64,000 nucleotides of DNA, taken from the NCBI RefSeq assembly GCF_048593235.1, contig NC_133620.1, positions 270,149,765 through 270,213,764 on the forward strand, read 5' to 3'. The DNA comes from Sminthopsis crassicaudata (Eukaryota). Positions 1 to 64,000 of this stretch are shown here, one piece after another. Both the position numbers and the translations under genes were made by a program. A model generated the notes under the pieces. That model was not told the origin of the DNA. It saw only the letters and a list, made by a program, of their open reading frames with translations, and did not search any database. How positions within the stretch are numbered: the stretch's first letter is position 1; the number at the start of each line of letters is the position of its first letter.

Positions 1-89
1 AAATGACTAAACAATAACCACAAATTGTATACAGAACATATACTGAAGTTATAGAACTGTTATATATAGTTATAGAACTTTCCTTTCTA

Positions 90-722
90 ATAAAAAACTA
101 TTAAGAAACATTTTCCCAAAAAGGTTGTGGTTATATATATACAGATGGAGGCAATCATTATTTAAATTTTCCATTCCCTGCAAAAGCACATTTTATCAAT
201 AATTAGAGATAACCTACAAATAAACAAAACAAATTTTATTTTAAAATTATGGTGATATGGAGTAGCATTAGAAAAGAGAGGTTTGAGTATATGTTGAATT
301 ATATGTTCTATTAAAGGGATAAAATATCCTAACCTATTTTTGGAGGTTATTTAATTGAGGGGAATGGAAAAATATATTCTTCTAGCTCTGACATAGAATG
401 AATCTTAATTCCCAAAGAGAAAAAATAAAAACAAGATTTACCCATGCTCCCTTTTGATTATTTCTACAACATTCAATAGGTCAAGAACCAGTAACCTAAG
501 GTCATCTATCAGGCTTTTCTTCCCTTCATCAATTTCTCCTTTTGATTTGACATTTGCTGTACTGATATTTTTTCTAGTAGAAACTGAAGCTGCTGAAGAG
601 TACACAGATGTCTGAAAAGGAAAAATACAAATTCAGCAAAACTTTATTACAGAATAAGTAGCTTAAAAATCATGTGGAAAGCAGTAAGCTAATTGTGGAA
701 AGGGGAAGTTGTCTAAAGAAAT
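90..722. repeat. Segmental duplication block A: paralog of CD2AP intron 16/exon 16/intron 15 (parent ~33520-34340)
   Basis: Collinear same-strand matches on both sides of the exon, e.g. gataacctacaaataa, aatcattatttaaatttt, gcttaaaaatcatgtggaaagcagtaagctaa, gttgtctaaagaaat. Confidence 0.93.
442..611 (-). CDS. Diverged paralogous copy of CD2AP exon 16 (exon 16'), open frame, intact splice sites; expression unknown
   Basis: ttgtatttttccttttcag|ACATCTGTG...GAGCATGG|gtaaat; 170 nt, phase 0/2; TSVYSSAASVSTRKNISTANVKSKGEIDEGKKSLIDDLRLLVLDLLNVVEIIKREH(G); by hand alignment 27/56 aa and ~74% nt identical to 34036-34211, with one 6-nt indel. Confidence 0.6.
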
Positions 723-1680
723 GATAGGAAACTTCTGGGGGTGGAATCAAGTACAGGAAGCCCTATAGCTAAACTTTCCCAACATTTACCTCCAAACAAC
801 TTTAAAATGAAGTCTTAAATTAAATTCTGGAGTAATAAAGCCAACAAAAGAATGGGGTAAGATGTTTTTCAGCCTGATACACATTATAAGGGCAAAAAGA
901 GAGATCTGTGATGCTAGTATATAAGCTAGTCCAGAACCCATAAGGCAGCAAGACTAGCTCTGGGTATCAGAAGCAGCAGTAGCCATCAGCAGCTTTGGCA
1001 GCTCCTGGTGAGAAAGAAAATACATGGGATATCTGTTCTAGTTCCAAATACAGGACCAGTGCTGTTTGAAAACTCCATTGTCTGTATCTATTTCTGTATC
1101 ATAGTTCTAGGCCATAAAAGAATGCTTTGGATCACAAGGGAGCAGGGATCTTGTGGAACTGCATCACTTGTGGTCACAAGGGAACAGGGATACTAATGAG
1201 TAGCATTGCTTGTGTTTTGAAAGGGATCAGGGGCCCTTCCTGGGTAAGGACCAGACCACAGACCTGGAGAGCAGTATTCACACCTCTCCACAGATCATAT
1301 CACTTTAAAAGCGCTGAAACCCCCCAGAACTAGCTCTGAGAACAACAGTGTGAGAATTCCTGAACTTGGGGTAATGCCCCTGTACTCTCACCCCAGGAAC
1401 AGAGTTCAATTTTAAAGTAAGGTTCAAAGTCAAGAAATAAGACTAAAAAATTTAACCAAGAAAGCAACAATAACAACAACAAAATAACCTGACCAATAGA
1501 AATTATTATAATAACATGGAAGATGATCAAGACACAAACTCAGAAGAAGAAATTATGTCAAAACAGTTACAAGTAACATCTCTGCTTCCTCTCCCAAAAA
1601 ACGTGAATTGTACACAAGCCCAATAAGAATCCCTGGAAGAGCTAAAATTATTTTGAAAATCAAATAAAATAAATACACAT
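723..1680 (+). mobile_element. Degenerate L1 5'UTR and ORF1 start
   Basis: Resembles the marsupial L1 5' region, with an ORF1 N-terminus-like segment (atggaagatgatcaagacacaaactcagaagaaga); many stops. Confidence 0.6.
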
Positions 1681-3400
1681 TATAAAACAAACTCAATAAA
1701 TCAATCAATATTTCTATATATCACCAACAAAGTCCTACAAGAACTAGTAAAAGATGCCCCATTTAAAATAACGTAAACTTTATAAAATATTTAGGAGTAT
1801 ACTTACCAAGACTCAGGAACTACTCATGACATGAACATAATTATAAAATATTTTTATACAAATAAAGATATATTTAAATAATTAAAGAAATATTAATTGT
1901 ACAAGAGCAGGCAGAGTCAACATACTAAAAATAATTTACCTAATCTATTTATTCAATGCCATCTCAATCAAACTACCAAAAATTATTTTACTAAGCTAGA
2001 AAAAATAATAATAAAATCCATTTCAAAAATCCAAAGGCTAATAAGATCAAAGGAATTTTTAAAAATGGAAAGGAAGGAGTATTAATAGTACCAGATCTTA
2101 TATTATAGAATACTATATACTATTATATAGAATTATACTATATTATAGAATCAGAAAATTATCAGATACTAGCTAAGAAAAGTGCATCAGTAGAATGGAG
2201 TAGACATACAATATACAGTATCAAATGATTATAGTATTTGACAAGTGTAAAGATTAGCTTTTGGGAACAAGTATACATTGTTTGGCAAAAAAAAAAAAAA
2301 TTGTTGGGAAAACTGGAAAGTCTGGCAGAAATTATATATAGACCAATATCTTACACTATTTTTCAAGAGAAGGTCAAAATAGATACAGAACACCCAAATA
2401 TAAAAGGAGATATTGTAAGAAAACTAGAAGAACATGGAACATCATCTATCAGACTTATGGAGAGGAGAAGAATTTATGAATAAACAAAAGATAGAAACCA
2501 TTGTGAGATGTAAAATGGATAATTTGATTACATTAAATTAAAAAGGAGGTGTACAAATAAAACCAATGTAGCCAAAATTAGAAGGAAAGAAGAAAATGGG
2601 AAAAATCTTATATGCAATTTCTTGGACAAAAATGTATAGAATTTTGTCAAATTTATATGAGTCATTCCCCAACTGATAAATGGTAAGTTTTTTATATATA
2701 AAGAAATCAAAACTATACATAGTCATATAAAAATGCCCTAAATCATTAGTGCTTAAAGAAATGCAAGCTAAAACAACTTGGAAATACCATCTCATTACTT
2801 ATTGGATTAGCAACAATGATAGAAAGGAGAAATAACAAATGTTATAGGAAATGTGAAATAAATGGGACATAAATACACTGTTTATGAATAACAACTGTGA
2901 ATGGATGTAACTATTTTGGAGTATAATTTGAAATTATGCCCAAAGAGTAATAAAACTGTATACCCTTTGATGCAGAAATACTAGTGTTAGATCAGGGGAA
3001 AAGGAAGAGAACTTATATGATCTAAAATATTTATAGCAGCTCTCTTTGTGATAGCTACGAAATAGAAATTGAAATGATGCCCATGAATTGGAGAATGACT
3101 AAACAAATTGTGCTTCACAATTGTGATGGAATGTTCCTATATTATGAGACATAATGAACTGGTTAATTTTAGAAAAAAATGGGAAATTTTGCATGAAATA
3201 ATAAAAAAGCTAAGTAAGCAGAACTAAGAAACATTATAACTAGTAACAGCAATATTGTTTGAATAATTATTACGAACAAGTTATTCTAGGTATTATAAAC
3301 ACTCCAATCAACAACAAAAGATCTATGAGAAGAAAGATACTATCCACCTCCACAGAAAGAACTGATAAACAGAAAGAAGTAGGCATAATATTGTTTTATA
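1681..3400 (+). mobile_element. Degenerate L1 ORF2 3' half and 3'UTR
   Basis: L1 ORF2 C-terminal motifs (aaatatttaggagtatacttaccaagac; ctatttattcaatgcc; ccctttgatgcagaaatacta); frameshifted. Confidence 0.85.
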
Positions 3401-3859
3401 CATATTTATTTATTTCCAGATATATTGTAAAGACTTTATTTCTTTAAATAGAAAAAGTTGCTGGCAAGAGAATCTGGTAAAGAAAATACCAGCAAAGCAT
3501 AAAGTAAAAATACTAAAGACTTTTGACAAAATTATATAAAGAAAAAAAATCTTAACTAAATGCTATATATTTCCACTGAAAGTCTATGAAAGTTCTGTAT
3601 CTGACATATATATATGTGACTAAATTCTAACATATTTATATATGCATATATATGTGTTTCTCTATATTTGTATGCAGAAATATATGCATGTATATACATG
3701 CATGTAATATATACAAGCATATACATATAGGTATGTATGTGTATATATATAAACATATACATATAGTTATAAATCTGTGTTAAAGGGTAACATTTTCTAG
3801 TATAAGGAGGAAGAGATAGAGGAATATAGTTCAAATCTTAAAATGTAACAAATAATAAA

Positions 3860-6800
3860 TTAAATTTAAAAAATCAAATAAGAAAAAATCTAGAAAAGAA
3901 ATGAGTGAGGCAAGAAAATTATGAAAACAATTAACAGCTTGGTAAAAGCAGCACAAAAAATACTGGGGAAGAGAGACTCCTTAAAAACATTAGTAGTCCA
4001 CACCTGTCAGATTGGCTAAGATGACAGGAACAAATAACGATGAATGTTGGAGGGGATGTGGGAAAACTGGGACACTGATACATTGTTGGTGGAGTTGTGA
4101 AAGAATCCAGCCATTCTGGAGAGCAATTTGGAACTATGCCCAAAAAGTTGTCAAACTGTGCATACCCTTTGACCCAGCATTTCTGTTATTGGGATTATAT
4201 CCCAAAGAAATACTAAAGAGTGGAAAGGGACCTGTATGTGCCAAAATGTTTGTGGCAGCTCTGTTGTAGCTAGAAACTGGAAGTTGAATGGATGTCCATC
4301 AATTGGAGAATGGTTGGGTAAATTGTGGTATATGAAGGTTATGGAATATTATTGCTCTGTAAGAAATGACCAGCAGGAGGAATACAGAGAGGCTTGGAGA
4401 GACTTACATCAACTGTTGCTAAGTGAAATCGGCAGAACCAGAAGATCACTATACACTTCAACAACAATACTGTATGAGGATGTATTCTGATGGAAGTGGA
4501 AATCTTCAACATAAAGAAGATCCAACTCACTTCCAGTTGATCAATGATGGACAGAAATAATTATACCCAGAGAAGGAACACTGGGAAGCGAATGTAAATT
4601 GTTAGCACTACTGTCTATCTACCCAGGTTACTTATACCTTCGGAAGCTAATAATTAATGTGCAACAAGAAAATGGTATTTATACACATATATTGTATCTA
4701 GGTTATATTGTAACACATGTAAAATGTATGGGATTACCTGCCATCGGAGGGAGGGAGTGGAGGGAGGGAGGGGATAATTTGGAAAAATGAATAAAAAAAA
4801 ACAACATTAGTAGTCAAATGGAAAAATAAAAATAAAAGATCATTGAGGAAAATCATTCCTTAAAAATTAGAATCAGGCAAATGACAGCTAGAGATTCCAT
4901 GAAATATCAAGAAACAATGCAACAAAGTCAAAAGAATACAAAAATAAAAGACAATGTGAAATATTTCATTGGGGGAAAAAACTGATCTGAAAAACCAGGT
5001 AGAGATAATTTAAGAATGATTTGACTACTTGCAATCCATGATCAGAGAATGAACCTAGACATCATTTTTCAAGAAACTACAGAGGAAAATTGCTCTGATA
5101 ACCTAGAACCAGAGGGCAAAATAGACATTTAAAGAAATATACTGCTCACCACCTGGAAACCATTCCAAAATGAAAACTCCCAGGAATATTATAACTGAAT
5201 TTCAGAGCTCCCAGGTCAATGAGAAAATACTTCAAGAAATCAGAGAGAACAAAAAAAAAAGTTAAATACCTAAATAAAGATCAGTTAAGATCACATAGAT
5301 TTAGCCACCACCACATTAAAGGAGCAGAAGTCTTGGAATATAATATTCTGGAAGGCCAAAAGAGCTAGGATTAGAATCAAGAATAATGTACCCAGAAAAA
5401 GTAAGTATAATTGGGGAAGGGGGAGGGAAAGGAATTGGATATTAAGTGAAATAGAAAAAGTTTTGAGCATTCCTAATAAAAAAAGCAAGGATTGAATAGA
5501 AAATATTATTTTCAAATACAAAACTTATAAGAAGCATAAAGAGGCAAATTTGAAAGAGAAACATAATAGACTCAATAAGGTTAAACTTTGATATAACTTC
5601 TAAGAAATTATTATTATTAGAACAATTAGAAGGACTATACATAGATAAAAGAAAGAGGAATGGGTTGATTATTTGGGGAAAATCTTAAAAAAAAAACCCT
5701 GGATGGGCTAGAAAAGGGGGAATATAAAGAGGAAGAATGGATGAAATTATCTCACATAAAAGAGGCACAAGAATGAAGGCTTTTACAGAGGAGGGGAAAA
5801 TATTGGAAGAAGAATGAGCAATGTCTAAACCTCACATCTGAACTGTTTCAAAGAGAGAAGAATATATATGTGTACATGTATACATGTATACTCATAATTG
5901 GGTACAGAAATTTCTCTTACTCAACAGGGCAGAAAGAGGGGAAGGGAAAAAGAAAAAAAGGTGATACGATAACAGGGAAAGGAGATTGAAAGTCAATGAT
6001 AAGGAGAAAAACTGATTTTTTAGTGGGATGAAAGAAAAAGAAATGGATGAACAACAGAAAATAGGATGGAGGGAAATGCAAAGTTAGCAATCATAACAGT
6101 GACTGTAAATGGGATGAATTCACCCATAAAGAAGCAGATAGCAGAATGGATTAAAAAAGAATCCAACACTATGTAATACACAAGAAATAAAATTGAAACA
6201 GAAGGATATAAATAGTGTTAAAATAAGGTACTAGAACAGAATTCAGTATGGTTTTGCTGAAGAAAAAAAGGCAGCAGTGGAAATCATGCTGTCAAAGCAA
6301 ATGCAAAAATAGACCTAATTAAAAGAGGTAAATAGGGACATTATATCTTGCTAAAAAGTACCACAGACAAGGAAGTGATATCACTACTAAATGTATACAC
6401 CAAACAGCATATCATCCAAATCCTTGAAGAAAAGTATAATGATTTAGAGGAGGTAATTAAAAGTAAATGCTATATTCATGTGGAGCCCTCAACTTCACCC
6501 TCTCAGAGCTAGATAAATTTAACCATAAAAATAAATAGGAAAAAATTTATGATGATAAATAGAATTTTAGAAAATTTAAATATAATTAAACCTCTGGAGA
6601 AACCTGAATGTGAATAGAATATGTTTTTCTCAGCTATACATAGTACTTTCTCAAATATACTATGGCATAAAAAGCTCACCAAAAATTCAGAAAATAGAAA
6701 TATTAAATGCATTAATGCACTGAATGCAATAATGCAAAATAAAATTATATTTAATCAAGGGCCGTGCAAGCATAAATTAAAATTAATTGGAAACTAATAT

Positions 6801-7720
6801 TATCCTAAAAAATTACTATGTCAAAGAAGAAATCATATAAACAATCAATAATTTCATTAAAGAGAATAACAGAGATGAAGTAATATACCAAAATTTGAGG
6901 TATGTGGCAAAAGCAGTACTTGAGAGAAATTTATACTCTAAATGTAAATATATCAACAAAAAGCAAATAGCAGATCAATTAAACAGGCATTCAACTATAA
7001 GAAAACTTTAAAAAGAACAAATTAAAAATTTGCAATTAAACACCAAAATGGAAATAATGAAAATCAAAGGAAGTTAATAAAATTGAAAGTTTAAAAAATT
7101 TAATTAATAAAATTAGGAGCTAGCTTTATGAAAAAAAGTGGATAAACCATTGGTTATTTTGATTACAAATAGAACCAGACTTCCAGAAACCAAAATTAAA
7201 AGGACAAATGTACCACCAAATAAAGAAAAAATTAAAGCAGTTATTAGGAACTATTTTTCCCAATTATATGCCAGTAAAACTGACAATCTAAATGAAAAAT
7301 ATGGATATTTGAAAAGCAGAAATTGCATAGATTAACAGAAGGAGGAATAACATATTTAAATAATCCTATTAAAAAAAATGAAAATGAAAACCATAAATGA
7401 GCTCCGTAAGAAAAAGTCAACAGGAGTAGATAAGATTCACAAGTGGATTCTATCAAATGTGCAAGAAATAATACCTCACAATACTATATAAAGTATTTGA
7501 AATAAAGTTGAAAAAGTCCTATTAAATTCCTTTTATGACTAAATATGGTTTGGATTCTTAAATTTGGGAGAGAGCAAAAACAAAAAGAAAGCTACAGGTA
7601 AATTTCTCCTAATTAATATTCATGCAAAAAATTTATGATTATAGCATTATATCACAAAAGTCACACACTGTTACCCAAAGGGATTTGTACCAAGCGTGTG
7701 GGCTGATTTAATATAAGGAA
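3860..7720 (+). mobile_element. Old L1: ORF1, inter-ORF region, ORF2 endonuclease to RT start (interrupted by a younger L1 at 3999-4802)
   Basis: ORF1-like coiled-coil/RRM segments; endonuclease start at ~6090 (gtaaatgggatgaattcacccataaa); heavily disrupted. Confidence 0.88.
3999..4802 (+). mobile_element. Young 5'-truncated L1 with 13-bp TSD
   Basis: ORF2 C-terminus ([22 protein letters not shown]), 3'UTR and A-tail; TSD aacattagtagtc at 3986-3998 and 4803-4815. Confidence 0.95.
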
Positions 7721-7812
7721 AAAAACTATAATCAAACTAACTATATTTCAAAGCATTAATCATCAAAACAACCTAATGATGGTGGAGCAGTGGAATAGAT
7801 TAGATATACAAA

Positions 7813-8048
7813 GTTGTTGTTTGTCCTTTGTTCTCAAAGAGGACAGTGACTTCAGGGAAGTGATGGCTTGAAAGTGAATTGGATTTAAGTGAGGGAGGAT
7901 TATGCAAGGTCACTTGCCTCACTTTCCTCTCTAGAACCATCAGCATCCAATGGCCAGATATAAATCAGGAGACTGGAGATTGCATTAGATGCAATATGCA
8001 ACCTTGGTTTTTTATAAGCTAAGATATTTAACAGGTCTCAGTTTGACT
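7813..8048 (-). mobile_element. RTE-dependent marsupial SINE (WALLSI-like)
   Basis: Begins gttgttgtttgtcctttgttctcaaagagg, i.e. a (CAA)n tail on minus; family assignment from recall. Confidence 0.6.
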
Positions 8049-8869
8049 AGAATTTAAAAAATTATTTATTGTCTATTATATGCCAAGTAACATAGAAGGT
8101 ACTGAGGTTACAATGACAAAAGTAAAATTTTAGTCCTTGAACTCAAAAAGATGATAATCAATCATAGGGAAAAATAAGAGAACATATTCACAAATGTGAA
8201 ATAACTAAAAAGTAAATGAAACACATTGAAGAGGTAAAAAGATAACAATATCTGAAATGATCAGTAAAAAACTTCATGTTACTAATAAGACTAATAAGTG
8301 CAACTTGAGCTGAGCTTTAATGGCAGTTACAGAAACATCAAGTCTGGCCACACAAAAAAATACAACACACTAAATAGAGTGAAGGTAATAATACATTTTA
8401 TATTACTTTTGTCTTTACTGTATTATGTCTTTACTGTATTAACAATTAAAGCTACATAAATTATTTTCTGGTGTTTTACAACATAGGATTTACTGTAAAA
8501 CAAAGCAATCAAGAATGGTACAACATATGATTTACTGGGAAACAAAGCAATCAAGAATGGCAGGTTTTTCCTAAATCATACTATCATAAACAATTATCAA
8601 AACTTTATGAAGTAGAAAAAATTTTGGGAAGATAGCAAAGTCAGAAAACTTTCAACTCTCCAAATTTCCTCTCAAAAAAAAAAAAAAGACAGAACATGTT
8701 GTTAATGCAGTAGAAATAAATATGGGTAAATACATTAATTGTCTCTAAAGATAATTTTAAAAGGTCATCAGGAAAGATGACCTCCAGAGGCAGAGGTTTT
8801 GCCTGAGAGAAATGCAAACATCTCCAGGCCAACTCTGAAGAATCAAGAAACAAGCCTTGGGAACAGCTG

Positions 8870-10260
8870 GGTTGAGAAGGGTTTACAATATACAGTAATA
8901 AATGACATTAATCTAGCATTTGATAAACCCAAACATCAAAATTTGGAGGGCAAAAAATTCACTAGGTTGTCAAAAATTTTTGGACAACTATAAATCACTT
9001 TGGCAGAAACTAAACAAAGACTAATATCTCACCCCATTTGCCAAGTGAATAAATGATTTAGACATAAAAGGTGATTACATAAATAAAATAGGGAAGCATG
9101 GAAAATTTTGTCTCCCAGATTTATAGATAAAAGTTTATGACCAAACAAAAAATAGAAAGGATCATGAGAGGTAAAATAAATGACTTTGATTATATGCAAT
9201 TTAAACATTTTTGCACAAATAAGCCATGCAGCCAAAATTAGAGAGCAGAAAACTGAGGGAAAAATTTTTACAGCAGATTTCTCTGATAAAGGCTTTTTAA
9301 AAAAATTAAATATATAAGAAACCAAGCCAAATTTATAAAAACAAAGCATTCATCAATTTAGGGGTGGATAAAGGGCATGAACAGGCATTTTATGTAGGGG
9401 GGAAAAAGCTATCATAGTCACAAGAAAAAATGCTCTAAATCATCAATTAGAGAAATGCAAATTAAAACATCTCATTCATAGCATCTCACACTTATCAGAT
9501 CAGCCAAAATGACAGAAAAGGAAAGTGACAAGGAATATGGAAAAATAGCTACACTAAAACATTGTTGGTAGAGTTGTGATCCAGTCCAACCATTCTAGAG
9601 AAGAATTTTAAAACACACCTAAAGGGCTAAAAAAGCAAACAAGCAAACAAACTTCACTCTCTTTAACCCAGTCATATCTCTCTTAGGTGTCCCAAAAAGA
9701 TTAAAGAAAAAGGAAAAGGATGTATATGTACAAAAAATATTTATAGTAGGTCTTATTATGATAAAGAATTTGAAATTGAGGTGATCCTCATGAATTTGTG
9801 AATGGCTGAAGAAATTGTGGTATATGACTGTGATGGAACATAATTGTACTATAGAAATGATAAGCAGAATGATCTCAAAAGACTTAATAATACTTGTACA
9901 TCAGCAAAATAACTGTTTGGACATGTATACATATATTGTATTTAATTTATATTTTAACATATGTAACATGTATTGGTCAACCTGCCATCTGGAGGGGAGG
10001 GTGAGGGGAAGGAGGGGAAAAGTTGGAACAAAAGGCTTGGCAATTGTCAATGCTGTAAAATTGCCCATGCCTATATCTTGTAAATAAAAAGCTATAGTAA
10101 AAAAAAAAAAATTTAAGAATACTTGTACATAGTAACAGCACTATTGTGAGGATGAAAGAATTACTCTGATTAAGAAAATGATCTAAGATAATTCTAAAGA
10201 ACTCACAATGAAAAATACTATTCAGCTCCAGGGAAAGAACTGATGAATTCTTAATATAGA
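8870..10260 (+). mobile_element. Degenerate L1 ORF2 3' part and 3'UTR
   Basis: ctagcatttgataaacccaaa, cattgttggtagagttgtga and other L1 C-terminal motifs; many stops. Confidence 0.85.
9902..10117 (+). mobile_element. Young L1 3'-tail insertion with 13-bp TSD
   Basis: G-rich 3'UTR plus A-tail; TSD aatacttgtacat at 9889-9901 and 10118-10130. Confidence 0.92.
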
Positions 10261-10296
10261 TTGAAGCTTACTTTTTTTTTTTTCTTTCTTTCTTTT

Positions 10297-10330
<34 letters not shown>

Positions 10331-10719
10331 CTGTGTGTGTTTTCTTTAGCAACATGACTAATATGGAAATGTTTTTCATGACTTCACAGCTATAACTGAT
10401 GTGATATTGCTTGCCTTCTCAATGGATAGGGGAGATGGCTAGCTGGAGATAAGATTTTTTAAATTTTAAATTTCAATTGAAATATTAAAATTTTAATATC
10501 AATATTAAAATATTTATAATAAATTGGCATCAAAATAGTAAATATTAAAAATTAATGAATTAAATTTTTAAAGGAAAATCAATTAGAAGTTCAATGTCAA
10601 ATACATGTTGTCTTATCTAAAATAACTACTCAATAAACATAAAAAACACATGATTAACATCAAAAGGGAAACATTGTATATAATTAAAATATTTAAAGAT
10701 ATTAAAAATATAAGTATTT

Positions 10720-10957
10720 TTGCTGTTAAATCATTTTGGTCCTACCCAACCTCCATCTGAGCACATTTGAGGGAATTTTGGCAAAGATTGTGGAGTGATT
10801 TGCCAAATTATTTCCTTCTCTGACTCAGAAAACTGAAGCAAACAGATTTTGGTGATCTGTCCAAGGTCACATAGCTAGGTGTCTGATGCAGAATTTGAAT
10901 CCAGATCTTCTTGACTCTTAGTGCAGCACTCTATCCACTGCCCTATCTAACTGCCCC
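10720..10957 (-). mobile_element. Mar1/MIR-type CORE-SINE
   Basis: ttggcaaagat...gtttgccaaattatttccttctc...ggtcacatagctag...ccactgccctatctaactgcccc. Confidence 0.8.
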
Positions 10958-11119
10958 AACAATGCAAAATAGTTCAGAAAAGCTCCTGTGATCAGTGGCT
11001 ACATTAAAAGCAGCACAGTGCCCAAATTGAAAATCTTACTATAAGACTACTTCATCAGAGCGCATGTGGAATATTGTGAAGTTCTGTGCACCCAAATTTT
11101 AGGGGTCTTGGCTCTCGGT

Positions 11120-11723
11120 TAATTTTACCTTGGCTTTTTCTATTATAAGGGAAGGCTAAATAAATGGTGGTAGAGTTAGGTCTGGAAATGACTCTGGTAT
11201 AAACTCAAAAGGCATTTATAAATAATATAGAGGAAAAGAAAAATATTTCTGAAAATCTGGATAATTAATAAATTTTCTAGGATAAATTTCCTTAAAGATG
11301 TGTGTGGGATAAAATCATTTTAAATGTTATAATTCAGTATTTTAGTATTCTGAGTTATTACAATGAAAATATATTTCCAAAAATGAATAATATATATTCT
11401 GGTTAATAATAAGAACAAGCATGAATACAGTGTTTTAATGTTTGCAAAGCACTTTACAAATATCTCATTTTATCTTTACTATAATCCTGGGAATCAGGTG
11501 CTATTATCAGAGCCATTTTATAGTAAAGGAACCTGAGGCTAAGTAACTTGTCTAAAGTCACAGAGCCTAATAAGTGTCTGAGGTCATATTTGAATTTATA
11601 TCTTTCTTGCACTATATCCACTATATCACTTAATTGTCTCTTAGATTTACTAAAACATACAATAAATACAGTGGGTTTGAAAAAGAAAATAAAAGATCAT
11701 TAAAGGGATTAAAAAGCCAATTA

Positions 11724-11785
<62 letters not shown>

Positions 11786-12350
11786 TGAGTTTTGGGGGTT
11801 TTTTTGAGGAGAGAAAAAAATTATAGCATTTAAAATTATTCTACAAAAAACTTTTTAGCAATATAATTTGTGAAAATAGGATGTATTTATCAAAAATGAT
11901 CTTCAGCAGCAAAGCTTAAAGGGCATTCTTTATGTGCACTATAATTTAGTTCCTTTCTTGCTTTTTTCTTTGCAAATAATTCCCTTCTTTAATCTATTTA
12001 GATAGTTAAGTGGCTCAGTAGAATTGAATTTGGAAATACCTAAGATTCAAATATAGGTTTTGGAACTTACTAGCTGAATAATCCTGGGAACCTCTATTTT
12101 CCTCAGTTTTCTTCATTTGTAAAATAGAGATGTCAGTAAGCACTATATCAATACCGGCTATTATCACTTCCTTATAAAAATGTATTTTACAATTTCCTTG
12201 TGTTCTACATATTTGAACTTGTAAACCATGATTTAAAAAGAGTACTCATAAAATCAATGGCTGATATCTTAGTTTACTTTTAAAAGTCCATATATGCATT
12301 AAAATCAATCAAGTGAAACATGTATTAAGCACCTACTATATATGCTAGAC
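11120..12350. repeat. Segmental duplication block B: paralog of CD2AP intron 15 (parent ~35830-37400)
   Basis: Collinear matches in unique sequence and shared old MIR/L2 copies: ctttttctattataag, ctggataattaataaattttctaggataaa, gttattacaatgaaaat, tgggtttgaa, aaagggcattcttta, gttctacatatttgaacttgtaaacc, aaatcaatcaa. Confidence 0.9.
11728..11781. repeat. (TA)27 microsatellite
   Basis: Perfect TA run. Confidence 0.97.
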
Positions 12351-12573
12351 CAGTGGTCCTCAAACTTTTTAAATAGGAGGCCTGTTCACTGTCCCTCAGA
12401 CTGTTGGAGGGCTGGACACTGTCTCTGCCGCCTCAGCCCAGTGCTGGAAGTGTGCATTGCTAACACGAGTTTAGGTCGAAAGTCACTTCGGGTCTGATTT
12501 TGCCATAGGCGGGCCACATAAAAGTCCTCAATGGGCCACATCTGGCCCATGGGCCGTAATTTGAGGACCCCTG
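12351..12573. mobile_element. hAT MITE resembling OposCharlie1 (OC1), 223 bp
   Basis: TIRs cagtggtcctcaaact / rc caggggtcctcaaatt (14/16); left flank tgctagac fits the Charlie-type target, right flank taagac is only a partial TSD; retains several CpGs. Confidence 0.85.
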
Positions 12574-14576
12574 TAAGACATTATGTTGTTAACCAATATA
12601 TTTCATTGGTACAAATAAGTGGATAAGGCAGGAAAGGAAGTAATAGAGGGAGATGATAGTCAAAATTCTTTCCTCCTCAAATTATCATGAGAACCAGTAT
12701 CCATGGAATGTTTCTTCATAGGTCTGGATTAAACCAAATGTACCTTTTGAGGATTAGGTATGAATTGTAAGTAGGCCTGACTCGGAACCCAGAGAAACTT
12801 TGGGTTGATTGACAAGTGACTCAGAACCCCAGAGAACCACTGAGTTGATTGGCAAGTGACTAATTTTGACGTAAAGACTACACACTATCCTGTTTTGAGT
12901 AATAGACAAAAAATTGCATTTCTCAGAGTCTAATCATTACAAGTTAGGGAGTTGTAATATCACAAATGTGAGCCTTGCAAGAGTAGACTCAAGATAAAAA
13001 TCAACACAGCAAGCTCAGATTAAAACAAATGAACAACAGAAAAATGATACAATACATTTGGATAGCAAACCCAGATATTTTTGTCCTGTTCCCCTCAGTA
13101 AATTATCCTGTATTTTGATCTGTAGATGTTGTTCAGTTATGTTTGACTCTTTATAACCTTACATGGGGTTTTCTTGGCAAAGATACTAACACAGTTTGCC
13201 ATTTCCTTCTCCAGAATCTGTGGAAAGTCGTCAGATAAAAGTTGTAATTTGGTCTGTGATTTGGAAACTTACCCAACAGTGTGTACTGATTGTAGAGAGG
13301 AATATAGCCAGGTGAAAGGAAGTTCAAAATATCAGGCAAGTTGATTCTCTCATGGCCATCTCAGTCTGGACAAACTATTTTTGGGCAGTAGACTAAGCTA
13401 AATAAGAATGAGACTGGCTGCAAAAGGGGAAGGAATTCCTTTTAGGATTGTCTAAGTATAGCCTAGAAATTCTGGACTATCCAAAATGGAATACATGTGT
13501 TGAGGCATATGTAATTTGTTCAGTTTGAGTAGACATAATAAATGCCTTTCATAGGAATGGCTGAAGTATGGCTCACAGAGATGAGGAAATAAAATGGGCA
13601 ACCTTTGTAAGTGGCAAGAAAAGATCTAATTAGGTTAGGTAGCTGCCAAAGTGTTTTCCCAAAGAGGACACTAGAACTTGGGATTCCAGGTGACTTGAGT
13701 TTGGTTCTATACACTAAATGCAATGTGTTGTAAGATCCTATCTCTTTCCTTGGGTTCAAAAGAGAGTGGTTGATAATCATCTCAAGTAAATGAATTATTG
13801 AGAAAGTATTAACTACTAAGCACTGGACAAAAAGAGCTGGAACCCCTAAAGACTTATGCCCCACTGGGCTAATAACCAAAAGTGTGTATATCCAAAAAAG
13901 AACACAAGTGTACATAAGGAATAAATAGCATCAGTGTAAGGAAACGAGTGTGAAAACTAGTTATCTCATAACCAGGGACGTGACAATATAAAAACAAAAA
14001 GTTCACCTAAGCTGAACTTTCAGGGAACTTCCCATTAATGTCTGAAATACAGAAGGAATGAATAGACACAAAAACCCACTAGTCTTTTACTGTTGACAGT
14101 TATTTTGGAATAGTAATTCCGGCTATTGGCAGAAACAAAACCACTACCTAAGAATGAGCCTTGGCACCTGAAATGAACTTCAAACTCTTGCTTCTGGTAA
14201 GCATGGCCCTTATGATAATATGAAGATAAGGCCTTAATCATATTCTTGGTTTTGGATTTTTTTTAATGCTCTGATAACTACTGTTTTATAGTTGGCAGTC
14301 GGGTAGATTATTTATTGCACATAATAAATGCGATAGGAGGCCTAGGGACCATAACAGTGTACATCACTGTTGAGAGGTAAAATAATACTCTGTTCAAAAT
14401 TTATTTCATTTATCATGGGAGGGGGCAGAAATAATAGGCAGAATAATTGAATTAGCAGATATGACCAAGAAATGCATGAAAGAACCTGCACAAATTTGCA
14501 TGTATATTCACACACATATATATATATATATATATATTCATCATTTTATACATCTGGCTAACTCCTGATTGGCATG

Positions 14577-14977
14577 TGTTAGGATTCTTACAAGGTGCTA
14601 AGTCAATTATTTAATTTAGCATGGTATTTAACAGTTCTCTAGTTCACTAATCTATTACTAATGTACTTAGTACTTACTAGAGTTCCATAAGATTAACACC
14701 TTTAAGAGAGCATATATAAGGCAGGAATCTCAACCAGGATGCACTTCAGGAGATTCAGAAGCCAGAGATGGCAGCTTAAGCTCTCGGAACCAAGACTACA
14801 GAAGGCCTCCAGAAAACTAGCCAAGCCCCAAGTGAAGGATAAGATTTTGAAGGAGACAATAAAGGATTTAACTCCTGACTGCATTTGGGATGATTATTCT
14901 GAACTGAAAGGAAGGCTGCCTCCAGAAGCTCCCAAGAACCTGCTCCCAGAGAACATTATATTTTAAAGAACATTACA
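14577..14977 (+). mobile_element. Solo ERV LTR, 401 bp, 6-bp TSD
   Basis: TG...CA ends (tgttagga...cattaca); TSD ggcatg at 14571-14576 and 14978-14983; TATATAA at 14713-14719; AATAAA at 14858-14863. Confidence 0.92.
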
Positions 14978-15989
14978 GGCATGTTCATAGATCTATCAGG
15001 TTTTCTTTGTATTGGCGAATTTGAAATAAATGCCTGAATAGCTTGTCTTCTGTTGACTATGTAACAGTGTATGAGTAAATGAGCCTCAACCTATGTGTTC
15101 CATTTTGGATAGTCTAGACTTTCTAGACACTTAAGACAATCCTGAAATTATGTAACTATGTAACAATGATTATTCTGCAACCTTAGCAGAAATGGCCAAC
15201 TCTTGGTTGAACATGGGCTGCAGTATATTTTGTAGTCAAAACAAAATGGATATACGATGACACATGTTCCATTTCTTTAGACATCAAGAAATTATTACTA
15301 TCTGTTAAATTAAACCCTATCTGTTAATTAAACCCTATCTGTTTCTAATATTGAACTATTTGACATTGCTAAGGATCTTGGTGAGAAACTTTCTTTTCCA
15401 AGTCTGCTGAACTTACAGCTGCTAAGGAGGGTTAATAGTTAAAGAGATCACTTTTCTACAAAGGTCATTTCCCTAAACAATGACTTCATGGGAAAGCTGT
15501 AAGCAGGGTTGGGAGCACTGAGGAAGGTGTGTATTGGGCTTACCTTCCTTACAGTAACAATTTGTCAAGTTTCTTCTCCACAAGGGTAGCTCCCCTGCAT
15601 GATGTAGAACCAGTGGTCAAATGAAAGTGGAATGAGTGGTGTAATCAAGTGGACTTGGGTTGAGTTAAAATTCTTAATCTACTACTGACCACCTATGACC
15701 TGGAGCAAATCAATCTGATCTGAGTCTTAATCTATAGAAGTAGTTCTCTTGAATTGCTTGAGTGTCTGTATTTTTCTATTCTATCCTCACACAACCCTGT
15801 GAAAGACATGCTATTATTTTTCCCATTTTACTGAAGAAACTGAAAGAAAATGAGAGAAATTAAGTCACTCCATCTTTAGTTTGGTTCTATACTCTAAATG
15901 CAGTGTGATGTAAGATCCTGCCTCTTTCCTTGGGTTCAAAGGGAGTGATTGATAATCATCATGTAAATGAATGATTGGGAAAGTATTAA

Positions 15990-17300
15990 TACTTGCCTAA
16001 TAGTTACAAAAAAGTAAAACAAGTCTCTGTCCTCAAGAAGCTTGCATTTTAGGCAAGAGAGGGTATAACATGTACAAATGTAATATTCAAGGTAATTTTG
16101 GTAGGGAGGATATTAGAAGCTGAGGACTGGAATCAGAAAAGACTTTGTGTAAGTACTGCTTGAGCTGACTTTTGAAGGAAGCCAGGGATTTCAAGAAGGA
16201 ATATGAGGAGAGCATTGCAGGCATGAGGGAGATAGCCAATGTAAAGGCACAAAGATGAAAGAGGATCACTACCAATATGGCTTAGCCCATAAGGGGAGAA
16301 ATATGTAAGAAGATTGGAAAGAAAGGAATAGGCTATAAAAAGTGTTCAATGCTCATTTAAAATTACTTTTTTATTTTTTAAAAAATAATGATAATCATGG
16401 AGCTGACTGCATAAGGGAGAGTGTGATGTTTAAATTTACACTTAAGAAAAATTACTTTGGCAACTGGGTGAATGATGAAGTAGAAACTTTTGGTAGGGAA
16501 ACCAAATGGTACATTATTCTCATAGTCCCAGTAGAGGTGATGAGGATATAAATGAAGGTGGTAGCTAAGAATAGAGAAAGGGGTAGAAAGAGTAAGTGGT
16601 GTACAAGTGTGGATTTGGCAAATGCCTGGATATAAAAGATGAGGAATTTAAGGTGACTAGAAGAGACTGGAAGAATGGTGGTACTCTTGCTGTATTCAGG
16701 AAAGTGCAGAAGGGAGTAGGTTTCAGAAGGGGGAAAGAAAAATTATTTCGGAAATGATGAGTGCAAGGCTTTTGCCAAGAGGCTTACTTGCATGTAAAAG
16801 ACTGTTGGCATTTTTGGACAGAGTAGCCTTAGAGAGGTAAGGTTAGAAGTTAGACTGCAGAGGCTTAGAAAGTATTGAAAGTATGGAAGTATTCTGTAGA
16901 AAACTTTTTCACAGAAGCTGGCTGAAAAAGGGAAGAGATGCAACTAATAGGGATGGTAGGATATATAAAGTTTTTGTTTGTTAAAAATAGGAGATACTTA
17001 GGCATATTTGTAAGGCAGGAGGGAAGAAAGAATCCAATCTTTAGTGTTAAATTGAAGATTAGAGAGAATAAGAGATGAGATGATAGTGGAAGGCAATTGG
17101 CTGGAGATGACAGGTGAGGGTGAGATTAAGCATACATGTAGAGAGACTGGCCAAAAAAAAAAAAAAAATAAGACTGAACTACAGGGGGAAATTGGAGGAG
17201 GGTAGTGTTCAAGGGATTTTGAGATAAGACAGAAAAGAACAGGAAGCTAAGATATCTAGATATTCTAAACTAGAATCAGAGGTGAGATATAAACTTCAAA
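15990..17300 (-). mobile_element. L2 fragment
   Basis: Purine-rich plus strand typical of reverse L2 (ctgtcctcaagaagcttgcatttt; gagctgacttttgaaggaagcc). Confidence 0.75.
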
Positions 17301-17959
17301 ATCTAGCACCTTCTACATCATTTTGTCCCTCTAAACGAGAATACTGGATTAGATTTAGTTCTCTTTTGACTGTGAATTCGAAGATGTTCTAAAATTAAAC
17401 TAGAGATATAATGCAATTTGCTCAAAGTCACCCCACTAGTTAGTAGCAGAATAGGGATGAGGATCTAGGTCTCTGGATTCCCACCAGTTGCCTAATGTAT
17501 AGAAATTACTCAATTCTTTCCAAGTCAAGGTTATATTATCTTTTAGTCATATTTTTGCATTTCTTAATCTTGAAACAAATTATTTTTAGTCACATGAAAA
17601 TGTAATTTTATTTCCTTCATTCATCTCATATATGTACCAAAAAAGTGTATTTTTAAAAATAAGTGCAATTCTAGGAGAAGTTAGGCTAGAGTCAAGGAGA
17701 ATTAGTGGAGAAATGTGGGTTACATAGTATCAGACCAAAGGCTTAACATTTTTAACTTTAGTGTTTTCCTAACTGCAGTATTGTGACTATGTCCAGTCTT
17801 AGGTGGAGTAGGTAACTAGTTATTATGTGGTAAAATTTCAGGCACTGTAAAATGACATGTATCACTCAAATTGGTTCACAAAACTTGTCATTATCTGAAA
17901 TTCTACAATTAGAATTGGTTATATCCTTTATCTTGTCATTACCCATATTGTATTACCTC

Positions 17960-18790
17960 CATGTTCAATGTTTCAAATACCCTTATCTAAAATACCCTTA
18001 TCGCCTGGCCATAATCTACCAGCTTTACATCTTTTCCTCTGTCCTCTCTCACCACAGCCTATTCTTTGCCCACACCAAGACTTCCGATTCCCTGATCCTC
18101 TCAGCTGTCTCCTAGACTATCTCCACTGCACTAGCAATATTCTTCTCTTTCCATCTTGACCCCCTTGTAAACCAATTCAATTCTGCATTGTCTTCTTCTC
18201 TTGATACCTTTAGCCCCCTTATTTCACTGATTGTACCCTGTCAAACTTTAGTCTCATCAATTCCATTGTCTGCCACCTCCACTCTTACACATGTGCTGCT
18301 GAGGAAAATTACAGTTGTGCTGCATTACAAATTATGTTATACAATCTCAACTAAGCCCTCACTGCTGCTAGACAATCCTACTGTATTTGTATGCCTCCTT
18401 TATCAATTTATTCTTCCCTACTCCATGACAACTCTCTTCAGAGTTTCTCTCAGAGAGAAACTTTTTTCATTTCTTCTCAAACTGTCTACCACTCTGACCC
18501 TGTTCCCTCCCCCTTCCCACAGAGTTAAGAATCTCATCTCATATTTTACAGAGGAAAAAAAAAATTAAGGCCATTTATCATGAGCTCCCTCTTTTTCTCA
18601 CTTCATCTCAAATTACTCAGATGATTTCTGCCACCTCCTCCTTCACTCATTTTACATGACGAGATGGCCTTACTACTTATTCAAGTTAATCCCTTGACTT
18701 GCCTAAACTATTCTACTTTATCCCATTTCCTCCAACAGACTGCCATCTCCGTCATCCCCATTCTCATTTATTTTCAGTTTCTCCCTGTCT
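17960..18790 (+). mobile_element. L2 ORF2 fragment
   Basis: Pyrimidine-rich L2 endonuclease-RT linker-like sequence; decayed. Confidence 0.7.
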
Positions 18791-18829
18791 ACTGACATTC
18801 CCTAGTATCCACAAATATGTTCATATCAA

Positions 18830-19450
18830 ATCAATCAAATAAACATTTATTAAGTACCTACTATGTCTCAGAAAGTGTAACAAATGCTGGGGATACTGAA
18901 AGAAACAAAAGATAGTTCCTGCCCTCAAGAAGCAAACAATTTGACAAATATATACAAATTATGCTGACTAAATAGGAAATAATTAATAAAGGGAAGGCAC
19001 GGGAATTGAAATGTTAGAAAAAGATTTCCTGTAAAAGTGGGATTTTAGCTGTTTTTTAAAGAAAACCTAGACAGTCTTCCAAGCATGGAGTTTCTGTCAT
19101 GGAAAGCTGTGTTCTAAACAGCCAGAAAGAGTATGTATTGGGGAGTTTTAGGGTAGGAGAATGAAAAGGTGGTGGCTAAATTACAAAGGATTCTGAATAC
19201 CAAATAGGTTTTTGTATTTGGTCCTGGAGGTAATAGAGCTACTGGAAGTATGTGTTTGTTGTGTGTGTTTAAGGGAGAGGAGGCATATGTTTTAGGAAAA
19301 TTACTGGTGGCTTAATGATGAATTGATGTGGGTAGCAATGAGGTAAGAAAGACCCAGCAGCAAGCCTTTGCAATTATCCAGGTATGAAAAGCTAAAGACC
19401 TGCCCTAATGTGGTGGCACTGTTATTTGTATTTTTTATATTTGAGAGATG
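18830..19450 (-). mobile_element. L2 3' fragment
   Basis: L2 3' end rc: caaataaacatttattaagtacctactatgt...gctggggatac...cctgccctcaagaagc. Confidence 0.8.
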
Positions 19451-21260
19451 TTGCAAAATGTCTTCCACATCCTATAAAGAACAGCAATTGATTCTGTTAT
19501 CCCCACTATCATCCTGTATTTCTTCTGTACTTTGCGGCTAATCTCAAAATACCCTGTCTACAATAAATGCCTCCCCTTTCTCTACAACTCTCTCTCTTCT
19601 CCTGAACCCCTTACAATCTGATTTCTGACCTTATTCATTGAAATTGCTCTCTCCCATTATCAATGATCTAATTACCAAATCCAAAGAACTATTTTTAATC
19701 CTTATTCTCCTAGACTTCTCTGTAGTCTTAAAACACTGTTATGATCACCCTCTCCTTGTTAACTCTCTTTTCTCTAGGTTTTCCAGATACCACTCATCAG
19801 AGTAGGGTTCCTCCAACCTATCAAACCACCTCTTCTCAGCCTTTTTTCCTGTATTGTCATCCACATCAAGCCTTCTAATCATAGGTGTCCCATAGGGTTC
19901 TGTCCTGGGCTCTCTTCTCCCTCCATATTTCTTTGATGATAATGTCCAAGGATTTAAATACCATTTCTCTGCCAATGATTCTCAAATCTGCCTAGCCTGT
20001 CCCAATTTCTCTGCTGACCCTAGTATTGCTTTTCAGATATTCTGAACCAGATATCCAGTAAGCATCTTAAACTCAACATATATGAAACCAAACTCATCAT
20101 TTTCCCTTAAGTCCTCCTCTCCATCTCAACTCCACTATTATTCCTAATTACTCGTCCTTGACTCTTCACTATCTCTCACCTCTCCCAAATCCAATCTGTT
20201 GCCAAGATCTTATCTATTGCACCTCTGCAACATCTCTCCTATAGGCTCCTCTCTCTCCATTGCTACTGCCACTCCCCTAAGGCAGGGCCTTCATTACCTC
20301 ATGCCTGAACTACTATATTACCCTGGCTGGTGGTTCCACCTGCCTCAAAGTCTCTCCCCATACCAATCTATCCTCTATCTATCACCACAATGAGTTTTCT
20401 AAAACACAGGTCTGACAATATTATCTCCTTACCTCAATAAACTCCAGGAACTATCACCCCACCAAGATAAAAAACTAAGTCCTCTATTTAACCCTTTATA
20501 ACTTAACCTAACCCCTCCTCCAACTTTTCTGGGATCCTTACACCATACTTCCTACAGTGGTGACCATGTTAGCACCCTGAGTACCTTAGAATCAATCAGA
20601 GTCAGGATAAGCAAGTCTTTATTCTTGGTCTTTAGCAGTAGAAGTGAAGAGTGTGAATGTGTAGGATCTCTGTGACCTTACCTCCTTGTCCTCTCACAGA
20701 AGTGACCCTGGCTAGTCTCACTGCACCTCCTAGTCCTTCCCACAATTCTCTGTATACACCAAAACGACTGGGCCAGCACAGGATAGTGGGAAGGGCCATT
20801 TTCCAAGCATATTCTTATAGAGTATAGTCCAATCAGTAATTAACCCCAAGTGCTCTATTGTCCAACCTCTTGAGTGCATTGACTCAAGAGTTTCAACCCT
20901 TTACACCCTACTACCTATTCTTTCACCCATTAACACTGGTTTCCTTGGCTATTTCAAGAACAAGACACTCTATGGTCTGGGAGTTTTTTTTTTGGCTGTC
21001 CTCCATGTCTGGAATGCTGCTCTTCATCTCTATATAGACTGACTTTATATACCAATAAAAATCCTATCTTCTAGTGCTTTCATTGTCAAATTTTTTTCTA
21101 TTTGCCCAATATAAAACTTGTTTGTATATCTAAACTATATGCTTATCGTCTCTATTAGGTTATGAACTTCTTGAGGAAAGATACTGCCTTTTTTGCATTC
21201 CCAGAGCTTAGTACAGTATTTTAGCATAAATTAAGTCCTTTATGTTTACAGATGCTTATT
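19450..21260 (+). mobile_element. L2 RT region to 3' end, interrupted by the LTR at 20556-20905
   Basis: ggtgtcccatagggttctgtcctggg (GVPQGSVLGP-like) and ccatttctctgccaatgattctcaaat (YADD-like) motifs. Confidence 0.82.
20556..20905 (-). mobile_element. Solo ERV LTR, 350 bp, same orientation as CD2AP
   Basis: Minus strand starts TGTAAAGGGTTG; other end is (a)gtggtgacc with a mutated terminal base; TSD tcctac/ccctac (5/6); minus-strand TATAAG at 20814-20819 and AATAAA at 20618-20623. Confidence 0.85.
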
Positions 21261-23400
21261 TTGACTCTTTAGCACCTCTGAATCCTCTCAGGATTATCTT
21301 GGGGTTTATGGGATAGATTTCTCTCTTAAGCACCAGGCCTTAAACCAAAACCAATCTGATTCTAATTGGTTAAAACCATAGATCCTAAACTAAGCCCCAT
21401 TTCGCCATTGTTTTGGTCTTGACAGATTCAGATTGAATGTAAATAGTAGCCATTTCAGCTTTGAGGAGAAACCCTGAGTCTTCCCCTCCCAGATTCCATT
21501 ATTCTTCTACTTAGATTTTTTTTTTTTAACTAGATGAGATTCTTTGCCTCAATAGCAATGTAAGATTATAATTGTAGTCCTGCTGTAAAACTATTAAAAA
21601 AAATAGTAGTTCTGTAAATAATTTGATTTAGTTATAAAAACTTGGGAGAAAAAGAGGTAGTTTTTTTGCCTGTGTACTTATCTTTATTTCTTATATGAAG
21701 ATATTTATATTTTATTATTTCTCTAGTAGACTATATTTGTAAACTAACCCATTTGACAATCCCACAATATTGATAACTAGCATTTATGTAATACCTACTA
21801 TTGATTTCTGGTTTCTAGGTCTGTTAACTTCAGTTATCCTTAACTATTCCACACATTTGATCAAGTTTTATTGATCCTATTCCCACAATATCTTACATCT
21901 CTCCATTCACAGAGGCACTACTGTAATTCAGATCTTAACTTCTAAACTGCACTTCTGCAGTAACTTCTTACTGGTCTTTAACTTCTTTCCCTCGAATCCA
22001 ACTTCTACACAGATACTAACATAACTTAAAAGTGCAGGTTTGACCATATCTCTTCAGTCTGATAAATCCCAGTGACTCCCAATTACTCTTAGATCAAACT
22101 TCTATTTAGCATCTAAAATCTTCATAACCTTAACTTACCTTTCTCCAAGCTTATTATACTACACTGCACCTTCATCCAATTTTTGGTTCAACCAAAATAG
22201 ATCTTTCTGTTCTTCACCTGTCATCCTATTCTTACTTTGCCAAGCTATATCTCCATACCTGCAATACATTCAATTCTTCACTTCTGTCTCTCAGAAACCC
22301 TGGTTCCTATTAAAGTTCAACCCAAGCATCACCTTTGACATGAAACCTTTTCTGATCTTTCCACTGGTTGTGCCTCTTCTGGCAAAAACAAACAAAACAA
22401 AACAAAAACCTCAATCTTGTAATTTTATATATAACTTATGTGAATGTTTTCCCCAGAAAAATAATGTAAACTTGAACAAAGGGACTGTTCCTTTTTGTGT
22501 TCCTTGCACCTAGTAATAAATTAATATTTAGCTTGATTTTTGTCAGACAAAACAGATTTTACTGAACTTGTTTCAAAGCAGCTTTTCATGGAGGAAACTA
22601 AGGATCACAAAGTTACTGGATGCCTCAGAGCTTTAGAAGATTACACTAAATGAGGAGAGAAAGGGAAAGGAGGAAGGCCAGCCTAAGAAACTTCACTTAA
22701 TCTATAATTTTGACCAAGCTATTGTGCACATCCAAAAATAATAGCAGCTAACATTTATATAGTACTTACTAAGTGCCAGGGACCGTGCTAAGCACTTTAC
22801 TATTATATCTCATTTGATCTTCACGACAACCCTGGGAAGTTGGTGCTATTATTATTTTACAGATAAGGAAATTGAGTCAGAAGCACAGTGACTTTGCCTG
22901 GCCTTATACAAATAGAAGTGTCTGAAGCTCAATGTGAATTTACAACTCTAGGCCTAGAGCTCTTATCCACTATATCAAGGCTTCTTAAAAATTTGTCTAC
23001 TCACAACTACTATTCAAACCCATTAAATTTTTACATGACCCTGGGTATATAGTATATATAATAGGTATACAAATTAAACCTCTATTGATAAATCAATCTC
23101 ACATTCAGTCATGTGAACCATTGTCTAAGAAGCTGGGCTCTACACCATTTATCTACCTAGGTGAATGTATTCAATGAATTGTTAAATAGTGGGCAGATAT
23201 TGTACAAGTGAACTGGCCAGTAGACTAAAAATTTCCTTTAGCAAACTGTGTAGCCCTTCCTTTAGAAGAAAACCTGGTGGACAGTGACTAAAAATGAATC
23301 TTTTATTTCCTTTCTTGATTAACCAAATCCCAACATTGTGACTTAAAGCTTTTAAAGGCATGGAATACTGTTTTGCTAAAGTTCATGGTTACAAAACTTA

Positions 23401-23848
23401 TGCCTCAGTCTCCCTGGTAGCAACCCCCCCTTTCTTGCCACTGGGACAGATTAATTAGGTCTGGGATTCCTGACCACTAGTATTCCAAGGAATTATAAAA
23501 TGCAGATGGTTTATCTCAAGATAGGTGGGTGTATTTTCTCTCTCAGAAATCTTGGCTCTTAGCCTCCCAACTTATCAGAATTTATGATTATTCCTTACCC
23601 CCGACCTTTCAGAACTAAATTTATGGTTCATTCCTGGAAGTTCCCACTCACCAGTGCTCTATCCCCACACCTTTCCTTTGTGTCCCTTATTGCTGAAGCT
23701 CTATATAAGAATCCCTGGAATCCTTTGCTTCCTGCTGGACTTTGAGACAATACCTTCAGACAATAGTCCAATCCAGCCAACTAGTCATGCTCTCCAAAAT
23801 AAAATATTAAAAACTCTCTAATCTTGCCTCAGTTTCTCTGGCATTACA
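23401..23848 (+). mobile_element. Solo ERV LTR (5' boundary uncertain)
   Basis: TATATAA at 23702-23708, AATAAA at 23798-23803, ends ...tttctctggcattaca; no clean 4-6 bp TSD found. Confidence 0.7.
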
Positions 23849-24969
23849 AAGACTTAACATTTTTAGTTAATAATGGGACATCATTTGGTGAATAATCATC
23901 ATGAAAAAGATATTTATTAAAGAAATCTTTATCAATACCTTTTCTTGATTTGGCTGCCAAGTCCATTCAAAGTCCTAGCCTGAAGCTTGCCTCCCCCAAG
24001 ACCATTTAAAGCTCTGTTTCCTTAGGAACTATCTCATGCCCAGCTGGTTTGATACTATGGTAATTCTGTCCACCTGTCTTGTTTCCAGGTCACAGAGCTC
24101 ACCCATAAACTGACATTTTCTATCTCCTTTGTTGGTGAGCTCTACACTGTATAGCACCTTCAATAATCCTAACTTACTTTGTTCTAGGATGCCTAAGCCC
24201 ATTTCTCAAGACTAACATTATTCTGGTTGAAGTTTTTGTGTGTGGATCAAGGAATATAATATTAAAAGAGTCAAAATTCCAAGTGACTGAAAAAGTAGAT
24301 TTGGGGAAGTGGGGGTGGAGGGTGTAGTACAATTGTGGCAATACTATTCAGGAAATACTAAGAAATCTGTAAAAAAGTCTGATCCCTTTAAGAAGGATTT
24401 AAAAGCCATGGACAGTCAAGTTGAATGACTACAATCTCTTACAGAGTATCCACACTGAGATCATGGACCAATCGAAGTGGTATGCCTATAGTTATAGATT
24501 ATAATACTTAAATCCAAAATTAGGTATAAAGTTATGGGGGACATTTTATCTTCTAATTCAGTTTCCATGAGCCTAGACACTGTTTAAGGTCATTTCACTG
24601 CATTATCAAATACTTCCATTTTTAAACTTAGAACTTCCAAATATTATCTATCAAAGCTTTAAATTATGGTGAGATCCAACTATTTCCTGAAACACAAGCA
24701 AATACAATTGTGTTAATAGAAAATATCTCAAACAACAAAAAACACGCATATAGTAGCAGTATTTTCTTTTTATTTGAATTTTTTTTCCAGGGAAAACATG
24801 CATTTTACAGTATCTGTAAACACAAGAATATGTTTACACTGACTTTGAATTCAGTACATTTTGGAATGTTGGAATACTCATCAAACCCAAAGTAATATGC
24901 AACAGCAGCAAAAGAGAGAGGAATGCATTAGATTAGGACATTTTATGGTTAAAAATACTCATAGCAGCA

Positions 24970-27781
24970 GCTTTGGAAAGATGATTTATTAAATCACGTC
25001 ATTGCACTTGGTCATTTTATTGCTACAGCAAAACAAGGCCATTTTATTATTGTAACACTTTTCATTTCTGAGTATAACTGATTGTCTTATTCTGCTCATC
25101 CATTGTAAGTTTTCATGTGGACAAAACATTTAAATATAATTTGGAGCACATTTTGTTGTGCTATGATCACAGTGAGAAAATAGAAAATAAATTTCTATGA
25201 CATCAGGTCTATTTTTCCATTTTCATCAACAGAGAAATCTTAATAGTAAATAAAAAAAATACAGACACAACAAATATTTTTAAAATTGGGAGTATTCATC
25301 TTTGATGTTTTTAGGATATGTGAATACTAAACCAATGCTACATGTCAAAAACTGTGGCATACTTGTATATGCAGTGCATTCTCAGATATTTCAGCATTTT
25401 AATGGCCACCACAGATATCACATAGTTGACTCAAAGCTTTGTGCTTATGTGTGCACATTTGACAAGAACATTTAATCAACTCATGAAAATTGCACCCCTT
25501 TCAGAATGTAAATTCCACATTCCTACATATTGTATTTCTATATACAATAATATGATGATACAGCTCTCATGAACATGAATTTCTAGTGACATTATATATA
25601 ATACCCCAAAACTGTATTGGCAAGCTGCCATACTGAAGGAACATTTTTCTTCTTTAAATGAAGACAGATAAGTGGAGACCATTTAATGCAACTGCTTTTT
25701 TCTTTTCCTTAGGAAGTTAGGGATAGAGCAGCTAATGGATACCAGTGACTTTCTTCTAAAGATTTTTTGCAAATCTCATATTTAAAAAACAAGTTTACTG
25801 TCCTGATGTGTTTTAATTAACTTATGAATGATCTTACTACTAGCAAACCAAGGAAAGAAAGAAAAACTTCCTTGAACATACTTTCTAATGAAGATGATTC
25901 CTAGATTGTAGAGAGCTTAATTTTTTTTTCCTTTAGCACTATGTGTCTATCATTAAAACCAAGGCAGGGAAGGGGAGAGGAATGTTTTTTTGGGAAAAGG
26001 TTTGGATAAAAAAAAATCTTCATTTGCTTGGTCAAATACATGGAACAATGGTCGCTAATTTTGATGGGTAATGATTTGATTGGGACAGAAATCTATGACC
26101 TTCATAATGAGGTAACACATACTTATTTAACCAAATCAGCTCCTCCCAAAAGCAATATATGCATTATTTCAACATCAATATGAATCAGTATTTTGATTAT
26201 CTTGTACTGGGGGAAAATAATTATAATTTAAAAAAACCCAAACATTTCAGCTGTACAAAATTAAATTGCAAAGCGAAAAATTTGTATTAAGTTTTAAGTT
26301 GAAATAACAAGGAAAAAAAAATTACAACTTTCTGGCACAGCCACCCTACAACCCATCATAAGTCTTATTTTATCCGCTGGAAATCTACTGGCTATTTGCA
26401 ATAATGGAGTTACACTTTTAAACTGCAGCTATGCTTTTAAAAAGACATTAGTTACCAGTAAAACTATAAATCCTAAGTAGGACTATGTTCATATTTGAGG
26501 GTTTTGACATATTTTTAGGAATATATTTTAAAATTGTGTCAAGGTTGGTGAATTTAAGGAGATGTTGACCATGTGATTTATGAAAATGCAATACTTTAAA
26601 AAACAAATGTGATGATAGAACAAATGTGATGACACTGTGATCTCTGAAGTAAAACAGCATTCTTTATAAAGTTAATATGTACTCGACAGTTCAACTTAAC
26701 TCCAAAAAGTTAATTAGGCAAATAATATTTCTTAAATTGAATATTTACATGATGAGTTGACTGCTCTGAAAGTATGAACTCTTGATGAATTTCCTAAAGA
26801 TTTGCATTTTATTTTAATAATGGTACTTTAAAAGGGGAGAGGATTAAATTATAAGACCATAGGCTAGGTAATATTTGATTAAGCAGAGAAATACAGCAAT
26901 AAGGCTGGTGTTTACATGTTAAATGTGCTACAGTTTCTAAGCACATTGAACTGAAGGGACAACTTTCTGGCTGCTTAGCTATGACAGATTTAAGAATATC
27001 TTATTCTTTTAAAAATATACTTAATGATTGAAATACAGTTTAATAAATTCCTTTTTTGAACCCTATAGTGCAAATGGCATGAAATATTTCAACTATCAAA
27101 TTTACTTTATTTCATAAGCTATTTAAATTTGCATATGTGATTGATTCATCTGCTTTATAGCTAACACATTTCTGTTTTGTCACCCAAATGATAAACAGCA
27201 CTGCAGACATATAGGCACAACAGTGTAATCTTGGGTAGGAAAGCTAAAAATAAAATATATATATATATTTTAATATACATACATATATACACATACAAAT
27301 ATCCTATGTCCCTTTTGCACTATGGGAAAAATAATTTCTACAAGTTAGTGATTATTAAGCTAATGTGTCCCTCCCACAGTCTATTTTGCAGGTTACTTGA
27401 AGATATATATCAACCTATTTATAGTATAGACGTCTTTGAAAATTACACTGTTGGTATTCAATAAAAATCTATTACCAACTTCCTCTCCTTTTTATACAGG
27501 TTCAGTAGTATTTTCATGCAAACCAGGAAAAAAGAGGTTTGCAATTCCAGCACAGTAAGAAATAAGGCCTCTTTTTCATATTGGCAAATAAAATAAAATA
27601 AAATACACAATTTTCATCTTTCCCCTTCTGTAAGATATGAAAACTCATGTACTCATTTTTTCCCCCTATAGCACGCCAAAAATCTTTTGTTACTTGGAAG
27701 TAAACAAGTCAGTTTTCAGTTCATATTCTCGTTTATGAATCCCTGGCCAAAGAAGAACACTGAGTCTACGTCACACCTCCC
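24970..27781 (-). other. CD2AP: CD2AP 3'UTR (distal end approximate)
   Basis: ~2.8 kb of AU-rich sequence after the stop with no recognisable repeats, ending at a cluster of AATAAA hexamers. The end is inferred, not shown by transcript data. Confidence 0.7.
24985..25048 (-). terminator. Cluster of three canonical polyadenylation hexamers (AATAAA on minus)
   Basis: TTTATT on plus at 24985-24990, 25016-25021 and 25043-25048. Confidence 0.6.
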
Positions 27782-27823
27782 TCAAGAAGACAGGGCTACT
27801 TTTTTCAGCTTTTCTATTTCCAC
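27782..27823 (-). CDS. CD2AP: CD2AP terminal exon 18 equivalent, coding part (42 nt incl. TGA)
   Basis: cctttttag|GTGGAAATA...TCTTCTTGA; VEIEKLKKVALSS*, matching the CD2AP C-terminus. Exons 9-18 total 993 nt = 331 codons with no internal stop. Confidence 0.96.
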   Translation of the reverse strand: MEIEKLKKVALSS

Positions 27824-28299
27824 CTAAAAAGGAAAAACAGAGCATAAGCAACAGTGGCATCTTGGCTGTATTAAAGCTTCTCTGTCTTACCCCTAAATCT
27901 TATAACTTGATCTTTTTACATTTTCAACAATGACAAAATAAGTATAGACCATAGTAGTTATCAGGTTCCATTATCTTAAAGTACCTGAAGTTTAATTCCC
28001 ATGAACTTGATGAGAAACCAATGCCATGGTCAAGAGGCACTGAAAACTTGTACAAAGATTTCACACTTACAGAGGGTAAATATTTTCATAGATCAATAAA
28101 GAAGGAAGTTTTTGTCAACAGTCAAGAAGCAATAATAAAGCTCCTACCCTGTGCAATGGAATAACCATGTGATTTTGGATCAATCCCTCAACCTTTTTGA
28201 ATTGATCACCTGTTCCAGAGAATGTGAGTTGATTAGGGAGGGGAAAAAAAATTTGCTTTGTTTCACTTAGGGCCCAGTTAAATTAATATACCTAATTTA

Positions 28300-28930
28300 T
28301 AAGGAACCTAGTTTACAGAGTTTCTTGATTTCCTGCAATTATATTCCATGAACAGAAGTCAGAGAAGAAGAACAAAGGTGTAGTGATTGATCTATGGCTG
28401 GGGTTTGTTAAAATATGATGACAACATGCCAAGAGGTCAAAGTGCTGAGAGGACAGGGCAGAGATGAGATAGTTCACCTTGGGAAGGGAAATACAATGTA
28501 GGATATGATGGCCTGGGTAAGAAATGACTAGTGGAAGGAATGGTGAAGATGATGAAGATGAAAAGTTATGTTCAGATAAAGGAATTTCAGAATTCATGCA
28601 AGTGAAGTGGAACCCTTATGACATCAAGTCAAAGGGAAGGATCAACTCTTGTATTTATAACATAGGGAACTAAGAAATTGGTATATAGTCCTACATGAAA
28701 GACAGACTGTGAATTGGGTATTGAACTCAAATGTCAAAAACCCACTAGTGGGGTGAGTGATAAATTTGAATAGTGTGAATGTCAAAGAAAAAAGAAGTTG
28801 CTTATATAAGTTGGTAGAAAGAGTCTGGAAGTGACGAGTAAGGACTATTCTGACTCCTTGGATATATGACCAGTGAGCCAGGAGGGCATTCAGGGAAAGA
28901 AGTACAGCCTAAAGCAGAAAGAGGATAGGG
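28300..28930 (-). mobile_element. Decayed L2-like fragment in intron 17
   Basis: Purine-rich decayed LINE-like sequence. Confidence 0.5.
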
Positions 28931-29160
28931 AAAGATTTTAAACTAAATCAGTTTTTACTTATTAATATCCATTCAGTTAAATAAACCTATCTATTTTACT
29001 ATGATATGAGTAAAACAACAGAAATTTTAGCTAAAGCATAGTGTCTGTTTCTTAAACAGCTAAAAGCATATATATAGTCTCTATAAATAATAAACAGAAA
29101 ATTATATGACTAACATAAAATAATACACAAATATATAGCAGGTACAACCAAAGGACTATG
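28931..29160 (+). repeat. ~230-bp direct repeat, copy 1 (copy 2 at 30588-30817)
   Basis: aaagattttaaactaaatcag...acaaccaaaggactatg occurs twice, 1.66 kb apart. Confidence 0.95.
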
Positions 29161-30587
29161 TATAGAACGAGCAAAGTCTTAGTGAGTGTCAAGAGATGAT
29201 GAAAGGAAATTAGGACACCATATTAAGAGACAATGAAGGAGAATCTGAGAAGCAAATATGACATTTAAATATTTGTCTTTACATGTTATCTCCTCTCATA
29301 GGGCTTTAATTAAAATATATAGCTACTTAAATGCCTAGAAAACTTCGCATGTGTGTTGACAGGAAGTTTTTGTATGTTGTTATATATGTGAAGTAAGAAA
29401 AATCTTCTTAAGGTTTTTGGAGCTACAATATGTAGCATAATGGTTAAAATTTTAAGGACTTCAACCTGAATAGTATCTTTATTATATGAGGTAAATGACC
29501 ATGTGGACTTTTTCTGTACTTTAATATTTTGGATCTTTTGGTCTTTTTAAAAAAAAGTAATTCACCCATCTTATTCAGTATTTTTTTTGGTCATTTTAAT
29601 AAAGCACCATATTAGCATCAGGGAGGTAATGCAATGGATAGAATACATGAAAAGAGGAAGACCCAAACCGACACAGACAGTTGCTGTGGCATTGGACAAA
29701 TGGCTTACTCTCCTGAAATCTCTGGAATGCTCTAACATCTATCTTATCAGGTTTTTATAAAGATCAAATGAGATAACATATATAAAGCACTTTGCAAATT
29801 TTAAAGCATTATATAAATGTGATCTATTAAGTATAATAATAATAGTCAGAAATATTTTTCTTTTATCTGGATAGCTATACACTATTATCTTGTCTAAGAT
29901 ATTTAACACATACTTTACTGAGTTTATAATCACTTTTTTTTTCCATTTTTAAAAACTAGAAAGCCTTATGAAAACAAGAATCAGGTATAGCAGAGTACTA
30001 TGTCAAAAATAATTCATCAGCAGCTTTCAGATCAAAAACTTAAAACAAAAATTTAAGTTCATGATTTTTAAAATCCCATATTAATCAACAAAAGTTGAGG
30101 TGCCTTTTATGACCAGGGCATTATGCTAAATGTTGAGAATTAAAATACAAAGAATGGAATAATACATATTCTTGAATTTCACATTCTACTAAAGAAAACA
30201 AGTACCAATATAAGCATATATTGTTATTATATTAAATATTACCAATATAAGCATATATTATTATATTAAATATCAAAATATTTATATTATAATCATATAA
30301 TCATATATTAATTTTAAAATTAAACATTATTTGAATATATTTAAATGTTAAATATTAATACATATTAAATGTTAAAATATTATTAGCAGTTGGGGGAATC
30401 AGGTAGGAATTATCTAATTTATTAATAAAATTATATTTTCTTTACAACTCAATTTGCTAGAAACATTCCATTCAATTAAAAGAAAAATGAATGTTAAGTA
30501 AACCTAATACTTATTAAGCAAGTACCTCAGAACCACAAAAATCTGCTAATGCTTTTATCAGTCTATGTTTTTCCAATTCTCTCCCCA

Positions 30588-30817
30588 AAAGATTTTAAAC
30601 TAAATCAGTTGTTATTTATTAATATCCATTCAATTAAATAGAACTACCAATATATTTTACTATGACATAAGTGATACAGAAAAGAAATTTTAGACAAATC
30701 GTAGTGTGTTTCTTAAGCAGCTAAAAGCATATAGTCTCTATAAATGATAAACAGAAAATTATATGACTAACATAAAATAATACACAAATGTATAGCAGTT
30801 ACAACCAAAGGACTATG
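30588..30817 (+). repeat. ~230-bp direct repeat, copy 2
   Basis: Matches 28931-29160 with scattered substitutions and small indels. Confidence 0.95.
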
Positions 30818-31727
30818 AGAGATCCTTGCTAACTTCTAAACTGGACTTGAAAGAACATGCAGAAATTTGGGGAGCTTAGAAAAGAGATTTCAGGAAAAAG
30901 TGAAATATTTATGTATGAGAAGGCAAACAGTTTAGTTTGGCTGAAATAGAGAATATGAGAAGGGGATCTGTTATGAAATAAGGCTGGAAAATTCATTAGA
31001 CTCCACACACTGTGGAAGACCATGAATGCTAAGTTTCTATAACTTTACCTGGCAAGGAAAAGGGAACCACTGAAAACTTTTTAGCAGAAGAATAAGGACC
31101 AGATCTATGTATAAGGAAGATTAGTTTGGGGAAACATGAAGGAAATATTAGATGAGAAGAAAGTGGAAGCAAAAACTATTCTTACAAACCTACTGCAATT
31201 GTCCAGAAGGAAAATATGGTAAGACTTAGCATTTGAAAACACAATGAGATAAACATATAAAAAACAATTTCTTTCCCACATACATATGTTCTATTTTCTA
31301 AATAAGCTATAATTTACCAAAAGACAGGACCAAACTTCTCGATGACATTTCCTCCCTCTCCCATGTAATTTTATTGATATTGTGGATTCCCAATCAAGAA
31401 ATTCCATCCAATTCAAACAGGCAACTGGTTTTCAATTTATGATCTTGAGAGATGTTTGAAGCATTGAGAAGAAATTTATCCAGTGTCACATAGTCATTAA
31501 GTGTCAAAGGTGGTCCTGGACTGGGATGTTCCTGATGAAGGCTCTCTATTCACTATGCCAAGCTGTTTGACTCTCCCTTTTAAAATTTTAAAAGCAACAC
31601 AATAATCCCTTTTTCAACAGTATAAAGTACCATATTCTACATGATGTAGATACTCATTATGTTTAGTACCCCCTAGTATTTTCATTTTGATGCTGAATCA
31701 TGTCAGAATATTTTAAAACTTTATTAC

Positions 31728-31791
31728 CTCTAGGTTACTTCTAATTGTCTTTTCCTCTTCCAATTCTTTTCTTAGTTTTTCCAGTTCCTTC
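31728..31791 (-). CDS. CD2AP: CD2AP exon 17 equivalent (64 nt)
   Basis: tttttag|GAAGGAACTG...CTAGAG|gtaata; (G)KELEKLRKELEEEKTIRSNLE; phase 2/0. Confidence 0.96.
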
Positions 31792-32654
31792 CTAAAAACC
31801 AAAAATAGCTTTTCAGATATGTATAGAAGTAAAAATGGCCATGTCAATATGTATACATTTTAAATTTCTAGTTCAAATATCAGTAAAGTAATAAAAAAAT
31901 TGAAATGTTTAAACATTTAGTAACAAAATTAAACTTTAAAAAAGTAAAAAGAAAATTTTAGGAAGCTTTGAACAAAGTCTATGCATTCAACTAATATGGT
32001 CTTTCTTGGATTGACTTTGTAAATACAAATGAAATTTAATGCAGTGTGTAATAAAATATCATGACATCAATCTATCTACCACGCTAGGGCAGATTTTTAA
32101 TTAAAAGAAAGTTACTTCACAATAGTAATACACCTAATATTGATAATTTCTAAAAGAAATACTGTTGAAATGAAGTATATATTATAGTAATGGTAAGGCG
32201 GCAGGCAAGAATTTGTTTCTCAAAATTTAACTCTGGCTTCAACTAAGCTGAATGAAGGAAAAGCTCATACAACTACCAATTGTTATACATACCTCAATTC
32301 AATGTAGCCTAACACTGGGATTTTAAAAGTTATTTTTTCAACACATAAAATTCAGCATACTATAACAAACTGGAAAGGCTTTTAAGACAGAACAATGATG
32401 AAGCAGACACTTATTTTACCAAGGTTTGTTAGCTCAGATAAAGAAACTCATCATTAGGTGAAGAATATTTTCAGTTACTGAAACTAATTATGTAACATTT
32501 TTTAAGGGCTGGGGGTTGCAAACTATATAGGTAGAGAACTACTATCCAAACACATGAAATTACAAATTACTTAAGTATTTTGAGTGTATATGTATGTGTA
32601 TTGGCTGTTTGTGAGATAATAAACACAGTTTGAATTTATTGATTTAAGACTGGA

Positions 32655-32945
32655 TTTTTTTCCTTATCTCACCTAAGGAGGGCAGCTCAGCAGTCACTCA
32701 CAGGCCTGTCCTTTCTGCTGATATACACAGAAATTTTGATCTACTTGATCTTTGATTTGGGTCCATTTGCTATCCCTAAATGGCCTGGTGGTTCCCCCTT
32801 CACAGCTTACCATAGAGGTACTAAATTTATTCTAGACACCTGACCCGCTTTAATCCTAGGGCAACTCAAAACTCCTGAACCCAAAGAATCCATTATCCTC
32901 AACTTTCCTAGGACCAAGACTCCAAGCATGTATCAAAACCAGGCC
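32655..32945 (-). pseudogene. Degenerate, near full-length 7SL (SRP RNA) retrocopy
   Basis: Collinear with the 7SL reverse complement as recalled (tcacaggc; ctgctgat..ttttgatctac; cctggtggttccccc; gacacctga; aactcctgaacccaaagaatcc; cctcaactttcc); T-run at 32655-32661 is the A-tail on minus. Confidence 0.8.
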
Positions 32946-33689
32946 AGGACAGATTTCATTAAGAACCAAAAAATGTGAGAAATCCAAAACTAAAAACCAG
33001 AAGTTCCTAAACTTTTAAAGATTATCATATATTCATATACTTATTTTTGTCATTTTTCATTATTAGATAAAATTTTGAAATTTTGTAATAATAATACTTT
33101 TGCTACGTCAGTTAAGAAATATTTCTTACAATTATTCAACAATTATGCACTTATTGTTTGCACACCATGGTTAACTCTGTTTACAAATTAATGCTGCATA
33201 CTTTATATTACAAATGACATGTGGTTGTTTCAACGTGCTATTTTTCAACTACACAGTCCTTATTCCTTCCAGAGTGGGATACATAAAAACTGTCAGGAAA
33301 AATCAATGTTACATTTTAAGGTAGTTTCTACAATGTATACTAGAAAAGAATGCTTTCAATAATATCTTATGAAAAGTACTAAAAAACAAAATCTACATTT
33401 TTTGTAAAGTATAGGGATGGTATTATTTGAACTCCAAGGGAAAATAAAAGTTCTAAATATATAATTAACATTTATCAAATGTTATAGATAATACAATCTA
33501 AACTTTTAAATATACCTGTTTATTAAAAAAAATTATTAAGAATTATTGTCCCAAAAGGATTATAGCAATCTGCAGAAGTAGGTAATCATTGTTTAAATTT
33601 TCTACTCCCTGGAATGTAATCACAGATTCTTTGATATGGATAACCTACAAATAACCAACATAATTTCTGTTTTAAAATTCTGTGGTGAA

Positions 33690-33875
33690 TGAGAAATGTG
33701 GTAATATGTTTAGAAGGGTTGTATATATTTAACCTATATTCATTGGATGCTATCTTGGGAAGGGAAAAGTGGGGAGAGAAAAAAAATTGGAATACAAAAT
33801 CTTATATAGAAACAAATGTTAAAAATTATTTTCACATATATTTGGAAAAATAAAATGCTATTTAAAAATAAAATT
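33690..33875 (+). mobile_element. L1 3'-tail fragment in parent intron 16 (absent from the duplicate)
   Basis: tttaacctatattcattggatgctatcttgggaagggaaaagtggggag...aaaaataaaatgctattt. Confidence 0.75.
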
Positions 33876-34035
33876 CTGTTGCTATAGCATTAGAAAAATG
33901 TTTTGAGTCCTAATCTATTTTTAGAGCTTACTTACAATTAGAGGAACAAACACATCATTAGTTTTCTAATATCCCTTCTAGGTTGATATACCATGAATTA
34001 AATAATACTCCTCCAAGAGAAAAAGCAAAACTTAC

Positions 34036-34211
34036 CCATGTTCCTTTTTGATTGCTTCTACAACACACAGTAATTCAACAACTTGTGTTCTGAGGTCATC
34101 TAGTATGTTTCTCTTCCCATCATCAAATTCTCCTTTTGTTTTGGCATCTACTGAACTGAGGAAAGTTGTTCTAGGACATGAAGCTGCAGAACCTGAAGTA
34201 TACCCAGGTGC
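34036..34211 (-). CDS. CD2AP: CD2AP exon 16 equivalent (176 nt; start of C-terminal coiled coil)
   Basis: tttttcag|GCACCTGGG...GAACATGG|gtaagt; APGYTSGSAASCPRTTFLSSVDAKTKGEFDDGKRNILDDLRTQVVELLCVVEAIKKEH(G); phase 0/2. Confidence 0.96.
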
Positions 34212-35020
34212 CTGAAAAAAAAAAAAAAGAAAAGAAAAGTAACCAATATATAGGCAAAACTATATTGTACAGTAAATAGCTTAAAAGCCATGTAGAAAGC
34301 AGTATGCTAACTAAGAAAGAGGGGAGTTGTTTAAAGAAATAGGATACAGAGGAAGTTTACTCATAAATCCAAGACATTAAAAAACACTTCAAAGATGAAA
34401 AGAAGAGCAAGTAATGAATACAAAAAAAAAAAAAAAAAGTAATGAACTTTTAAGAATAAAGATTTTTTTAAAGCTCAGAATTTAATTCAAAAAACCATAT
34501 TAAGGGCTTACTATACATATTCCATTATGCTAAATGTTAGTGATTCAAAGATAAATCTCTGTTCTTCAGGGAGCTTACTTATATTTGGTTTGATAAGATA
34601 CATGCAGTGAAGTAAATGCAAAAATCACAAAGTATTTTCTAGGAGAAAGGACTAATAACAGGAGAGGATCAGGAAAGATGAATTTAAGAAGTCATACCTA
34701 AGTTTTACTTCAAAGGAAGTTGGGGATTCATAGTCATAAAAGTGAGGAGAGAGCATTCCAGACTGGAGAGAAAGGGGGGCTGGTTAGAGCCTACATAAAG
34801 GCAAGGAGAGAGGAGCTGGGATATTGTATGTGAAGAATGTTAAGATATCAATTTCACTAAAACAGAGAGTATGGGAATAGGAATAATATAAAAGAAAACA
34901 AGAAGTCAAATTATAGAAGGCAGAATGAACTGAGGCTAGGAGAGATAATAAGATTTTCTTTAAGGAATAGGGTAATTGTTTTGTTTTCTTTTAATTTTCT
35001 TTCTTTTTTTTTCTTTTTTT

Positions 35021-35156
35021 GCTAAGGCATTTGGGGTTAAGTGACTTGCCCAGGGTCACACAGCTAGTAAGTATTAAGTGTCTGAGGTCAAATTTGAACT
35101 CAGGTCCTCCTGACTTCCAGGCTGGTGCTCTATCTACTGCACCACATACCTGCCCC
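35021..35156 (-). mobile_element. WSINE1-type tRNA-derived SINE
   Basis: rc of ggggcag..ggtgcagtagatagagcaccagcc..gtcaggaggacctgagttcaaat; T-rich tail on the left. Confidence 0.92.
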
Positions 35157-35259
35157 TAATTGTCTAATTTTTTAAAACTAAAGGTGAATGTGAAGAAAAA
35201 AGATGATAAGAACTTATGACAGACTAACCACGTTGTCTTTCTTTTTTTCCCCCGCAGGA

Positions 35260-35509
35260 AGAAATAGTGTGCCTTGGTTCCAGAAAAGCATTAGCTAAGT
35301 CCATCAGGACATTTTATAGATGAGATGGGGAGATATCAGCTAGGCAATTGTATAATTGAATGATTTGAGAAATAGCTGAATGATGGATCATCTCAAACAA
35401 TTTATTACTAGAATTATGTTAACATGGAAAACAGTCTCTGATGAAATGTCATAGTAATCTATCCTTGGCCTTGTAGAGTTTAACATTTTATGGCATTGCC
35501 TGATTTTAC

Positions 35510-35544
<35 letters not shown>

Positions 35545-35660
35545 TATATGTAGAGTCATGACCCAAAAAAAATCCAAATAAGAATGTCCATAGAGCACAT
35601 ATGGAATGGGATTAGGTTCTATGAACTAAGTATCAGGACTGTTGACTCTATAATTGCTCC
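35260..35660 (+). mobile_element. L3/CR1 RT fragment
   Basis: Decayed CR1-like segments (cagaaaagcattagctaagt; cagtctctgatgaaatgtcatagtaatctatccttggcc). Confidence 0.55.
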
Positions 35661-35696
35661 CCCCCCCAAAATCTTTATTATTTTTTTTGGGGGGGT

Positions 35697-35824
35697 GGCA
35701 ATTGGAGTTAAGTGACTTGCCCAGGGTTATACAGCTAGGAAGTGTTAAGTGTCTGAGTCACATTTGAACTCAGGTTTTCCTGACTTCAGGATTAGTGCTC
35801 TATCCACTGAGCCACCTAGCTGCC
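35697..35824 (-). mobile_element. WSINE1-type SINE
   Basis: aattggagttaagtgacttgcccagg...ccactgagccacctagctgcc. Confidence 0.9.
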
Positions 35825-35950
35825 GCTAGCTAAATTGATTTTAACTTTTTCTGTTATAAGTGAAGTCAGTGAGTAGTGGTGGAGATAGATCTGGATTAAC
35901 TGTCATATAAAATCAAAAAACATCTATAAAACATTCATATAAAGGGAGAA

Positions 35951-36106
35951 CAGGCAGCTAGATGATATAGTAGATAAAGTACCAACCCTAAAGTCAAGAG
36001 GCTCTAAATTCAAATACAGATTCAAACACTTGACACTTAGTAGTTATGTGACCCTGGATAAGTCACTTAACCCATGACTGTCTCACAAATAAATGAATGA
36101 ATAATA
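35951..36106 (+). mobile_element. tRNA-derived SINE (absent from the duplicate block)
   Basis: caggcagctagatgatatagtagataaagtacc...gtgaccctggataagtcacttaaccc...aataaatgaatgaataataa. Confidence 0.85.
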
Positions 36107-37379
36107 AAGGAATATATCTCAAACACTGGACAGTTAATAATTTTTCTAAGATAAAGTTTTTTGCAAAGTACTAAAAGATAACATTATTATTGTTACAATT
36201 GAATAACTTAATATTCCAAGTTATTACAGTAAAAATATTTTCACAAATGGGAAGTTATACAAAGTTACTTCAGTAAAATGGAAGTTATATATTCTGGCTA
36301 TTAATATTAGCTAGCATTAATGTAATGCTTTCAGGTTTGCAAAGCATTTTAAAAATAGTATCTTATTTACTTCAATTCTGGGAAGAATTATTAGATCCAT
36401 TTTTACAGAAAAGGAAACAGGCAGATAGAGGCTAAGTGACTTGTACAAAGTCACAAAACTACTAAGTGTTTGAGGCTAGATTTTAACTCAGATATTAATA
36501 ACTCTAGGTCCAGTACCCCTGTATCACTTAGCTGCCTCTTAACTTATTATAATATTTAAAATAAGACAGAAAATAAATGCATTGGGTTTGAAGAACATCA
36601 CAGCTCATTAAAGGTAATAAAAATCTGATTACATAGTTTGGTTTGGTTTCATTTCGTTTTTAAAGAAAAAAAGATGATTTTATAGTACTTAAATGATTCT
36701 ACTTACAGCATTAGTAACATCATCAGTAATATCAATTGTGAAAAAATACATATATGAAAATAATTTTCAGTAATAGAGGGCAAAGGGCATCCTTTATATA
36801 TCATATAACTCAGTTCCCAGTTTTGCTTTTCTCTTTGCAAAATATTCCCTACTATACATCTAAGGGCTCAGCAAATAAAGTGCTAGAACTGGATTTGGAA
36901 AGACCTAAATTTAAATGCAGCCTCTAAAACTTTCTAGTTGAACGATGCTGAGAGTTATCACTGATCCTTTGTCTTCCTCAGTTTTCTTCATTTGTAAAAT
37001 AGGGATAGTAAAAGCACCTATCTTCTTCCTCAAGTTGTAGTGAGGATCAATTAAGATAATATCTCTAAGCATTTCCAGATATTATTATTTAGCAAAACAT
37101 TTCTCTATCAGAATTAGTAAAAATTTTATAATCTCCTTGTGGGTGGTTCTACATGTTTGAACATGTAAACCTCAATGATTTAGAGAATATACACTATTCC
37201 CAGTATCAATTAATGATTAACAATATTATATGATGAAGGCATATACATATGTAGTGTGACTAGTAATGACTACTATTCTATTTTTACAATATAATGAATA
37301 ATACTTGGTTAAGTATTTCCTTAAACCTTCAGTCACTAAATCAGTTAATTTTTATTTTAGGACAGTCAATCAAAAAAAA

Positions 37380-38500
37380 AATCAATCAACCATAAACATT
37401 AAATGCCTATGTATCAGGAACTGTCTTCAGAGATAGGGATACATAAAGATGCAAAAGATAAGTTAAAGTTATTACCCTCAAGAAGCTTACAATCTAATAG
37501 ACAAAGGACACCTAGATAGGGCAGTGGATAGAGCACCAGCCCTGAAGTCAGGAGGACCTGAGTTCAAATCTGGCCTTGGATAGCTGTGTGACTCTGGGCA
37601 AATCTCTTAACCCCAATTGCCTCAGCAAAAAAATGAAAAAAAAAAATCTAATAGTGACTTAGAAGACAAGAGAAAATATCCAGAGCTAAGAGACTGAGCT
37701 TCTTATTCACAGAGCAATCAGAAGGCTGAATCATTGGATCAAAGAGTAAGTGTAAAAAGAATGGAAAGATATGAAGGGGCTAGATTACAAACTCTACTCT
37801 GATTGCCAAATAAAGCATTTTATATTTGCTCTTCAGAGACAAAAGGAGAACTTTACAGAGTAAACACAATTAGACTAGTGTTTTATGAAAGCCCTTTAGT
37901 CTTTGAATGGAGGATATATTAGAATGAACTATCCACAACAATCTAGGCATGAGGTGATAAGGGTGTGTACTTAGAGCCATGGCAGTTGCCAGAGGAAAGA
38001 ACAACTGCAAAAGCAAAATCAACAAGCATTCACAATAGCTTAAATATTTGGGGGGGGGGAGAAAGAAGGGGTGTTGGGGTCAAAATGTGAGAGTGGCAGA
38101 TGAGAGATAGTGAAGAATATAGGATAATTTCTAAATTGGGAATCTTAGGGAAGGAGTGGATTGTGTTGTCCTCTATAGTAAAAGGGAAGGTGGGGGAGAG
38201 AACAAAGATTTAGTGGGAAAGATGAGTTCCCGTTTTGAACACCTTTTCTCCCATCCACTCTGGGTATCTTGAGTTTACATATCTACTAAGCACTGAATTC
38301 AAGATGGCTGAAAGGCAGCTAAAGATGCAAGACTGCAGAGTTTCAGTCAGGACAGGTAGATATGAGAATCATTGTATAGAAATGGTAATTTTGAAAAACC
38401 CCTATAGTTAGAGGCTGTAATCTGGCTGAAGGAATAGTCAGAGAGATATGAGAACCAAGAGACAGTGGTATCCTAAAAACCTAAAGAGGTTAGGAACATA
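37380..38500 (-). mobile_element. L2 fragment (contains the SINE at 37501-37644)
   Basis: L2 3' end rc aatcaatcaaccataaacattaaatgcctatgt...ccctcaagaagcttacaatctaatag. Confidence 0.75.
37501..37644 (+). mobile_element. WSINE1-type SINE with 10-bp TSD
   Basis: A/B-box region gcagtggatagagcacc...gagttcaaatc; TSD aatctaatag at 37491-37500 and 37645-37654. Confidence 0.93.
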
Positions 38501-38623
38501 GAGGTAGCAAAGTACAGGGAATAAAGGACAAGCTTCAGGATCAAGATATCTGTTTCAAGTCCTATTTCTGACACATAATAGCTCTGTGACCCTGGACATT
38601 TACACTCTTAGCACTCCAGGTAA

Positions 38624-39259
38624 ATGAAAGTTTCCAGGAGCCAAGATGGAAGAGTAAAAGTTGCTCAAGTTTTCCCAGTTTCCCTTAAAACCACATGAAA
38701 CCAGGCCTCTTAACAGTCTGATTGAAGGAAACTACTCTCCAACTCAAAATACACTAGGAGGACTTCAAGAAAAGTCAGTCTCACTAGAATCAGATTACAC
38801 CTCTAACTGTAGGCGTTTTTCAGAATTACCATTTCTCTACAATGATTCTGGAGAGACAATTTAAAAATTATTGGTCTACCTAGAGGGCATGACCAAAAGA
38901 GTGAGCATGTATAGAATTCTTCAGATCGTCAAGGAAAGCTGAACTGATGGTATACTAGAATCAAAAGATGGAAATCATTGAAAGAATCCATCAATCACCT
39001 TCAGAAAGTTCCCCAGAAGGAAAACCTCAAGAAATATTGCTGCAAAACTTCAGAACTATAATATCAAGGGGAAAAAAATTCAATAAGCTGCCAGAAAAAA
39101 AAAATTACACAGAATCTGGCAGCTTCTACAATAAAGGATTGGAAGGCCTGGAATACCATATTCTAAAATGCAAAGGACCTAAGATTACAACCAAGAATCA
39201 ACTATCCAGTGAGACTGAGCATCATCTTTCAAGGGAGGAGATGAATTTTCCACAAAGTA
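38624..39259 (+). mobile_element. Internally deleted L1 derivative (5'UTR head fused to ORF1 C-terminus), 14-bp TSD, no A-tail
   Basis: Starts ...ggagccaagatgg; ORF1 RRM/CTD-like IERIHQSP segment; TSD agcactccaggtaa at 38610-38623 and 39260-39273. Confidence 0.88.
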
Positions 39260-39565
39260 AGCACTCCAGGTAACTTCAATGCTAGAAGCTGCAGTTGTCA
39301 CTGTGCATGGGAAGAGGTTCCCTTAGTTGAAATCCCCTGCTGTGCTAAATTCAGATTGGGATAACCCTTACTAAAAGTAGGATACAGAAACATAAAAAAA
39401 GGGTCACTAAGGAAAATGAAATGGAGTAAATTTCTTTAAAAGGTTATGGCTCCACCTTTTAGTCTTCAAATTCTATAATTATCCTTTTACACTGCTACTA
39501 AAGGCCAGAAATTATGACAATGTTGATCTAGCATAACAATCATCTTTTAAACAATAGCTATTTAC

Positions 39566-39649
39566 CTTTTTAATTTCAGTTGTCTTTAATTTGGCACCTT
39601 CTTCCTCACCTTTCTGAAACTTCAAGGTTTTTTCTGGACTTTGAATTGG
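39566..39649 (-). CDS. CD2AP: CD2AP exon 15 equivalent (84 nt)
   Basis: ttctgtag|CCAATTCAA...AAAAAG|gtaaat; PIQSPEKTLKFQKGEEEGAKLKTTEIKK; phase 0/0; no other in-frame GT before the next in-frame stop. Confidence 0.9.
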
Positions 39650-40412
39650 CTACAGAATTAAAAGGAAAGTTGATTACAGGGGCATAATAGAAAAGAAAAA
39701 GGCAACAGGCTCTTGAATAACTCTATCTCAAGAAAATAAAAATAAGCTGGTTCTTGATGACCCTGAACTTTTCGAATTATGCATTTATTATATTTTAACA
39801 TTACAGCTACACCCTCATATATATTTTGGAGGTTTTCAAGAATAGAGTTTCTCTCTCATTTTGCTCTGAGAGATCAAAATTGAAGTGACTGCTGTTATAT
39901 GAATGCTACTGAAGAAATCTTTTAAAGATGAATTTATATTTCAATACTGTTATTTAATTACATAAAGCTGTTGGTTATTTTACCCACCTGAAATTTGCCA
40001 ACCTTATGTGTAGAATTTTTAAAATAAAAGAATATAGCATGATAGCAACTTGAAAGATGAGAAAAATGAAAAACAACATTCCTCTATTTGGTGCTTTATG
40101 ACTCATAAAATGCCTTTAACATATTTTGTTATTTAATCTGCACAATAAACTTGTGAAGGTAAATAGTGTATGATCATTTCCATTTTTAAGATAAAGAAAT
40201 TGAGAAAGAGTAAAAAAGAAAAAAATTTTAAAATTGGCTATGAGTACCCTTACTCACAGTTCATAAGATTTATAATCAAATTTAAATATCCTGACTCCAA
40301 AACTAGTGCTTTAATCATTATGCCATAATTAAACTATTTCTTACTCTTGCTTTGCCTTCCTTCAACACAGAGATCTCTGGATTCCAATGTTCACAAGTGT
40401 GTAAAAGCTCAG

Positions 40413-40425
40413 TATATATATATAT

Positions 40426-40472
<47 letters not shown>
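40413..40472. repeat. Compound (TA)n/(CA)n microsatellite
   Basis: TA run followed by ~17 CA units. Confidence 0.95.
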
Positions 40473-40473
<1 letters not shown>

Positions 40474-40579
40474 TTGGTAGGGGGGGGAAATGAAGGGAGA
40501 TACTAAGAGAAAGACATAGTAGAAAGAATTTTCTCTGTTATTGTTACATTTATATTTTCAAACTCAGTAAATAACTTAC

Positions 40580-40692
40580 ACTATGACCTCCATTGAAACG
40601 ACCAGGTAACCTTCGTCCAGGCATTTTTGGTCTATTTGCAGTAAGATGTAAAAGGTTTTCGGAGGTAGCTATGTCATCAAAATTTACAGCAT
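40580..40692 (-). CDS. CD2AP: CD2AP exon 14 equivalent (113 nt; CARMIL-type capping protein interaction motif)
   Basis: cttctag|ATGCTGTA...CATAGT|gtaagt; (D)[37 protein letters not shown] contains the LxHxTxxRPK(x6)P CPI motif; phase 1/0. Confidence 0.97.
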
Positions 40693-43540
40693 CTAGAAGA
40701 TGAAAATAAACATGTAGATAATTTATTTTATTAGACATAAAACCTTAATGAAATTTTTGTTTCTGAAAACTATAAACTAAAAGAACATTGAATTTAATAT
40801 TCATGAAGTTATATTGTTTTTTTCTTATGTATTTGGAAAGCAAAAACAAATTCAATTTTTGATGTAATTCAACTAACCCAATAAAAAGGATTTTCCTAAT
40901 TAAGATAATGTTCATGTACAGAAGTAGTCTTCAAAAAGTACTTTTGAGAAAAAGAATATGTCATTTAAATATGGAACCACAGCTACTTAGAAAGAGTATA
41001 AAAACCTGCTTTAAAAAAAAAAGAGACAAACAAAAACAAAAATAACATGCAAAAAACCCACAGGCTATTTTAAAAAGTGAAACATTAACTATTACGTGTC
41101 TCAAAACAAAGAAAAACATGGATACATAAAAACCATTTAAAACATCAAGTCATAAGTTTATGTGGACATGATTTCATTTATATATAACAGTGTACTTCCA
41201 CATGAAATTGTTTCTCAGTACAAGGAAAAAGTTGTTCTGTGTTGTTCTGTTTAATCTGATACATCTAGGGTTATAACTAAGCTCTCAAGAAATTCACTGA
41301 GCAACTGGGTTAGTTTTACTTTCTGCTATACTTGCTATATTAATCCCAGGACAAGGAGAATATGAGAAAAAGGCAATAGAAAACATCATCTTATTTGTCA
41401 CTATTAAAGTTTGATACATCATTCTGTAGGTGCCTGTTTTTCCTATGATTTCACCCCTTATATTTACTCATGCCTCATATGCCACAGTTGGTAAGCAAAA
41501 GATTCTAAGGGAAATGTGAGTCATTCTAGTGTAGACTTAATTCTGAATATTAAATCTTTCTAGACTGTCCCAACAAAAGTGACCTGGAGGTAAACTGTCT
41601 CATAATGCAGTAGACAATTCTGGGTTCTCTCAGATCTAGATCAATACTCTTTCCATTTACTCCCACCTGAATCCTAGGTAACATTAAATTCTGATTCATT
41701 TTTTTTTATTAAAATACTTTCATTTTTCTAAAGCATTCTAAAGTTACATTTTAACCCAATATCCATGGTCTATTCTAGCTCTCACCAATTTTTTTTCTGT
41801 GTGAGGAGAAAATGTATTAGGAGTTGAAAATAGACCATCTAACAATGCTAATTTTATAGCAAAAATAATACCTTTCATTGGAATAATAGTCATCACTTTT
41901 CCAACTTCCTATTCTGATTATTTATCTCAACTTTGCTGTTACTAAACTACATATTTTTTTTAAAAGGAATTCTGAGGATATTTTTGCCAATTAATTTTTT
42001 AAAAACCTCTTGTCAAGATGTACATTTATATTTATAAATTCGCCACAGATGCTATATGTAAAAAGAAAAATGTTTTCTCTATTTTGAATGTGCAAATTTG
42101 CTTTTGGTAGTGCTAAAAATGTTTTATTTAAACTACAGTAACTAGTATAATCAATCATCTTGGATTTATAGTTATTATGTTGAATGCATATTTAAGCAGT
42201 TAACAGAAAGAAAAATTAAAAAATGGTAAAAGGTAAAAGAAGAAAAAAATGGAAAAAACAAAAAAGTAAGATGAATTTTTAACGCTGCATACCATACACA
42301 TTAAAAAAAACACATTCCATGTAACCAACAACAAACAATAGCAGTAATATTTTTGAGCTCTCTACAGATGACTAATCTTAATTTAGCAATTTACTTGTTT
42401 TTAAGTTAGTTGAAAAAATATATACCCTAAGGTCATGAAATATTTAATAAGATCATACTTCCATATATTTAAATCCTCAAACATATCACTTAAATACATT
42501 CCTTTTAAAATATCCTTTAAAATATTTAAATCCTTAAATTTTGTTTGAGTAACAACAGTACATTAATATAGCCAAAATTAATCATTTAATTACTTTCAAA
42601 TGACCTAAATTTTTCTTTGGCTGCTCAAGACAGGGTTATTAACAAGTTAAAGTACAACAACCAATGTTTAAAGAACATTAGAATATTTCTAAGATTTCAA
42701 GATTGCAAAGATCTATATATATGTTTAAAAATTATTTGGCATAATCCTTTTATCTACTTATAGAAATGTTTCCAAAGAGATTTGCTTTTTTTTCCTCACA
42801 AAAACCAAAATGTTAAGCATAAACATTGATAGACATTACTTTTATAAAAAGACAAGTCTATATATACACCTATGTCTAGTGAGAATACCAGTTGTTGTTG
42901 TGTTTTTTGTTTTTTGTTTTTAATAGAATAGCATCTTACCAAAATGGAGAAAGGTAGGGTAAATTCCTGACACGTAAGAAGGGAAACATGGCAAACAGGA
43001 TAGGAAACAAAATCTGGAAAGAAAAGTCAAGGATAGGAATGTCTAGAAAAAAGATTCTGAACCCAAAAATCATTTTACAAAGCAGGAAAAAGAAACACTG
43101 GTAGAAGGAACAACACAGTTTCATTATTCAGCATATTGATTGTATATGGTTTTACATAATACACTTAAAAATGAACTGGTTCTTATTTGAGTTTTATCCT
43201 TTTAATGATTAAATGAGCCTGCTTCAACAAACTGTAACTAAAGGTTCAGAAGTAAATAAATTTAGAAGGACAGTTAAGGGGTACAGTAGATAGAGTACCA
43301 GCTCTGAAATCAAGAGGTCCTGAGGTCAAATCTATGTACTTCATAATACAACAAGAAAAATGCCATCCTTCAGGGAGAAAAAAACCTGAGAAAAAGTGAA
43401 TTTCCCCCCAACCCATGATAAAATAAAGCATCATGAACAGTAGATGAAGTACTGGACTTAGAAGTCAATGAAACCAAGAAACTGATAAGCCACTACCTTA
43501 TGCTTGAAGACAAACTTCCTAGCTTTTTACAAATAACGTC

Positions 43541-44286
43541 ACAGATTATGCTCAAAGGACTATCAAACTGTGCATACCCTTTGATCCAACAGTGCTTCTA
43601 CTGGGTCTGTATTCCAAAGGGATCATAAAAAAGGGAAAATGATCCATATATGCAAAAATGTTTGTATAGCAGCCCTTTTTTTGTAGCGGCAAGGAATAGG
43701 AAACTGAGTGGATGCCCATCAGTTGGGAAATGGCTGGATAGGTTATGGTATATGAATGTAACGGAATAGAACAATCTTTTTGTTCTATAAAAAACAATCA
43801 ACAGGATGATTTCAGAGAGGCCTGGAGAGACTTATATGAACTGATGCTAAGTGAAATGAGCAGAACCTGGAGATCACTGTACATAGCAACAAGATTATAT
43901 GATGATCAACCATGATGGACTTGACTCTTTTCACCAATGAGGTGATTCAGGCCATTTCCAATAGACTTATGATGGAGAGTCATCTGAATCCAGAGAAGGG
44001 TTTATAGGGACTGAATATAAATCACAAATAGTTTTCATTTTGTTGTTGTTGTTGTTTTTTCCCTTTCTCATTTTTTCCCCTTTTTGATCTGGTTTTTCTT
44101 GTGCAGCATGCTAAATGTGGAAATATGTTTAGAAAAAACTGCACATGTTTAACCTATATTGGACTATTTGCTATCTAGGGGATAAAGAGAGAAAAATAAG
44201 GAACACAAGGATTTGCAGGAGAAAATGTTGAAAACTATCTTTGCGTGTATTTAAAAAAATAAAAAGCTACTGTTATTAAAATAAAT
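43541..44286 (+). mobile_element. 5'-truncated L1 (ORF2 end + 3'UTR)
   Basis: tatgctcaaaggactatcaaactgtgcataccctttgatcc...aaaaataaaaagcta. Confidence 0.9.
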
Positions 44287-44336
44287 CAATGAAGTCAGAT
44301 TTCCTTAGAGGAAGTTCACATACTAGTAGTTTCTTA

Positions 44337-44464
44337 NNNNNNNNNNNNNNNNNNNNNNNNNNNNNNNNNNNNNNNNNNNNNNNNNNNNNNNNNNNNNNNN
44401 NNNNNNNNNNNNNNNNNNNNNNNNNNNNNNNNNNNNNNNNNNNNNNNNNNNNNNNNNNNNNNNN
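44337..44464. other. Assembly gap (128 N)
   Basis: Run of n. Confidence 1.
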
Positions 44465-44546
44465 TCTCGATTTAGATATATACAAATGTAATATACATAT
44501 GAAAATTTGGTCTATGCATGGAATTCAAGAGCTAATATGTTCACGT

Positions 44547-44818
44547 AGTTACTATCTGTATTCCTTGTTAAAAAAGATATATGTGATAAAGCAACACATT
44601 TTTTCTAGCAGCTTCAAAGAAAATTTCTCTATATTAGTTATCATTATTATTATTTTCATAGCTTTTAAGATTCGGAGTGGTGGGGAACTTAAAAACTATC
44701 TCGTCACATTATTTCACTTTTATAGGTAAGGAAACAGACCCAGAAAAATTAGGTAAAGTAACCAAGTTCAAACAGGCAGAAAATGCTAGAACCAGATTCA
44801 AATCCAGATCCCTCTGAC
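44547..44818 (+). repeat. ~270-bp near-identical direct repeat, donor copy (second copy at 45582-45850)
   Basis: agttactatctgtattccttg...ccagatccctctgac; about 4 substitutions and one 3-bp indel between the copies. Confidence 0.95.
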
Positions 44819-45581
44819 TCTAAATCCAGCACCTTTACATTTTCATAAAATAAACCAGTATGGCATATTTTCCCAAGTTAAAAGTTAATGAGTAAACCTG
44901 AAAAACTCATATATTATTAAATTGGATGATGTCAAAAAATACAAATAAATTTTGATCATTTTTTCCCCTAAAATACATTTTTCTGTTTTTTAAATTTTTA
45001 TATATGACTTTTTAAAAACATCATTAATCAAGAGTTATCTACCTTTTATACCCCTGTTTGGTAAAGAATAAACTTTTAATAACAGTGAAAAGTACATTTT
45101 CTGTTTTTCTATAATAGTTCCTTTTTAAGATATAGGTCATATATCCCTTTAGAACTTCCTATGTAATATGGTATCAGGTATTATTAATCTAATCCCTATT
45201 TCTATTGGGAAACTACTTTTCCCAGTAGTTTTATTCAACTAAGGAGTCTTCCAAATTTATATTTTTTAGTTTTCTCAAACAATGAGTTATTAGATTCCAT
45301 TGTTTGTAACTCTTCCACAGTTCTAGTCTGTTTTTATCTTCATCTCTTTTTTTCCTACTTCCCTTTTGCTTTTCTAAATTAATTTCATAGTTTGGCAAAG
45401 CATTAAAATTGTAAATTAACTTTGGTCTTACTGTCATTTTTATTATATAGGCACAGTTGTAAAATGAATATTCCTTAACCTATTTGTTTAGTCATTTTGG
45501 TAGTATTCAACTTTTTGTGATTCCATTTGGAGTTTTTTTCTTGGCAAAGATACTGAAATAGTTTGCTATTTTTTCTAGATA

Positions 45582-45850
45582 AGTTACTATCTGTATTCCT
45601 TGTTAAAAAAGATATATGAGATAAAGCAACACATTTTTTCTAGCAGCTTCAAAGAAAATTTCTCTATATTAGTTATTATTATTATTTTCATAGCTTTTAA
45701 GATTCGGAGTGGTGGGGAACTTAAAAACTAACTCATCACATTATTTCACTTTTATAGGTAAGGAAACAGACCCAGAAAAATTAGGTAAAGTAACCAAGTT
45801 CAAATAGGCAGAAAATGCTAGAACCAGATTCAAATCCAGATCCCTCTGAC
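45582..45850 (+). repeat. ~270-bp repeat, copy inserted inside a Mar1-type SINE
   Basis: The SINE halves flank it (45510-45581 and ~45848-45955). Confidence 0.92.
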
Positions 45851-45959
45851 AGAGATATGGGATTTGTCCAAAGACACATACAGCTAATAAGTATCTAAGA
45901 CCAGATTTGAACTCAGGAAGAGGAGTCTTCAGAACTCTATACATTGCACCACTTAGCAA

Positions 45960-47030
45960 ATCATAAGCTATTTAAATTGTTCTTTATTTTTTTTCATTAA
46001 GCATTCTGTAACGGAATTTATAAAGGTATTTTATGTACTTTTATAGACCTTGAGTATTTTGAGCATTATATAATTATTTGCAATGAGATTTCCCTTAGAA
46101 TTTATTGATCTCAATTTTTGTATGTTTATTCACAATCTGAAATTTTGCTGAAGCAATTGTTTTAATATCTTTGCCAGGTTTCTGTTTTTTAAGTAAATCA
46201 TCATGTCAACAGCAAATAGGGATCGTTTTTTCTGCACTTTTCCTTTCATTATACTTTTCTTTCTCATGTTGCTATTACTTAGAACTTATAGAATTGTGTG
46301 TATGTGTGTATAAAAATACAGTGAATTGCATCTTTAATTTACTCTTCAGGAAAAGCTTCCAGTCTATCTTCAAGTAATATAGGATTTTTTTTTTTTTTCC
46401 TGAAGCAATTGAGGTTAAGTGACTTGCCCAGGGTCACAGCCAGGAAATGCTAAGTGTCTAAGGCCAGATTTGAACTTGGCTCCTCCTGACTTCAGGGCTG
46501 CTGCTCTATCCACTGCATCACTTAGCTACCTCATATAAGATATTTTTTTTTTTTTTTAAATTTTTCTTTGCCTATACTTTGTAAGGTTTTGTTTTGTTTT
46601 CTAAACATGAGCATTATCCTTTGTCAGAGGCTTTTTGCTGTTTGTGTCACGTTAATCATATGGATTTAGATTTTTTTTGCTTTTTAGCAAGATACATCAT
46701 ATTTAGTGTTTTATGAATGCTGAATTATTGTTACATGTCTGATATATATCCAATCTGGTCATAATGAACTGTTTCTTGAATATATATGCCTTGGATGTAG
46801 TCTGTTTGACAAAGATTTAAATTTTTTTTTAAATGATACTTGTCTAAATTTCTAATAATACTGGTCTAGTTCTCCTATGCTTTAATTATTCTCTGGTTTA
46901 GGTTAGGAGGATGACATCTGTCTCATAAAAGGAGTCCCAACAGGATGTTTTTTCTTCTCAAATTTTGAGAATAATTTGTGTATCAGTACTATCTTAAAAG
47001 TTTGAAATATTTTTCCTATGAATATATGGG
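45960..47030 (-). mobile_element. Decayed L1 ORF2 fragment (contains the SINE at 46385-46532)
   Basis: T-rich reverse L1 motifs (taaatcatcatgtcaacagcaaataggga; aattttgagaataatttg). Confidence 0.75.
46385..46532 (-). mobile_element. WSINE1-type SINE
   Basis: T-tail then gcaattgaggttaagtgacttgcccagggtcac...ctctatccactgcatcacttagct. Confidence 0.92.
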
Positions 47031-47814
47031 CCCCATTAATCTTATTTTTATGTTTTTGTTTTCTTTTTTTCTTTCTTTTTTTAGGGGGGAGGTGAGAGAA
47101 GGAGAGGCAATGATAGATGTTGTTCTTCTAAGACTGGATTAAAATTTCTAAGGGGTCCTTGATTAATATGAGTATTTTACATTTGTGATAAGCTTTTATT
47201 GCTAAGGCTCCATTTGGATATATGTGGGACTATGCTTTTCAAAATGTCAGGATGTCATAAAAAGAGAAAAATAAATTGAAATTAAGAACATTACTAAATT
47301 AGACTGCCACTAAGTTCCTCTCTATTTTTAAATATAGCCCTAATACCTAAATGAAAAATAAAAATAAACAGTTTAAGATATGTGAAAAAGGCAAAGTTAT
47401 ATATACTCCAATAGTTTTTATATACACTCCAGGACTTTTTGTATCCCATTGGGCCTATACATATGTGCCTATATAGATGAAATAACTATTTGTAGACCTA
47501 ACTATATATTAACCAACTCTCCAATATTTAATTGTATGATAAAATTTGTTTAATTCCATATAGCCTTAAGTTGTGAGATGACTGTGCTATAGCAAAAATC
47601 ATTATTCTAGTAATTTTAATGACTGAATTTTTATATCAGTAAATCCCTGCACTATCTATTTTGGATATATTGATTAAAGCAAGGACTCCATCTAGATATA
47701 AGATAGAGCAGGAAAGGATTTTTTCAGTCAAAAATAAAGTGGTTTTTCTTTTAAATCTAATTATATGTCTGGTTCATATGGTATTAAATGCACCATATAT
47801 ATACACATATATGT

Positions 47815-48530
47815 AAAAGATGATAGGAAAAGATAATGATAAATGTTGGAAGGGATGTGGAAAAACTGACACACTAATGCATTATTGGTGGAATTGTACA
47901 ATGATGCAACTATTCTGGAGAACAATTTGGAATTATGCCCAAAAGGCTATAAAATTGTGTATACGCTTTGATTCAGCTATTGACTCTGTATTCCAAAAAA
48001 AAAATCAGAAAAGAGAAGGACCTACATGTACAAAAATGTTTGTAGTCTTTTTTATGGTGACAAAGAATTGGAAAACGAGTAGAATCCCATCAATTGGGAA
48101 ATGGCTGAATAAGTTATGGTAAATGAAAATAATGGAATATATTTCTATGAAAATCATGAATAGGCTGATTTTTAGAAAGGTCTGGAGTTACATGAAGTGA
48201 TGCTGAGGGATACAAGCAGAAACAATAAGACACTGTACACTGTAACAGTAAGACTGTGTGATGATCAACTATTATAGACTTGGTACTTCTCAGCAGTTCA
48301 GTGATCCAAAGCAACCCCAATAAACTTTGGATGAAAAAAGCTATCCACATGCAAAGAGAGAACTATGGAGACTAAATGTAAATCACATATAGTATGTTCA
48401 CTTTTTTTTTCTCTTTTTCTTCTGTGTTTTTTTCACTTTTGTTCTAATTTTTCTCTCCCAACATGATTCATTAAAAAAAAAAAAAAGCTTAAAAAAAAAG
48501 TTGTACATGTATAGCCAAAATTAAAAAAAA
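47815..48530 (+). mobile_element. 5'-truncated L1 (ORF2 end + 3'UTR)
   Basis: ORF track MIGKDNDKCWKGCGKTDTLMHYWWNC is the L1 ORF2 cysteine-rich end; A-rich tail. Confidence 0.9.
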
Positions 48531-50528
48531 TAAATGTTTTATTTGTTAGAAATTTCTCAAAAACAATATTATATAACTAAAACAAATTTCAGAGGCAAAA
48601 ATGAAAACACAAAAGATGCTTGAAAACTTGAGGTTATTTAAAGAGACAGAAAGGGAACTAATAAATTATTGCCCTAAGAAACAGATGATCACATTCTAAA
48701 CAAGCATGTAATGGAATTAAAAATCAAAGATATTATAGTATGTTGTTAAATATCTTAATAAAATTAATCAGGAAATTTTATACGAGGCCCTGAACACCTT
48801 CCCCAAATAAGTATCAAAAAATCTGAGACTAGAAAAAAAATTATAAATTAGAAATAAGGATGCTCAAAGATTCTATATTTATCTATATATATAGATCTAT
48901 GTATCTACCTACCTGTCTATCTATCTAATTGCACTTTCAGGAACCAAATTCGAACAAAATTCCTTAACCTACTCAACCCACTTCCTTGACTTTTAAAATT
49001 AGATTGTAATTTTGGTACCAAAATTTGAAAATTTTTTCAATGCACTTCAAAATTATAAATAATTGAGATTTGCTTATATAAAAAAAACATAAAAACCAAG
49101 GTAAAGATATTTTAAAAAGAAAACAAAGTAGCTCCTTTTATTTAAATCAAAAGCTAAGTAGGTGAAGAAATTCTTGTTAAAAAATATTCTGAAACTAAAG
49201 CCTTTAAAATCTAAATGTTCTAAGTAATTCTCTAAAGATTATAAATTGCAGAGACCATATCAATCTTCATCAGTACATGTAGATTCTTTATTCAAGTTCC
49301 CTACACTTTAGCAAAGACATGTCTAGTCCCTATTCTCAACATGCCTTGTCCTTGATGGGAAAGATCCAAACTTGGGAATAATCAAGAATTAAGCCCTTTG
49401 TAGAGGATAGTTACTAAAAGAAGGGGAGCAGGATACTGTTTGAGAATAATCTAAAAATTTAGAAAACCAAAAAAGAAATGATAAAAATAGAGCATGGTAT
49501 TACTTACAAAGGAAAAATAAAATGCAAAAATTTCCAAACAAAAGTTAATATAATTTAAAAAAAAGTATAATAATGAAATAAATAAATAGAAAGGCTGATA
49601 AAGCAGTAGTGAAAAGGCACTGCGTTGAATGTAAGCTATTATAAAACTACTATTGTATGTATTGGTTACATCACTAACTCAACCTGTCCATATGCTATCT
49701 TAAATGACAAATGAAAACACATTCACTTTAGTTGCATGATGGTAATAAAGAGAAAAAAGCATTATTTGTGAATATGTTTTTAAAAAGTAAAAAGCATGTA
49801 AGTGCAAAATGTGATTAAAAAGTGACAGTAGTGATATGACATAGAATTATAAAATAATCTTCACAAGATTTTGTATACCAGTGAAACATAAATCTCACAG
49901 TTCACTTTCTAATTCTGCAACCCCAGGGATGGGAGGGAATGAGAAAAGGTATAGAGCATAGTCACAAAGATGAATATAGAAAATCTGTTTTTAAAATAAA
50001 TGAATAGATAAATATCAGTCAGCTTATGAGAAAAGATTATGAAAGATTATTCAAATGTGTAAAAAGTCTTTATATAGACTCTACTTAATTAAAGATAGAG
50101 TACAAAAAGAAACTATCTTAAAATACAATAGGGAGGAATCAATATTTCTTAAACCTAATAGTGTTGTTGAGCACTGAAAAAAAAAAGACCAATAAAAGCT
50201 GTGGAATTTCTTTGACCCTATTTGAAAACAGGATGAATTCTGCCTTATGTGGGACAGTTTCGGTGGTTTAAGGGAAATGTGCTCTCAAAATCCCTTGCTG
50301 TCTTATTACTAATTAGAACTACACTATATAGCCGAAAATCATTTAAGTCATTCATCTTCAAATTAGTTTCATTTTTTCAATCAAACTTCATATAATATGA
50401 ATACAAACCATCAATTCTACTTTTTACACTAAAATTCATACATAAAGGACCTATATATGTTAGGAGTTTAATGAGAAGTGCATTTAAAGATTTAAAATTT
50501 TAAGAGATTATTTTATTTGTTAACGTAC

Positions 50529-50668
50529 CTGTATCTTTAGAGCCCCTTAGTACAAATGAATCTAGGTCTACTGATTTTGGTCTAAGAGGAACTTGTTCAG
50601 AATCTAACTTTGGTTTCAATCCTGGCTCATTTTCTGCCTTTGTTGAGAAGGGAACTTCCCCATTGAGC
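50529..50668 (-). CDS. CD2AP: CD2AP exon 13 equivalent (140 nt)
   Basis: ttttag|GCTCAATGGG...GATACAG|gtacgt; (K)[46 protein letters not shown](D); phase 2/1. Confidence 0.96.
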
Positions 50669-51123
50669 CTAAAATGAAGAAACAAAGAGACATAGTGATC
50701 ATTTAATATATGCAAATAATAAAAAAAATTAAATCAAACTAGTACTATTTTCATAAAAAAGTTAATATAAACTTTTAAAGGCAAATAATATGAAATTTAT
50801 GTGTAATATGATGCTTTTTCTGATGCCTAAGTTTAAAGATAAAAAATTTTTTAAAAAGATTCAGGCAACTTACAAAAAAATAAAAATGGAAATTTTATTT
50901 TATTCTTCATATTCTATAAAACTAACCAGTATAAATAAAATAAATAATAATATCACAAAGGCAATAATATTTTTGGGATATAAGCTAGTAAGATTAACAT
51001 TTTGTCAAGAATAAACAGAAAAGAAGGTAAGAAAGTTACTTAAAAAAAAAAAAAAAAAAACAACTCAGTAATGGAATTAATTATTTGATGGCAGAAAAAG
51101 TAACTTAAAATGAAGTGACTTAC

Positions 51124-51292
51124 TTAGATCCAGGTGGTGGTGGTGGAGGAACTGGTTTTTCAGGTCGCTTTGGATACATCATCCCTGAGGATCTTAATAA
51201 ATTGTTGGTTTTGTTAGGAGGAGTAGGTTTCTTGGGTGGGACTTGGGGAGCACTTGGCTTTAAAGGTTTCTGTTCCAAGGATGATTTTTCAT
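51124..51292 (-). CDS. CD2AP: CD2AP exon 12 equivalent (169 nt; proline-rich region)
   Basis: ttgtatag|ATGAAAAATC...GGATCTAA|gtaagt; (D)[55 protein letters not shown](K); also seen in the ORF track (51120-51335). Confidence 0.97.
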
Positions 51293-52889
51293 CTATACAA
51301 AATTTTTTTTTAGAAATAAAGTAAGCATAATCCAAACTATTTAGGTTTTCTGAGAGCTATTATATGTACATATGTTTATGACACTGTTCTCTTAATAAAA
51401 ACCAAACAATAAATCTACAAATCTATAAATCTACTTAAATGATTTATATCATTTAAACTTATATCTATATTCTATATCTAATATATAGATATTCCATATC
51501 TATATATAAATTTGTAACTATATTATTTAAACTTATATCAATAAATCTACAAATCTATAAATCTACTTAAATGACTGTGTAAATGTGCACATAGTGTATA
51601 TAAACACATATACATACATATAATTTATGTCATATACAAATTATACACAATTTAGACATTACACACACATACATACATACACACAAACCACACACAGACA
51701 CACACACACACACACAAGTTTTCTTGAGCTAGTGGCCAAATTCTTCAGATTGGCCACAAATTTAATTTAGAGTTGGATATTATGATATTATCAAAATGAA
51801 TTCATCTGCTAGGAGGGATATCTGGACGACCTCATTTTATCTTAAAGCCTTTATGTGTAGCTATCTCCAATTAAAAAGTTAGATTCCTCACAATAAGGAA
51901 CTACCTTTTGGTATTTACAGCTTGGCATATTATAAATGCTTAATAAATGCTTTCTCAAACATTCATTCAATGATAAGGAACCCATTTTTAGCTAGCTTTG
52001 TATTAAATCTTCATCACAGTACTAAGTACCTTTGTAAAGTATTTCTCGCTTTTTTTATATGCCTCCCTCTGTATGACTGACTAGAGTAGTAACAAATTAA
52101 GAATCTTCTTGTTCTCCCCTTCCCCTATAAGAAATCTAGCATAATTTTGACATATAAAAGGGAGACATTATCTTGAAGTATTGAAAATCTTTCAGGTGAT
52201 ATTCAGGTAATACCTTGCTTTACTGAATTGAATAGTTTTTTGTTTTTGTTGTTTAAAAAGTTTTTTAGTTTTTAAGTTTAAAAAAAATGAACATAGAGGG
52301 AATCTTGTATTTTCAACATCTTTTAGCCAAATATGATGGTAAATATGTAGTCTACTATGGAATATCATTTTTGAAAGTTTACTTGCTTTTCTTTTATTAC
52401 CTCCAACAATCATGTCTTTAATGTATATATGTTATGATTCTCATTAAAAAAAAAACACAAAAAAAACCAGACCTATTTAGCAACAGTTCATATCTGATGA
52501 AATATCAAGTCCAATATTTTTGCCATGCCTCTAATATTTTTTCTGATGCCCTAAAAATCAAAGTCGTATTGCTCAAAATTGTTAGCTCTAGAGTAGATTT
52601 CTACATGTTTTAATCTAGTTACTACTTTTCATTTCCTTTAATGTCATTTCTATTTCTTCAAGTTGTAAAAGAACTGTTAAAATGTTGAGTTCAAATGTGA
52701 TGACTATTGTTCTTGAGGGTATTAAAAAAAAAAAAAAAAGAGCCTGTTTTATAAGTTTCAGATATTTTATTCATCTTTTGTCCATAAGTTTTGGATACTT
52801 TATTCATCTTTTGTCCTATATAAGACACAAATTCTGAAATATACATTAAGCAGTAAATGATGTGGGAATGGAAATCAGAAAAGATCTGA

Positions 52890-53131
52890 TTCTTCTTTTT
52901 CAGTCGTGTTCAACTTTGTAACCCACTTTGGGATTTCTTGGCAAAGATATTGAAGTAATTTGCTATTTCCTTCTTCAGTTCCTTTTACAGATAAGGAACT
53001 GAGGCAACAAGACTAAGTGACTTGGCCAAAGTCACATATCTAGTAAACGTCTAAGGCCAGATGTGAACTCAGGAAGATGAATCTTCTCGATTCCAGGCTT
53101 AGGCACTCTATCTGCTGTGCCACCTAGCTGC
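52890..53131 (-). mobile_element. Mar1-type CORE-SINE
   Basis: ttcagtcgtgttcaactttgtaacc...cttggcaaagata...aactcaggaagatgaatcttc...gtgccacctagctgc. Confidence 0.88.
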
Positions 53132-53213
53132 AATAACTTATCCGTTTAGATATAAATTAATCCATGGGAGGTGATAAGATCAGCAAGTAAATACTGCAGA
53201 GATCCTGGCAATC

Positions 53214-53331
53214 TGAAAAATTTATGTAAAAATTTTTGGCCTTCCCTTCATAACAAAGAAATCGTTTGAATTTGAAAAATTTATGTAAAAATTTTTGGCC
53301 TTCCCTTCATAACAAAGAAATCGTTTGAATT
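53214..53331 (+). repeat. Perfect 59-bp tandem duplication
   Basis: tgaaaaatttatgtaaaaatttttggccttcccttcataacaaagaaatcgtttgaatt x2. Confidence 0.97.
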
Positions 53332-53429
53332 TTTTTTTAAATTACCATACAATATTACACATATTCTATGCATTTTCTAAGTTTCTAAACTTTTTCTATA
53401 CTGTTAGCTGGACTTTATGTGCCAGCTGC

Positions 53430-53624
53430 AGTTTCAACAAAACTTCCCAAAATTCCCACTTGATTTTTTATGCCAACCTAAATATATGAAACTATGATGG
53501 GTCAAGTTACTATATGGAAAGTATAGTAAGTTTCAACAAAACTCCCCAAATTTTCCACTTGATTTTTTTATGCCAACCTAAATGTATGTTAACTATGATG
53601 GATAAAGTTGTTATATGGAAAAGT
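53430..53624 (+). repeat. Diverged ~99-bp tandem duplication
   Basis: agtttcaacaaaact..cccaaa..tt.ccacttgattttttatgccaacctaaat x2. Confidence 0.93.
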
Positions 53625-54819
53625 GAACTGTATAGTTAACAACACCACCTACTATAAGGAGATTAGATTGGTTTCTTAACAGGCAAGAAAACCATTCCAA
53701 AGACTTAATTGATTCAGGGATAAGGTTTGAAGCATTATTGCAGTTTACTGGTCACCAGAAACATAAAAAATTCAGGCCATTCTTCAAGCTTCATGGAATC
53801 CTTGTGACCGTTTGAGTCAATATATGACTAAGATTTCTGAACAAGACCAACTTCCAGAGGAGACAAGGAAAACTGACTCTTATCTGAATCCATGCTATAA
53901 TTTTGCTGAATATCTTCTTCCATGATATTAAATTCCTTCTAAAAAAAATTATATGGTCTAGAAATTTCATTTCTAATCCTAAGCTTAAATCATTAGAATA
54001 GCCTTGAACCTGGCCTAGAAATTCAGAGTTGCCAGGAGGATTAGTTTGGAAAGACTGAAATGAAGAAAGACCTATGAGAAGTGAGAATCTTGGGGTTAAT
54101 TACTATAGAAAGTCTGGCTTCCTGTGGCACTAATACATACAGCACATCATCTAGAAAGATCAGAAAACACAGAGCATTAGGCAGGCAGATCTGGAATGTG
54201 TCAATAATCTGAAGAAGTGGGCATATGGACCAAGGTGTCAAATGTACCCTATCTGATTTACTGAAAATTAAAGAAATGAGGTGTTGCTAAGTTAGTTTTA
54301 AGCAAAGTGAGCTTCCATCTCACTCCAGAATGTGTGGCATGTCAATAATTAGTATTTATGGTGTACTTTAAAAGAATTACAAAGTGCTTCACAAAAATTA
54401 ACTCATTTATCCTCACAACAATCCTGGAAAGCAGATACTATTACTATACCCATTTTATAGATGAGGAAACTGAAGCAGAAGTTAAATGCCATTAAGAGAG
54501 TCTGAGATCAAATTGAAACTGGATTCCACATCCAGTGCTCTATTTATTCACTTACTGTACCACCTACCTGCCTATTATACTGTAATAAGAACTTCCAGAT
54601 TGAAAGTAACCTACACCTTCCCCAATTTGCAGCAGTTAAAGTGGCTTCAAATTTCTATGTTGTCTAGGCAAACAAGACTTTAGCACTAGTTCTCTGGCAA
54701 CATCTTCTTTGCTCCTTTGTTTAAGCAAAGGTAAATGAATGGTAATCTTTATAATGGATGTTTCTAACCTTGGAAGTTAAGAACTTGTGATTTGGGAGGA
54801 TAGGAGATCCTAGGTATTT

Positions 54820-55163
54820 TTTTTTTAATTTTATTTATAAATTTTTTGACATTATATATGCATGAGTAATTTTTAAAATAACATTATTCCTTGTATTCAT
54901 TTTTCCAAATTATACCCTCCCTCCCTCTACTCCCTCCCCTAGATGACAGGCAATCCCATACATTTTACATGTGTTACAATATAACCTAGATACAATATAT
55001 GTGTGTAAATACCATTTTTTTGTTGCACATTAAGTATTAGATTCCGAAGGTATAAGTAACCTGGGTAGATAGACAGTAGTGCTAACAATTTACATTCACT
55101 TCCCAGTGTTCCTTCTCTGGGTGTAGTTGTTTCTGTCCATCATTGACCAACTGGAAGTGAGTT
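54820..55163 (-). mobile_element. Young L1 3'UTR insertion with 14-bp TSD (same family as 3999-4802)
   Basis: TSD gatcctaggtattt at 54806-54819 and 55164-55177; T-run tail on the left; rc matches ~4530-4800. Confidence 0.95.
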
Positions 55164-56395
55164 GATCCTAGGTATTTGTTAAGTGATGCTGTCTACATTG
55201 CAAGAAATATCCTAATATAGCTATTTCAGCAATAAGAGAAGAAAATCATGACAGAAAAAGGAAACTAAGTCCTGGCTTGGCTTGGCCAAAACTAGTTACC
55301 TCAAAGGACATAATCAGAGTCCAGATATACTGTATGGCCAGTAAGAAAAGGCAAATGGTACCTGGCAGTTTCAAATGGACCACAGAGGTTGAAGGTTGTC
55401 ACACTGATTGCTGAGGTCATTTCTGATGGCCTCATTTCTGAAGGCACCAGCAGTCTCATGGGCAATGATTTGGTGGGGAGGGAGGAAGGAGAGGGATGCA
55501 GGGGGCAACATTAGAAGAAACGGTAGCCAATACAAAGCGGCCAATCATAACTCTGTGGATTACTATAACCCTCAATTAAACTGATACGGCCTCCTCGCTA
55601 CTACAGTTAGGAACCACAGGGTATAAATTCCATAACTGCCTTTAATCCAAGACTAAATTGTTGGGCAGTGCCTTGCTCTTTAACAATAAGATGATGAAAT
55701 CATCTCTGCATAACTAGATAGTGGCTCCTGCAAGAAGTGGGAAATATCTGTAGAAACCTATAAAGGGGCAAAGGCACATGGGACTGGAAAGAAAGTGGGG
55801 GGTGGAATAGACAGAGGAGGAGAAGTTTCTGGCTGGTGAGCAAGAGTGGTGGTACAAAGCATATCTTGGTAATGACCCTGGCACTAATTACACATGAAAA
55901 AAAGATAATGACCTCTTGTTAACTATAATTGACCTGTAATAAGGATCACTGAGTATAAAGGAAATATCATTCTATGATCCCAATGTTTCACATGGACCAG
56001 AGAACACAGCAATAGGCAGGCAGATCTGGAATGTGACAATAATCTGAAAGATGGAGATGGACATTAAATGAATGGGAATGAGAGAGCCAAGAGCTGGAGC
56101 TGGGAAATAGATTTTTTCTTTAGTAATTAGGTTTAATAAGTAGAATAAAAGGAATATGCTAACCACTGAAAAATGAATCTAGACAGAGTATCAGTGGCTA
56201 GAAAGAATGATGAACACAAGTTGTAACCGAGGAGGTAAGTTAGCTGCCTAAGTCTTCTATCTTTTTTTACAACTTAGATCAATATTCCATTCTCTTATAC
56301 TAATTTAAGCTTTTCTAATCATAAAAATCCCTTCTCTAATTACATTAAACATTCTTGCAGTAGTAACTTTTGCCAAAAAAACAAAAAGCCCTTAC

Positions 56396-56458
56396 CCTTT
56401 TCTTCAAGCCTAGAAGAAAAATATTTCTTCTCTAAAACTGCAGGCTCAGGCTTGGAAG
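56396..56458 (-). CDS. CD2AP: CD2AP exon 11 equivalent (63 nt)
   Basis: tttttag|CTTCCAAG...GAAAAGG|gtaagg; (A)SKPEPAVLEKKYFSSRLEEK(D); phase 1/1. Confidence 0.95.
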
Positions 56459-57087
56459 CTAAAAAGAAAAAACAAAAGCACCAGACATTTCATTGGCTGT
56501 TTATAATTGCAAAATACAATCATAATTCTTCCTATACTTAATAACAACAACAACAAAAGTTGAGCTTTTAACTCTGAATAGATAAATGGTTTAAGGGCAT
56601 ATCACTAGACAACAAGTCAAAATACCTGGGTTCCACCTAGTATTTATTGGCTCTATCATTAACAAGTCTCTAACTTCAGCCAAGTCACTTTTTTCTCTCT
56701 GAGCCTTAGTTTCCTAATCTATATAATAAAGTCATTGCACTTGATGGTAACTAAACCACCCTCTTCCACTTTTTAGCACTGTTTTCCAATGAAATAGTGA
56801 TAGAATAAAAGGAGGACAAAGTACACAAAGATTAAACTATTTATTATTAGCAAATGAAATTCTTAAGGCAAAAACAAAGTGAAAGATTTGAGAGTCTAGA
56901 AGATCTATGTTCAGACCAACAGATGAGAATTTCCAAGTTCCCATTAGCTCCTAAGAAATAGGCAACAAAATTATTCTTCCACAAAGAAGAAATGTCTTGG
57001 CATCTGGGCAGTAAAGTGACTACCCTTCTGATGCAAACCACACAAGGCATTTTAAAATAATGACAAAATAAAGGGAATAACAGAAAA

Positions 57088-57227
57088 CTAGGTGGCACAG
57101 TGGATAGAACACTAGCCCTGAAGTCAGGAGGACCTGAGTTCAAATCCAATCTCGGACACTTGACACTTCCTAAATGTGTGACCCTGGGCAAGTCATTTGA
57201 CCCCAAATGCCTTAGGGGGAAAAAAAA
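57088..57227 (+). mobile_element. WSINE1-type SINE
   Basis: ctaggtggcacagtggatagaacactagccctgaagtcaggaggacctgagttcaaatcc...A-tail. Confidence 0.92.
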
Positions 57228-58622
57228 GGAATAAACTAAATTACCTAGAAAGTCCTTGTATACAATTCTTTGTGATTTGTCTTTTTTGAGGTTGTTTTGG
57301 CAAAGACAGAGTGGTTTATCACTTCTTTTTCTAGTTCATTTTATAGGTAAACTGGATTAAGTGACATGTCCAGGGTCACACGCTATTACATGTCTGGGCC
57401 CATATACAAAGTCAGATCTTCTAGGTTTAACCAGCTGAGCTGGCCCTATCTATAAGGCCTATAGATATCTATCCTTAGCCTATTCAATACAGTATGATTT
57501 TAATGACAAGGAAAAGGTTTCATATCCAAAGGAATCTTCTTCTACCTATTGGCTATTCAGAATTTCCATAACAGGAAATACCTATCACTGAACATTTACA
57601 GATCATATAGTATCTTAGAATTGTAAGAGATGGATGTTAAAGGTCACATAGTCTAATCTGTTTATTTTACAAAGAAAGAGGTCCAGAGATGAACTATTTG
57701 TCAAAGATTATATATACTATGTAGCACAGTGGAAAGAACACAAGACCTAGATTCAGGAAACGTGTGTTACAGATTCTTGGTTCAGACATTTAAAAGATAC
57801 AAAAGGCATTTATAATTTCCAAAGTCTCAGTTTTCTCATCTGTAAAACCATGTCAACAATAATTGCAGTGAAAACTTTGGGACTGTCATGAGGAAAATGT
57901 TTTATATATCCCTAAAACACTAAGTTTTAGTAATAACAGAGCTGCAAATGAAACCTAGGTCCATAGGTCAAATGTAAACACACTCTCTCTCTCTCTCTCC
58001 AATGTCTTACATTGCTTGTACAAGTTTCAAAATTTAAAAGACAGTTCCAGATTTTTTCCTATTTTATTGGAAGAGGAGTGTTAAAGGGGAGTTGGGAGAG
58101 AGATATTTAAGGAAGGAGAGGAGAGAATGCAGATGTCATTGAGAAAGAAATGTGAGCAGAGATCATAGAAAAAAACTATCCTTTTCATGTTAACATTATT
58201 TCTGTACAAATAGAAGATATTCCTAGTATTATTCATATTCTATTTGATATCTTATTTGTAATTATTAAGGATCTAAAAAAGTAAAAGATACAAAGACAAA
58301 GTATTATAGAATAAATGCCATAAGGCAAAAGCATTTACCACTGGATGTCAGAACAATGACCATCCATCACTAAGAAAGCGGTAATTTAAAAAAAAAAAAA
58401 AAAAAAGCCTGATAATAGGAGAAAGTCAGGCAAATTTTGAAAATATTTAACTAAAATTCTTTAATTTTCTACTGTTTTTTTCAAAGATTGATTAATTCTG
58501 CTAGAGAATATACCATTTTAATGACAAGGATAGAAATAATGACATTTCATTAAATGCTCATCCTATTCCTATGTTCTTTCATACAACATTACGTTGAAAC
58601 CAAATAACATGTTTTTACATAC

Positions 58623-58659
58623 CTAGACCTTTGGAAGGGGGTGGTGGCTTCTTTGGTTT
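58623..58659 (-). CDS. CD2AP: CD2AP exon 10 equivalent (37 nt)
   Basis: ttttaacag|AAACCAAAG...GGTCTAG|gtatgt; KPKKPPPPSKGL; phase 0/1 fits the neighbouring exons. Confidence 0.95.
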
Positions 58660-59199
58660 CTGTTAAAATAAATTAGTAAAAAGTTATTAGAGCATATAGC
58701 CTTTTTTTTTAATAAAAAGTTTGAACAGTTTTACCTGTACCAAAGAAGAGAGAAGGTGGAGAGAAAGGGGGAAAATAAGAAGGTGATGAGATGAGAAACA
58801 AGCTTGCTCAACTGGAGAGCTCCCAAAAAATACCAAAAAAAAAAAAAAAAAAAAGTATAGTGAGTGCCTGCCAACTGCACAATTTTATCCCTGGTCAAAA
58901 ATCAGTTAATGTTTTCAAAAAGGAATGAGTACAATTGAAACAGAAATCTATTTTAAAGTCAATAATCCTGAGAATAGTGGAATAAAAATGCTATCACTCA
59001 CTGCATTCTGAGTTTTAAAACTCCCAAGTACTAGTTCATCTTTTGAGATTATAAAAGCAGTTCTTAGAGCAGATATATATATATGAAATTTCTAGGGTGA
59101 AAATCCTAACAACTGACAGCATCTTATCTTCAGCATGAAGTAATATTTAAAATACATTGAATATTAATCTGATTAATATTAAATATATTTAAAAATACT

Positions 59200-59900
59200 T
59201 AATTTCATAGTACAATTAAATTAAGAAGTGGTTATTTAAGATTTCTATTTACTGATCTGTTTGTCTAGGCAATTTATATTTTTGTAAATATTCATCAATT
59301 TTGCTCAGATTTATTGGCAGATAATTGGGCAAAATATTTTCTAATGATATTTCTTTGATGGTGATGATTTCAGAGTTTTTACCTTGACATTGGATATTTG
59401 TTTTCTTTTTTCTTCTTTTTAAATAAAATTAAACAATAGCTTATCTTATTGCTTTTTCAAAAAGCCAGCTCCTTGATTTTATTGGCTCAAAAGATATACC
59501 CCACAATTTTTGGTATGCCACCTCACTGTTTTCATTCTTAATGAAATGGGTTCTATGATTTTTTCTTTGGTCCACTTGTTCTTTAGGATTAGTTTTCAAT
59601 TAATTTCCACTGCCTTTGCTACATGTAATTTTTACTGCATATGTTCTAAAAAGAATAGCTAATATTGCTGATTTTTTATATTTAACTGAGGTTTTTTATC
59701 CTCTATTACACTATTTTTGTGCAGTGTCATGTGCTACTGGAAAAAAAGGTTTATTTCCTTTCTTCCCCATTCAGTTTTCTCCAAGCAGCTGTCATATCTA
59801 ACTTTTCTTATTTTTTTATTGGACTTATAGAATTTTCAAAAGACAGCTGAGGTCCCGCACTAATATTGTTTTGCTATTTCTTCCTATAATTCACTTCTCC
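59200..59900 (-). mobile_element. Decayed L1 ORF2 (endonuclease side) fragment
   Basis: Reverse L1 motifs (aaaagccagctccttgattttattg; cccacaatttttggtatgcc). Confidence 0.75.
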
Positions 59901-61526
59901 TTTGAGAATTTGGATTGCAACAATTAAATTAAAAATGGAAAACCAAAGTTTTCAATTAAAATAAATGCTTCAAGAATGTTTTTTTTTTTAAAGTTTTAAG
60001 CAAAAGCCCAGATTTCTATTAGGTCTACACAAAGTTCCTGAAGCCCTTGATCAGACCCATTTTTACAAGGGCTTCATTAAATTAAAAAAAAAAATCCCCT
60101 TTGCTTCACAACAATTCTGGCCCATTTGACAATTCCATTTCTCTTTACCCCTCAAAAAAGTTTTATGAGTATTTCATGTCATCTTTTAGGATACAGATTA
60201 CTATACTTGATTTTTCACTTAAATAAGGATAATATGATTAAAATAGTAAAATTAACTATCCATCATCTCAGTTTGTTTTCCTTTTTGGTTCCCAGACACG
60301 ACAATGGATTTTAAAAAGAGAGAAGATCATGAGCTAAGAGGATAGATGGTTTAAGAGTCAAGAAGAAGAACTGAAGCCCCAACCTAGCCTCTGATACATA
60401 CTATCTCTATAATCCCGGGGTAGCTATATAATTCTCAGTGCTCTCAGACAATGAATGAAGACTCTTAAGTTGCAGCCCAGGTGCAGGGTTGTTTCATTAA
60501 ATAGAAAGACTTTTCACCATAGGGAACATATGAAACCTATGAAATTATATGTCAAATTAAAACAACAAGAAAGAGATATGCTTCAAATATAGTAAGTGCT
60601 TTAATAAATGCTTCATGACTGACTGATGAAAAACCAATTAATTAAGGCATCTATATTAGAAAGCACAAATGGACTGGAATCTTAAAAAAAAAATTACAAA
60701 AATGTTAGCCAAATTACAGTTATTTATACAGTGCTTTACAAATAAGGACATATAGAATGCCATCTTTTACTATTATTATTGAGTTTTGGATTTGCCATTA
60801 AACTTGCATCAAAAAAGTAAATCCTAAACTCTGTAGAGTAGCACTCATTTTCCTCTTGTATTTATTTTATAAGCATATACTTCCATCTGTTAAAAATCTA
60901 AAGATTATTTTACTTTCTGTCTTTTGGCTTACCAATATCTATCTCTCTGGTTGTTCCTTGTAATGAATTATCCATAATCAACCCCTTAATTATGAGCATG
61001 TTTTCACATTTCTGCTCTAGTCCTCTTTTGTACTATTGCCGAGTCTCTTACCTCCCACAGCGTTCAATCATCATTTCTCTGCAAATTGAGTCCTAGGATT
61101 AATAATGTGGTTATGGTCTCTCTGTTCTTCTAGCTAAAGTGTCCTATAGATAACTCAAACTCAACATATCTAAAAAAAGAATTCACTATCTTTCCCTTGA
61201 AATCTGCCATTCATTTTCAAAACTCCAGATTTCAGGTGAAAGAATTATTATCCTTGTAATCTCCCAAGTTCACAAAATTAGTCATCCTAGGCTGCTTACT
61301 CTCTCTCACAAACCATATCCAATTAGTTTGAAAAATCTTATTAATTCTATATCCACACCATACTGGGAGGTCAAAAGCACAAGTACTCTTCTCCTCATTT
61401 CACAGATAAATAAACCAAGACTCTAAGCAGTTAAGTGATTCTGCCCATGGCTAAGCAGCTGGCAAGTATCTGAGGAACAATTCAGTTCTGGTTCATGTGA
61501 CTTCAAATTCAGCCCTGGTTCCACTA

Positions 61527-61735
61527 CAAGGGGTGAAACCTTTTTTCTGGCAAGGGCCATATGGATAGTCATGACATTTGTGGGCCATACAAAATTAGCA
61601 ACTTATAGAACTCAAGCAATGGGAGATTGTTGTATCTAGCTTTCAGCTCATCCATCATCTGGAGCTGCCTTAACAAATAATTTCATGGGCTCATTACATA
61701 TAGCTTGTGGTCTGGATGTTTCCTTCTTAATCCAT
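61527..61735. mobile_element. Old hAT-Charlie-type MITE (degenerate)
   Basis: Starts caaggggtgaaaccttttttctggcaagggcc, with gggcc-rich subterminal motifs; right TIR decayed. Confidence 0.5.
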
Positions 61736-63317
61736 GACACTGAAAGCAAAATAGAAATTATAAAGGATGGGAAGAAAAGAGAAGGGAAAGGAAGAAGAGT
61801 TTATTAAGTGCCCATTATATGCTATACACTATGCGAAGTGTTTTGCAAATATCTCTTTTGATCTTTTCAATAACCCTAGGAAGGAGGTTTTCAAGGCCAT
61901 ATTTTAACTCAGATTTATCAGAGTCCAGGTCTAGCCCTCTGCCTAATGCCTATTATGTCACCTCATTTACAATGTAGACAAACATCTAACTCAAAAAAAA
62001 ATTTAAATTAAGGCTAGTAATAATTTGTGATCTTGTTTATGATCAAATTTTTTTCTTTCCATAATTGTAAAGAAAAACTTAAACAGCATCAAATAAAGAT
62101 AAACTATTTAAATGATGTACAGCAAAAACATGCTAGTCAGTAAGTGTGACCATTTTAAGAAACTTCCAAAATGAATCTATGAACTTATAAAACAATGAGT
62201 TGGGAGATTGCTGTAAAAAAGATTTAATCCATAGGATTTTTTTAAATGATAAGAATCATAGATTTGGGGGCCTGATAGAATCTTACATTATCTACTCCCA
62301 AATAACCTCATCTTACACATGAAGTTGAAAAAAGCCTAAATAAGGTGAATGATTTGTCATGTAGATACTAAATAGCATAGTTGGGATTCTAACTTAGCTT
62401 GCTTCTTCACTAAAATTCCAACTTTTTTGTTAATGATAAGTAGTAATTTGTCTGGTGCACAGATTCTTAACTTGGGATCTATGAACTTTTTAAATATCAT
62501 GAAAGATGTATTTCAACATCTGTGGTTTCTTTTGTAATCCTCTAGGAAAGAATCTGTCAGCTTCAAACTGCTTAAGAGAGCTATATACAAGATTTAAAAA
62601 TTTCTGACCTAATGCATTTAAATGTTTTGATTTGCAATAATGTAATTTGCATTTAACTTTTTCAGAAACTTATTTCACTTGACTTCCTTTAAGACAAGTT
62701 CAAATCCCACCTTCTCCAAGAAACCTTTTTTGATCCCCCGCATTGATGGTAATGATTTTCCTTTTTTAAATAAGATTCCCTTCCATTATTCTGTATATAT
62801 CTTGTATAGAACTATATCTATATATCATCTCTTGAAATTAGAACTAGAAAAGACAAGAATCTATTACAATTCTGTACTTTACAGAAGAAATTAAAGGAAA
62901 AAGATTTTAAAGGACCTTCCAAAGGTAACAACAAATAGAACCTGGATTTAAATAAGGGTCATTAGAGTACAAATTGAATATTTTTTTGCAATATATTCTT
63001 GTGTATACTGGCAGGGGGGGGGGAGAGATAACAGGAGGGAGTGATATCAGAGGAGGGGAGGGAGAGGCAGAGACAGAGAAAGGACTTATGATAGATAACT
63101 TTTTCAGACAAATTGGGGATATTGGTGTGAAGTACATTCAACTGATATATTTTTACAAATCTTGATTGTTTAAAATATAATTTAAACAAATATATAAACC
63201 AGTAGCTTCGTCTTATCACAATTCAAAGAAAATGTAAAACACAGTCTTGAAAAAATGGTGGCAAAATATCTGTGCTATAATTGAAAAATTATAACAAACC
63301 CAAAACACTTTACTTAC

Positions 63318-63422
63318 TGGAAAGTCCTTGTCTTGTTCATGTATCTGAATAGCAAAGTTATCTGGAAACACTCCTTCTTTACCATTGAGTTCACCTTTCC
63401 ACCATCCTACTTCTCCAGTGTC
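63318..63422 (-). CDS. CD2AP: CD2AP exon 9 equivalent (105 nt; end of third SH3 domain)
   Basis: ttttag|GACACTGGA...TTTCCA|gtaagt; translates [35 protein letters not shown], an SH3 signature (GWW-GELNG-GVFPDNF) matching CD2AP SH3-3; phase 0/0. Confidence 0.97.
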
Positions 63423-64000
63423 CTAAAATTAAAATAAAAGTTATACTTATTACTCAGGAAAATAGTTACTAATTGAATTGAAATGAAAAAGAATACATAT
63501 TGTTTTCTAATAGAACAAATGATGACAACATATTCACCAAATTAAAAGAAACCACTGTCTATTTAAAAGTCAAGTGAAAAGAATTACCCTAAGGAAAAAA
63601 AAATTGATCTATTTTCAATCATTTTCAGTTACTAAAGTATTTCCCAAGACCAATGTTCAAAAACATTTTTTCCCAAAGGTAGGAATTAGAGCAATTAAGT
63701 AGCTTTAACAATTTATAAGACTTGTCTTCCACTAAAGTCCCTTTTAAGATTAAAATTCTAAAAAAGTTCTAAGAACAGGTCATTAAAAAAAATACCAAAA
63801 GTCTTCAGGTAATGCATTATCTCCATAACTAAACAGTTCAGGAAGATGAGGAAAAATTATTTTAAAAGTAATGGAAATATTTCTAAGATAATAATTTAGT
63901 AACAACTGAAGTAGGAAAATAAATGGGGAAAAAATATAAGAATATGTTAAACATAAAAGAAGCATTATAACAAATTGAATTCACAAATAATTCAACAAGT

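Follow-up and report, generated by a model that had tools for sequence, protein, structure and literature searches.

The window, that is, the whole 64,000-nucleotide stretch of Sminthopsis crassicaudata DNA analyzed here, carries the 3′ part of CD2AP on the minus strand. The upstream CD2AP exons in the window run from the third SH3 domain (63309–63422) through exon 15, and exons 16, 17, and 18 follow (Table 1). A run of 128 N is present in a CD2AP intron at 44337–44464. A further copy of exon 16, denoted as exon 16′, lies on the same strand 27.2 kb past the exon 18 TGA, confirming the distance of 27 kb beyond the CD2AP stop that was reported in an earlier note on this DNA. The note described a 170-nt open exon copy with an AG acceptor, a GT donor, and phases 0 and 2, and both the sequence and its translation bear out this description. 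Translation of the exon yields a stop-free peptide of 56 amino acids. The reading frame is shut by a TGA 21 nt upstream of the exon and is closed again right behind the donor (GG/gtaa, the slash marking the splice border); the open frame therefore has exon-like borders. The encoded segment comprises approximately 26 Ser/Thr-rich linker residues, which lead into roughly the first 30 residues of a second coiled-coil helix.

Table 1. CD2AP exons, splice sites, and duplicated blocks in the window (1-based positions)
Feature	Position	Strand	Details
CD2AP exon 16′	442..611	(-)	170 nt, enters in phase 0 and leaves in phase 2; open frame
Exon 16′ acceptor	612..630	(-)	14/16 bases pyrimidine, then CAG; read directly in the sequence
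Exon 16′ donor GG/GTAAAT	436..441	(-)	Read directly in the sequence; parental donor GG/GTAAGT
Parental CD2AP exon 16	34036..34211	(-)	176 nt; lengths of parent and copy both 2 mod 3
CD2AP exon 17	31728..31791	(-)	64 nt, ends in phase 0; donor joined to exon 16′ in long isoforms
CD2AP exon 18, coding part	27782..27823	(-)	TGA at 27782–27784; terminal in the canonical isoform, bypassed in long ones
CD2AP exon 15	39554..39649	(-)	Without a copy in the window
Duplicated block around exon 16′	23..722	(-)	Copy of 33455–34340: end of intron 15, exon 16, start of intron 16; 68–72% identity
Upstream end of duplicated unit	10838..12235	(-)	Copy of parental intron 15, 35698–37182

The paralogy of exons 16 and 16′ is far beyond chance. 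Within the window, blastn aligns the two exons and their intron flanks with 71% identity over 320 nt (E = 4e-41), and tblastn gives E = 6e-14. The homology reaches the left edge of the window. At its upstream end, the copied part of intron 15 matches the parent in four collinear pieces with 62–73% identity (63% in the main 1 kb piece). Between this part and the block around exon 16′, the copy contains about 9.5 kb of extra sequence (723–10837) without a counterpart in the 1.4 kb parental interval; several short dispersed-repeat matches occur here, and the extra sequence presumably reflects later transposon insertions. An inverted pair of 274-nt repeats (4523–4796 and 54891–55164) is 94% identical and is far younger than the CD2AP duplication; the two are probably copies of a recent SINE-like element. 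An intronic block located 30–110 nt upstream of both acceptors (640–722 in the copy and 34250–34340 in the parent, minus strand) retains about 68 of 80 positions, as compared with 63–70% elsewhere, and may represent a shared branch-point or splicing-regulatory region. Since the parental intron 16 spans 2.2 kb and only 441 nt remain in the window to the left of exon 16′, copies of exons 17 and 18 (exons 17′ and 18′) fall outside the window on that side. A location inside the window was rejected, as no match to exon 17 or 18 was found below 27 kb.

Over the 168 aligned nucleotides, exon 16′ differs from exon 16 at 48 positions, and 25 of 56 residues are identical (27 with another gap placement). 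The codon comparison revealed 7 synonymous-only and 31 replacement changes, together with one 6-nt indel. The counts of the earlier note (about 45/170 nt, 27/56 residues, and 29 replacement versus 6 synonymous-only codons) were thus slightly off, while its single 6-nt indel stands. Its appeal to indel-rich flanks carries little weight, as a MAFFT alignment shows four flank gaps of 9, 6, 18, and 6 nt. The exon divergence of 29% is close to the divergence of 28–32% in the intron. When 48 random substitutions were introduced into exon 16 in 20,000 trials, 22% of the simulated mutants stayed open and 27 ± 2.5 residues remained identical on average, versus the 25–27 observed. By paralogue comparison alone, exon 16′ is therefore indistinguishable from neutral decay. 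Substitution counts and the odds of an open frame by chance were accordingly rejected as decisive evidence, because they do not separate function from decay. Two other features that had been pointed out hold up well. The hydrophobic core, in the 3-4 spacing of a long amphipathic helix, is retained in both copies, with I/L, L, V, L, V, and I at positions 3, 6, 10, 13, 17, and 20 of the helix half, as read off the alignment and counted from the S of KKSLIDD (the N of KKNILDD in the parent); exon 16′ has in addition gained hydrophobic residues at positions flanking the core (TQ to LL and A to I). The SVY start, which had been likened to that of the human exon, is indeed ancestral, as the parental exon 16 of Petaurus, Vombatus, and Dromiciops starts with ASVY.

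A phmmer search of the 56-residue peptide against 1.84 billion representative sequences returned one match (E = 5e-26), the CD2AP protein XP_074046096.1 of the bilby (Macrotis lagotis). This protein is matched at two places, and its C-terminus is built in the order of exons 16, 17, 16′, 17′, and 18′. Its C-terminal region, searched against a database clustered at 90%, retrieved long CD2AP isoforms of Petaurus, Notamacropus, and Vombatus (Ensembl/UniProt), Monodelphis, and Antechinus with 190–214 bits, versus about 95 bits for placental proteins; the cluster listing adds Sarcophilus isoforms X1–X4 and several isoforms of S. crassicaudata. Models with the 16-17-16′-17′-18′ arrangement are thus annotated by RefSeq and Ensembl in nine species of the genera Sminthopsis, Sarcophilus, Antechinus, Macrotis, Petaurus, Notamacropus, Vombatus, and Monodelphis. 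In bilby, opossum, sugar glider, and devil, the gene extends over 147–192 kb. In S. crassicaudata isoform X3 (XP_074166812.1, P0131), the 16′ segment is identical to the window peptide at 56 of 56 residues, and the other CD2AP exons in the window likewise match this protein best. The label of an orphan exon, under which 442–611 had been described, is refuted by these models, and the exons 17′ and 18′ suspected to the left of the window are present and intact in them. The 16′-containing models P0131, P0126, P0002, and P0009, which are predictions, include the SH3 families PF14604, PF00018, and PF07653, and exon 16′ thereby belongs to a protein with three SH3 domains and a proline-rich region. 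No published description of a doubled coiled coil or of a 3′ exon duplication in marsupial CD2AP was found in a literature search. The novelty is in the evolutionary reading only, as exon 16′ itself is already in the public annotation of S. crassicaudata and eight other species.

The retrieved models agree on how the copy is joined to the gene. Among 143 retrieved proteins, the module pattern occurs once in 111 and is absent in 12, and the two-module proteins are exclusively from marsupials. All 20 models with exon 16′ also contain exons 16 and 17, and all 20 show the junction of exon 17 to exon 16′ (SNLE/TS), whereas none shows a junction of exon 15 to exon 16′. Since exon 16′ follows the end of exon 17 in every case, the module is added and only the terminal exon 18 is bypassed. 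The earlier proposal of a lineage-specific alternative coiled coil consequently holds in part: the exon is a marsupial-wide and functional-looking coiled-coil exon of CD2AP, but it does not replace exon 16. Isoforms of the canonical type, with exon 18 as their last exon, are annotated beside the long ones (P0128, P0014, P0015, and P0133). The models with exon 16′ are predictions (XP_ entries and Ensembl), and their independence is incomplete, given that homology can carry a model from one annotation to another. Two observations concern individual species. In Sarcophilus harrisii, a 660-residue protein (KAM9004565.1, isoform 4-T4, P0134) ends in a 38-residue tail resembling exons 17′ and 18′ read out of frame; the tail appears to imply a junction of exon 17 to exon 17′ that skips exon 16′, and the product may be minor or aberrant. 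In Dromiciops gliroides (P0133, P0013, and P0132), no isoform is longer than X1, with its 635 residues and one module; Microbiotheria may have lost the second module, or its annotation may merely be missing there.

Orthologous exons were compared using the exon 16 and exon 16′ peptides of seven models and the window, giving 28 species pairs. In 26 of these pairs, the 16′ orthologues share only 1–5 fewer identical residues than the exon 16 orthologues, and in two the numbers are equal. The window and Monodelphis share 41/56 residues in exon 16′ and 43/57 in exon 16; the corresponding values are 44/56 and 46/58 for the window and Petaurus, and 52/57 and 54/58 for Petaurus and Vombatus. Exon 16′ is hence conserved over five marsupial orders nearly as well as its parent. 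In both exons alike, the first half, which is Ser/Thr-rich, varies among species and the helix half is nearly invariant. The eight 16′ peptides are open and 55–59 residues long with all length changes in frame, although gene models are in frame by construction. Diagnostic residues of the copy are common to species from opossum through dunnart (e.g., TQ to LL, ELLC to DLLN, and KKEH to KREH).

A maximum-likelihood tree was calculated from the helix half and exon 17/17′. The six 16′+17′ modules group in a single clade (100/99), whose stem measures 0.25 and whose tips measure 0–0.096. The placental modules form a separate clade and the marsupial parental modules a short basal comb. Within-clade branch lengths sum to approximately 0.30 in the copy and 0.16 in the parent, which suggests that the copy evolves somewhat faster than the parent yet is clearly constrained. 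In a second neutral simulation, starting from the exon in the window, at least 41 of 56 identical residues and an open frame were retained in 7.5% of the runs at 0.2 substitutions per site, in 0.16% at 0.3, and in none at 0.4 or more. Because the neutral distance between opossum and dunnart was entered as assumed values, this simulation is only supportive, and suggestive at most for a distance of 0.2; the parallel with exon 16 over all pairs is a stronger argument than a simulation for a single pair. The single 16′+17′ clade, the near-parental conservation, and the in-frame lengths together point to one duplication before the crown marsupials, followed by purifying selection. We read the sequence comparison as a burst of change in the copy after this duplication and subsequent stasis. 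The caveat that relaxed or positive selection, or chance survival, might explain the excess of replacements was justified for the window taken alone, and it is resolved by the relatives, in which most differences trace to the stem before the radiation and little change has followed.

Assembled transcripts were also searched. No protein with exon 16′ was found among the Logan assembled runs: none was present at 31–98 residues, only single-module or decayed proteins were retrieved at 99–315 residues, and only annotated models at 315–1000 residues. The Trinity CD2AP transcript of Antechinus stuartii encodes 641 (635) residues (PMC9631953). Its length is canonical, and the long form may therefore be minor. 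A 161-residue Logan protein from a 1147-nt contig (P0121) was rejected as a transcript of exon 16′, since it is decayed, frameshifted, and of the canonical 16-17-18 type without exon 16′. Its nearest relatives are diprotodont sequences, and it probably represents a retrocopy or processed pseudogene, or the transcript of one.

AlphaFold2 (AF2) was run on an alignment of C-termini from six long isoforms, headed by the Antechinus sequence. In the prediction, residues 1–28 are disordered, and two helices span residues 30–86 (block pLDDT 83–92) and 108–169 (block pLDDT 89–96). The linker at 87–107 is of low confidence, with pLDDT below 50 over 87–103. The pTM is 0.29, and the model accordingly does not predict how the two helices are placed relative to each other. 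According to this prediction, helix 1 ends and helix 2 begins within exon 16′, which also encodes most of the linker between them. A review (PMC12135550) assigns the tetramer interface of recombinant CD2AP to the coiled coil, a role known for the placental protein. We infer that a second helix may alter the stoichiometry or valency of the adaptor, either by folding back as a hairpin or by entering a second oligomer. As a tentative extension of this idea, the second coiled coil may alter CD2AP assembly in marsupials, either through an intramolecular helix hairpin, by which two rather than four chains would build the core bundle, or with each chain bridging two oligomers, and the ratio of long to canonical isoforms might act as a regulated valency switch in podocytes or immune cells; we regard this extension as possible and rather doubtful.

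Considering these results together, we find it very probable that 442–611 represents a genuine coding exon, exon 16′ of CD2AP, kept by purifying selection. A tandem duplication would have copied the 3′ module of the gene, comprising part of intron 15 and exons 16, 17, and 18, before the last common ancestor of living marsupials, and the copy would have gained its diagnostic substitutions early and changed little since. Exons 18 and 16′ both begin in phase 0. As the end of exon 17 and the start of exon 16′ likewise share phase 0, a long isoform can arise by bypassing exon 18. In the long isoforms, the exon 17 donor would skip exon 18 with its stop codon, splice over about 31 kb to exon 16′, and continue from there to exons 17′ and 18′ to the left of the window. 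The product would have a second coiled-coil helix, set apart from the first by a disordered linker, and it would coexist with the canonical isoform ending at exon 18.

The window by itself leaves room for a different reading, in which exon 16′ is a decaying relic of the duplication that keeps its frame and splice sites by chance, and in which the long models are read-through artefacts of annotation. Such a relic would fit the 22% of simulated mutants that stay open and the expected 27 ± 2.5 identical residues beside the 25–27 seen, the similar divergence of exon (29%) and intron (28–32%), and the absence of exon 16′ from the assembled transcript fragments found. It is at odds with the orthologues, which in five marsupial orders keep the frame, shift in length by multiples of three, and come close to exon 16 in conservation, their helix half being almost invariant. 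The copy-specific residues common to opossum and dunnart, and the same junction from two annotation pipelines in nine species, likewise speak against it. Chance survival is thus already strongly disfavored, and we consider it highly improbable.

A coding role could also take another form, if exons 16′–18′ replaced exons 16–18. Exon 15 would then be spliced to exon 16′, yielding one coiled coil with altered specificity. The phases permit this arrangement, as exon 15 ends and exon 16′ begins in phase 0, and the copy has a full set of its own (16′, 17′, and 18′). The junctions among the 20 models, however, all join exon 17 to exon 16′ and none joins exon 15; such a replacement is improbable, although a minor isoform of this kind could still exist. 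It is less probable again that exons 16′–18′ are included mainly when transcripts read past the exon 18 polyadenylation site at a low level, or in aberrant products, so that their splicing is regulatory or non-productive and confers no distinct protein function. The frameshifted tail of P0134 fits a junction of exon 17 to exon 17′ of this sort, and the A. stuartii transcript is canonical in length, but an unused product would not be expected to stay under purifying selection on the amino acids of exons 16′, 17′, and 18′ throughout the marsupial radiation. Hence, an added coding module remains our preferred reading. We regard exon 16′ not as a pseudo-exon or an orphan but as a real, conserved, and marsupial-wide variant of a well-known adaptor.

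CD2AP serves as a scaffold both in the slit diaphragm of the kidney and in the immune synapse; it is also a risk gene for Alzheimer's disease, and its oligomeric state is set by the coiled coil. A doubled coiled coil kept by an entire mammalian clade through the marsupial radiation would constitute a natural experiment on the valency of this adaptor. When the marsupial long isoform is compared with the canonical placental proteins (cheetah P0024 and rat P0035), its helix 2 proves fully homologous to exons 16–18 with the a/d core kept, and exon 17 of rat CD2AP is identical to exon 17′ of Macrotis. Placental CD2AP has a single module, whereas the marsupial long isoform is predicted to contain two helices and a disordered linker. 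The canonical helix includes the 13 residues of exon 18, which helix 1 of the long isoform lacks. The paralogous adaptor CIN85/SH3KBP1 likewise carries a C-terminal coiled coil, which is also used for oligomerization. CIN85, however, is encoded by a gene of its own, the product of a whole-gene duplication, while in marsupial CD2AP the coiled-coil exons alone were duplicated in tandem within one gene. Tandem exon duplication, including that of mutually exclusive pairs, is a general route to new protein segments, and CD2AP shares its usual features, namely, adjacent copies of equal phase with conserved splice sites. Unlike mutually exclusive exons, of which one copy or the other is used, both CD2AP copies occur together in all 20 models, amounting to an addition. 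The locus would provide a clean example of a gene lengthened beyond its old stop codon via duplication of its terminal exons: since the last exon was duplicated together with its stop codon, use of the copy requires that a polyadenylated terminal exon be bypassed over about 31 kb.

What the first reader, a model, noticed from the sequence alone, without database searches (positions are those of the whole stretch)
442..39649. Phase arithmetic allows two new CD2AP isoforms: swapped or doubled coiled coil
Seen: exon 16' has a phase-0 acceptor, and both parent exon 15 (donor at 39566) and parent exon 17 (donor at 31728) end in phase 0. Inference: splicing 15->16' would swap in a divergent C-terminus (mutually exclusive last-exon modules). 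Splicing 17->16' would skip terminal exon 18 and its poly(A) sites and give a tandem double coiled coil. Either needs read-through past the AATAAA cluster at ~25 kb. Altered oligomerisation or actin-capping adaptor behaviour is plausible but untested.
Basis: inference. Interest (0 to 1): 0.72.

Follow-up and report, generated by a model that had tools for sequence, protein, structure and literature searches.

The report
Marsupial CD2AP doubled coiled-coil module

Summary
CD2AP lies on the minus strand. Exon 15 (39649-39566) and exon 17 (31791-31728) end in phase 0. Exon 16' (611-442, 170 nt) has a phase-0 acceptor, an intact ag/gt and an open frame. Exon 18 stops at 27782, and AATAAA signals sit at 25048-24774.

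Exon 16' is part of an old tandem duplication. Intron-15 and exon-16/intron-16 homology is colinear at 65-77% identity and runs off the window start.

The exon 16' peptide matches RefSeq CD2AP isoforms X3/X4/X6/X9 of Sminthopsis crassicaudata exactly. These read ...16-17-16'-17'-18', the "doubled coiled coil".

Of 57 marsupial CD2AP models from 11 species, 30 (from 9 species) have this architecture. None has the 15->16' swap.

Compared with its parent, 16' looks neutral (dN/dS 1.2). Across marsupials it is conserved about as well as the parent exons (coiled-coil part 90% versus 93%). All copies form one clade (100/100) inside marsupials. This fits a stem-marsupial duplication, early divergence, then purifying selection.

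My one RNA read test saw no junction reads, so it is inconclusive.

The scan noted this same stretch before in this genome (s1-153243, s1-153315), not on other DNA. I found no paper describing it.

The parts
40580..40693 (-). CD2AP exon 14, carrying the capping-protein-interaction (CPI) motif
   Evidence: tblastn of Sminthopsis CD2AP X3 (P0126 residues 455-492) gives 100% identity. phmmer against PDB hits the CD2AP CPI peptides 3LK4_C (E 6.5e-15) and 3AA6_C.
39566..39649 (-). CD2AP exon 15 (84 nt, phase 0 to phase 0)
   Evidence: Read directly. Its peptide is found exactly in 19 dasyurid CD2AP models.
34036..34211 (-). Parent exon 16 (176 nt): Ser/Thr-rich linker plus the first part of the coiled coil
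   Evidence: Its peptide is exact in 14 Sminthopsis and Sarcophilus models.
31728..31791 (-). Parent exon 17 (64 nt, ends in phase 0); donor used for both 17->18 and 17->16'
   Evidence: Its peptide is exact in 19 models. In the annotated doubled isoforms the exon-17 peptide is followed directly by the exon-16' peptide.
27782..27823 (-). Coding part of exon 18 (13 codons plus stop), the canonical last exon
   Evidence: Its peptide is exact in the canonical isoforms P0123, P0130 and P0133.
24769..27781 (-). Presumed 3' UTR of exon 18, with AATAAA at 25048, 25021, 24990 and 24774. It is skipped as part of a 31-kb intron in the doubled isoform.
   Evidence: Searches give the signals only. The UTR end was not verified with RNA.
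11242..12235 (-). Start of the duplicated copy, homologous to parent intron 15 (36111-37182)
   Evidence: Three colinear, same-strand blastn blocks at 65-80% identity.
612..722 (-). Intron 15' just upstream of exon 16' (polypyrimidine tract and ag), homologous to the parent
   Evidence: 76.6% identity to 34212-34340.
442..611 (-). Exon 16' (170 nt): duplicated linker plus coiled-coil exon
   Evidence: 73.5% nt and 27/56 aa identity to exon 16. 56/56 aa to S. crassicaudata CD2AP X3/X4/X6/X9. tblastn of P0126 residues 600-657 maps to 614-441.
1..441 (-). Intron 16', homologous to parent intron 16. The duplication runs off the window, so exons 17' and 18' are not in it.
   Evidence: 65% identity with many indels, aligned down to base 23 or below.

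Best explanation

Origin: in the marsupial stem lineage, a segment running from inside intron 15 through exons 16, 17 and 18 and the downstream DNA was duplicated in tandem. Exon 16' (611-442) is the first exon of the second copy. Exons 17' and 18' lie beyond the window start.

Why it fits in frame: exons 16+17 form a symmetric phase 0-0 unit that encodes a flexible linker plus most of the oligomerising coiled coil.

Splicing choice: the exon-17 donor (31728) can join either of two acceptors.
- Joining the exon-18 acceptor (27823) gives the canonical protein, which ends at the poly(A) cluster near 25 kb.
- Joining the exon-16' acceptor (611), about 31 kb downstream, treats exon 18 and its UTR as intron. 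The product reads ...16-17-16'-17'-18', about 78 residues longer, with two coiled-coil helices in series joined by a linker of about 12-25 residues.

What is shown: the anatomy and phases, the duplication, the exact identity to annotated isoforms, and the cross-marsupial conservation that indicates purifying selection.

What is inferred:
- The annotated 17->16' junction reflects real mRNA.
- The choice is a competition between splicing and polyadenylation at exon 18 versus distal splicing.
- The second coiled coil changes self-association or valency of the CD2AP scaffold, for example a longer or two-site oligomerisation module or an intramolecular hairpin.
For: Anatomy and phases:
- Read directly from the sequence.

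Duplication:
- Colinear, same-strand homology of intron 15, exon 16 and intron 16.

Matches to annotated proteins:
- phmmer of the 56-aa exon 16' peptide against 1.84 billion representatives gave one hit, bilby CD2AP XP_074046096.1, E 5e-26, with two matched stretches. Its sequence reads 16-17-16'-17'-18'.
- A region search plus cluster listing gave 57 marsupial CD2AP models. Of these, 30 are doubled, in Sminthopsis, Sarcophilus, Antechinus, Macrotis, Petaurus, Notamacropus, Vombatus, Monodelphis and Gracilinanus. They come from RefSeq and from Ensembl/UniProt.
- The window's exon 16' peptide is identical to Sminthopsis X3/X4/X6/X9, and the other exons map at about 100%.

Conservation between species (mean pairwise identity):
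- Coiled-coil part: 16' 89.7% versus 16 92.9%.
- 17' 89.4% versus 17 96.6%.
- Linker: 67% versus 68.5%.
- Dunnart versus opossum: 16' 43/57, 16 44/58.
- For comparison, paralogs within a species share only 14-16 of 26 coiled-coil residues.

Tree:
- All nine 16'+17' copies form one clade (100/100) inside a marsupial clade (100/100), with eutherians outside.
- The stem is long (0.42) and the internal branches are short.

Structure:
- AlphaFold2 on the module predicts two long helices, 31-88 and 100-170, mostly at pLDDT above 88, with a low-confidence linker between them.
- A profile of the module matches the CIN85/SH3KBP1 coiled-coil structures 2N64 (3 chains) and 5ABS, E 3e-7 and 1e-6.

Sequencing runs:
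- The run index reports 8 small, transcriptome-sized runs of organism A, from 5 studies, holding 11-12 of the 12 sampled words of exon 16'.
- In the three of these that I laid, the 2.6 kb of flanking non-exonic DNA is not covered.
Against: - No RNA junction was seen here. Read laying put nothing on 1-752 in any of four runs, including one true RNA-seq run of a sister species (about 6% of it read).
- None of the index holders is on record as RNA.
- No Logan-assembled short protein fragment with the 17|16' junction was found.
- A full-length ORF assembled from a public run by Logan is on record only for a canonical opossum isoform (P0140), not for any listed doubled model.
- Gene models can chain homologous exons or suffer mis-mapping between exons 17 and 17'. 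Odd models exist, such as the 17->17' frameshift tail and read-through into intron 17'.
- Against its parent, 16' looks neutral: dN/dS is 1.19, differences by codon position are 19/15/11, and amino-acid identity equals the neutral simulation.
- Dromiciops and Trichosurus showed only canonical models in the sets retrieved.
Confidence: 0.8

Rival explanations
1. Exon 16' is a decaying pseudo-exon of a dead partial duplicate. The doubled isoforms are artefacts of gene predictors that chain homologous, in-frame exons, or of reads mis-mapped between paralogous exons.
For: - Paralog dN/dS is 1.19 and there is no excess of third-position changes.
- Neutral simulation reproduces the amino-acid identity, and an open frame survives 45 random substitutions in 14% of trials.
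- No reads or contigs were laid on the exon.
- Some annotated tails look like artefacts.
Against: - Conservation between orders of marsupials equals that of the bona fide parent exons.
- The frame, phases and module order are kept in nine species spanning the didelphid-australidelphian split.
- The tree shows a long stem and then short branches, which is the opposite of continuing decay.
- Two annotation sources, RefSeq and Ensembl/UniProt, give the same architecture.
Confidence: 0.1
2. The module is mainly used as a mutually exclusive alternative C-terminus (15->16'->17'->18'), the reader's "swap", and not in series.
For: - The phases allow it, because the exon 15 donor and the exon 16' acceptor are both phase 0.
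- Tandemly duplicated exons are often spliced mutually exclusively (established knowledge).
- Wombat X2 is a partial swap, 16->17'->18'.
Against: None of the 57 marsupial models contains 16' without 16-17.
Confidence: 0.05
3. The second copy is a separate transcription unit with its own promoter. It would make a small coiled-coil protein or a non-coding RNA that acts on CD2AP.
For: It lies about 24 kb beyond the parent poly(A) signals. Read-through over that distance needs explaining.
Against: - There is no CpG-rich or promoter-like island in 1-25 kb; GC is 26-43%.
- No ORF with a Pfam domain lies between the copies.
- Exon 16' has a splice acceptor and no start codon in its frame.
- All database models join it to CD2AP.
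Confidence: 0.03

Closest known systems
RefSeq CD2-associated protein isoforms X3/X4/X6/X9 of Sminthopsis crassicaudata (XP_074166812.1, XP_074166813.1, XP_074166816.1, XP_074166819.1) and the equivalent doubled isoforms of eight other marsupials (for example Monodelphis X1 XP_007484103.1 / UniProt F7DAP7, Vombatus A0A4X2JZI6)
   Same: They contain the window's exon 16' peptide exactly (56/56), placed after exons 16-17 and before 17'-18'.
   Different: Nothing differs; it is the same object. These are computed models, and I could not inspect their RNA support.
Canonical (eutherian-type) CD2AP with a single C-terminal coiled coil
   Same: Same gene and exon structure up to exon 17. Same CPI motif (PDB 3LK4, 3AA6). 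The canonical exon-18 ending is also annotated in every marsupial examined.
   Different: Eutherian sequences in the search carry one coiled-coil unit and fall outside the marsupial clade. The marsupial long form adds about 78 residues, made of a linker and a second coiled coil.
SH3KBP1/CIN85 coiled-coil domain (PDB 2N64, deposited with 3 chains; 5ABS)
   Same: The duplicated unit is homologous to this oligomerising coiled coil (E 3e-7).
   Different: CIN85 is the paralogous gene. No tandem doubling of its coiled coil was seen or searched for.
Tandem exon duplication with mutually exclusive splicing (a general, well-described route to isoform diversity)
   Same: Tandem duplicate exons with preserved phases and splice sites inside or next to one gene.
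   Different: Here the duplicate is a three-exon terminal module that includes a last exon and poly(A) site. The annotated use is in series (both copies in one protein), not mutually exclusive.

Membership tests
CD2AP (CD2-associated protein / CMS) | Exact or near-exact match of the window's exons to proteins named CD2AP | tested here: met
   tblastn of Sminthopsis CD2AP X3 maps residues 305-579 and 600-657 onto eight minus-strand exons at 95-100%. Exon peptides are found exactly in 3-19 dasyurid CD2AP models.
CD2AP (CD2-associated protein / CMS) | Capping-protein-interaction (CPI) motif | tested here: met
   The exon 14 peptide hits the CD2AP CPI peptides 3LK4_C (E 6.5e-15) and 3AA6_C (E 2e-11).
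CD2AP (CD2-associated protein / CMS) | Three N-terminal SH3 domains | not testable with these tools
   The SH3 exons lie upstream of the window, which starts at about residue 305 of X3. The matching database proteins carry precomputed SH3 Pfam hits PF14604, PF00018 and PF07653.
CD2AP (CD2-associated protein / CMS) | C-terminal coiled coil homologous to that of CIN85 | tested here: met
   The module profile hits the SH3KBP1 coiled-coil structures 2N64 and 5ABS. AlphaFold2 predicts long helices.
Tandem segmental (exon-module) duplication | Homology extends into flanking introns and is colinear and in the same orientation | tested here: met
   Blocks 12235-11242 / 37182-36111 and 722-23 / 34340-33455 at 65-80% identity.
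Tandem segmental (exon-module) duplication | Single origin that predates the speciation of its carriers | tested here: met
   All nine 16'+17' copies form one clade (100/100) within marsupials, with eutherians outside.
Functional (selected) coding exon | Conserved between distant species at the level of known coding exons | tested here: met
   16' coiled-coil part 89.7% versus 92.9% for exon 16. 17' 89.4% versus 96.6% for exon 17. The frame is open in 9 species. Nucleotide dN/dS between orthologs could not be computed, because only proteins were available.
Functional (selected) coding exon | Junction reads or cDNA joining it to neighbouring exons | tested here: inconclusive
   The index says 8 probable-RNA runs hold the exon's words. 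Nothing was laid on 1-752 in four runs. No Logan fragments were found.
Mutually exclusive alternative exons (the "swap") | Transcripts carry one copy or the other, never both | tested here: not met
   All 30 models with 16' also carry 16-17. No 15->16' model exists among the 57.

The most novel reading that the evidence does not exclude
Marsupials have kept, for the whole of their crown-group history, a lineage-specific long CD2AP whose two tandem coiled coils give the scaffold a different oligomeric state or valency. Examples would be an auto-inhibitory intramolecular hairpin or chain-forming two-site association. The ratio of long to canonical form would be set by regulated skipping of exon 18 and its poly(A) sites. 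This would be an undescribed natural experiment on how CD2AP/CIN85 clustering is tuned.
Probability: 0.3. Interest if true: 0.5.

Novelty: already known. Interest (0 to 1): 0.3.

Why it matters
CD2AP is a scaffold of the kidney slit diaphragm, the immune synapse and endocytic actin, and a risk gene for Alzheimer disease. Its C-terminal coiled coil sets how many SH3 and CPI sites are brought together.

A clade-wide, selected doubling of that domain shows the oligomerisation module can be duplicated in series without loss of function. It also offers a ready-made natural variant for testing how coiled-coil valency affects clustering.

For the scan, the lesson is methodological in two ways. Phase arithmetic by eye correctly predicted an isoform that annotation pipelines already report. 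A paralog-only dN/dS test wrongly suggested a dead exon, and cross-species comparison reversed that verdict.

Tried and rejected
1. Paralog comparison of 16 versus 16': Nei-Gojobori dN/dS was 1.19, and the neutral simulation gave P(no stop) of 0.14 with amino-acid identity as expected. This first pointed to a pseudo-exon. I rejected that reading after the cross-species data, which fit early divergence followed by constraint.

2. The search for homologous proteins with the 56-aa peptide alone returned nothing. This says little, because only proteins of 31-98 aa were candidates.

3. A search with residues 560-691 of P0126, aimed at Logan-assembled short fragments spanning the 17|16' junction, found only canonical fragments of other animals.

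4. Read laying on window 1-2800 with one true RNA run and three probable-RNA contig sets gave no cover on 1-752. It gave only repeat-like scraps of about 40 nt elsewhere. This is uninformative, because the tool drops human-like records. The mismatch with the index stays unexplained.

5. A search for another gene or promoter between the two copies found nothing. There is no Pfam hit on the five ORFs of 90 aa or more, and the region is AT-rich with no GC-rich island.

6. The alternative tail ending ...KKPTTYANS (Sarcophilus X5, Antechinus X5) was not found in the window.

7. Three literature searches found no paper on CD2AP duplication or isoforms in marsupials.

I redid it from the stored alignment.

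I searched exon by exon by reference, and full-length comparisons used database proteins by id.

10. The N run at 44337-44464 was left untouched.

11. I did not use human sequence. One human protein id appeared in a hit list and was not fetched or compared.
Full report
**Observation**

The gene is on the minus strand.

| Feature | Coordinates | Notes |
|---|---|---|
| Exon 15 | 39649-39566 | 84 nt, 28 codons, donor AAG\|gtaaat |
| Exon 16 | 34211-34036 | 176 nt, starts in phase 0, ends two bases into a codon |
| Exon 17 | 31791-31728 | 64 nt, ends in phase 0 |
| Exon 18 | starts 27823 | 13 codons, stop at 27784-27782 |
| AATAAA signals | 25048, 25021, 24990, 24774 | downstream of exon 18 |
| Exon 16' | 611-442 | 170 nt, good polypyrimidine tract, ag acceptor, GG\|gtaaat donor, open frame |

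- Exon 16' differs from exon 16 in length by one in-frame 6-nt gap.
- The phase arithmetic is therefore correct.
- One point is implicit in the finding: exon 16' ends in phase 2, so it cannot be terminal. It needs exons 17' and 18', which are not in the window.

**What the stretch is**

- Self-comparison shows that window 722-23 is homologous to 34340-33455, which is exon 16 plus both flanking introns (E 1e-52 and 9e-28).
- Window 12235-11242 is homologous to 37182-36111 inside intron 15.
- These blocks are colinear and on the same strand.
- This is a tandem duplication that starts inside intron 15 and runs off the window start.
- In the copy, the stretch between the intron-15 homology and exon 16' is 11.5 kb, against 2.8 kb in the parent. 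The extra DNA is very AT-rich and A-skewed on the plus strand.
- Nucleotide identity is 73.5% in the exon, 76.6% in the 111 nt upstream and about 65% downstream.
- No other gene is evident between the parent poly(A) signals and exon 16'.

**First impression: a neutral relic**

- Against its parent, exon 16' gives dN/dS of 1.19.
- Differences by codon position are 19, 15 and 11, and amino-acid identity is 27/56.
- I put the same 45 substitutions at random on the parent exon, using the intronic mutation spectrum. The frame stayed open in 14% of trials, and mean identity was 28/56.
- Taken alone, this suggests a lucky pseudo-exon.

**What changed the reading**

- phmmer of the 56-residue peptide against 1.84 billion representative proteins returned a single hit, E 5e-26, with two matched stretches.
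- The hit is RefSeq CD2AP of the greater bilby, XP_074046096.1. Its C-terminus reads exon 15, 16, 17, then a 16'-like unit, a 17'-like unit and an 18-like end.
- I then searched with that C-terminal region and listed cluster members. This gave 57 marsupial CD2AP models from eleven species.

Classification by diagnostic motifs:

| Architecture | Models |
|---|---|
| Doubled order 16-17-16'-17'(-18') | 30 |
| Canonical exon-18 end | 19 |
| Exon 17 joined to 17' in a shifted frame | 3 |
| Other tails | 4 |
| 16->17'->18' (wombat X2) | 1 |
| 16' without 16-17 | 0 |

- The doubled models come from Sminthopsis, Sarcophilus, Antechinus, Macrotis, Petaurus, Notamacropus, Vombatus, Monodelphis and Gracilinanus.
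- The window's exon 16' peptide is identical over all 56 residues to Sminthopsis crassicaudata isoforms X3, X4, X6 and X9.
- The X3 protein maps on the window's exons at essentially 100%.

**Is the second copy under selection?**

I cut the modules out of one doubled model per species.

| Region | Duplicate: mean pairwise identity | Parent: mean pairwise identity |
|---|---|---|
| Coiled-coil part of exon 16 | 89.7% | 92.9% |
| Exon 17 | 89.4% | 96.6% |
| Linker | 67% | 68.5% |

- Dunnart against opossum, 16' keeps 43 of 57 residues and 16 keeps 44 of 58.
- Within any one species the two copies share only 14-16 of 26 coiled-coil residues.
- In a maximum-likelihood tree all nine duplicate modules form one clade (100/100). 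That clade sits inside a marsupial clade (100/100), and five eutherians fall outside.
- The duplicate clade sits on a long stem (0.42) with short internal branches.
- This is the signature of one duplication after the split from eutherians and before the opossum/Australian split. That split is roughly 70-80 million years old by established estimates, which is my own knowledge. A burst of change followed, then purifying selection.
- The burst explains why the paralog dN/dS looked neutral.

**How it most likely works**

- Exons 16+17 (240 nt) and 16'+17' (234 nt by the proteins) are symmetric phase 0-0 units. Inserting the second unit between exon 17 and a last exon keeps the frame.
- The exon-17 donor chooses between two acceptors. 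The exon-18 acceptor, 3.9 kb away, gives the canonical end and polyadenylation near 25 kb. The exon-16' acceptor, 31 kb away, removes exon 18 and its UTR as intron.
- The duplicated unit is the oligomerisation domain. Its profile matches the solved coiled coil of the paralog CIN85/SH3KBP1 (2N64, three chains; 5ABS).
- AlphaFold2 predicts two long, confident helices (31-88 and 100-170) separated by a low-confidence Ser/Thr-rich linker. pTM is 0.29, so their mutual arrangement is not predicted.
- The CPI motif in exon 14 is intact.
- The effect on self-association or valency is inference only.

**RNA evidence**

This is the weak point.

- The run index found 18 holders of the exon's 12 sampled words, from 8 studies. 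None is on record as RNA.
- Eight small, transcriptome-sized runs of organism A, from 5 studies, hold 92-100% of the words. A sister species holds 58%.
- I laid one true RNA-seq run of the sister species (about 6% of it read) and three of the small contig sets on window 1-2800. Nothing fell on 1-752, and only repeat-like scraps fell elsewhere.
- The silent flanks show these are not whole-genome DNA runs.
- The contigs that carry the exon's words did not appear. They may have been removed by the tool's human-likeness filter, which would fit spliced CD2AP mRNA contigs. I cannot show this.
- So no 31728->611 junction read was seen or excluded.
- Support for actual splicing rests on the gene models of two annotation sources in nine species, and on the conservation.

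**Comparison with what is known, and novelty**

- The object is a member of the CD2AP family by exact match, CPI motif and coiled coil.
- The mechanism is tandem exon-module duplication plus alternative last-exon choice. It is used in series and not mutually exclusively.
- The isoform is in RefSeq, Ensembl and UniProt, so it is already known at the annotation level.
- Three full-text searches found no paper that describes it.
- The scan's own earlier notes on this same stretch (s1-153243, s1-153315) agree with the anatomy.

**Limits**

- Exons 17' and 18' of this genome were not seen, because they are off the window.
- Orthologous nucleotide dN/dS could not be computed.
- The N run at 44337-44464 was left alone.

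Noticed in passing
database proteins P0149 (Sminthopsis X12), P0125 (Antechinus X3), P0129 (Sarcophilus 4-T4); relates to the window exon 17 donor at 31728: Three dasyurid models end in a 38-residue basic tail (...SPDFLKEV). It looks like exon 17 spliced directly to 17', read one base out of frame. The parent exon 17 read in that frame gives a similar peptide. This may be a real non-productive junction or mis-mapping between exons 17 and 17'.
   Followed up: partly
P0162 (Vombatus ursinus CD2AP X2): The wombat model joins exon 16 to 17' and 18', skipping 17, 18 and 16'. It is an in-frame partial swap of the last 34 residues, and the only swap-like model found.
   Followed up: partly
window 442-611 versus runs X1, X2, X6: The index reports all 12 sampled words of exon 16' in these runs. 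Laying them puts no contig on 1-752. This may be the tool's human-likeness filter, but it is unexplained.
   Followed up: partly
window 1000-10000: The copy's intron 15' is about 8.7 kb longer than the parent's. It has 26-37% GC and a strong plus-strand A excess (AT skew +0.19 to +0.32). This suggests old LINE-type insertions antisense to CD2AP. They were not identified.
   Followed up: no
window 4523-4796 and 54891-55164: A 274-nt inverted pair at 94% identity, far younger than the CD2AP duplication. It is probably a recent SINE-like element. Older copies at about 70% identity lie at 43547-43999 and 47817-48265.
   Followed up: no
window 44337-44464: A run of 128 N in an intron of CD2AP.
   Followed up: no
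P0131 and P0132 (Sarcophilus X5, Antechinus X5); P0136 and P0138 (Monodelphis X7, X5): Further alternative short tails follow exon 17. The dasyurid one (...KKPTTYANS) is not encoded in this window with up to 4 mismatches, so it lies elsewhere or is absent in the dunnart.
   Followed up: partly
P0013, P0127, P0128, P0152 (Dromiciops); P0154, P0157 (Trichosurus): Only canonical single-coiled-coil models were retrieved for these two marsupials. The genomes were not checked, so this may be loss of the module, non-use, or incomplete listing.
   Followed up: no
window 1123-1214: A 42-nt tandem repeat of 2.2 copies at 73% match sits about 0.5 kb upstream of exon 16' (plus-strand coordinates).
   Followed up: no

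Follow-up and report, generated by a model that had tools for sequence, protein, structure and literature searches.

A second, downstream copy of the CD2AP tail exons in Sminthopsis crassicaudata and other marsupials

CD2AP and its exons in the window

The window analysed here, a stretch of 64,000 nucleotides from the genome of Sminthopsis crassicaudata, carries CD2AP on the minus strand. The gene was recognized from two exons matching CD2AP structures. The exon of the CPI motif, which binds capping protein (40580-40693, minus strand), is 28/29 identical to the CD2AP peptide of PDB 3lk4_C (E 6e-14), and 2jte is the top SH3 match of the SH3 exon. Marsupial CD2AP models align to the window exon by exon. 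Exon 15 (39566-39649, minus strand), placed by its match to a S. crassicaudata model, is the nearest exon upstream of the duplicated unit described below. On the same strand, exon 16 (176 nt, 34036-34211) matches residues 520-579 of S. crassicaudata isoform X3 (P0130), and exon 17 (64 nt, 31728-31791), bordered by an AG acceptor and a GTAATA donor, is in frame with it. In the proximal exon 18, coding sequence occupies 27782-27823 (minus strand) and closes with a TGA stop (27782-27784). Single-module isoforms have this as their last exon, and S. crassicaudata isoform X10 (P0137) terminates in it (27785-27823, 13/13 identical).

Near the left edge of the window, also on the minus strand, lies a paralog of exon 16 (442-611, 170 nt; tblastn E 1.6e-13), hereafter exon 16', a coding exon of the doubled-tail isoforms. 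Its frame is open, it is entered in phase 0 and left in phase 2 as is exon 16, and it is bordered by a polypyrimidine tract with a CAG acceptor and by a GTAAAT donor. The window edge cuts the copy about 440 nt into intron 16', so that exon 16' is the only copy exon visible in the window.

Homology between copy and parent

Self-blastn revealed six collinear same-strand blocks of 54-162 bits, linking 84-722 and 11134-12350 to 33519-34340 and 35845-37182. All are in plus/plus orientation: 84-251 matches 33519-33682 (72.5%, E 2e-18), 427-722 matches 34021-34340 (70.9%, E 1e-40), 11134-11222 matches 35845-35930 (75%), 11242-11726 matches 36111-36634 (65%, E 4e-34), 11857-12131 matches 36725-37006 (69.5%, E 2e-26) and 12184-12235 matches 37123-37182 (80%). 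A repeat-derived end piece links 12290-12339 to 37379-37493 only indirectly, both matching an element at 18815-18940.

According to self-blastn and alignment, copy block 1 (84-722, minus strand) consists of exon 16' flanked by the final ~110 nt of the copy's intron 15 and by the beginning of intron 16'. Its identity to the parent is 76% in the upstream intron, 73.5% in the exon and 65-68% downstream, and its counterpart, parent block 1 (33519-34340, minus strand; self-blastn), lies around exon 16. Copy block 2 (11134-12350, minus strand) aligns with parent intron 15, includes two MIR-like elements common to both and has a K2P distance of 0.27-0.29 from the parent at aligned non-coding sites. 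Parent block 2 (35845-37493, minus strand), in intron 15, shows unique homology up to 37182, followed by the repeat-derived end piece. The parent homology thus stops at 37182-37493, 2.1-2.4 kb from exon 15. A tblastn search with the SH3-C, proline-rich, CPI and exon-15 exons found no paralog elsewhere in the window.

The four best scores of the real sequence (162, 140, 114 and 89 bits) compare with 72 bits for the reversed sequence and at most 37 bits in forty block shuffles. Most of the block sequence is single-copy, with no match elsewhere in the window except for 11425-11539, which is MIR-like, and the (TA)n tract 11719-11793. One could suppose that the matches are due to chance, or that one long transposable element inserted twice independently, since block 2 is partly MIR-like and matches other sites in the window. 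However, the chain takes in unique intron sequence as well as a coding exon that is single-copy and has its splice sites, shuffling reaches 37 bits against the real 162, the window holds no further copies, and orthologous exons occur in the CD2AP models of other species. We consider this explanation practically negligible. A processed retrocopy was ruled out, since the copy still has both splice sites and sequence from introns 15 and 16. Misassembly was rejected given a divergence of about 25-30% between the two copies, and the paralog CIN85 as a source of the copy because the copy has CD2AP intron sequence.

The original prediction had proposed a same-orientation duplication at the DNA level that begins in intron 15, and the six-block chain, extending across exon and introns, bears this out. 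It had placed the end of homology about 2.1 kb short of exon 15, in agreement with the interval measured here, and had described the copy as devoid of a promoter and upstream exons of its own, with which the tblastn result is consistent. The possibility it had raised that the matches are confined to generic repeats does not hold for blocks made mostly of single-copy DNA and including a paralog of exon 16.

Insertions private to one copy

The gap between the two blocks amounts to 10.4 kb in the copy versus 1.5 kb in the parent. In the copy, it is occupied by insertions with no parent counterpart (723-11133), mostly L1 on the plus strand. The segment 4012-4266 (plus strand) resembles residues 1123-1201 of human L1 ORF2p (E 2e-25, PDB search), and further L1-type matches within the window tie the gap to 43.5-44.1, 47.8-48.3 and 54.9-55.2 kb. 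Seven ORFs from this insertion stack gave no matches in Pfam. At the upstream boundary of the copy, a MITE-like insertion of 223 bp (12351-12573), with 14-nt inverted ends that are 93% complementary, is absent from the parent, and the (TA)n tract is likewise private to the copy.

The parent, for its part, carries a SINE (35939-36106) that resembles other SINE copies in the window and a piece of L1 tail (33681-33872) that matches 44100-44285; the copy has a gap at both places. The two MIR-like elements, identified as MIR by eye, occupy the same relative positions in both copies. The order of events proposed in the original prediction, with MIR pieces in common, SINE and L1 tail restricted to the parent, and L1 and MITE restricted to the copy, is recovered here.

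Exon 16' seen from the window alone

Several observations would suit a promoterless relic, in which exon 16' is a pseudo-exon still open by chance and the doubled isoforms come from automatic gene prediction and do not exist as mRNAs. Exons 16 and 16', the window paralogs, give a Ka/Ks of about 1.2, and at a K2P of 0.30 the exon is no less diverged than its flanks (0.27). Both values fit an early burst of change and by themselves give no support for constraint. In a neutral simulation, the frame of exon 16' stays open in 9-26% of trials. Two raw RNA runs, sampled at about 6%, yielded no reads on positions 1-1500, and the lone contig from an RNA library, a metatranscriptomic run, covers 321-609 (289 nt) and is unspliced across the exon 16' donor. 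A word search with a 64-aa stretch of exon 16' likewise gave no match among the proteins of 35-112 aa that it covered.

The doubled module in public marsupial models

The peptide of exon 16' (442-611) is found as an exact match in the S. crassicaudata RefSeq isoforms X3, X4, X6 and X9. A search of all protein libraries with this peptide returned one match, the bilby CD2AP XP_074046096.1, in two matched stretches. With the last 90 residues of XP_074046096.1 as a query, 12 marsupial proteins scored 176-239 bits, after which scores dropped to 111 bits or less. Among the marsupial CD2AP models retrieved, 31/58 present the exon order 16, 17, 16', 17', 18', and they cover nine named species, from the genera Macrotis, Petaurus, Notamacropus, Vombatus, Monodelphis, Gracilinanus, Sarcophilus, Antechinus and Sminthopsis. 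Examples are S. crassicaudata XP_074166812.1, Monodelphis domestica XP_007484103.1 / F7DAP7, Sarcophilus harrisii XP_031820601.1 and Vombatus ursinus A0A4X2JZI6. The doubled proteins are automatic models from two independent pipelines (RefSeq XP and Ensembl/UniProt). For Dromiciops and Trichosurus, the models fetched were all single-module.

In isoform X3 (P0130), an exon 16' peptide identical to 442-611 is followed by second exon-17-like and exon-18-like peptides, which in the window match the proximal exons only, at 86% and 69%. Exons 17' and 18' are present in the S. crassicaudata models and therefore exist, to the left of the window. In dasyurids, wombat and wallaby, the peptide of the proximal exon 18 is not the same as that of the distal one, and the duplicated unit therefore took in exon 18. 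A unit running through exons 16-18 had been foreseen in the original prediction, and the public models of the same species hold all three copy exons, of which only 16' falls within the window. What the prediction overlooked is that the copy is a conserved and annotated coding module, spliced after exon 17 in the gene models.

AlphaFold2 predicts two long helices in P0130, at 556-606 and 629-690, with block-mean pLDDT of 66-85, separated by a low-confidence linker at 606-627. A PDB search for a solved relative of the coiled coil returned SH3 and CPI entries only.

The doubled tail of marsupial CD2AP is already in public annotation, in models that give no origin, age or selection for the module. 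In the literature searched, we found no published description of it.

Conservation and timing of the duplication

The coiled-coil half of exon 16' is identical at 27/33 positions between opossum and dunnart. Across species, this half retains 25-31/33 identical residues in exon 16' versus 26-31/33 in exon 16, and the paralogs 16 and 16' of one species share 17-23/33. The 16'+17' rows of all species group into a single clade in the tree (support 98/98), on a stem of 0.31 and with a branching that follows the species, and within-clade branches are only about 1.4 times longer for the copy than for the original. This tree is limited to therians, and the exon 16 and exon 17 peptides of the window were joined in it as one row, which is identical to a public dasyurid row.

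These data weigh against the promoterless relic, despite the window-level observations in its favour: exon 16' is conserved between marsupial orders like exon 16, two independent pipelines model exons 16', 17' and 18' in nine species, all three with open frames, and the copy has evolved little faster than the original within the clade. The paralog Ka/Ks and the exon-versus-flank divergence falsely pointed to neutrality, because most of the change took place early, on the copy's stem. A relic therefore appears improbable. Judging from these sequence comparisons, the copy is very probably a conserved coding module that provides a doubled coiled-coil tail, not a dead remnant. At the protein level, the exon 16' module has most likely been under purifying selection since the duplication, across the orders sampled.

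As dated by these sequences, the duplication is older than the split between opossum and Australian marsupials. It most likely took place on the marsupial stem lineage, after the separation from eutherians and before the living marsupials diverged. With a tree limited to therians, the timing relative to eutherians was deduced from branch lengths and from the surviving intron homology.

The module could also be functional and yet stem from something other than a simple tandem event, either a dispersed or insertional duplication or one that preceded the marsupial-eutherian split and was later lost in eutherians. The far end of the copy and its junction partner lie outside the window, both boundaries fall in repeat-derived sequence, and the therian-only tree leaves room for an older date. 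Against this, the copy is in the same orientation and directly downstream of the parent gene, it starts where a 25-kb unit would end, and its intron homology persists at a K2P of about 0.27-0.3. Moreover, with a stem of 0.31, the paralogs lie closer to each other than marsupials do to eutherians (0.56), and each of the 104 other proteins, whose names are eutherian in all cases where the source gives one, has a single module. We judge such an origin unlikely, and retain a tandem duplication on the marsupial stem.

Proposed origin and use of the second module

In the model that we propose, a direct-orientation duplication would have copied a unit that starts inside intron 15, contains exons 16-18 and extends over about 12 kb of DNA downstream of them. 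The unit would span about 25 kb today; the event was most likely tandem, with strict head-to-tail order presumed. Exons 16', 17' and 18' would then constitute a second, distal tail module of CD2AP. Following the gene models, splicing of exon 17 to the proximal exon 18 would end the transcript and give the usual tail with a single coiled coil. When exon 18 is skipped, the phase-0 donor of exon 17 would be joined to the phase-0 acceptor of exon 16', followed by 17' and 18', and the resulting protein would bear two tandem linker-plus-helix units. The abundance of these isoforms in tissue, and any effect of the doubled tail on oligomerisation, are points that we infer.

A further proposal is that the doubled tail is a marsupial-specific functional innovation of CD2AP, about 80 million years old and undescribed in papers, in which a regulated choice between the proximal last exon and the distal 16'-17'-18' module alters oligomerisation or pairing with CIN85. 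We advance it tentatively, as a conjecture that falls a little short of an even call.

Significance and comparison with known systems

CD2AP is a protein of the kidney filter, in podocytes, as well as an Alzheimer-risk gene, and its tail is generally held to mediate self-association. The present analysis attributes to CD2AP a seemingly orphan exon located 27 kb beyond its stop codon. The status of exon 16' was decided by searching with the exon peptide against full-length proteins, and not by RNA sampling or paralog Ka/Ks. Marsupial CD2AP would thus possess a lineage-specific second linker-plus-helix unit, and its major predicted isoforms differ from the human protein at the C-terminus. If the doubled tail is indeed a functional innovation, it bears on the use of dunnart, antechinus and opossum as disease models; the Antechinus genome paper places CD2AP among Alzheimer's-associated genes of a proposed model species (PMC9631953).

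The doubled tail is a modest evolutionary note and does not constitute a new kind of system. Intragenic tandem duplication of exon blocks likewise copies DNA in direct orientation, exons together with introns, and likewise yields compatible phases, in-frame splicing and both copies in one mRNA. Unlike the usual cases, the CD2AP unit also took in downstream flanking DNA and the terminal exon, stop codon included. A transcript that uses the copy must therefore pass over a complete last exon, the proximal one, together with its poly(A) region, which lie about 27 kb upstream of exon 16'. The vertebrate paralog SH3KBP1 / CIN85 has the same domain plan as CD2AP, in which three SH3 domains and a proline-rich region precede a C-terminal coiled coil, but it is a far older, whole-gene paralog at another locus, whereas the CD2AP copy is limited to the last three exons. 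Like mutually exclusive exons, exons 16 and 16' are neighbouring paralogs of equal phase, but their usage is not exclusive, and mutually exclusive tandem exons were rejected as a description, exon 16 being kept in 31/31 of the models that carry exon 16'. The wombat X2 isoform is the only model that swaps in exons 17' and 18'.

The CD2AP gene and its proximal 3′ exons

With a GC content of 32%, the window is AT-rich; it has a single N gap (44337-44464) and carries CD2AP on the minus strand. The gene is recognized from the exon at 40580-40693, whose product shares 28 of 29 residues with the capping-protein-binding CD2AP peptide in PDB 3lk4, and from an SH3 exon at ~63.3 kb for which CD2AP 2jte is the best match. 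Its minus-strand coding exons comprise a proline-rich exon (51123-51296) and the one after it (50530-50670), the CPI exon matching 3lk4, exon 15 (39566-39649), exon 16 (34036-34211, 176 nt), exon 17 (31728-31791) and the coding part of the proximal exon 18 (27782-27823), which ends in TGA at 27782-27784. With this layout, the stretch 84-12350 lies downstream of the proximal stop codon. Marsupial CD2AP models vary in a 22-residue cassette exon at 56397-56462 (minus strand), which some include (Sminthopsis X6, for example) and others, such as X3, skip.

A DNA-level duplication of the 3′ region

Self-blastn of the window recovered six collinear same-strand blocks pairing 84-722 and 11134-12235 (the copy) with 33519-34340 and 35845-37182 (the parent), and a repeat-derived end piece, 12290-12339 versus 37379-37493, is connected via a third copy at 18815-18940. 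Block scores of 162, 140, 114 and 89 bits stand far over the 40 block shuffles (at most 37), with 72 for the reversed sequence, and only one MIR-like stretch of the blocks and a (TA)n run match elsewhere in the window. The collinear duplicate blocks of the original prediction are thus confirmed. Over 1157 aligned non-coding sites, copy and parent differ by a K2P of 0.27, a low-side estimate because local alignment favours the best-kept stretches.

The alignment of block 2 holds two elements at matching relative positions in both copies, which were judged MIR-like by eye from the MIR core. The parent alone has a SINE (35939-36106) and an L1-tail piece (33681-33872); the copy alone has ~10.4 kb of insertions, mostly L1, including a plus-strand piece at 4012-4266 that matches L1 ORF2p residues 1123-1201 (E = 2e-25), together with the (TA)n run and, at 12351-12573, a MITE of 223 bp. 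Shared MIR-like pieces and private SINE, L1 and MITE insertions fit the predicted duplication at the DNA level followed by independent insertions.

Within block 1, exon 16 has a paralog, exon 16′, at 442-611 on the minus strand. When all parent exon peptides were searched against the window by tblastn, exon 16 found this paralog (E = 1.6e-13) and no other exon had one. Exon 16′ has 170 nt versus 176 nt in exon 16, with one in-frame 6-nt gap, and retains an open frame, the phases of exon 16, an acceptor with a pyrimidine tract and CAG, and a GTAAAT donor, the parental donor being GTAAGT. At 439-444 and 34033-34038 (minus strand), the two frames read from the last two exon bases into a TAA made by the donor GTAA, so that intron retention after either exon would terminate the protein immediately.

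The doubled module in marsupial CD2AP models

When the 56-aa exon 16′ peptide was searched against all libraries with HMMER, a single protein matched (P0001, E = 5e-26, two matched stretches): RefSeq XP_074046096.1, the CD2-associated protein of a bilby, Macrotis lagotis. Exons 16 and 17 are followed at the C-terminus of this protein by the 16′ ortholog, another segment resembling exon 17 and a final piece resembling exon 18, so that exon 16′ is no orphan exon. In a search with the 90 C-terminal residues of the bilby protein, 12 marsupial proteins scored 176-239 bits, followed by a clear drop to at most 111 bits for single-module marsupial and eutherian proteins; among the best 120 matches, these 12 two-module proteins are all marsupial, and 104 of the rest have one module. 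A word search with a 64-aa exon 16′ stretch, covering proteins of 35-112 aa, gave no match.

Including those added by cluster look-ups, 58 marsupial CD2AP models were collected, all automatic RefSeq (XP) or Ensembl predictions, 31 of them doubled and 27 single. Doubled models occur in Macrotis, Petaurus, Notamacropus, Vombatus, Monodelphis, Gracilinanus, Sarcophilus, Antechinus and Sminthopsis. For Dromiciops gliroides and Trichosurus vulpecula, the fetched models (P0131, P0132, P0013, P0152, P0154, P0157) are all single-module, which could reflect module loss or an annotation gap.

The Sminthopsis crassicaudata models match the window exons one by one. Isoforms X3, X4, X6 and X9 (XP_074166812.1, XP_074166813.1, XP_074166816.1, XP_074166819.1) hold the exact peptide of 442-611, and the doubled isoforms end in VAIEKLKKLVLTS; the single-module X10 (XP_074166821.1) ends in VEIEKLKKVALSS, encoded at 27785-27823. 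Within the window, the last 34 residues of the doubled isoforms find no match other than proximal exons 17 (86%) and 18 (69%), so distinct exons 17′ and 18′ must exist to its left. Wombat and wallaby, too, have a distal exon-18 peptide that differs from the proximal one, which places exon 18 inside the duplicated unit, as originally proposed. The doubled module is therefore already known as a sequence feature, through RefSeq and Ensembl/UniProt models of this species and eight others. In the literature on CD2AP in marsupials, exon duplication and the opossum coiled-coil, we found no description of it; the Antechinus genome paper says only that CD2AP was left unannotated by its pipeline (PMC9631953).

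Selection and age

Taken alone, the two paralogs of the window suggested neutrality, misleadingly: Ka/Ks between exons 16 and 16′ is ~1.2 (Nei-Gojobori), exon K2P is 0.30 with flanks not higher, and the exon 16′ frame stays open in 9-26% of neutral simulation trials. Between orders, the coiled-coil half of exon 16′ keeps 25-31 of 33 residues, and the equivalent region of exon 16 keeps 26-31; opossum and dunnart share 27/33 in either exon, and the paralogs within one species share 17-23/33. Across species, about half of the residues differ in the serine-rich linker half of both paralogs.

In a tree of exon 16 and 17 peptides, where the window's two peptides were concatenated as one row, all 16′+17′ rows, opossum included, form one clade (98/98) with a stem of 0.31, the eutherians lying 0.56 away. 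The listed branches inside this clade add up to ~1.4 times the total of the corresponding branches of the original module. From these identities and branches, the copy appears to have changed fast right after the duplication, which would explain the paralog Ka/Ks of ~1.2, and to have stayed under purifying selection from before the radiation of crown marsupials onward. A duplication after the marsupial-eutherian split is suggested by a paralog distance below that to eutherians, by intron homology that has survived and by the single module in 104 of the best 120 matches; this placement is inferred, since the tree has no non-therian outgroup.

Splicing, transcripts and predicted structure

The end of exon 17 and the start of exon 16′ are both in phase 0, and the public doubled models splice one to the other, leaving out the proximal exon 18. 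Isoform choice would be a competition between two splice paths, one using the proximal last exon (candidate poly(A) signals lie at ~24.8-25.0 kb), the other reaching 31 kb further, to exon 16′. Three models (P0124, P0129 and P0133: Sminthopsis X12, Antechinus X3 and a Sarcophilus model) skip exon 16′ and join exon 17 directly to 17′ with a frame shift, giving a common 38-residue out-of-frame tail; wombat X2 splices exon 16 to 17′.

Two raw RNA runs, sampled at ~6%, gave 0 reads on 1-1500. A metatranscriptomic run gave a single 289-nt contig (321-609), unspliced through the exon 16′ donor. This contig (run X8) differs at exonic positions 545 and 566, I to V and S to T; as both changes give exactly the Antechinus/Sarcophilus residues, the run probably comes from another dasyurid.

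For the dunnart X3 model, AlphaFold2 predicts three SH3 domains, long disordered stretches and two C-terminal helices (556-606 and 629-690, block-mean pLDDT 66-85) separated by a low-confidence 22-residue linker.

Other repeats in the window

The youngest repeat pair is inverted (4523-4796 and 54891-55164, 94% identity) and abuts the L1-like 3999-4796, one member lying in the copy-only insertion stack and the other in a CD2AP intron. Just right of the N gap, a 272-nt direct repeat (44547-44818 versus 45582-45850, 97% identity) could mark a young ~1-kb intronic tandem duplication or an assembly artefact. Two 230-nt direct repeats in the exon 17-18 intron (28931-29160 and 30588-30817, spaced 1.66 kb, 87% identity) resemble the LTR pair of a small element, or a locally duplicated stretch. 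One ORF from 16000-24000 had no protein-family match when tested; in this stretch, between the proximal CD2AP 3′ end and the copy, GC skew flips strongly, with +0.32 at 16-18 kb against -0.25 to -0.30 at 18-24 kb.
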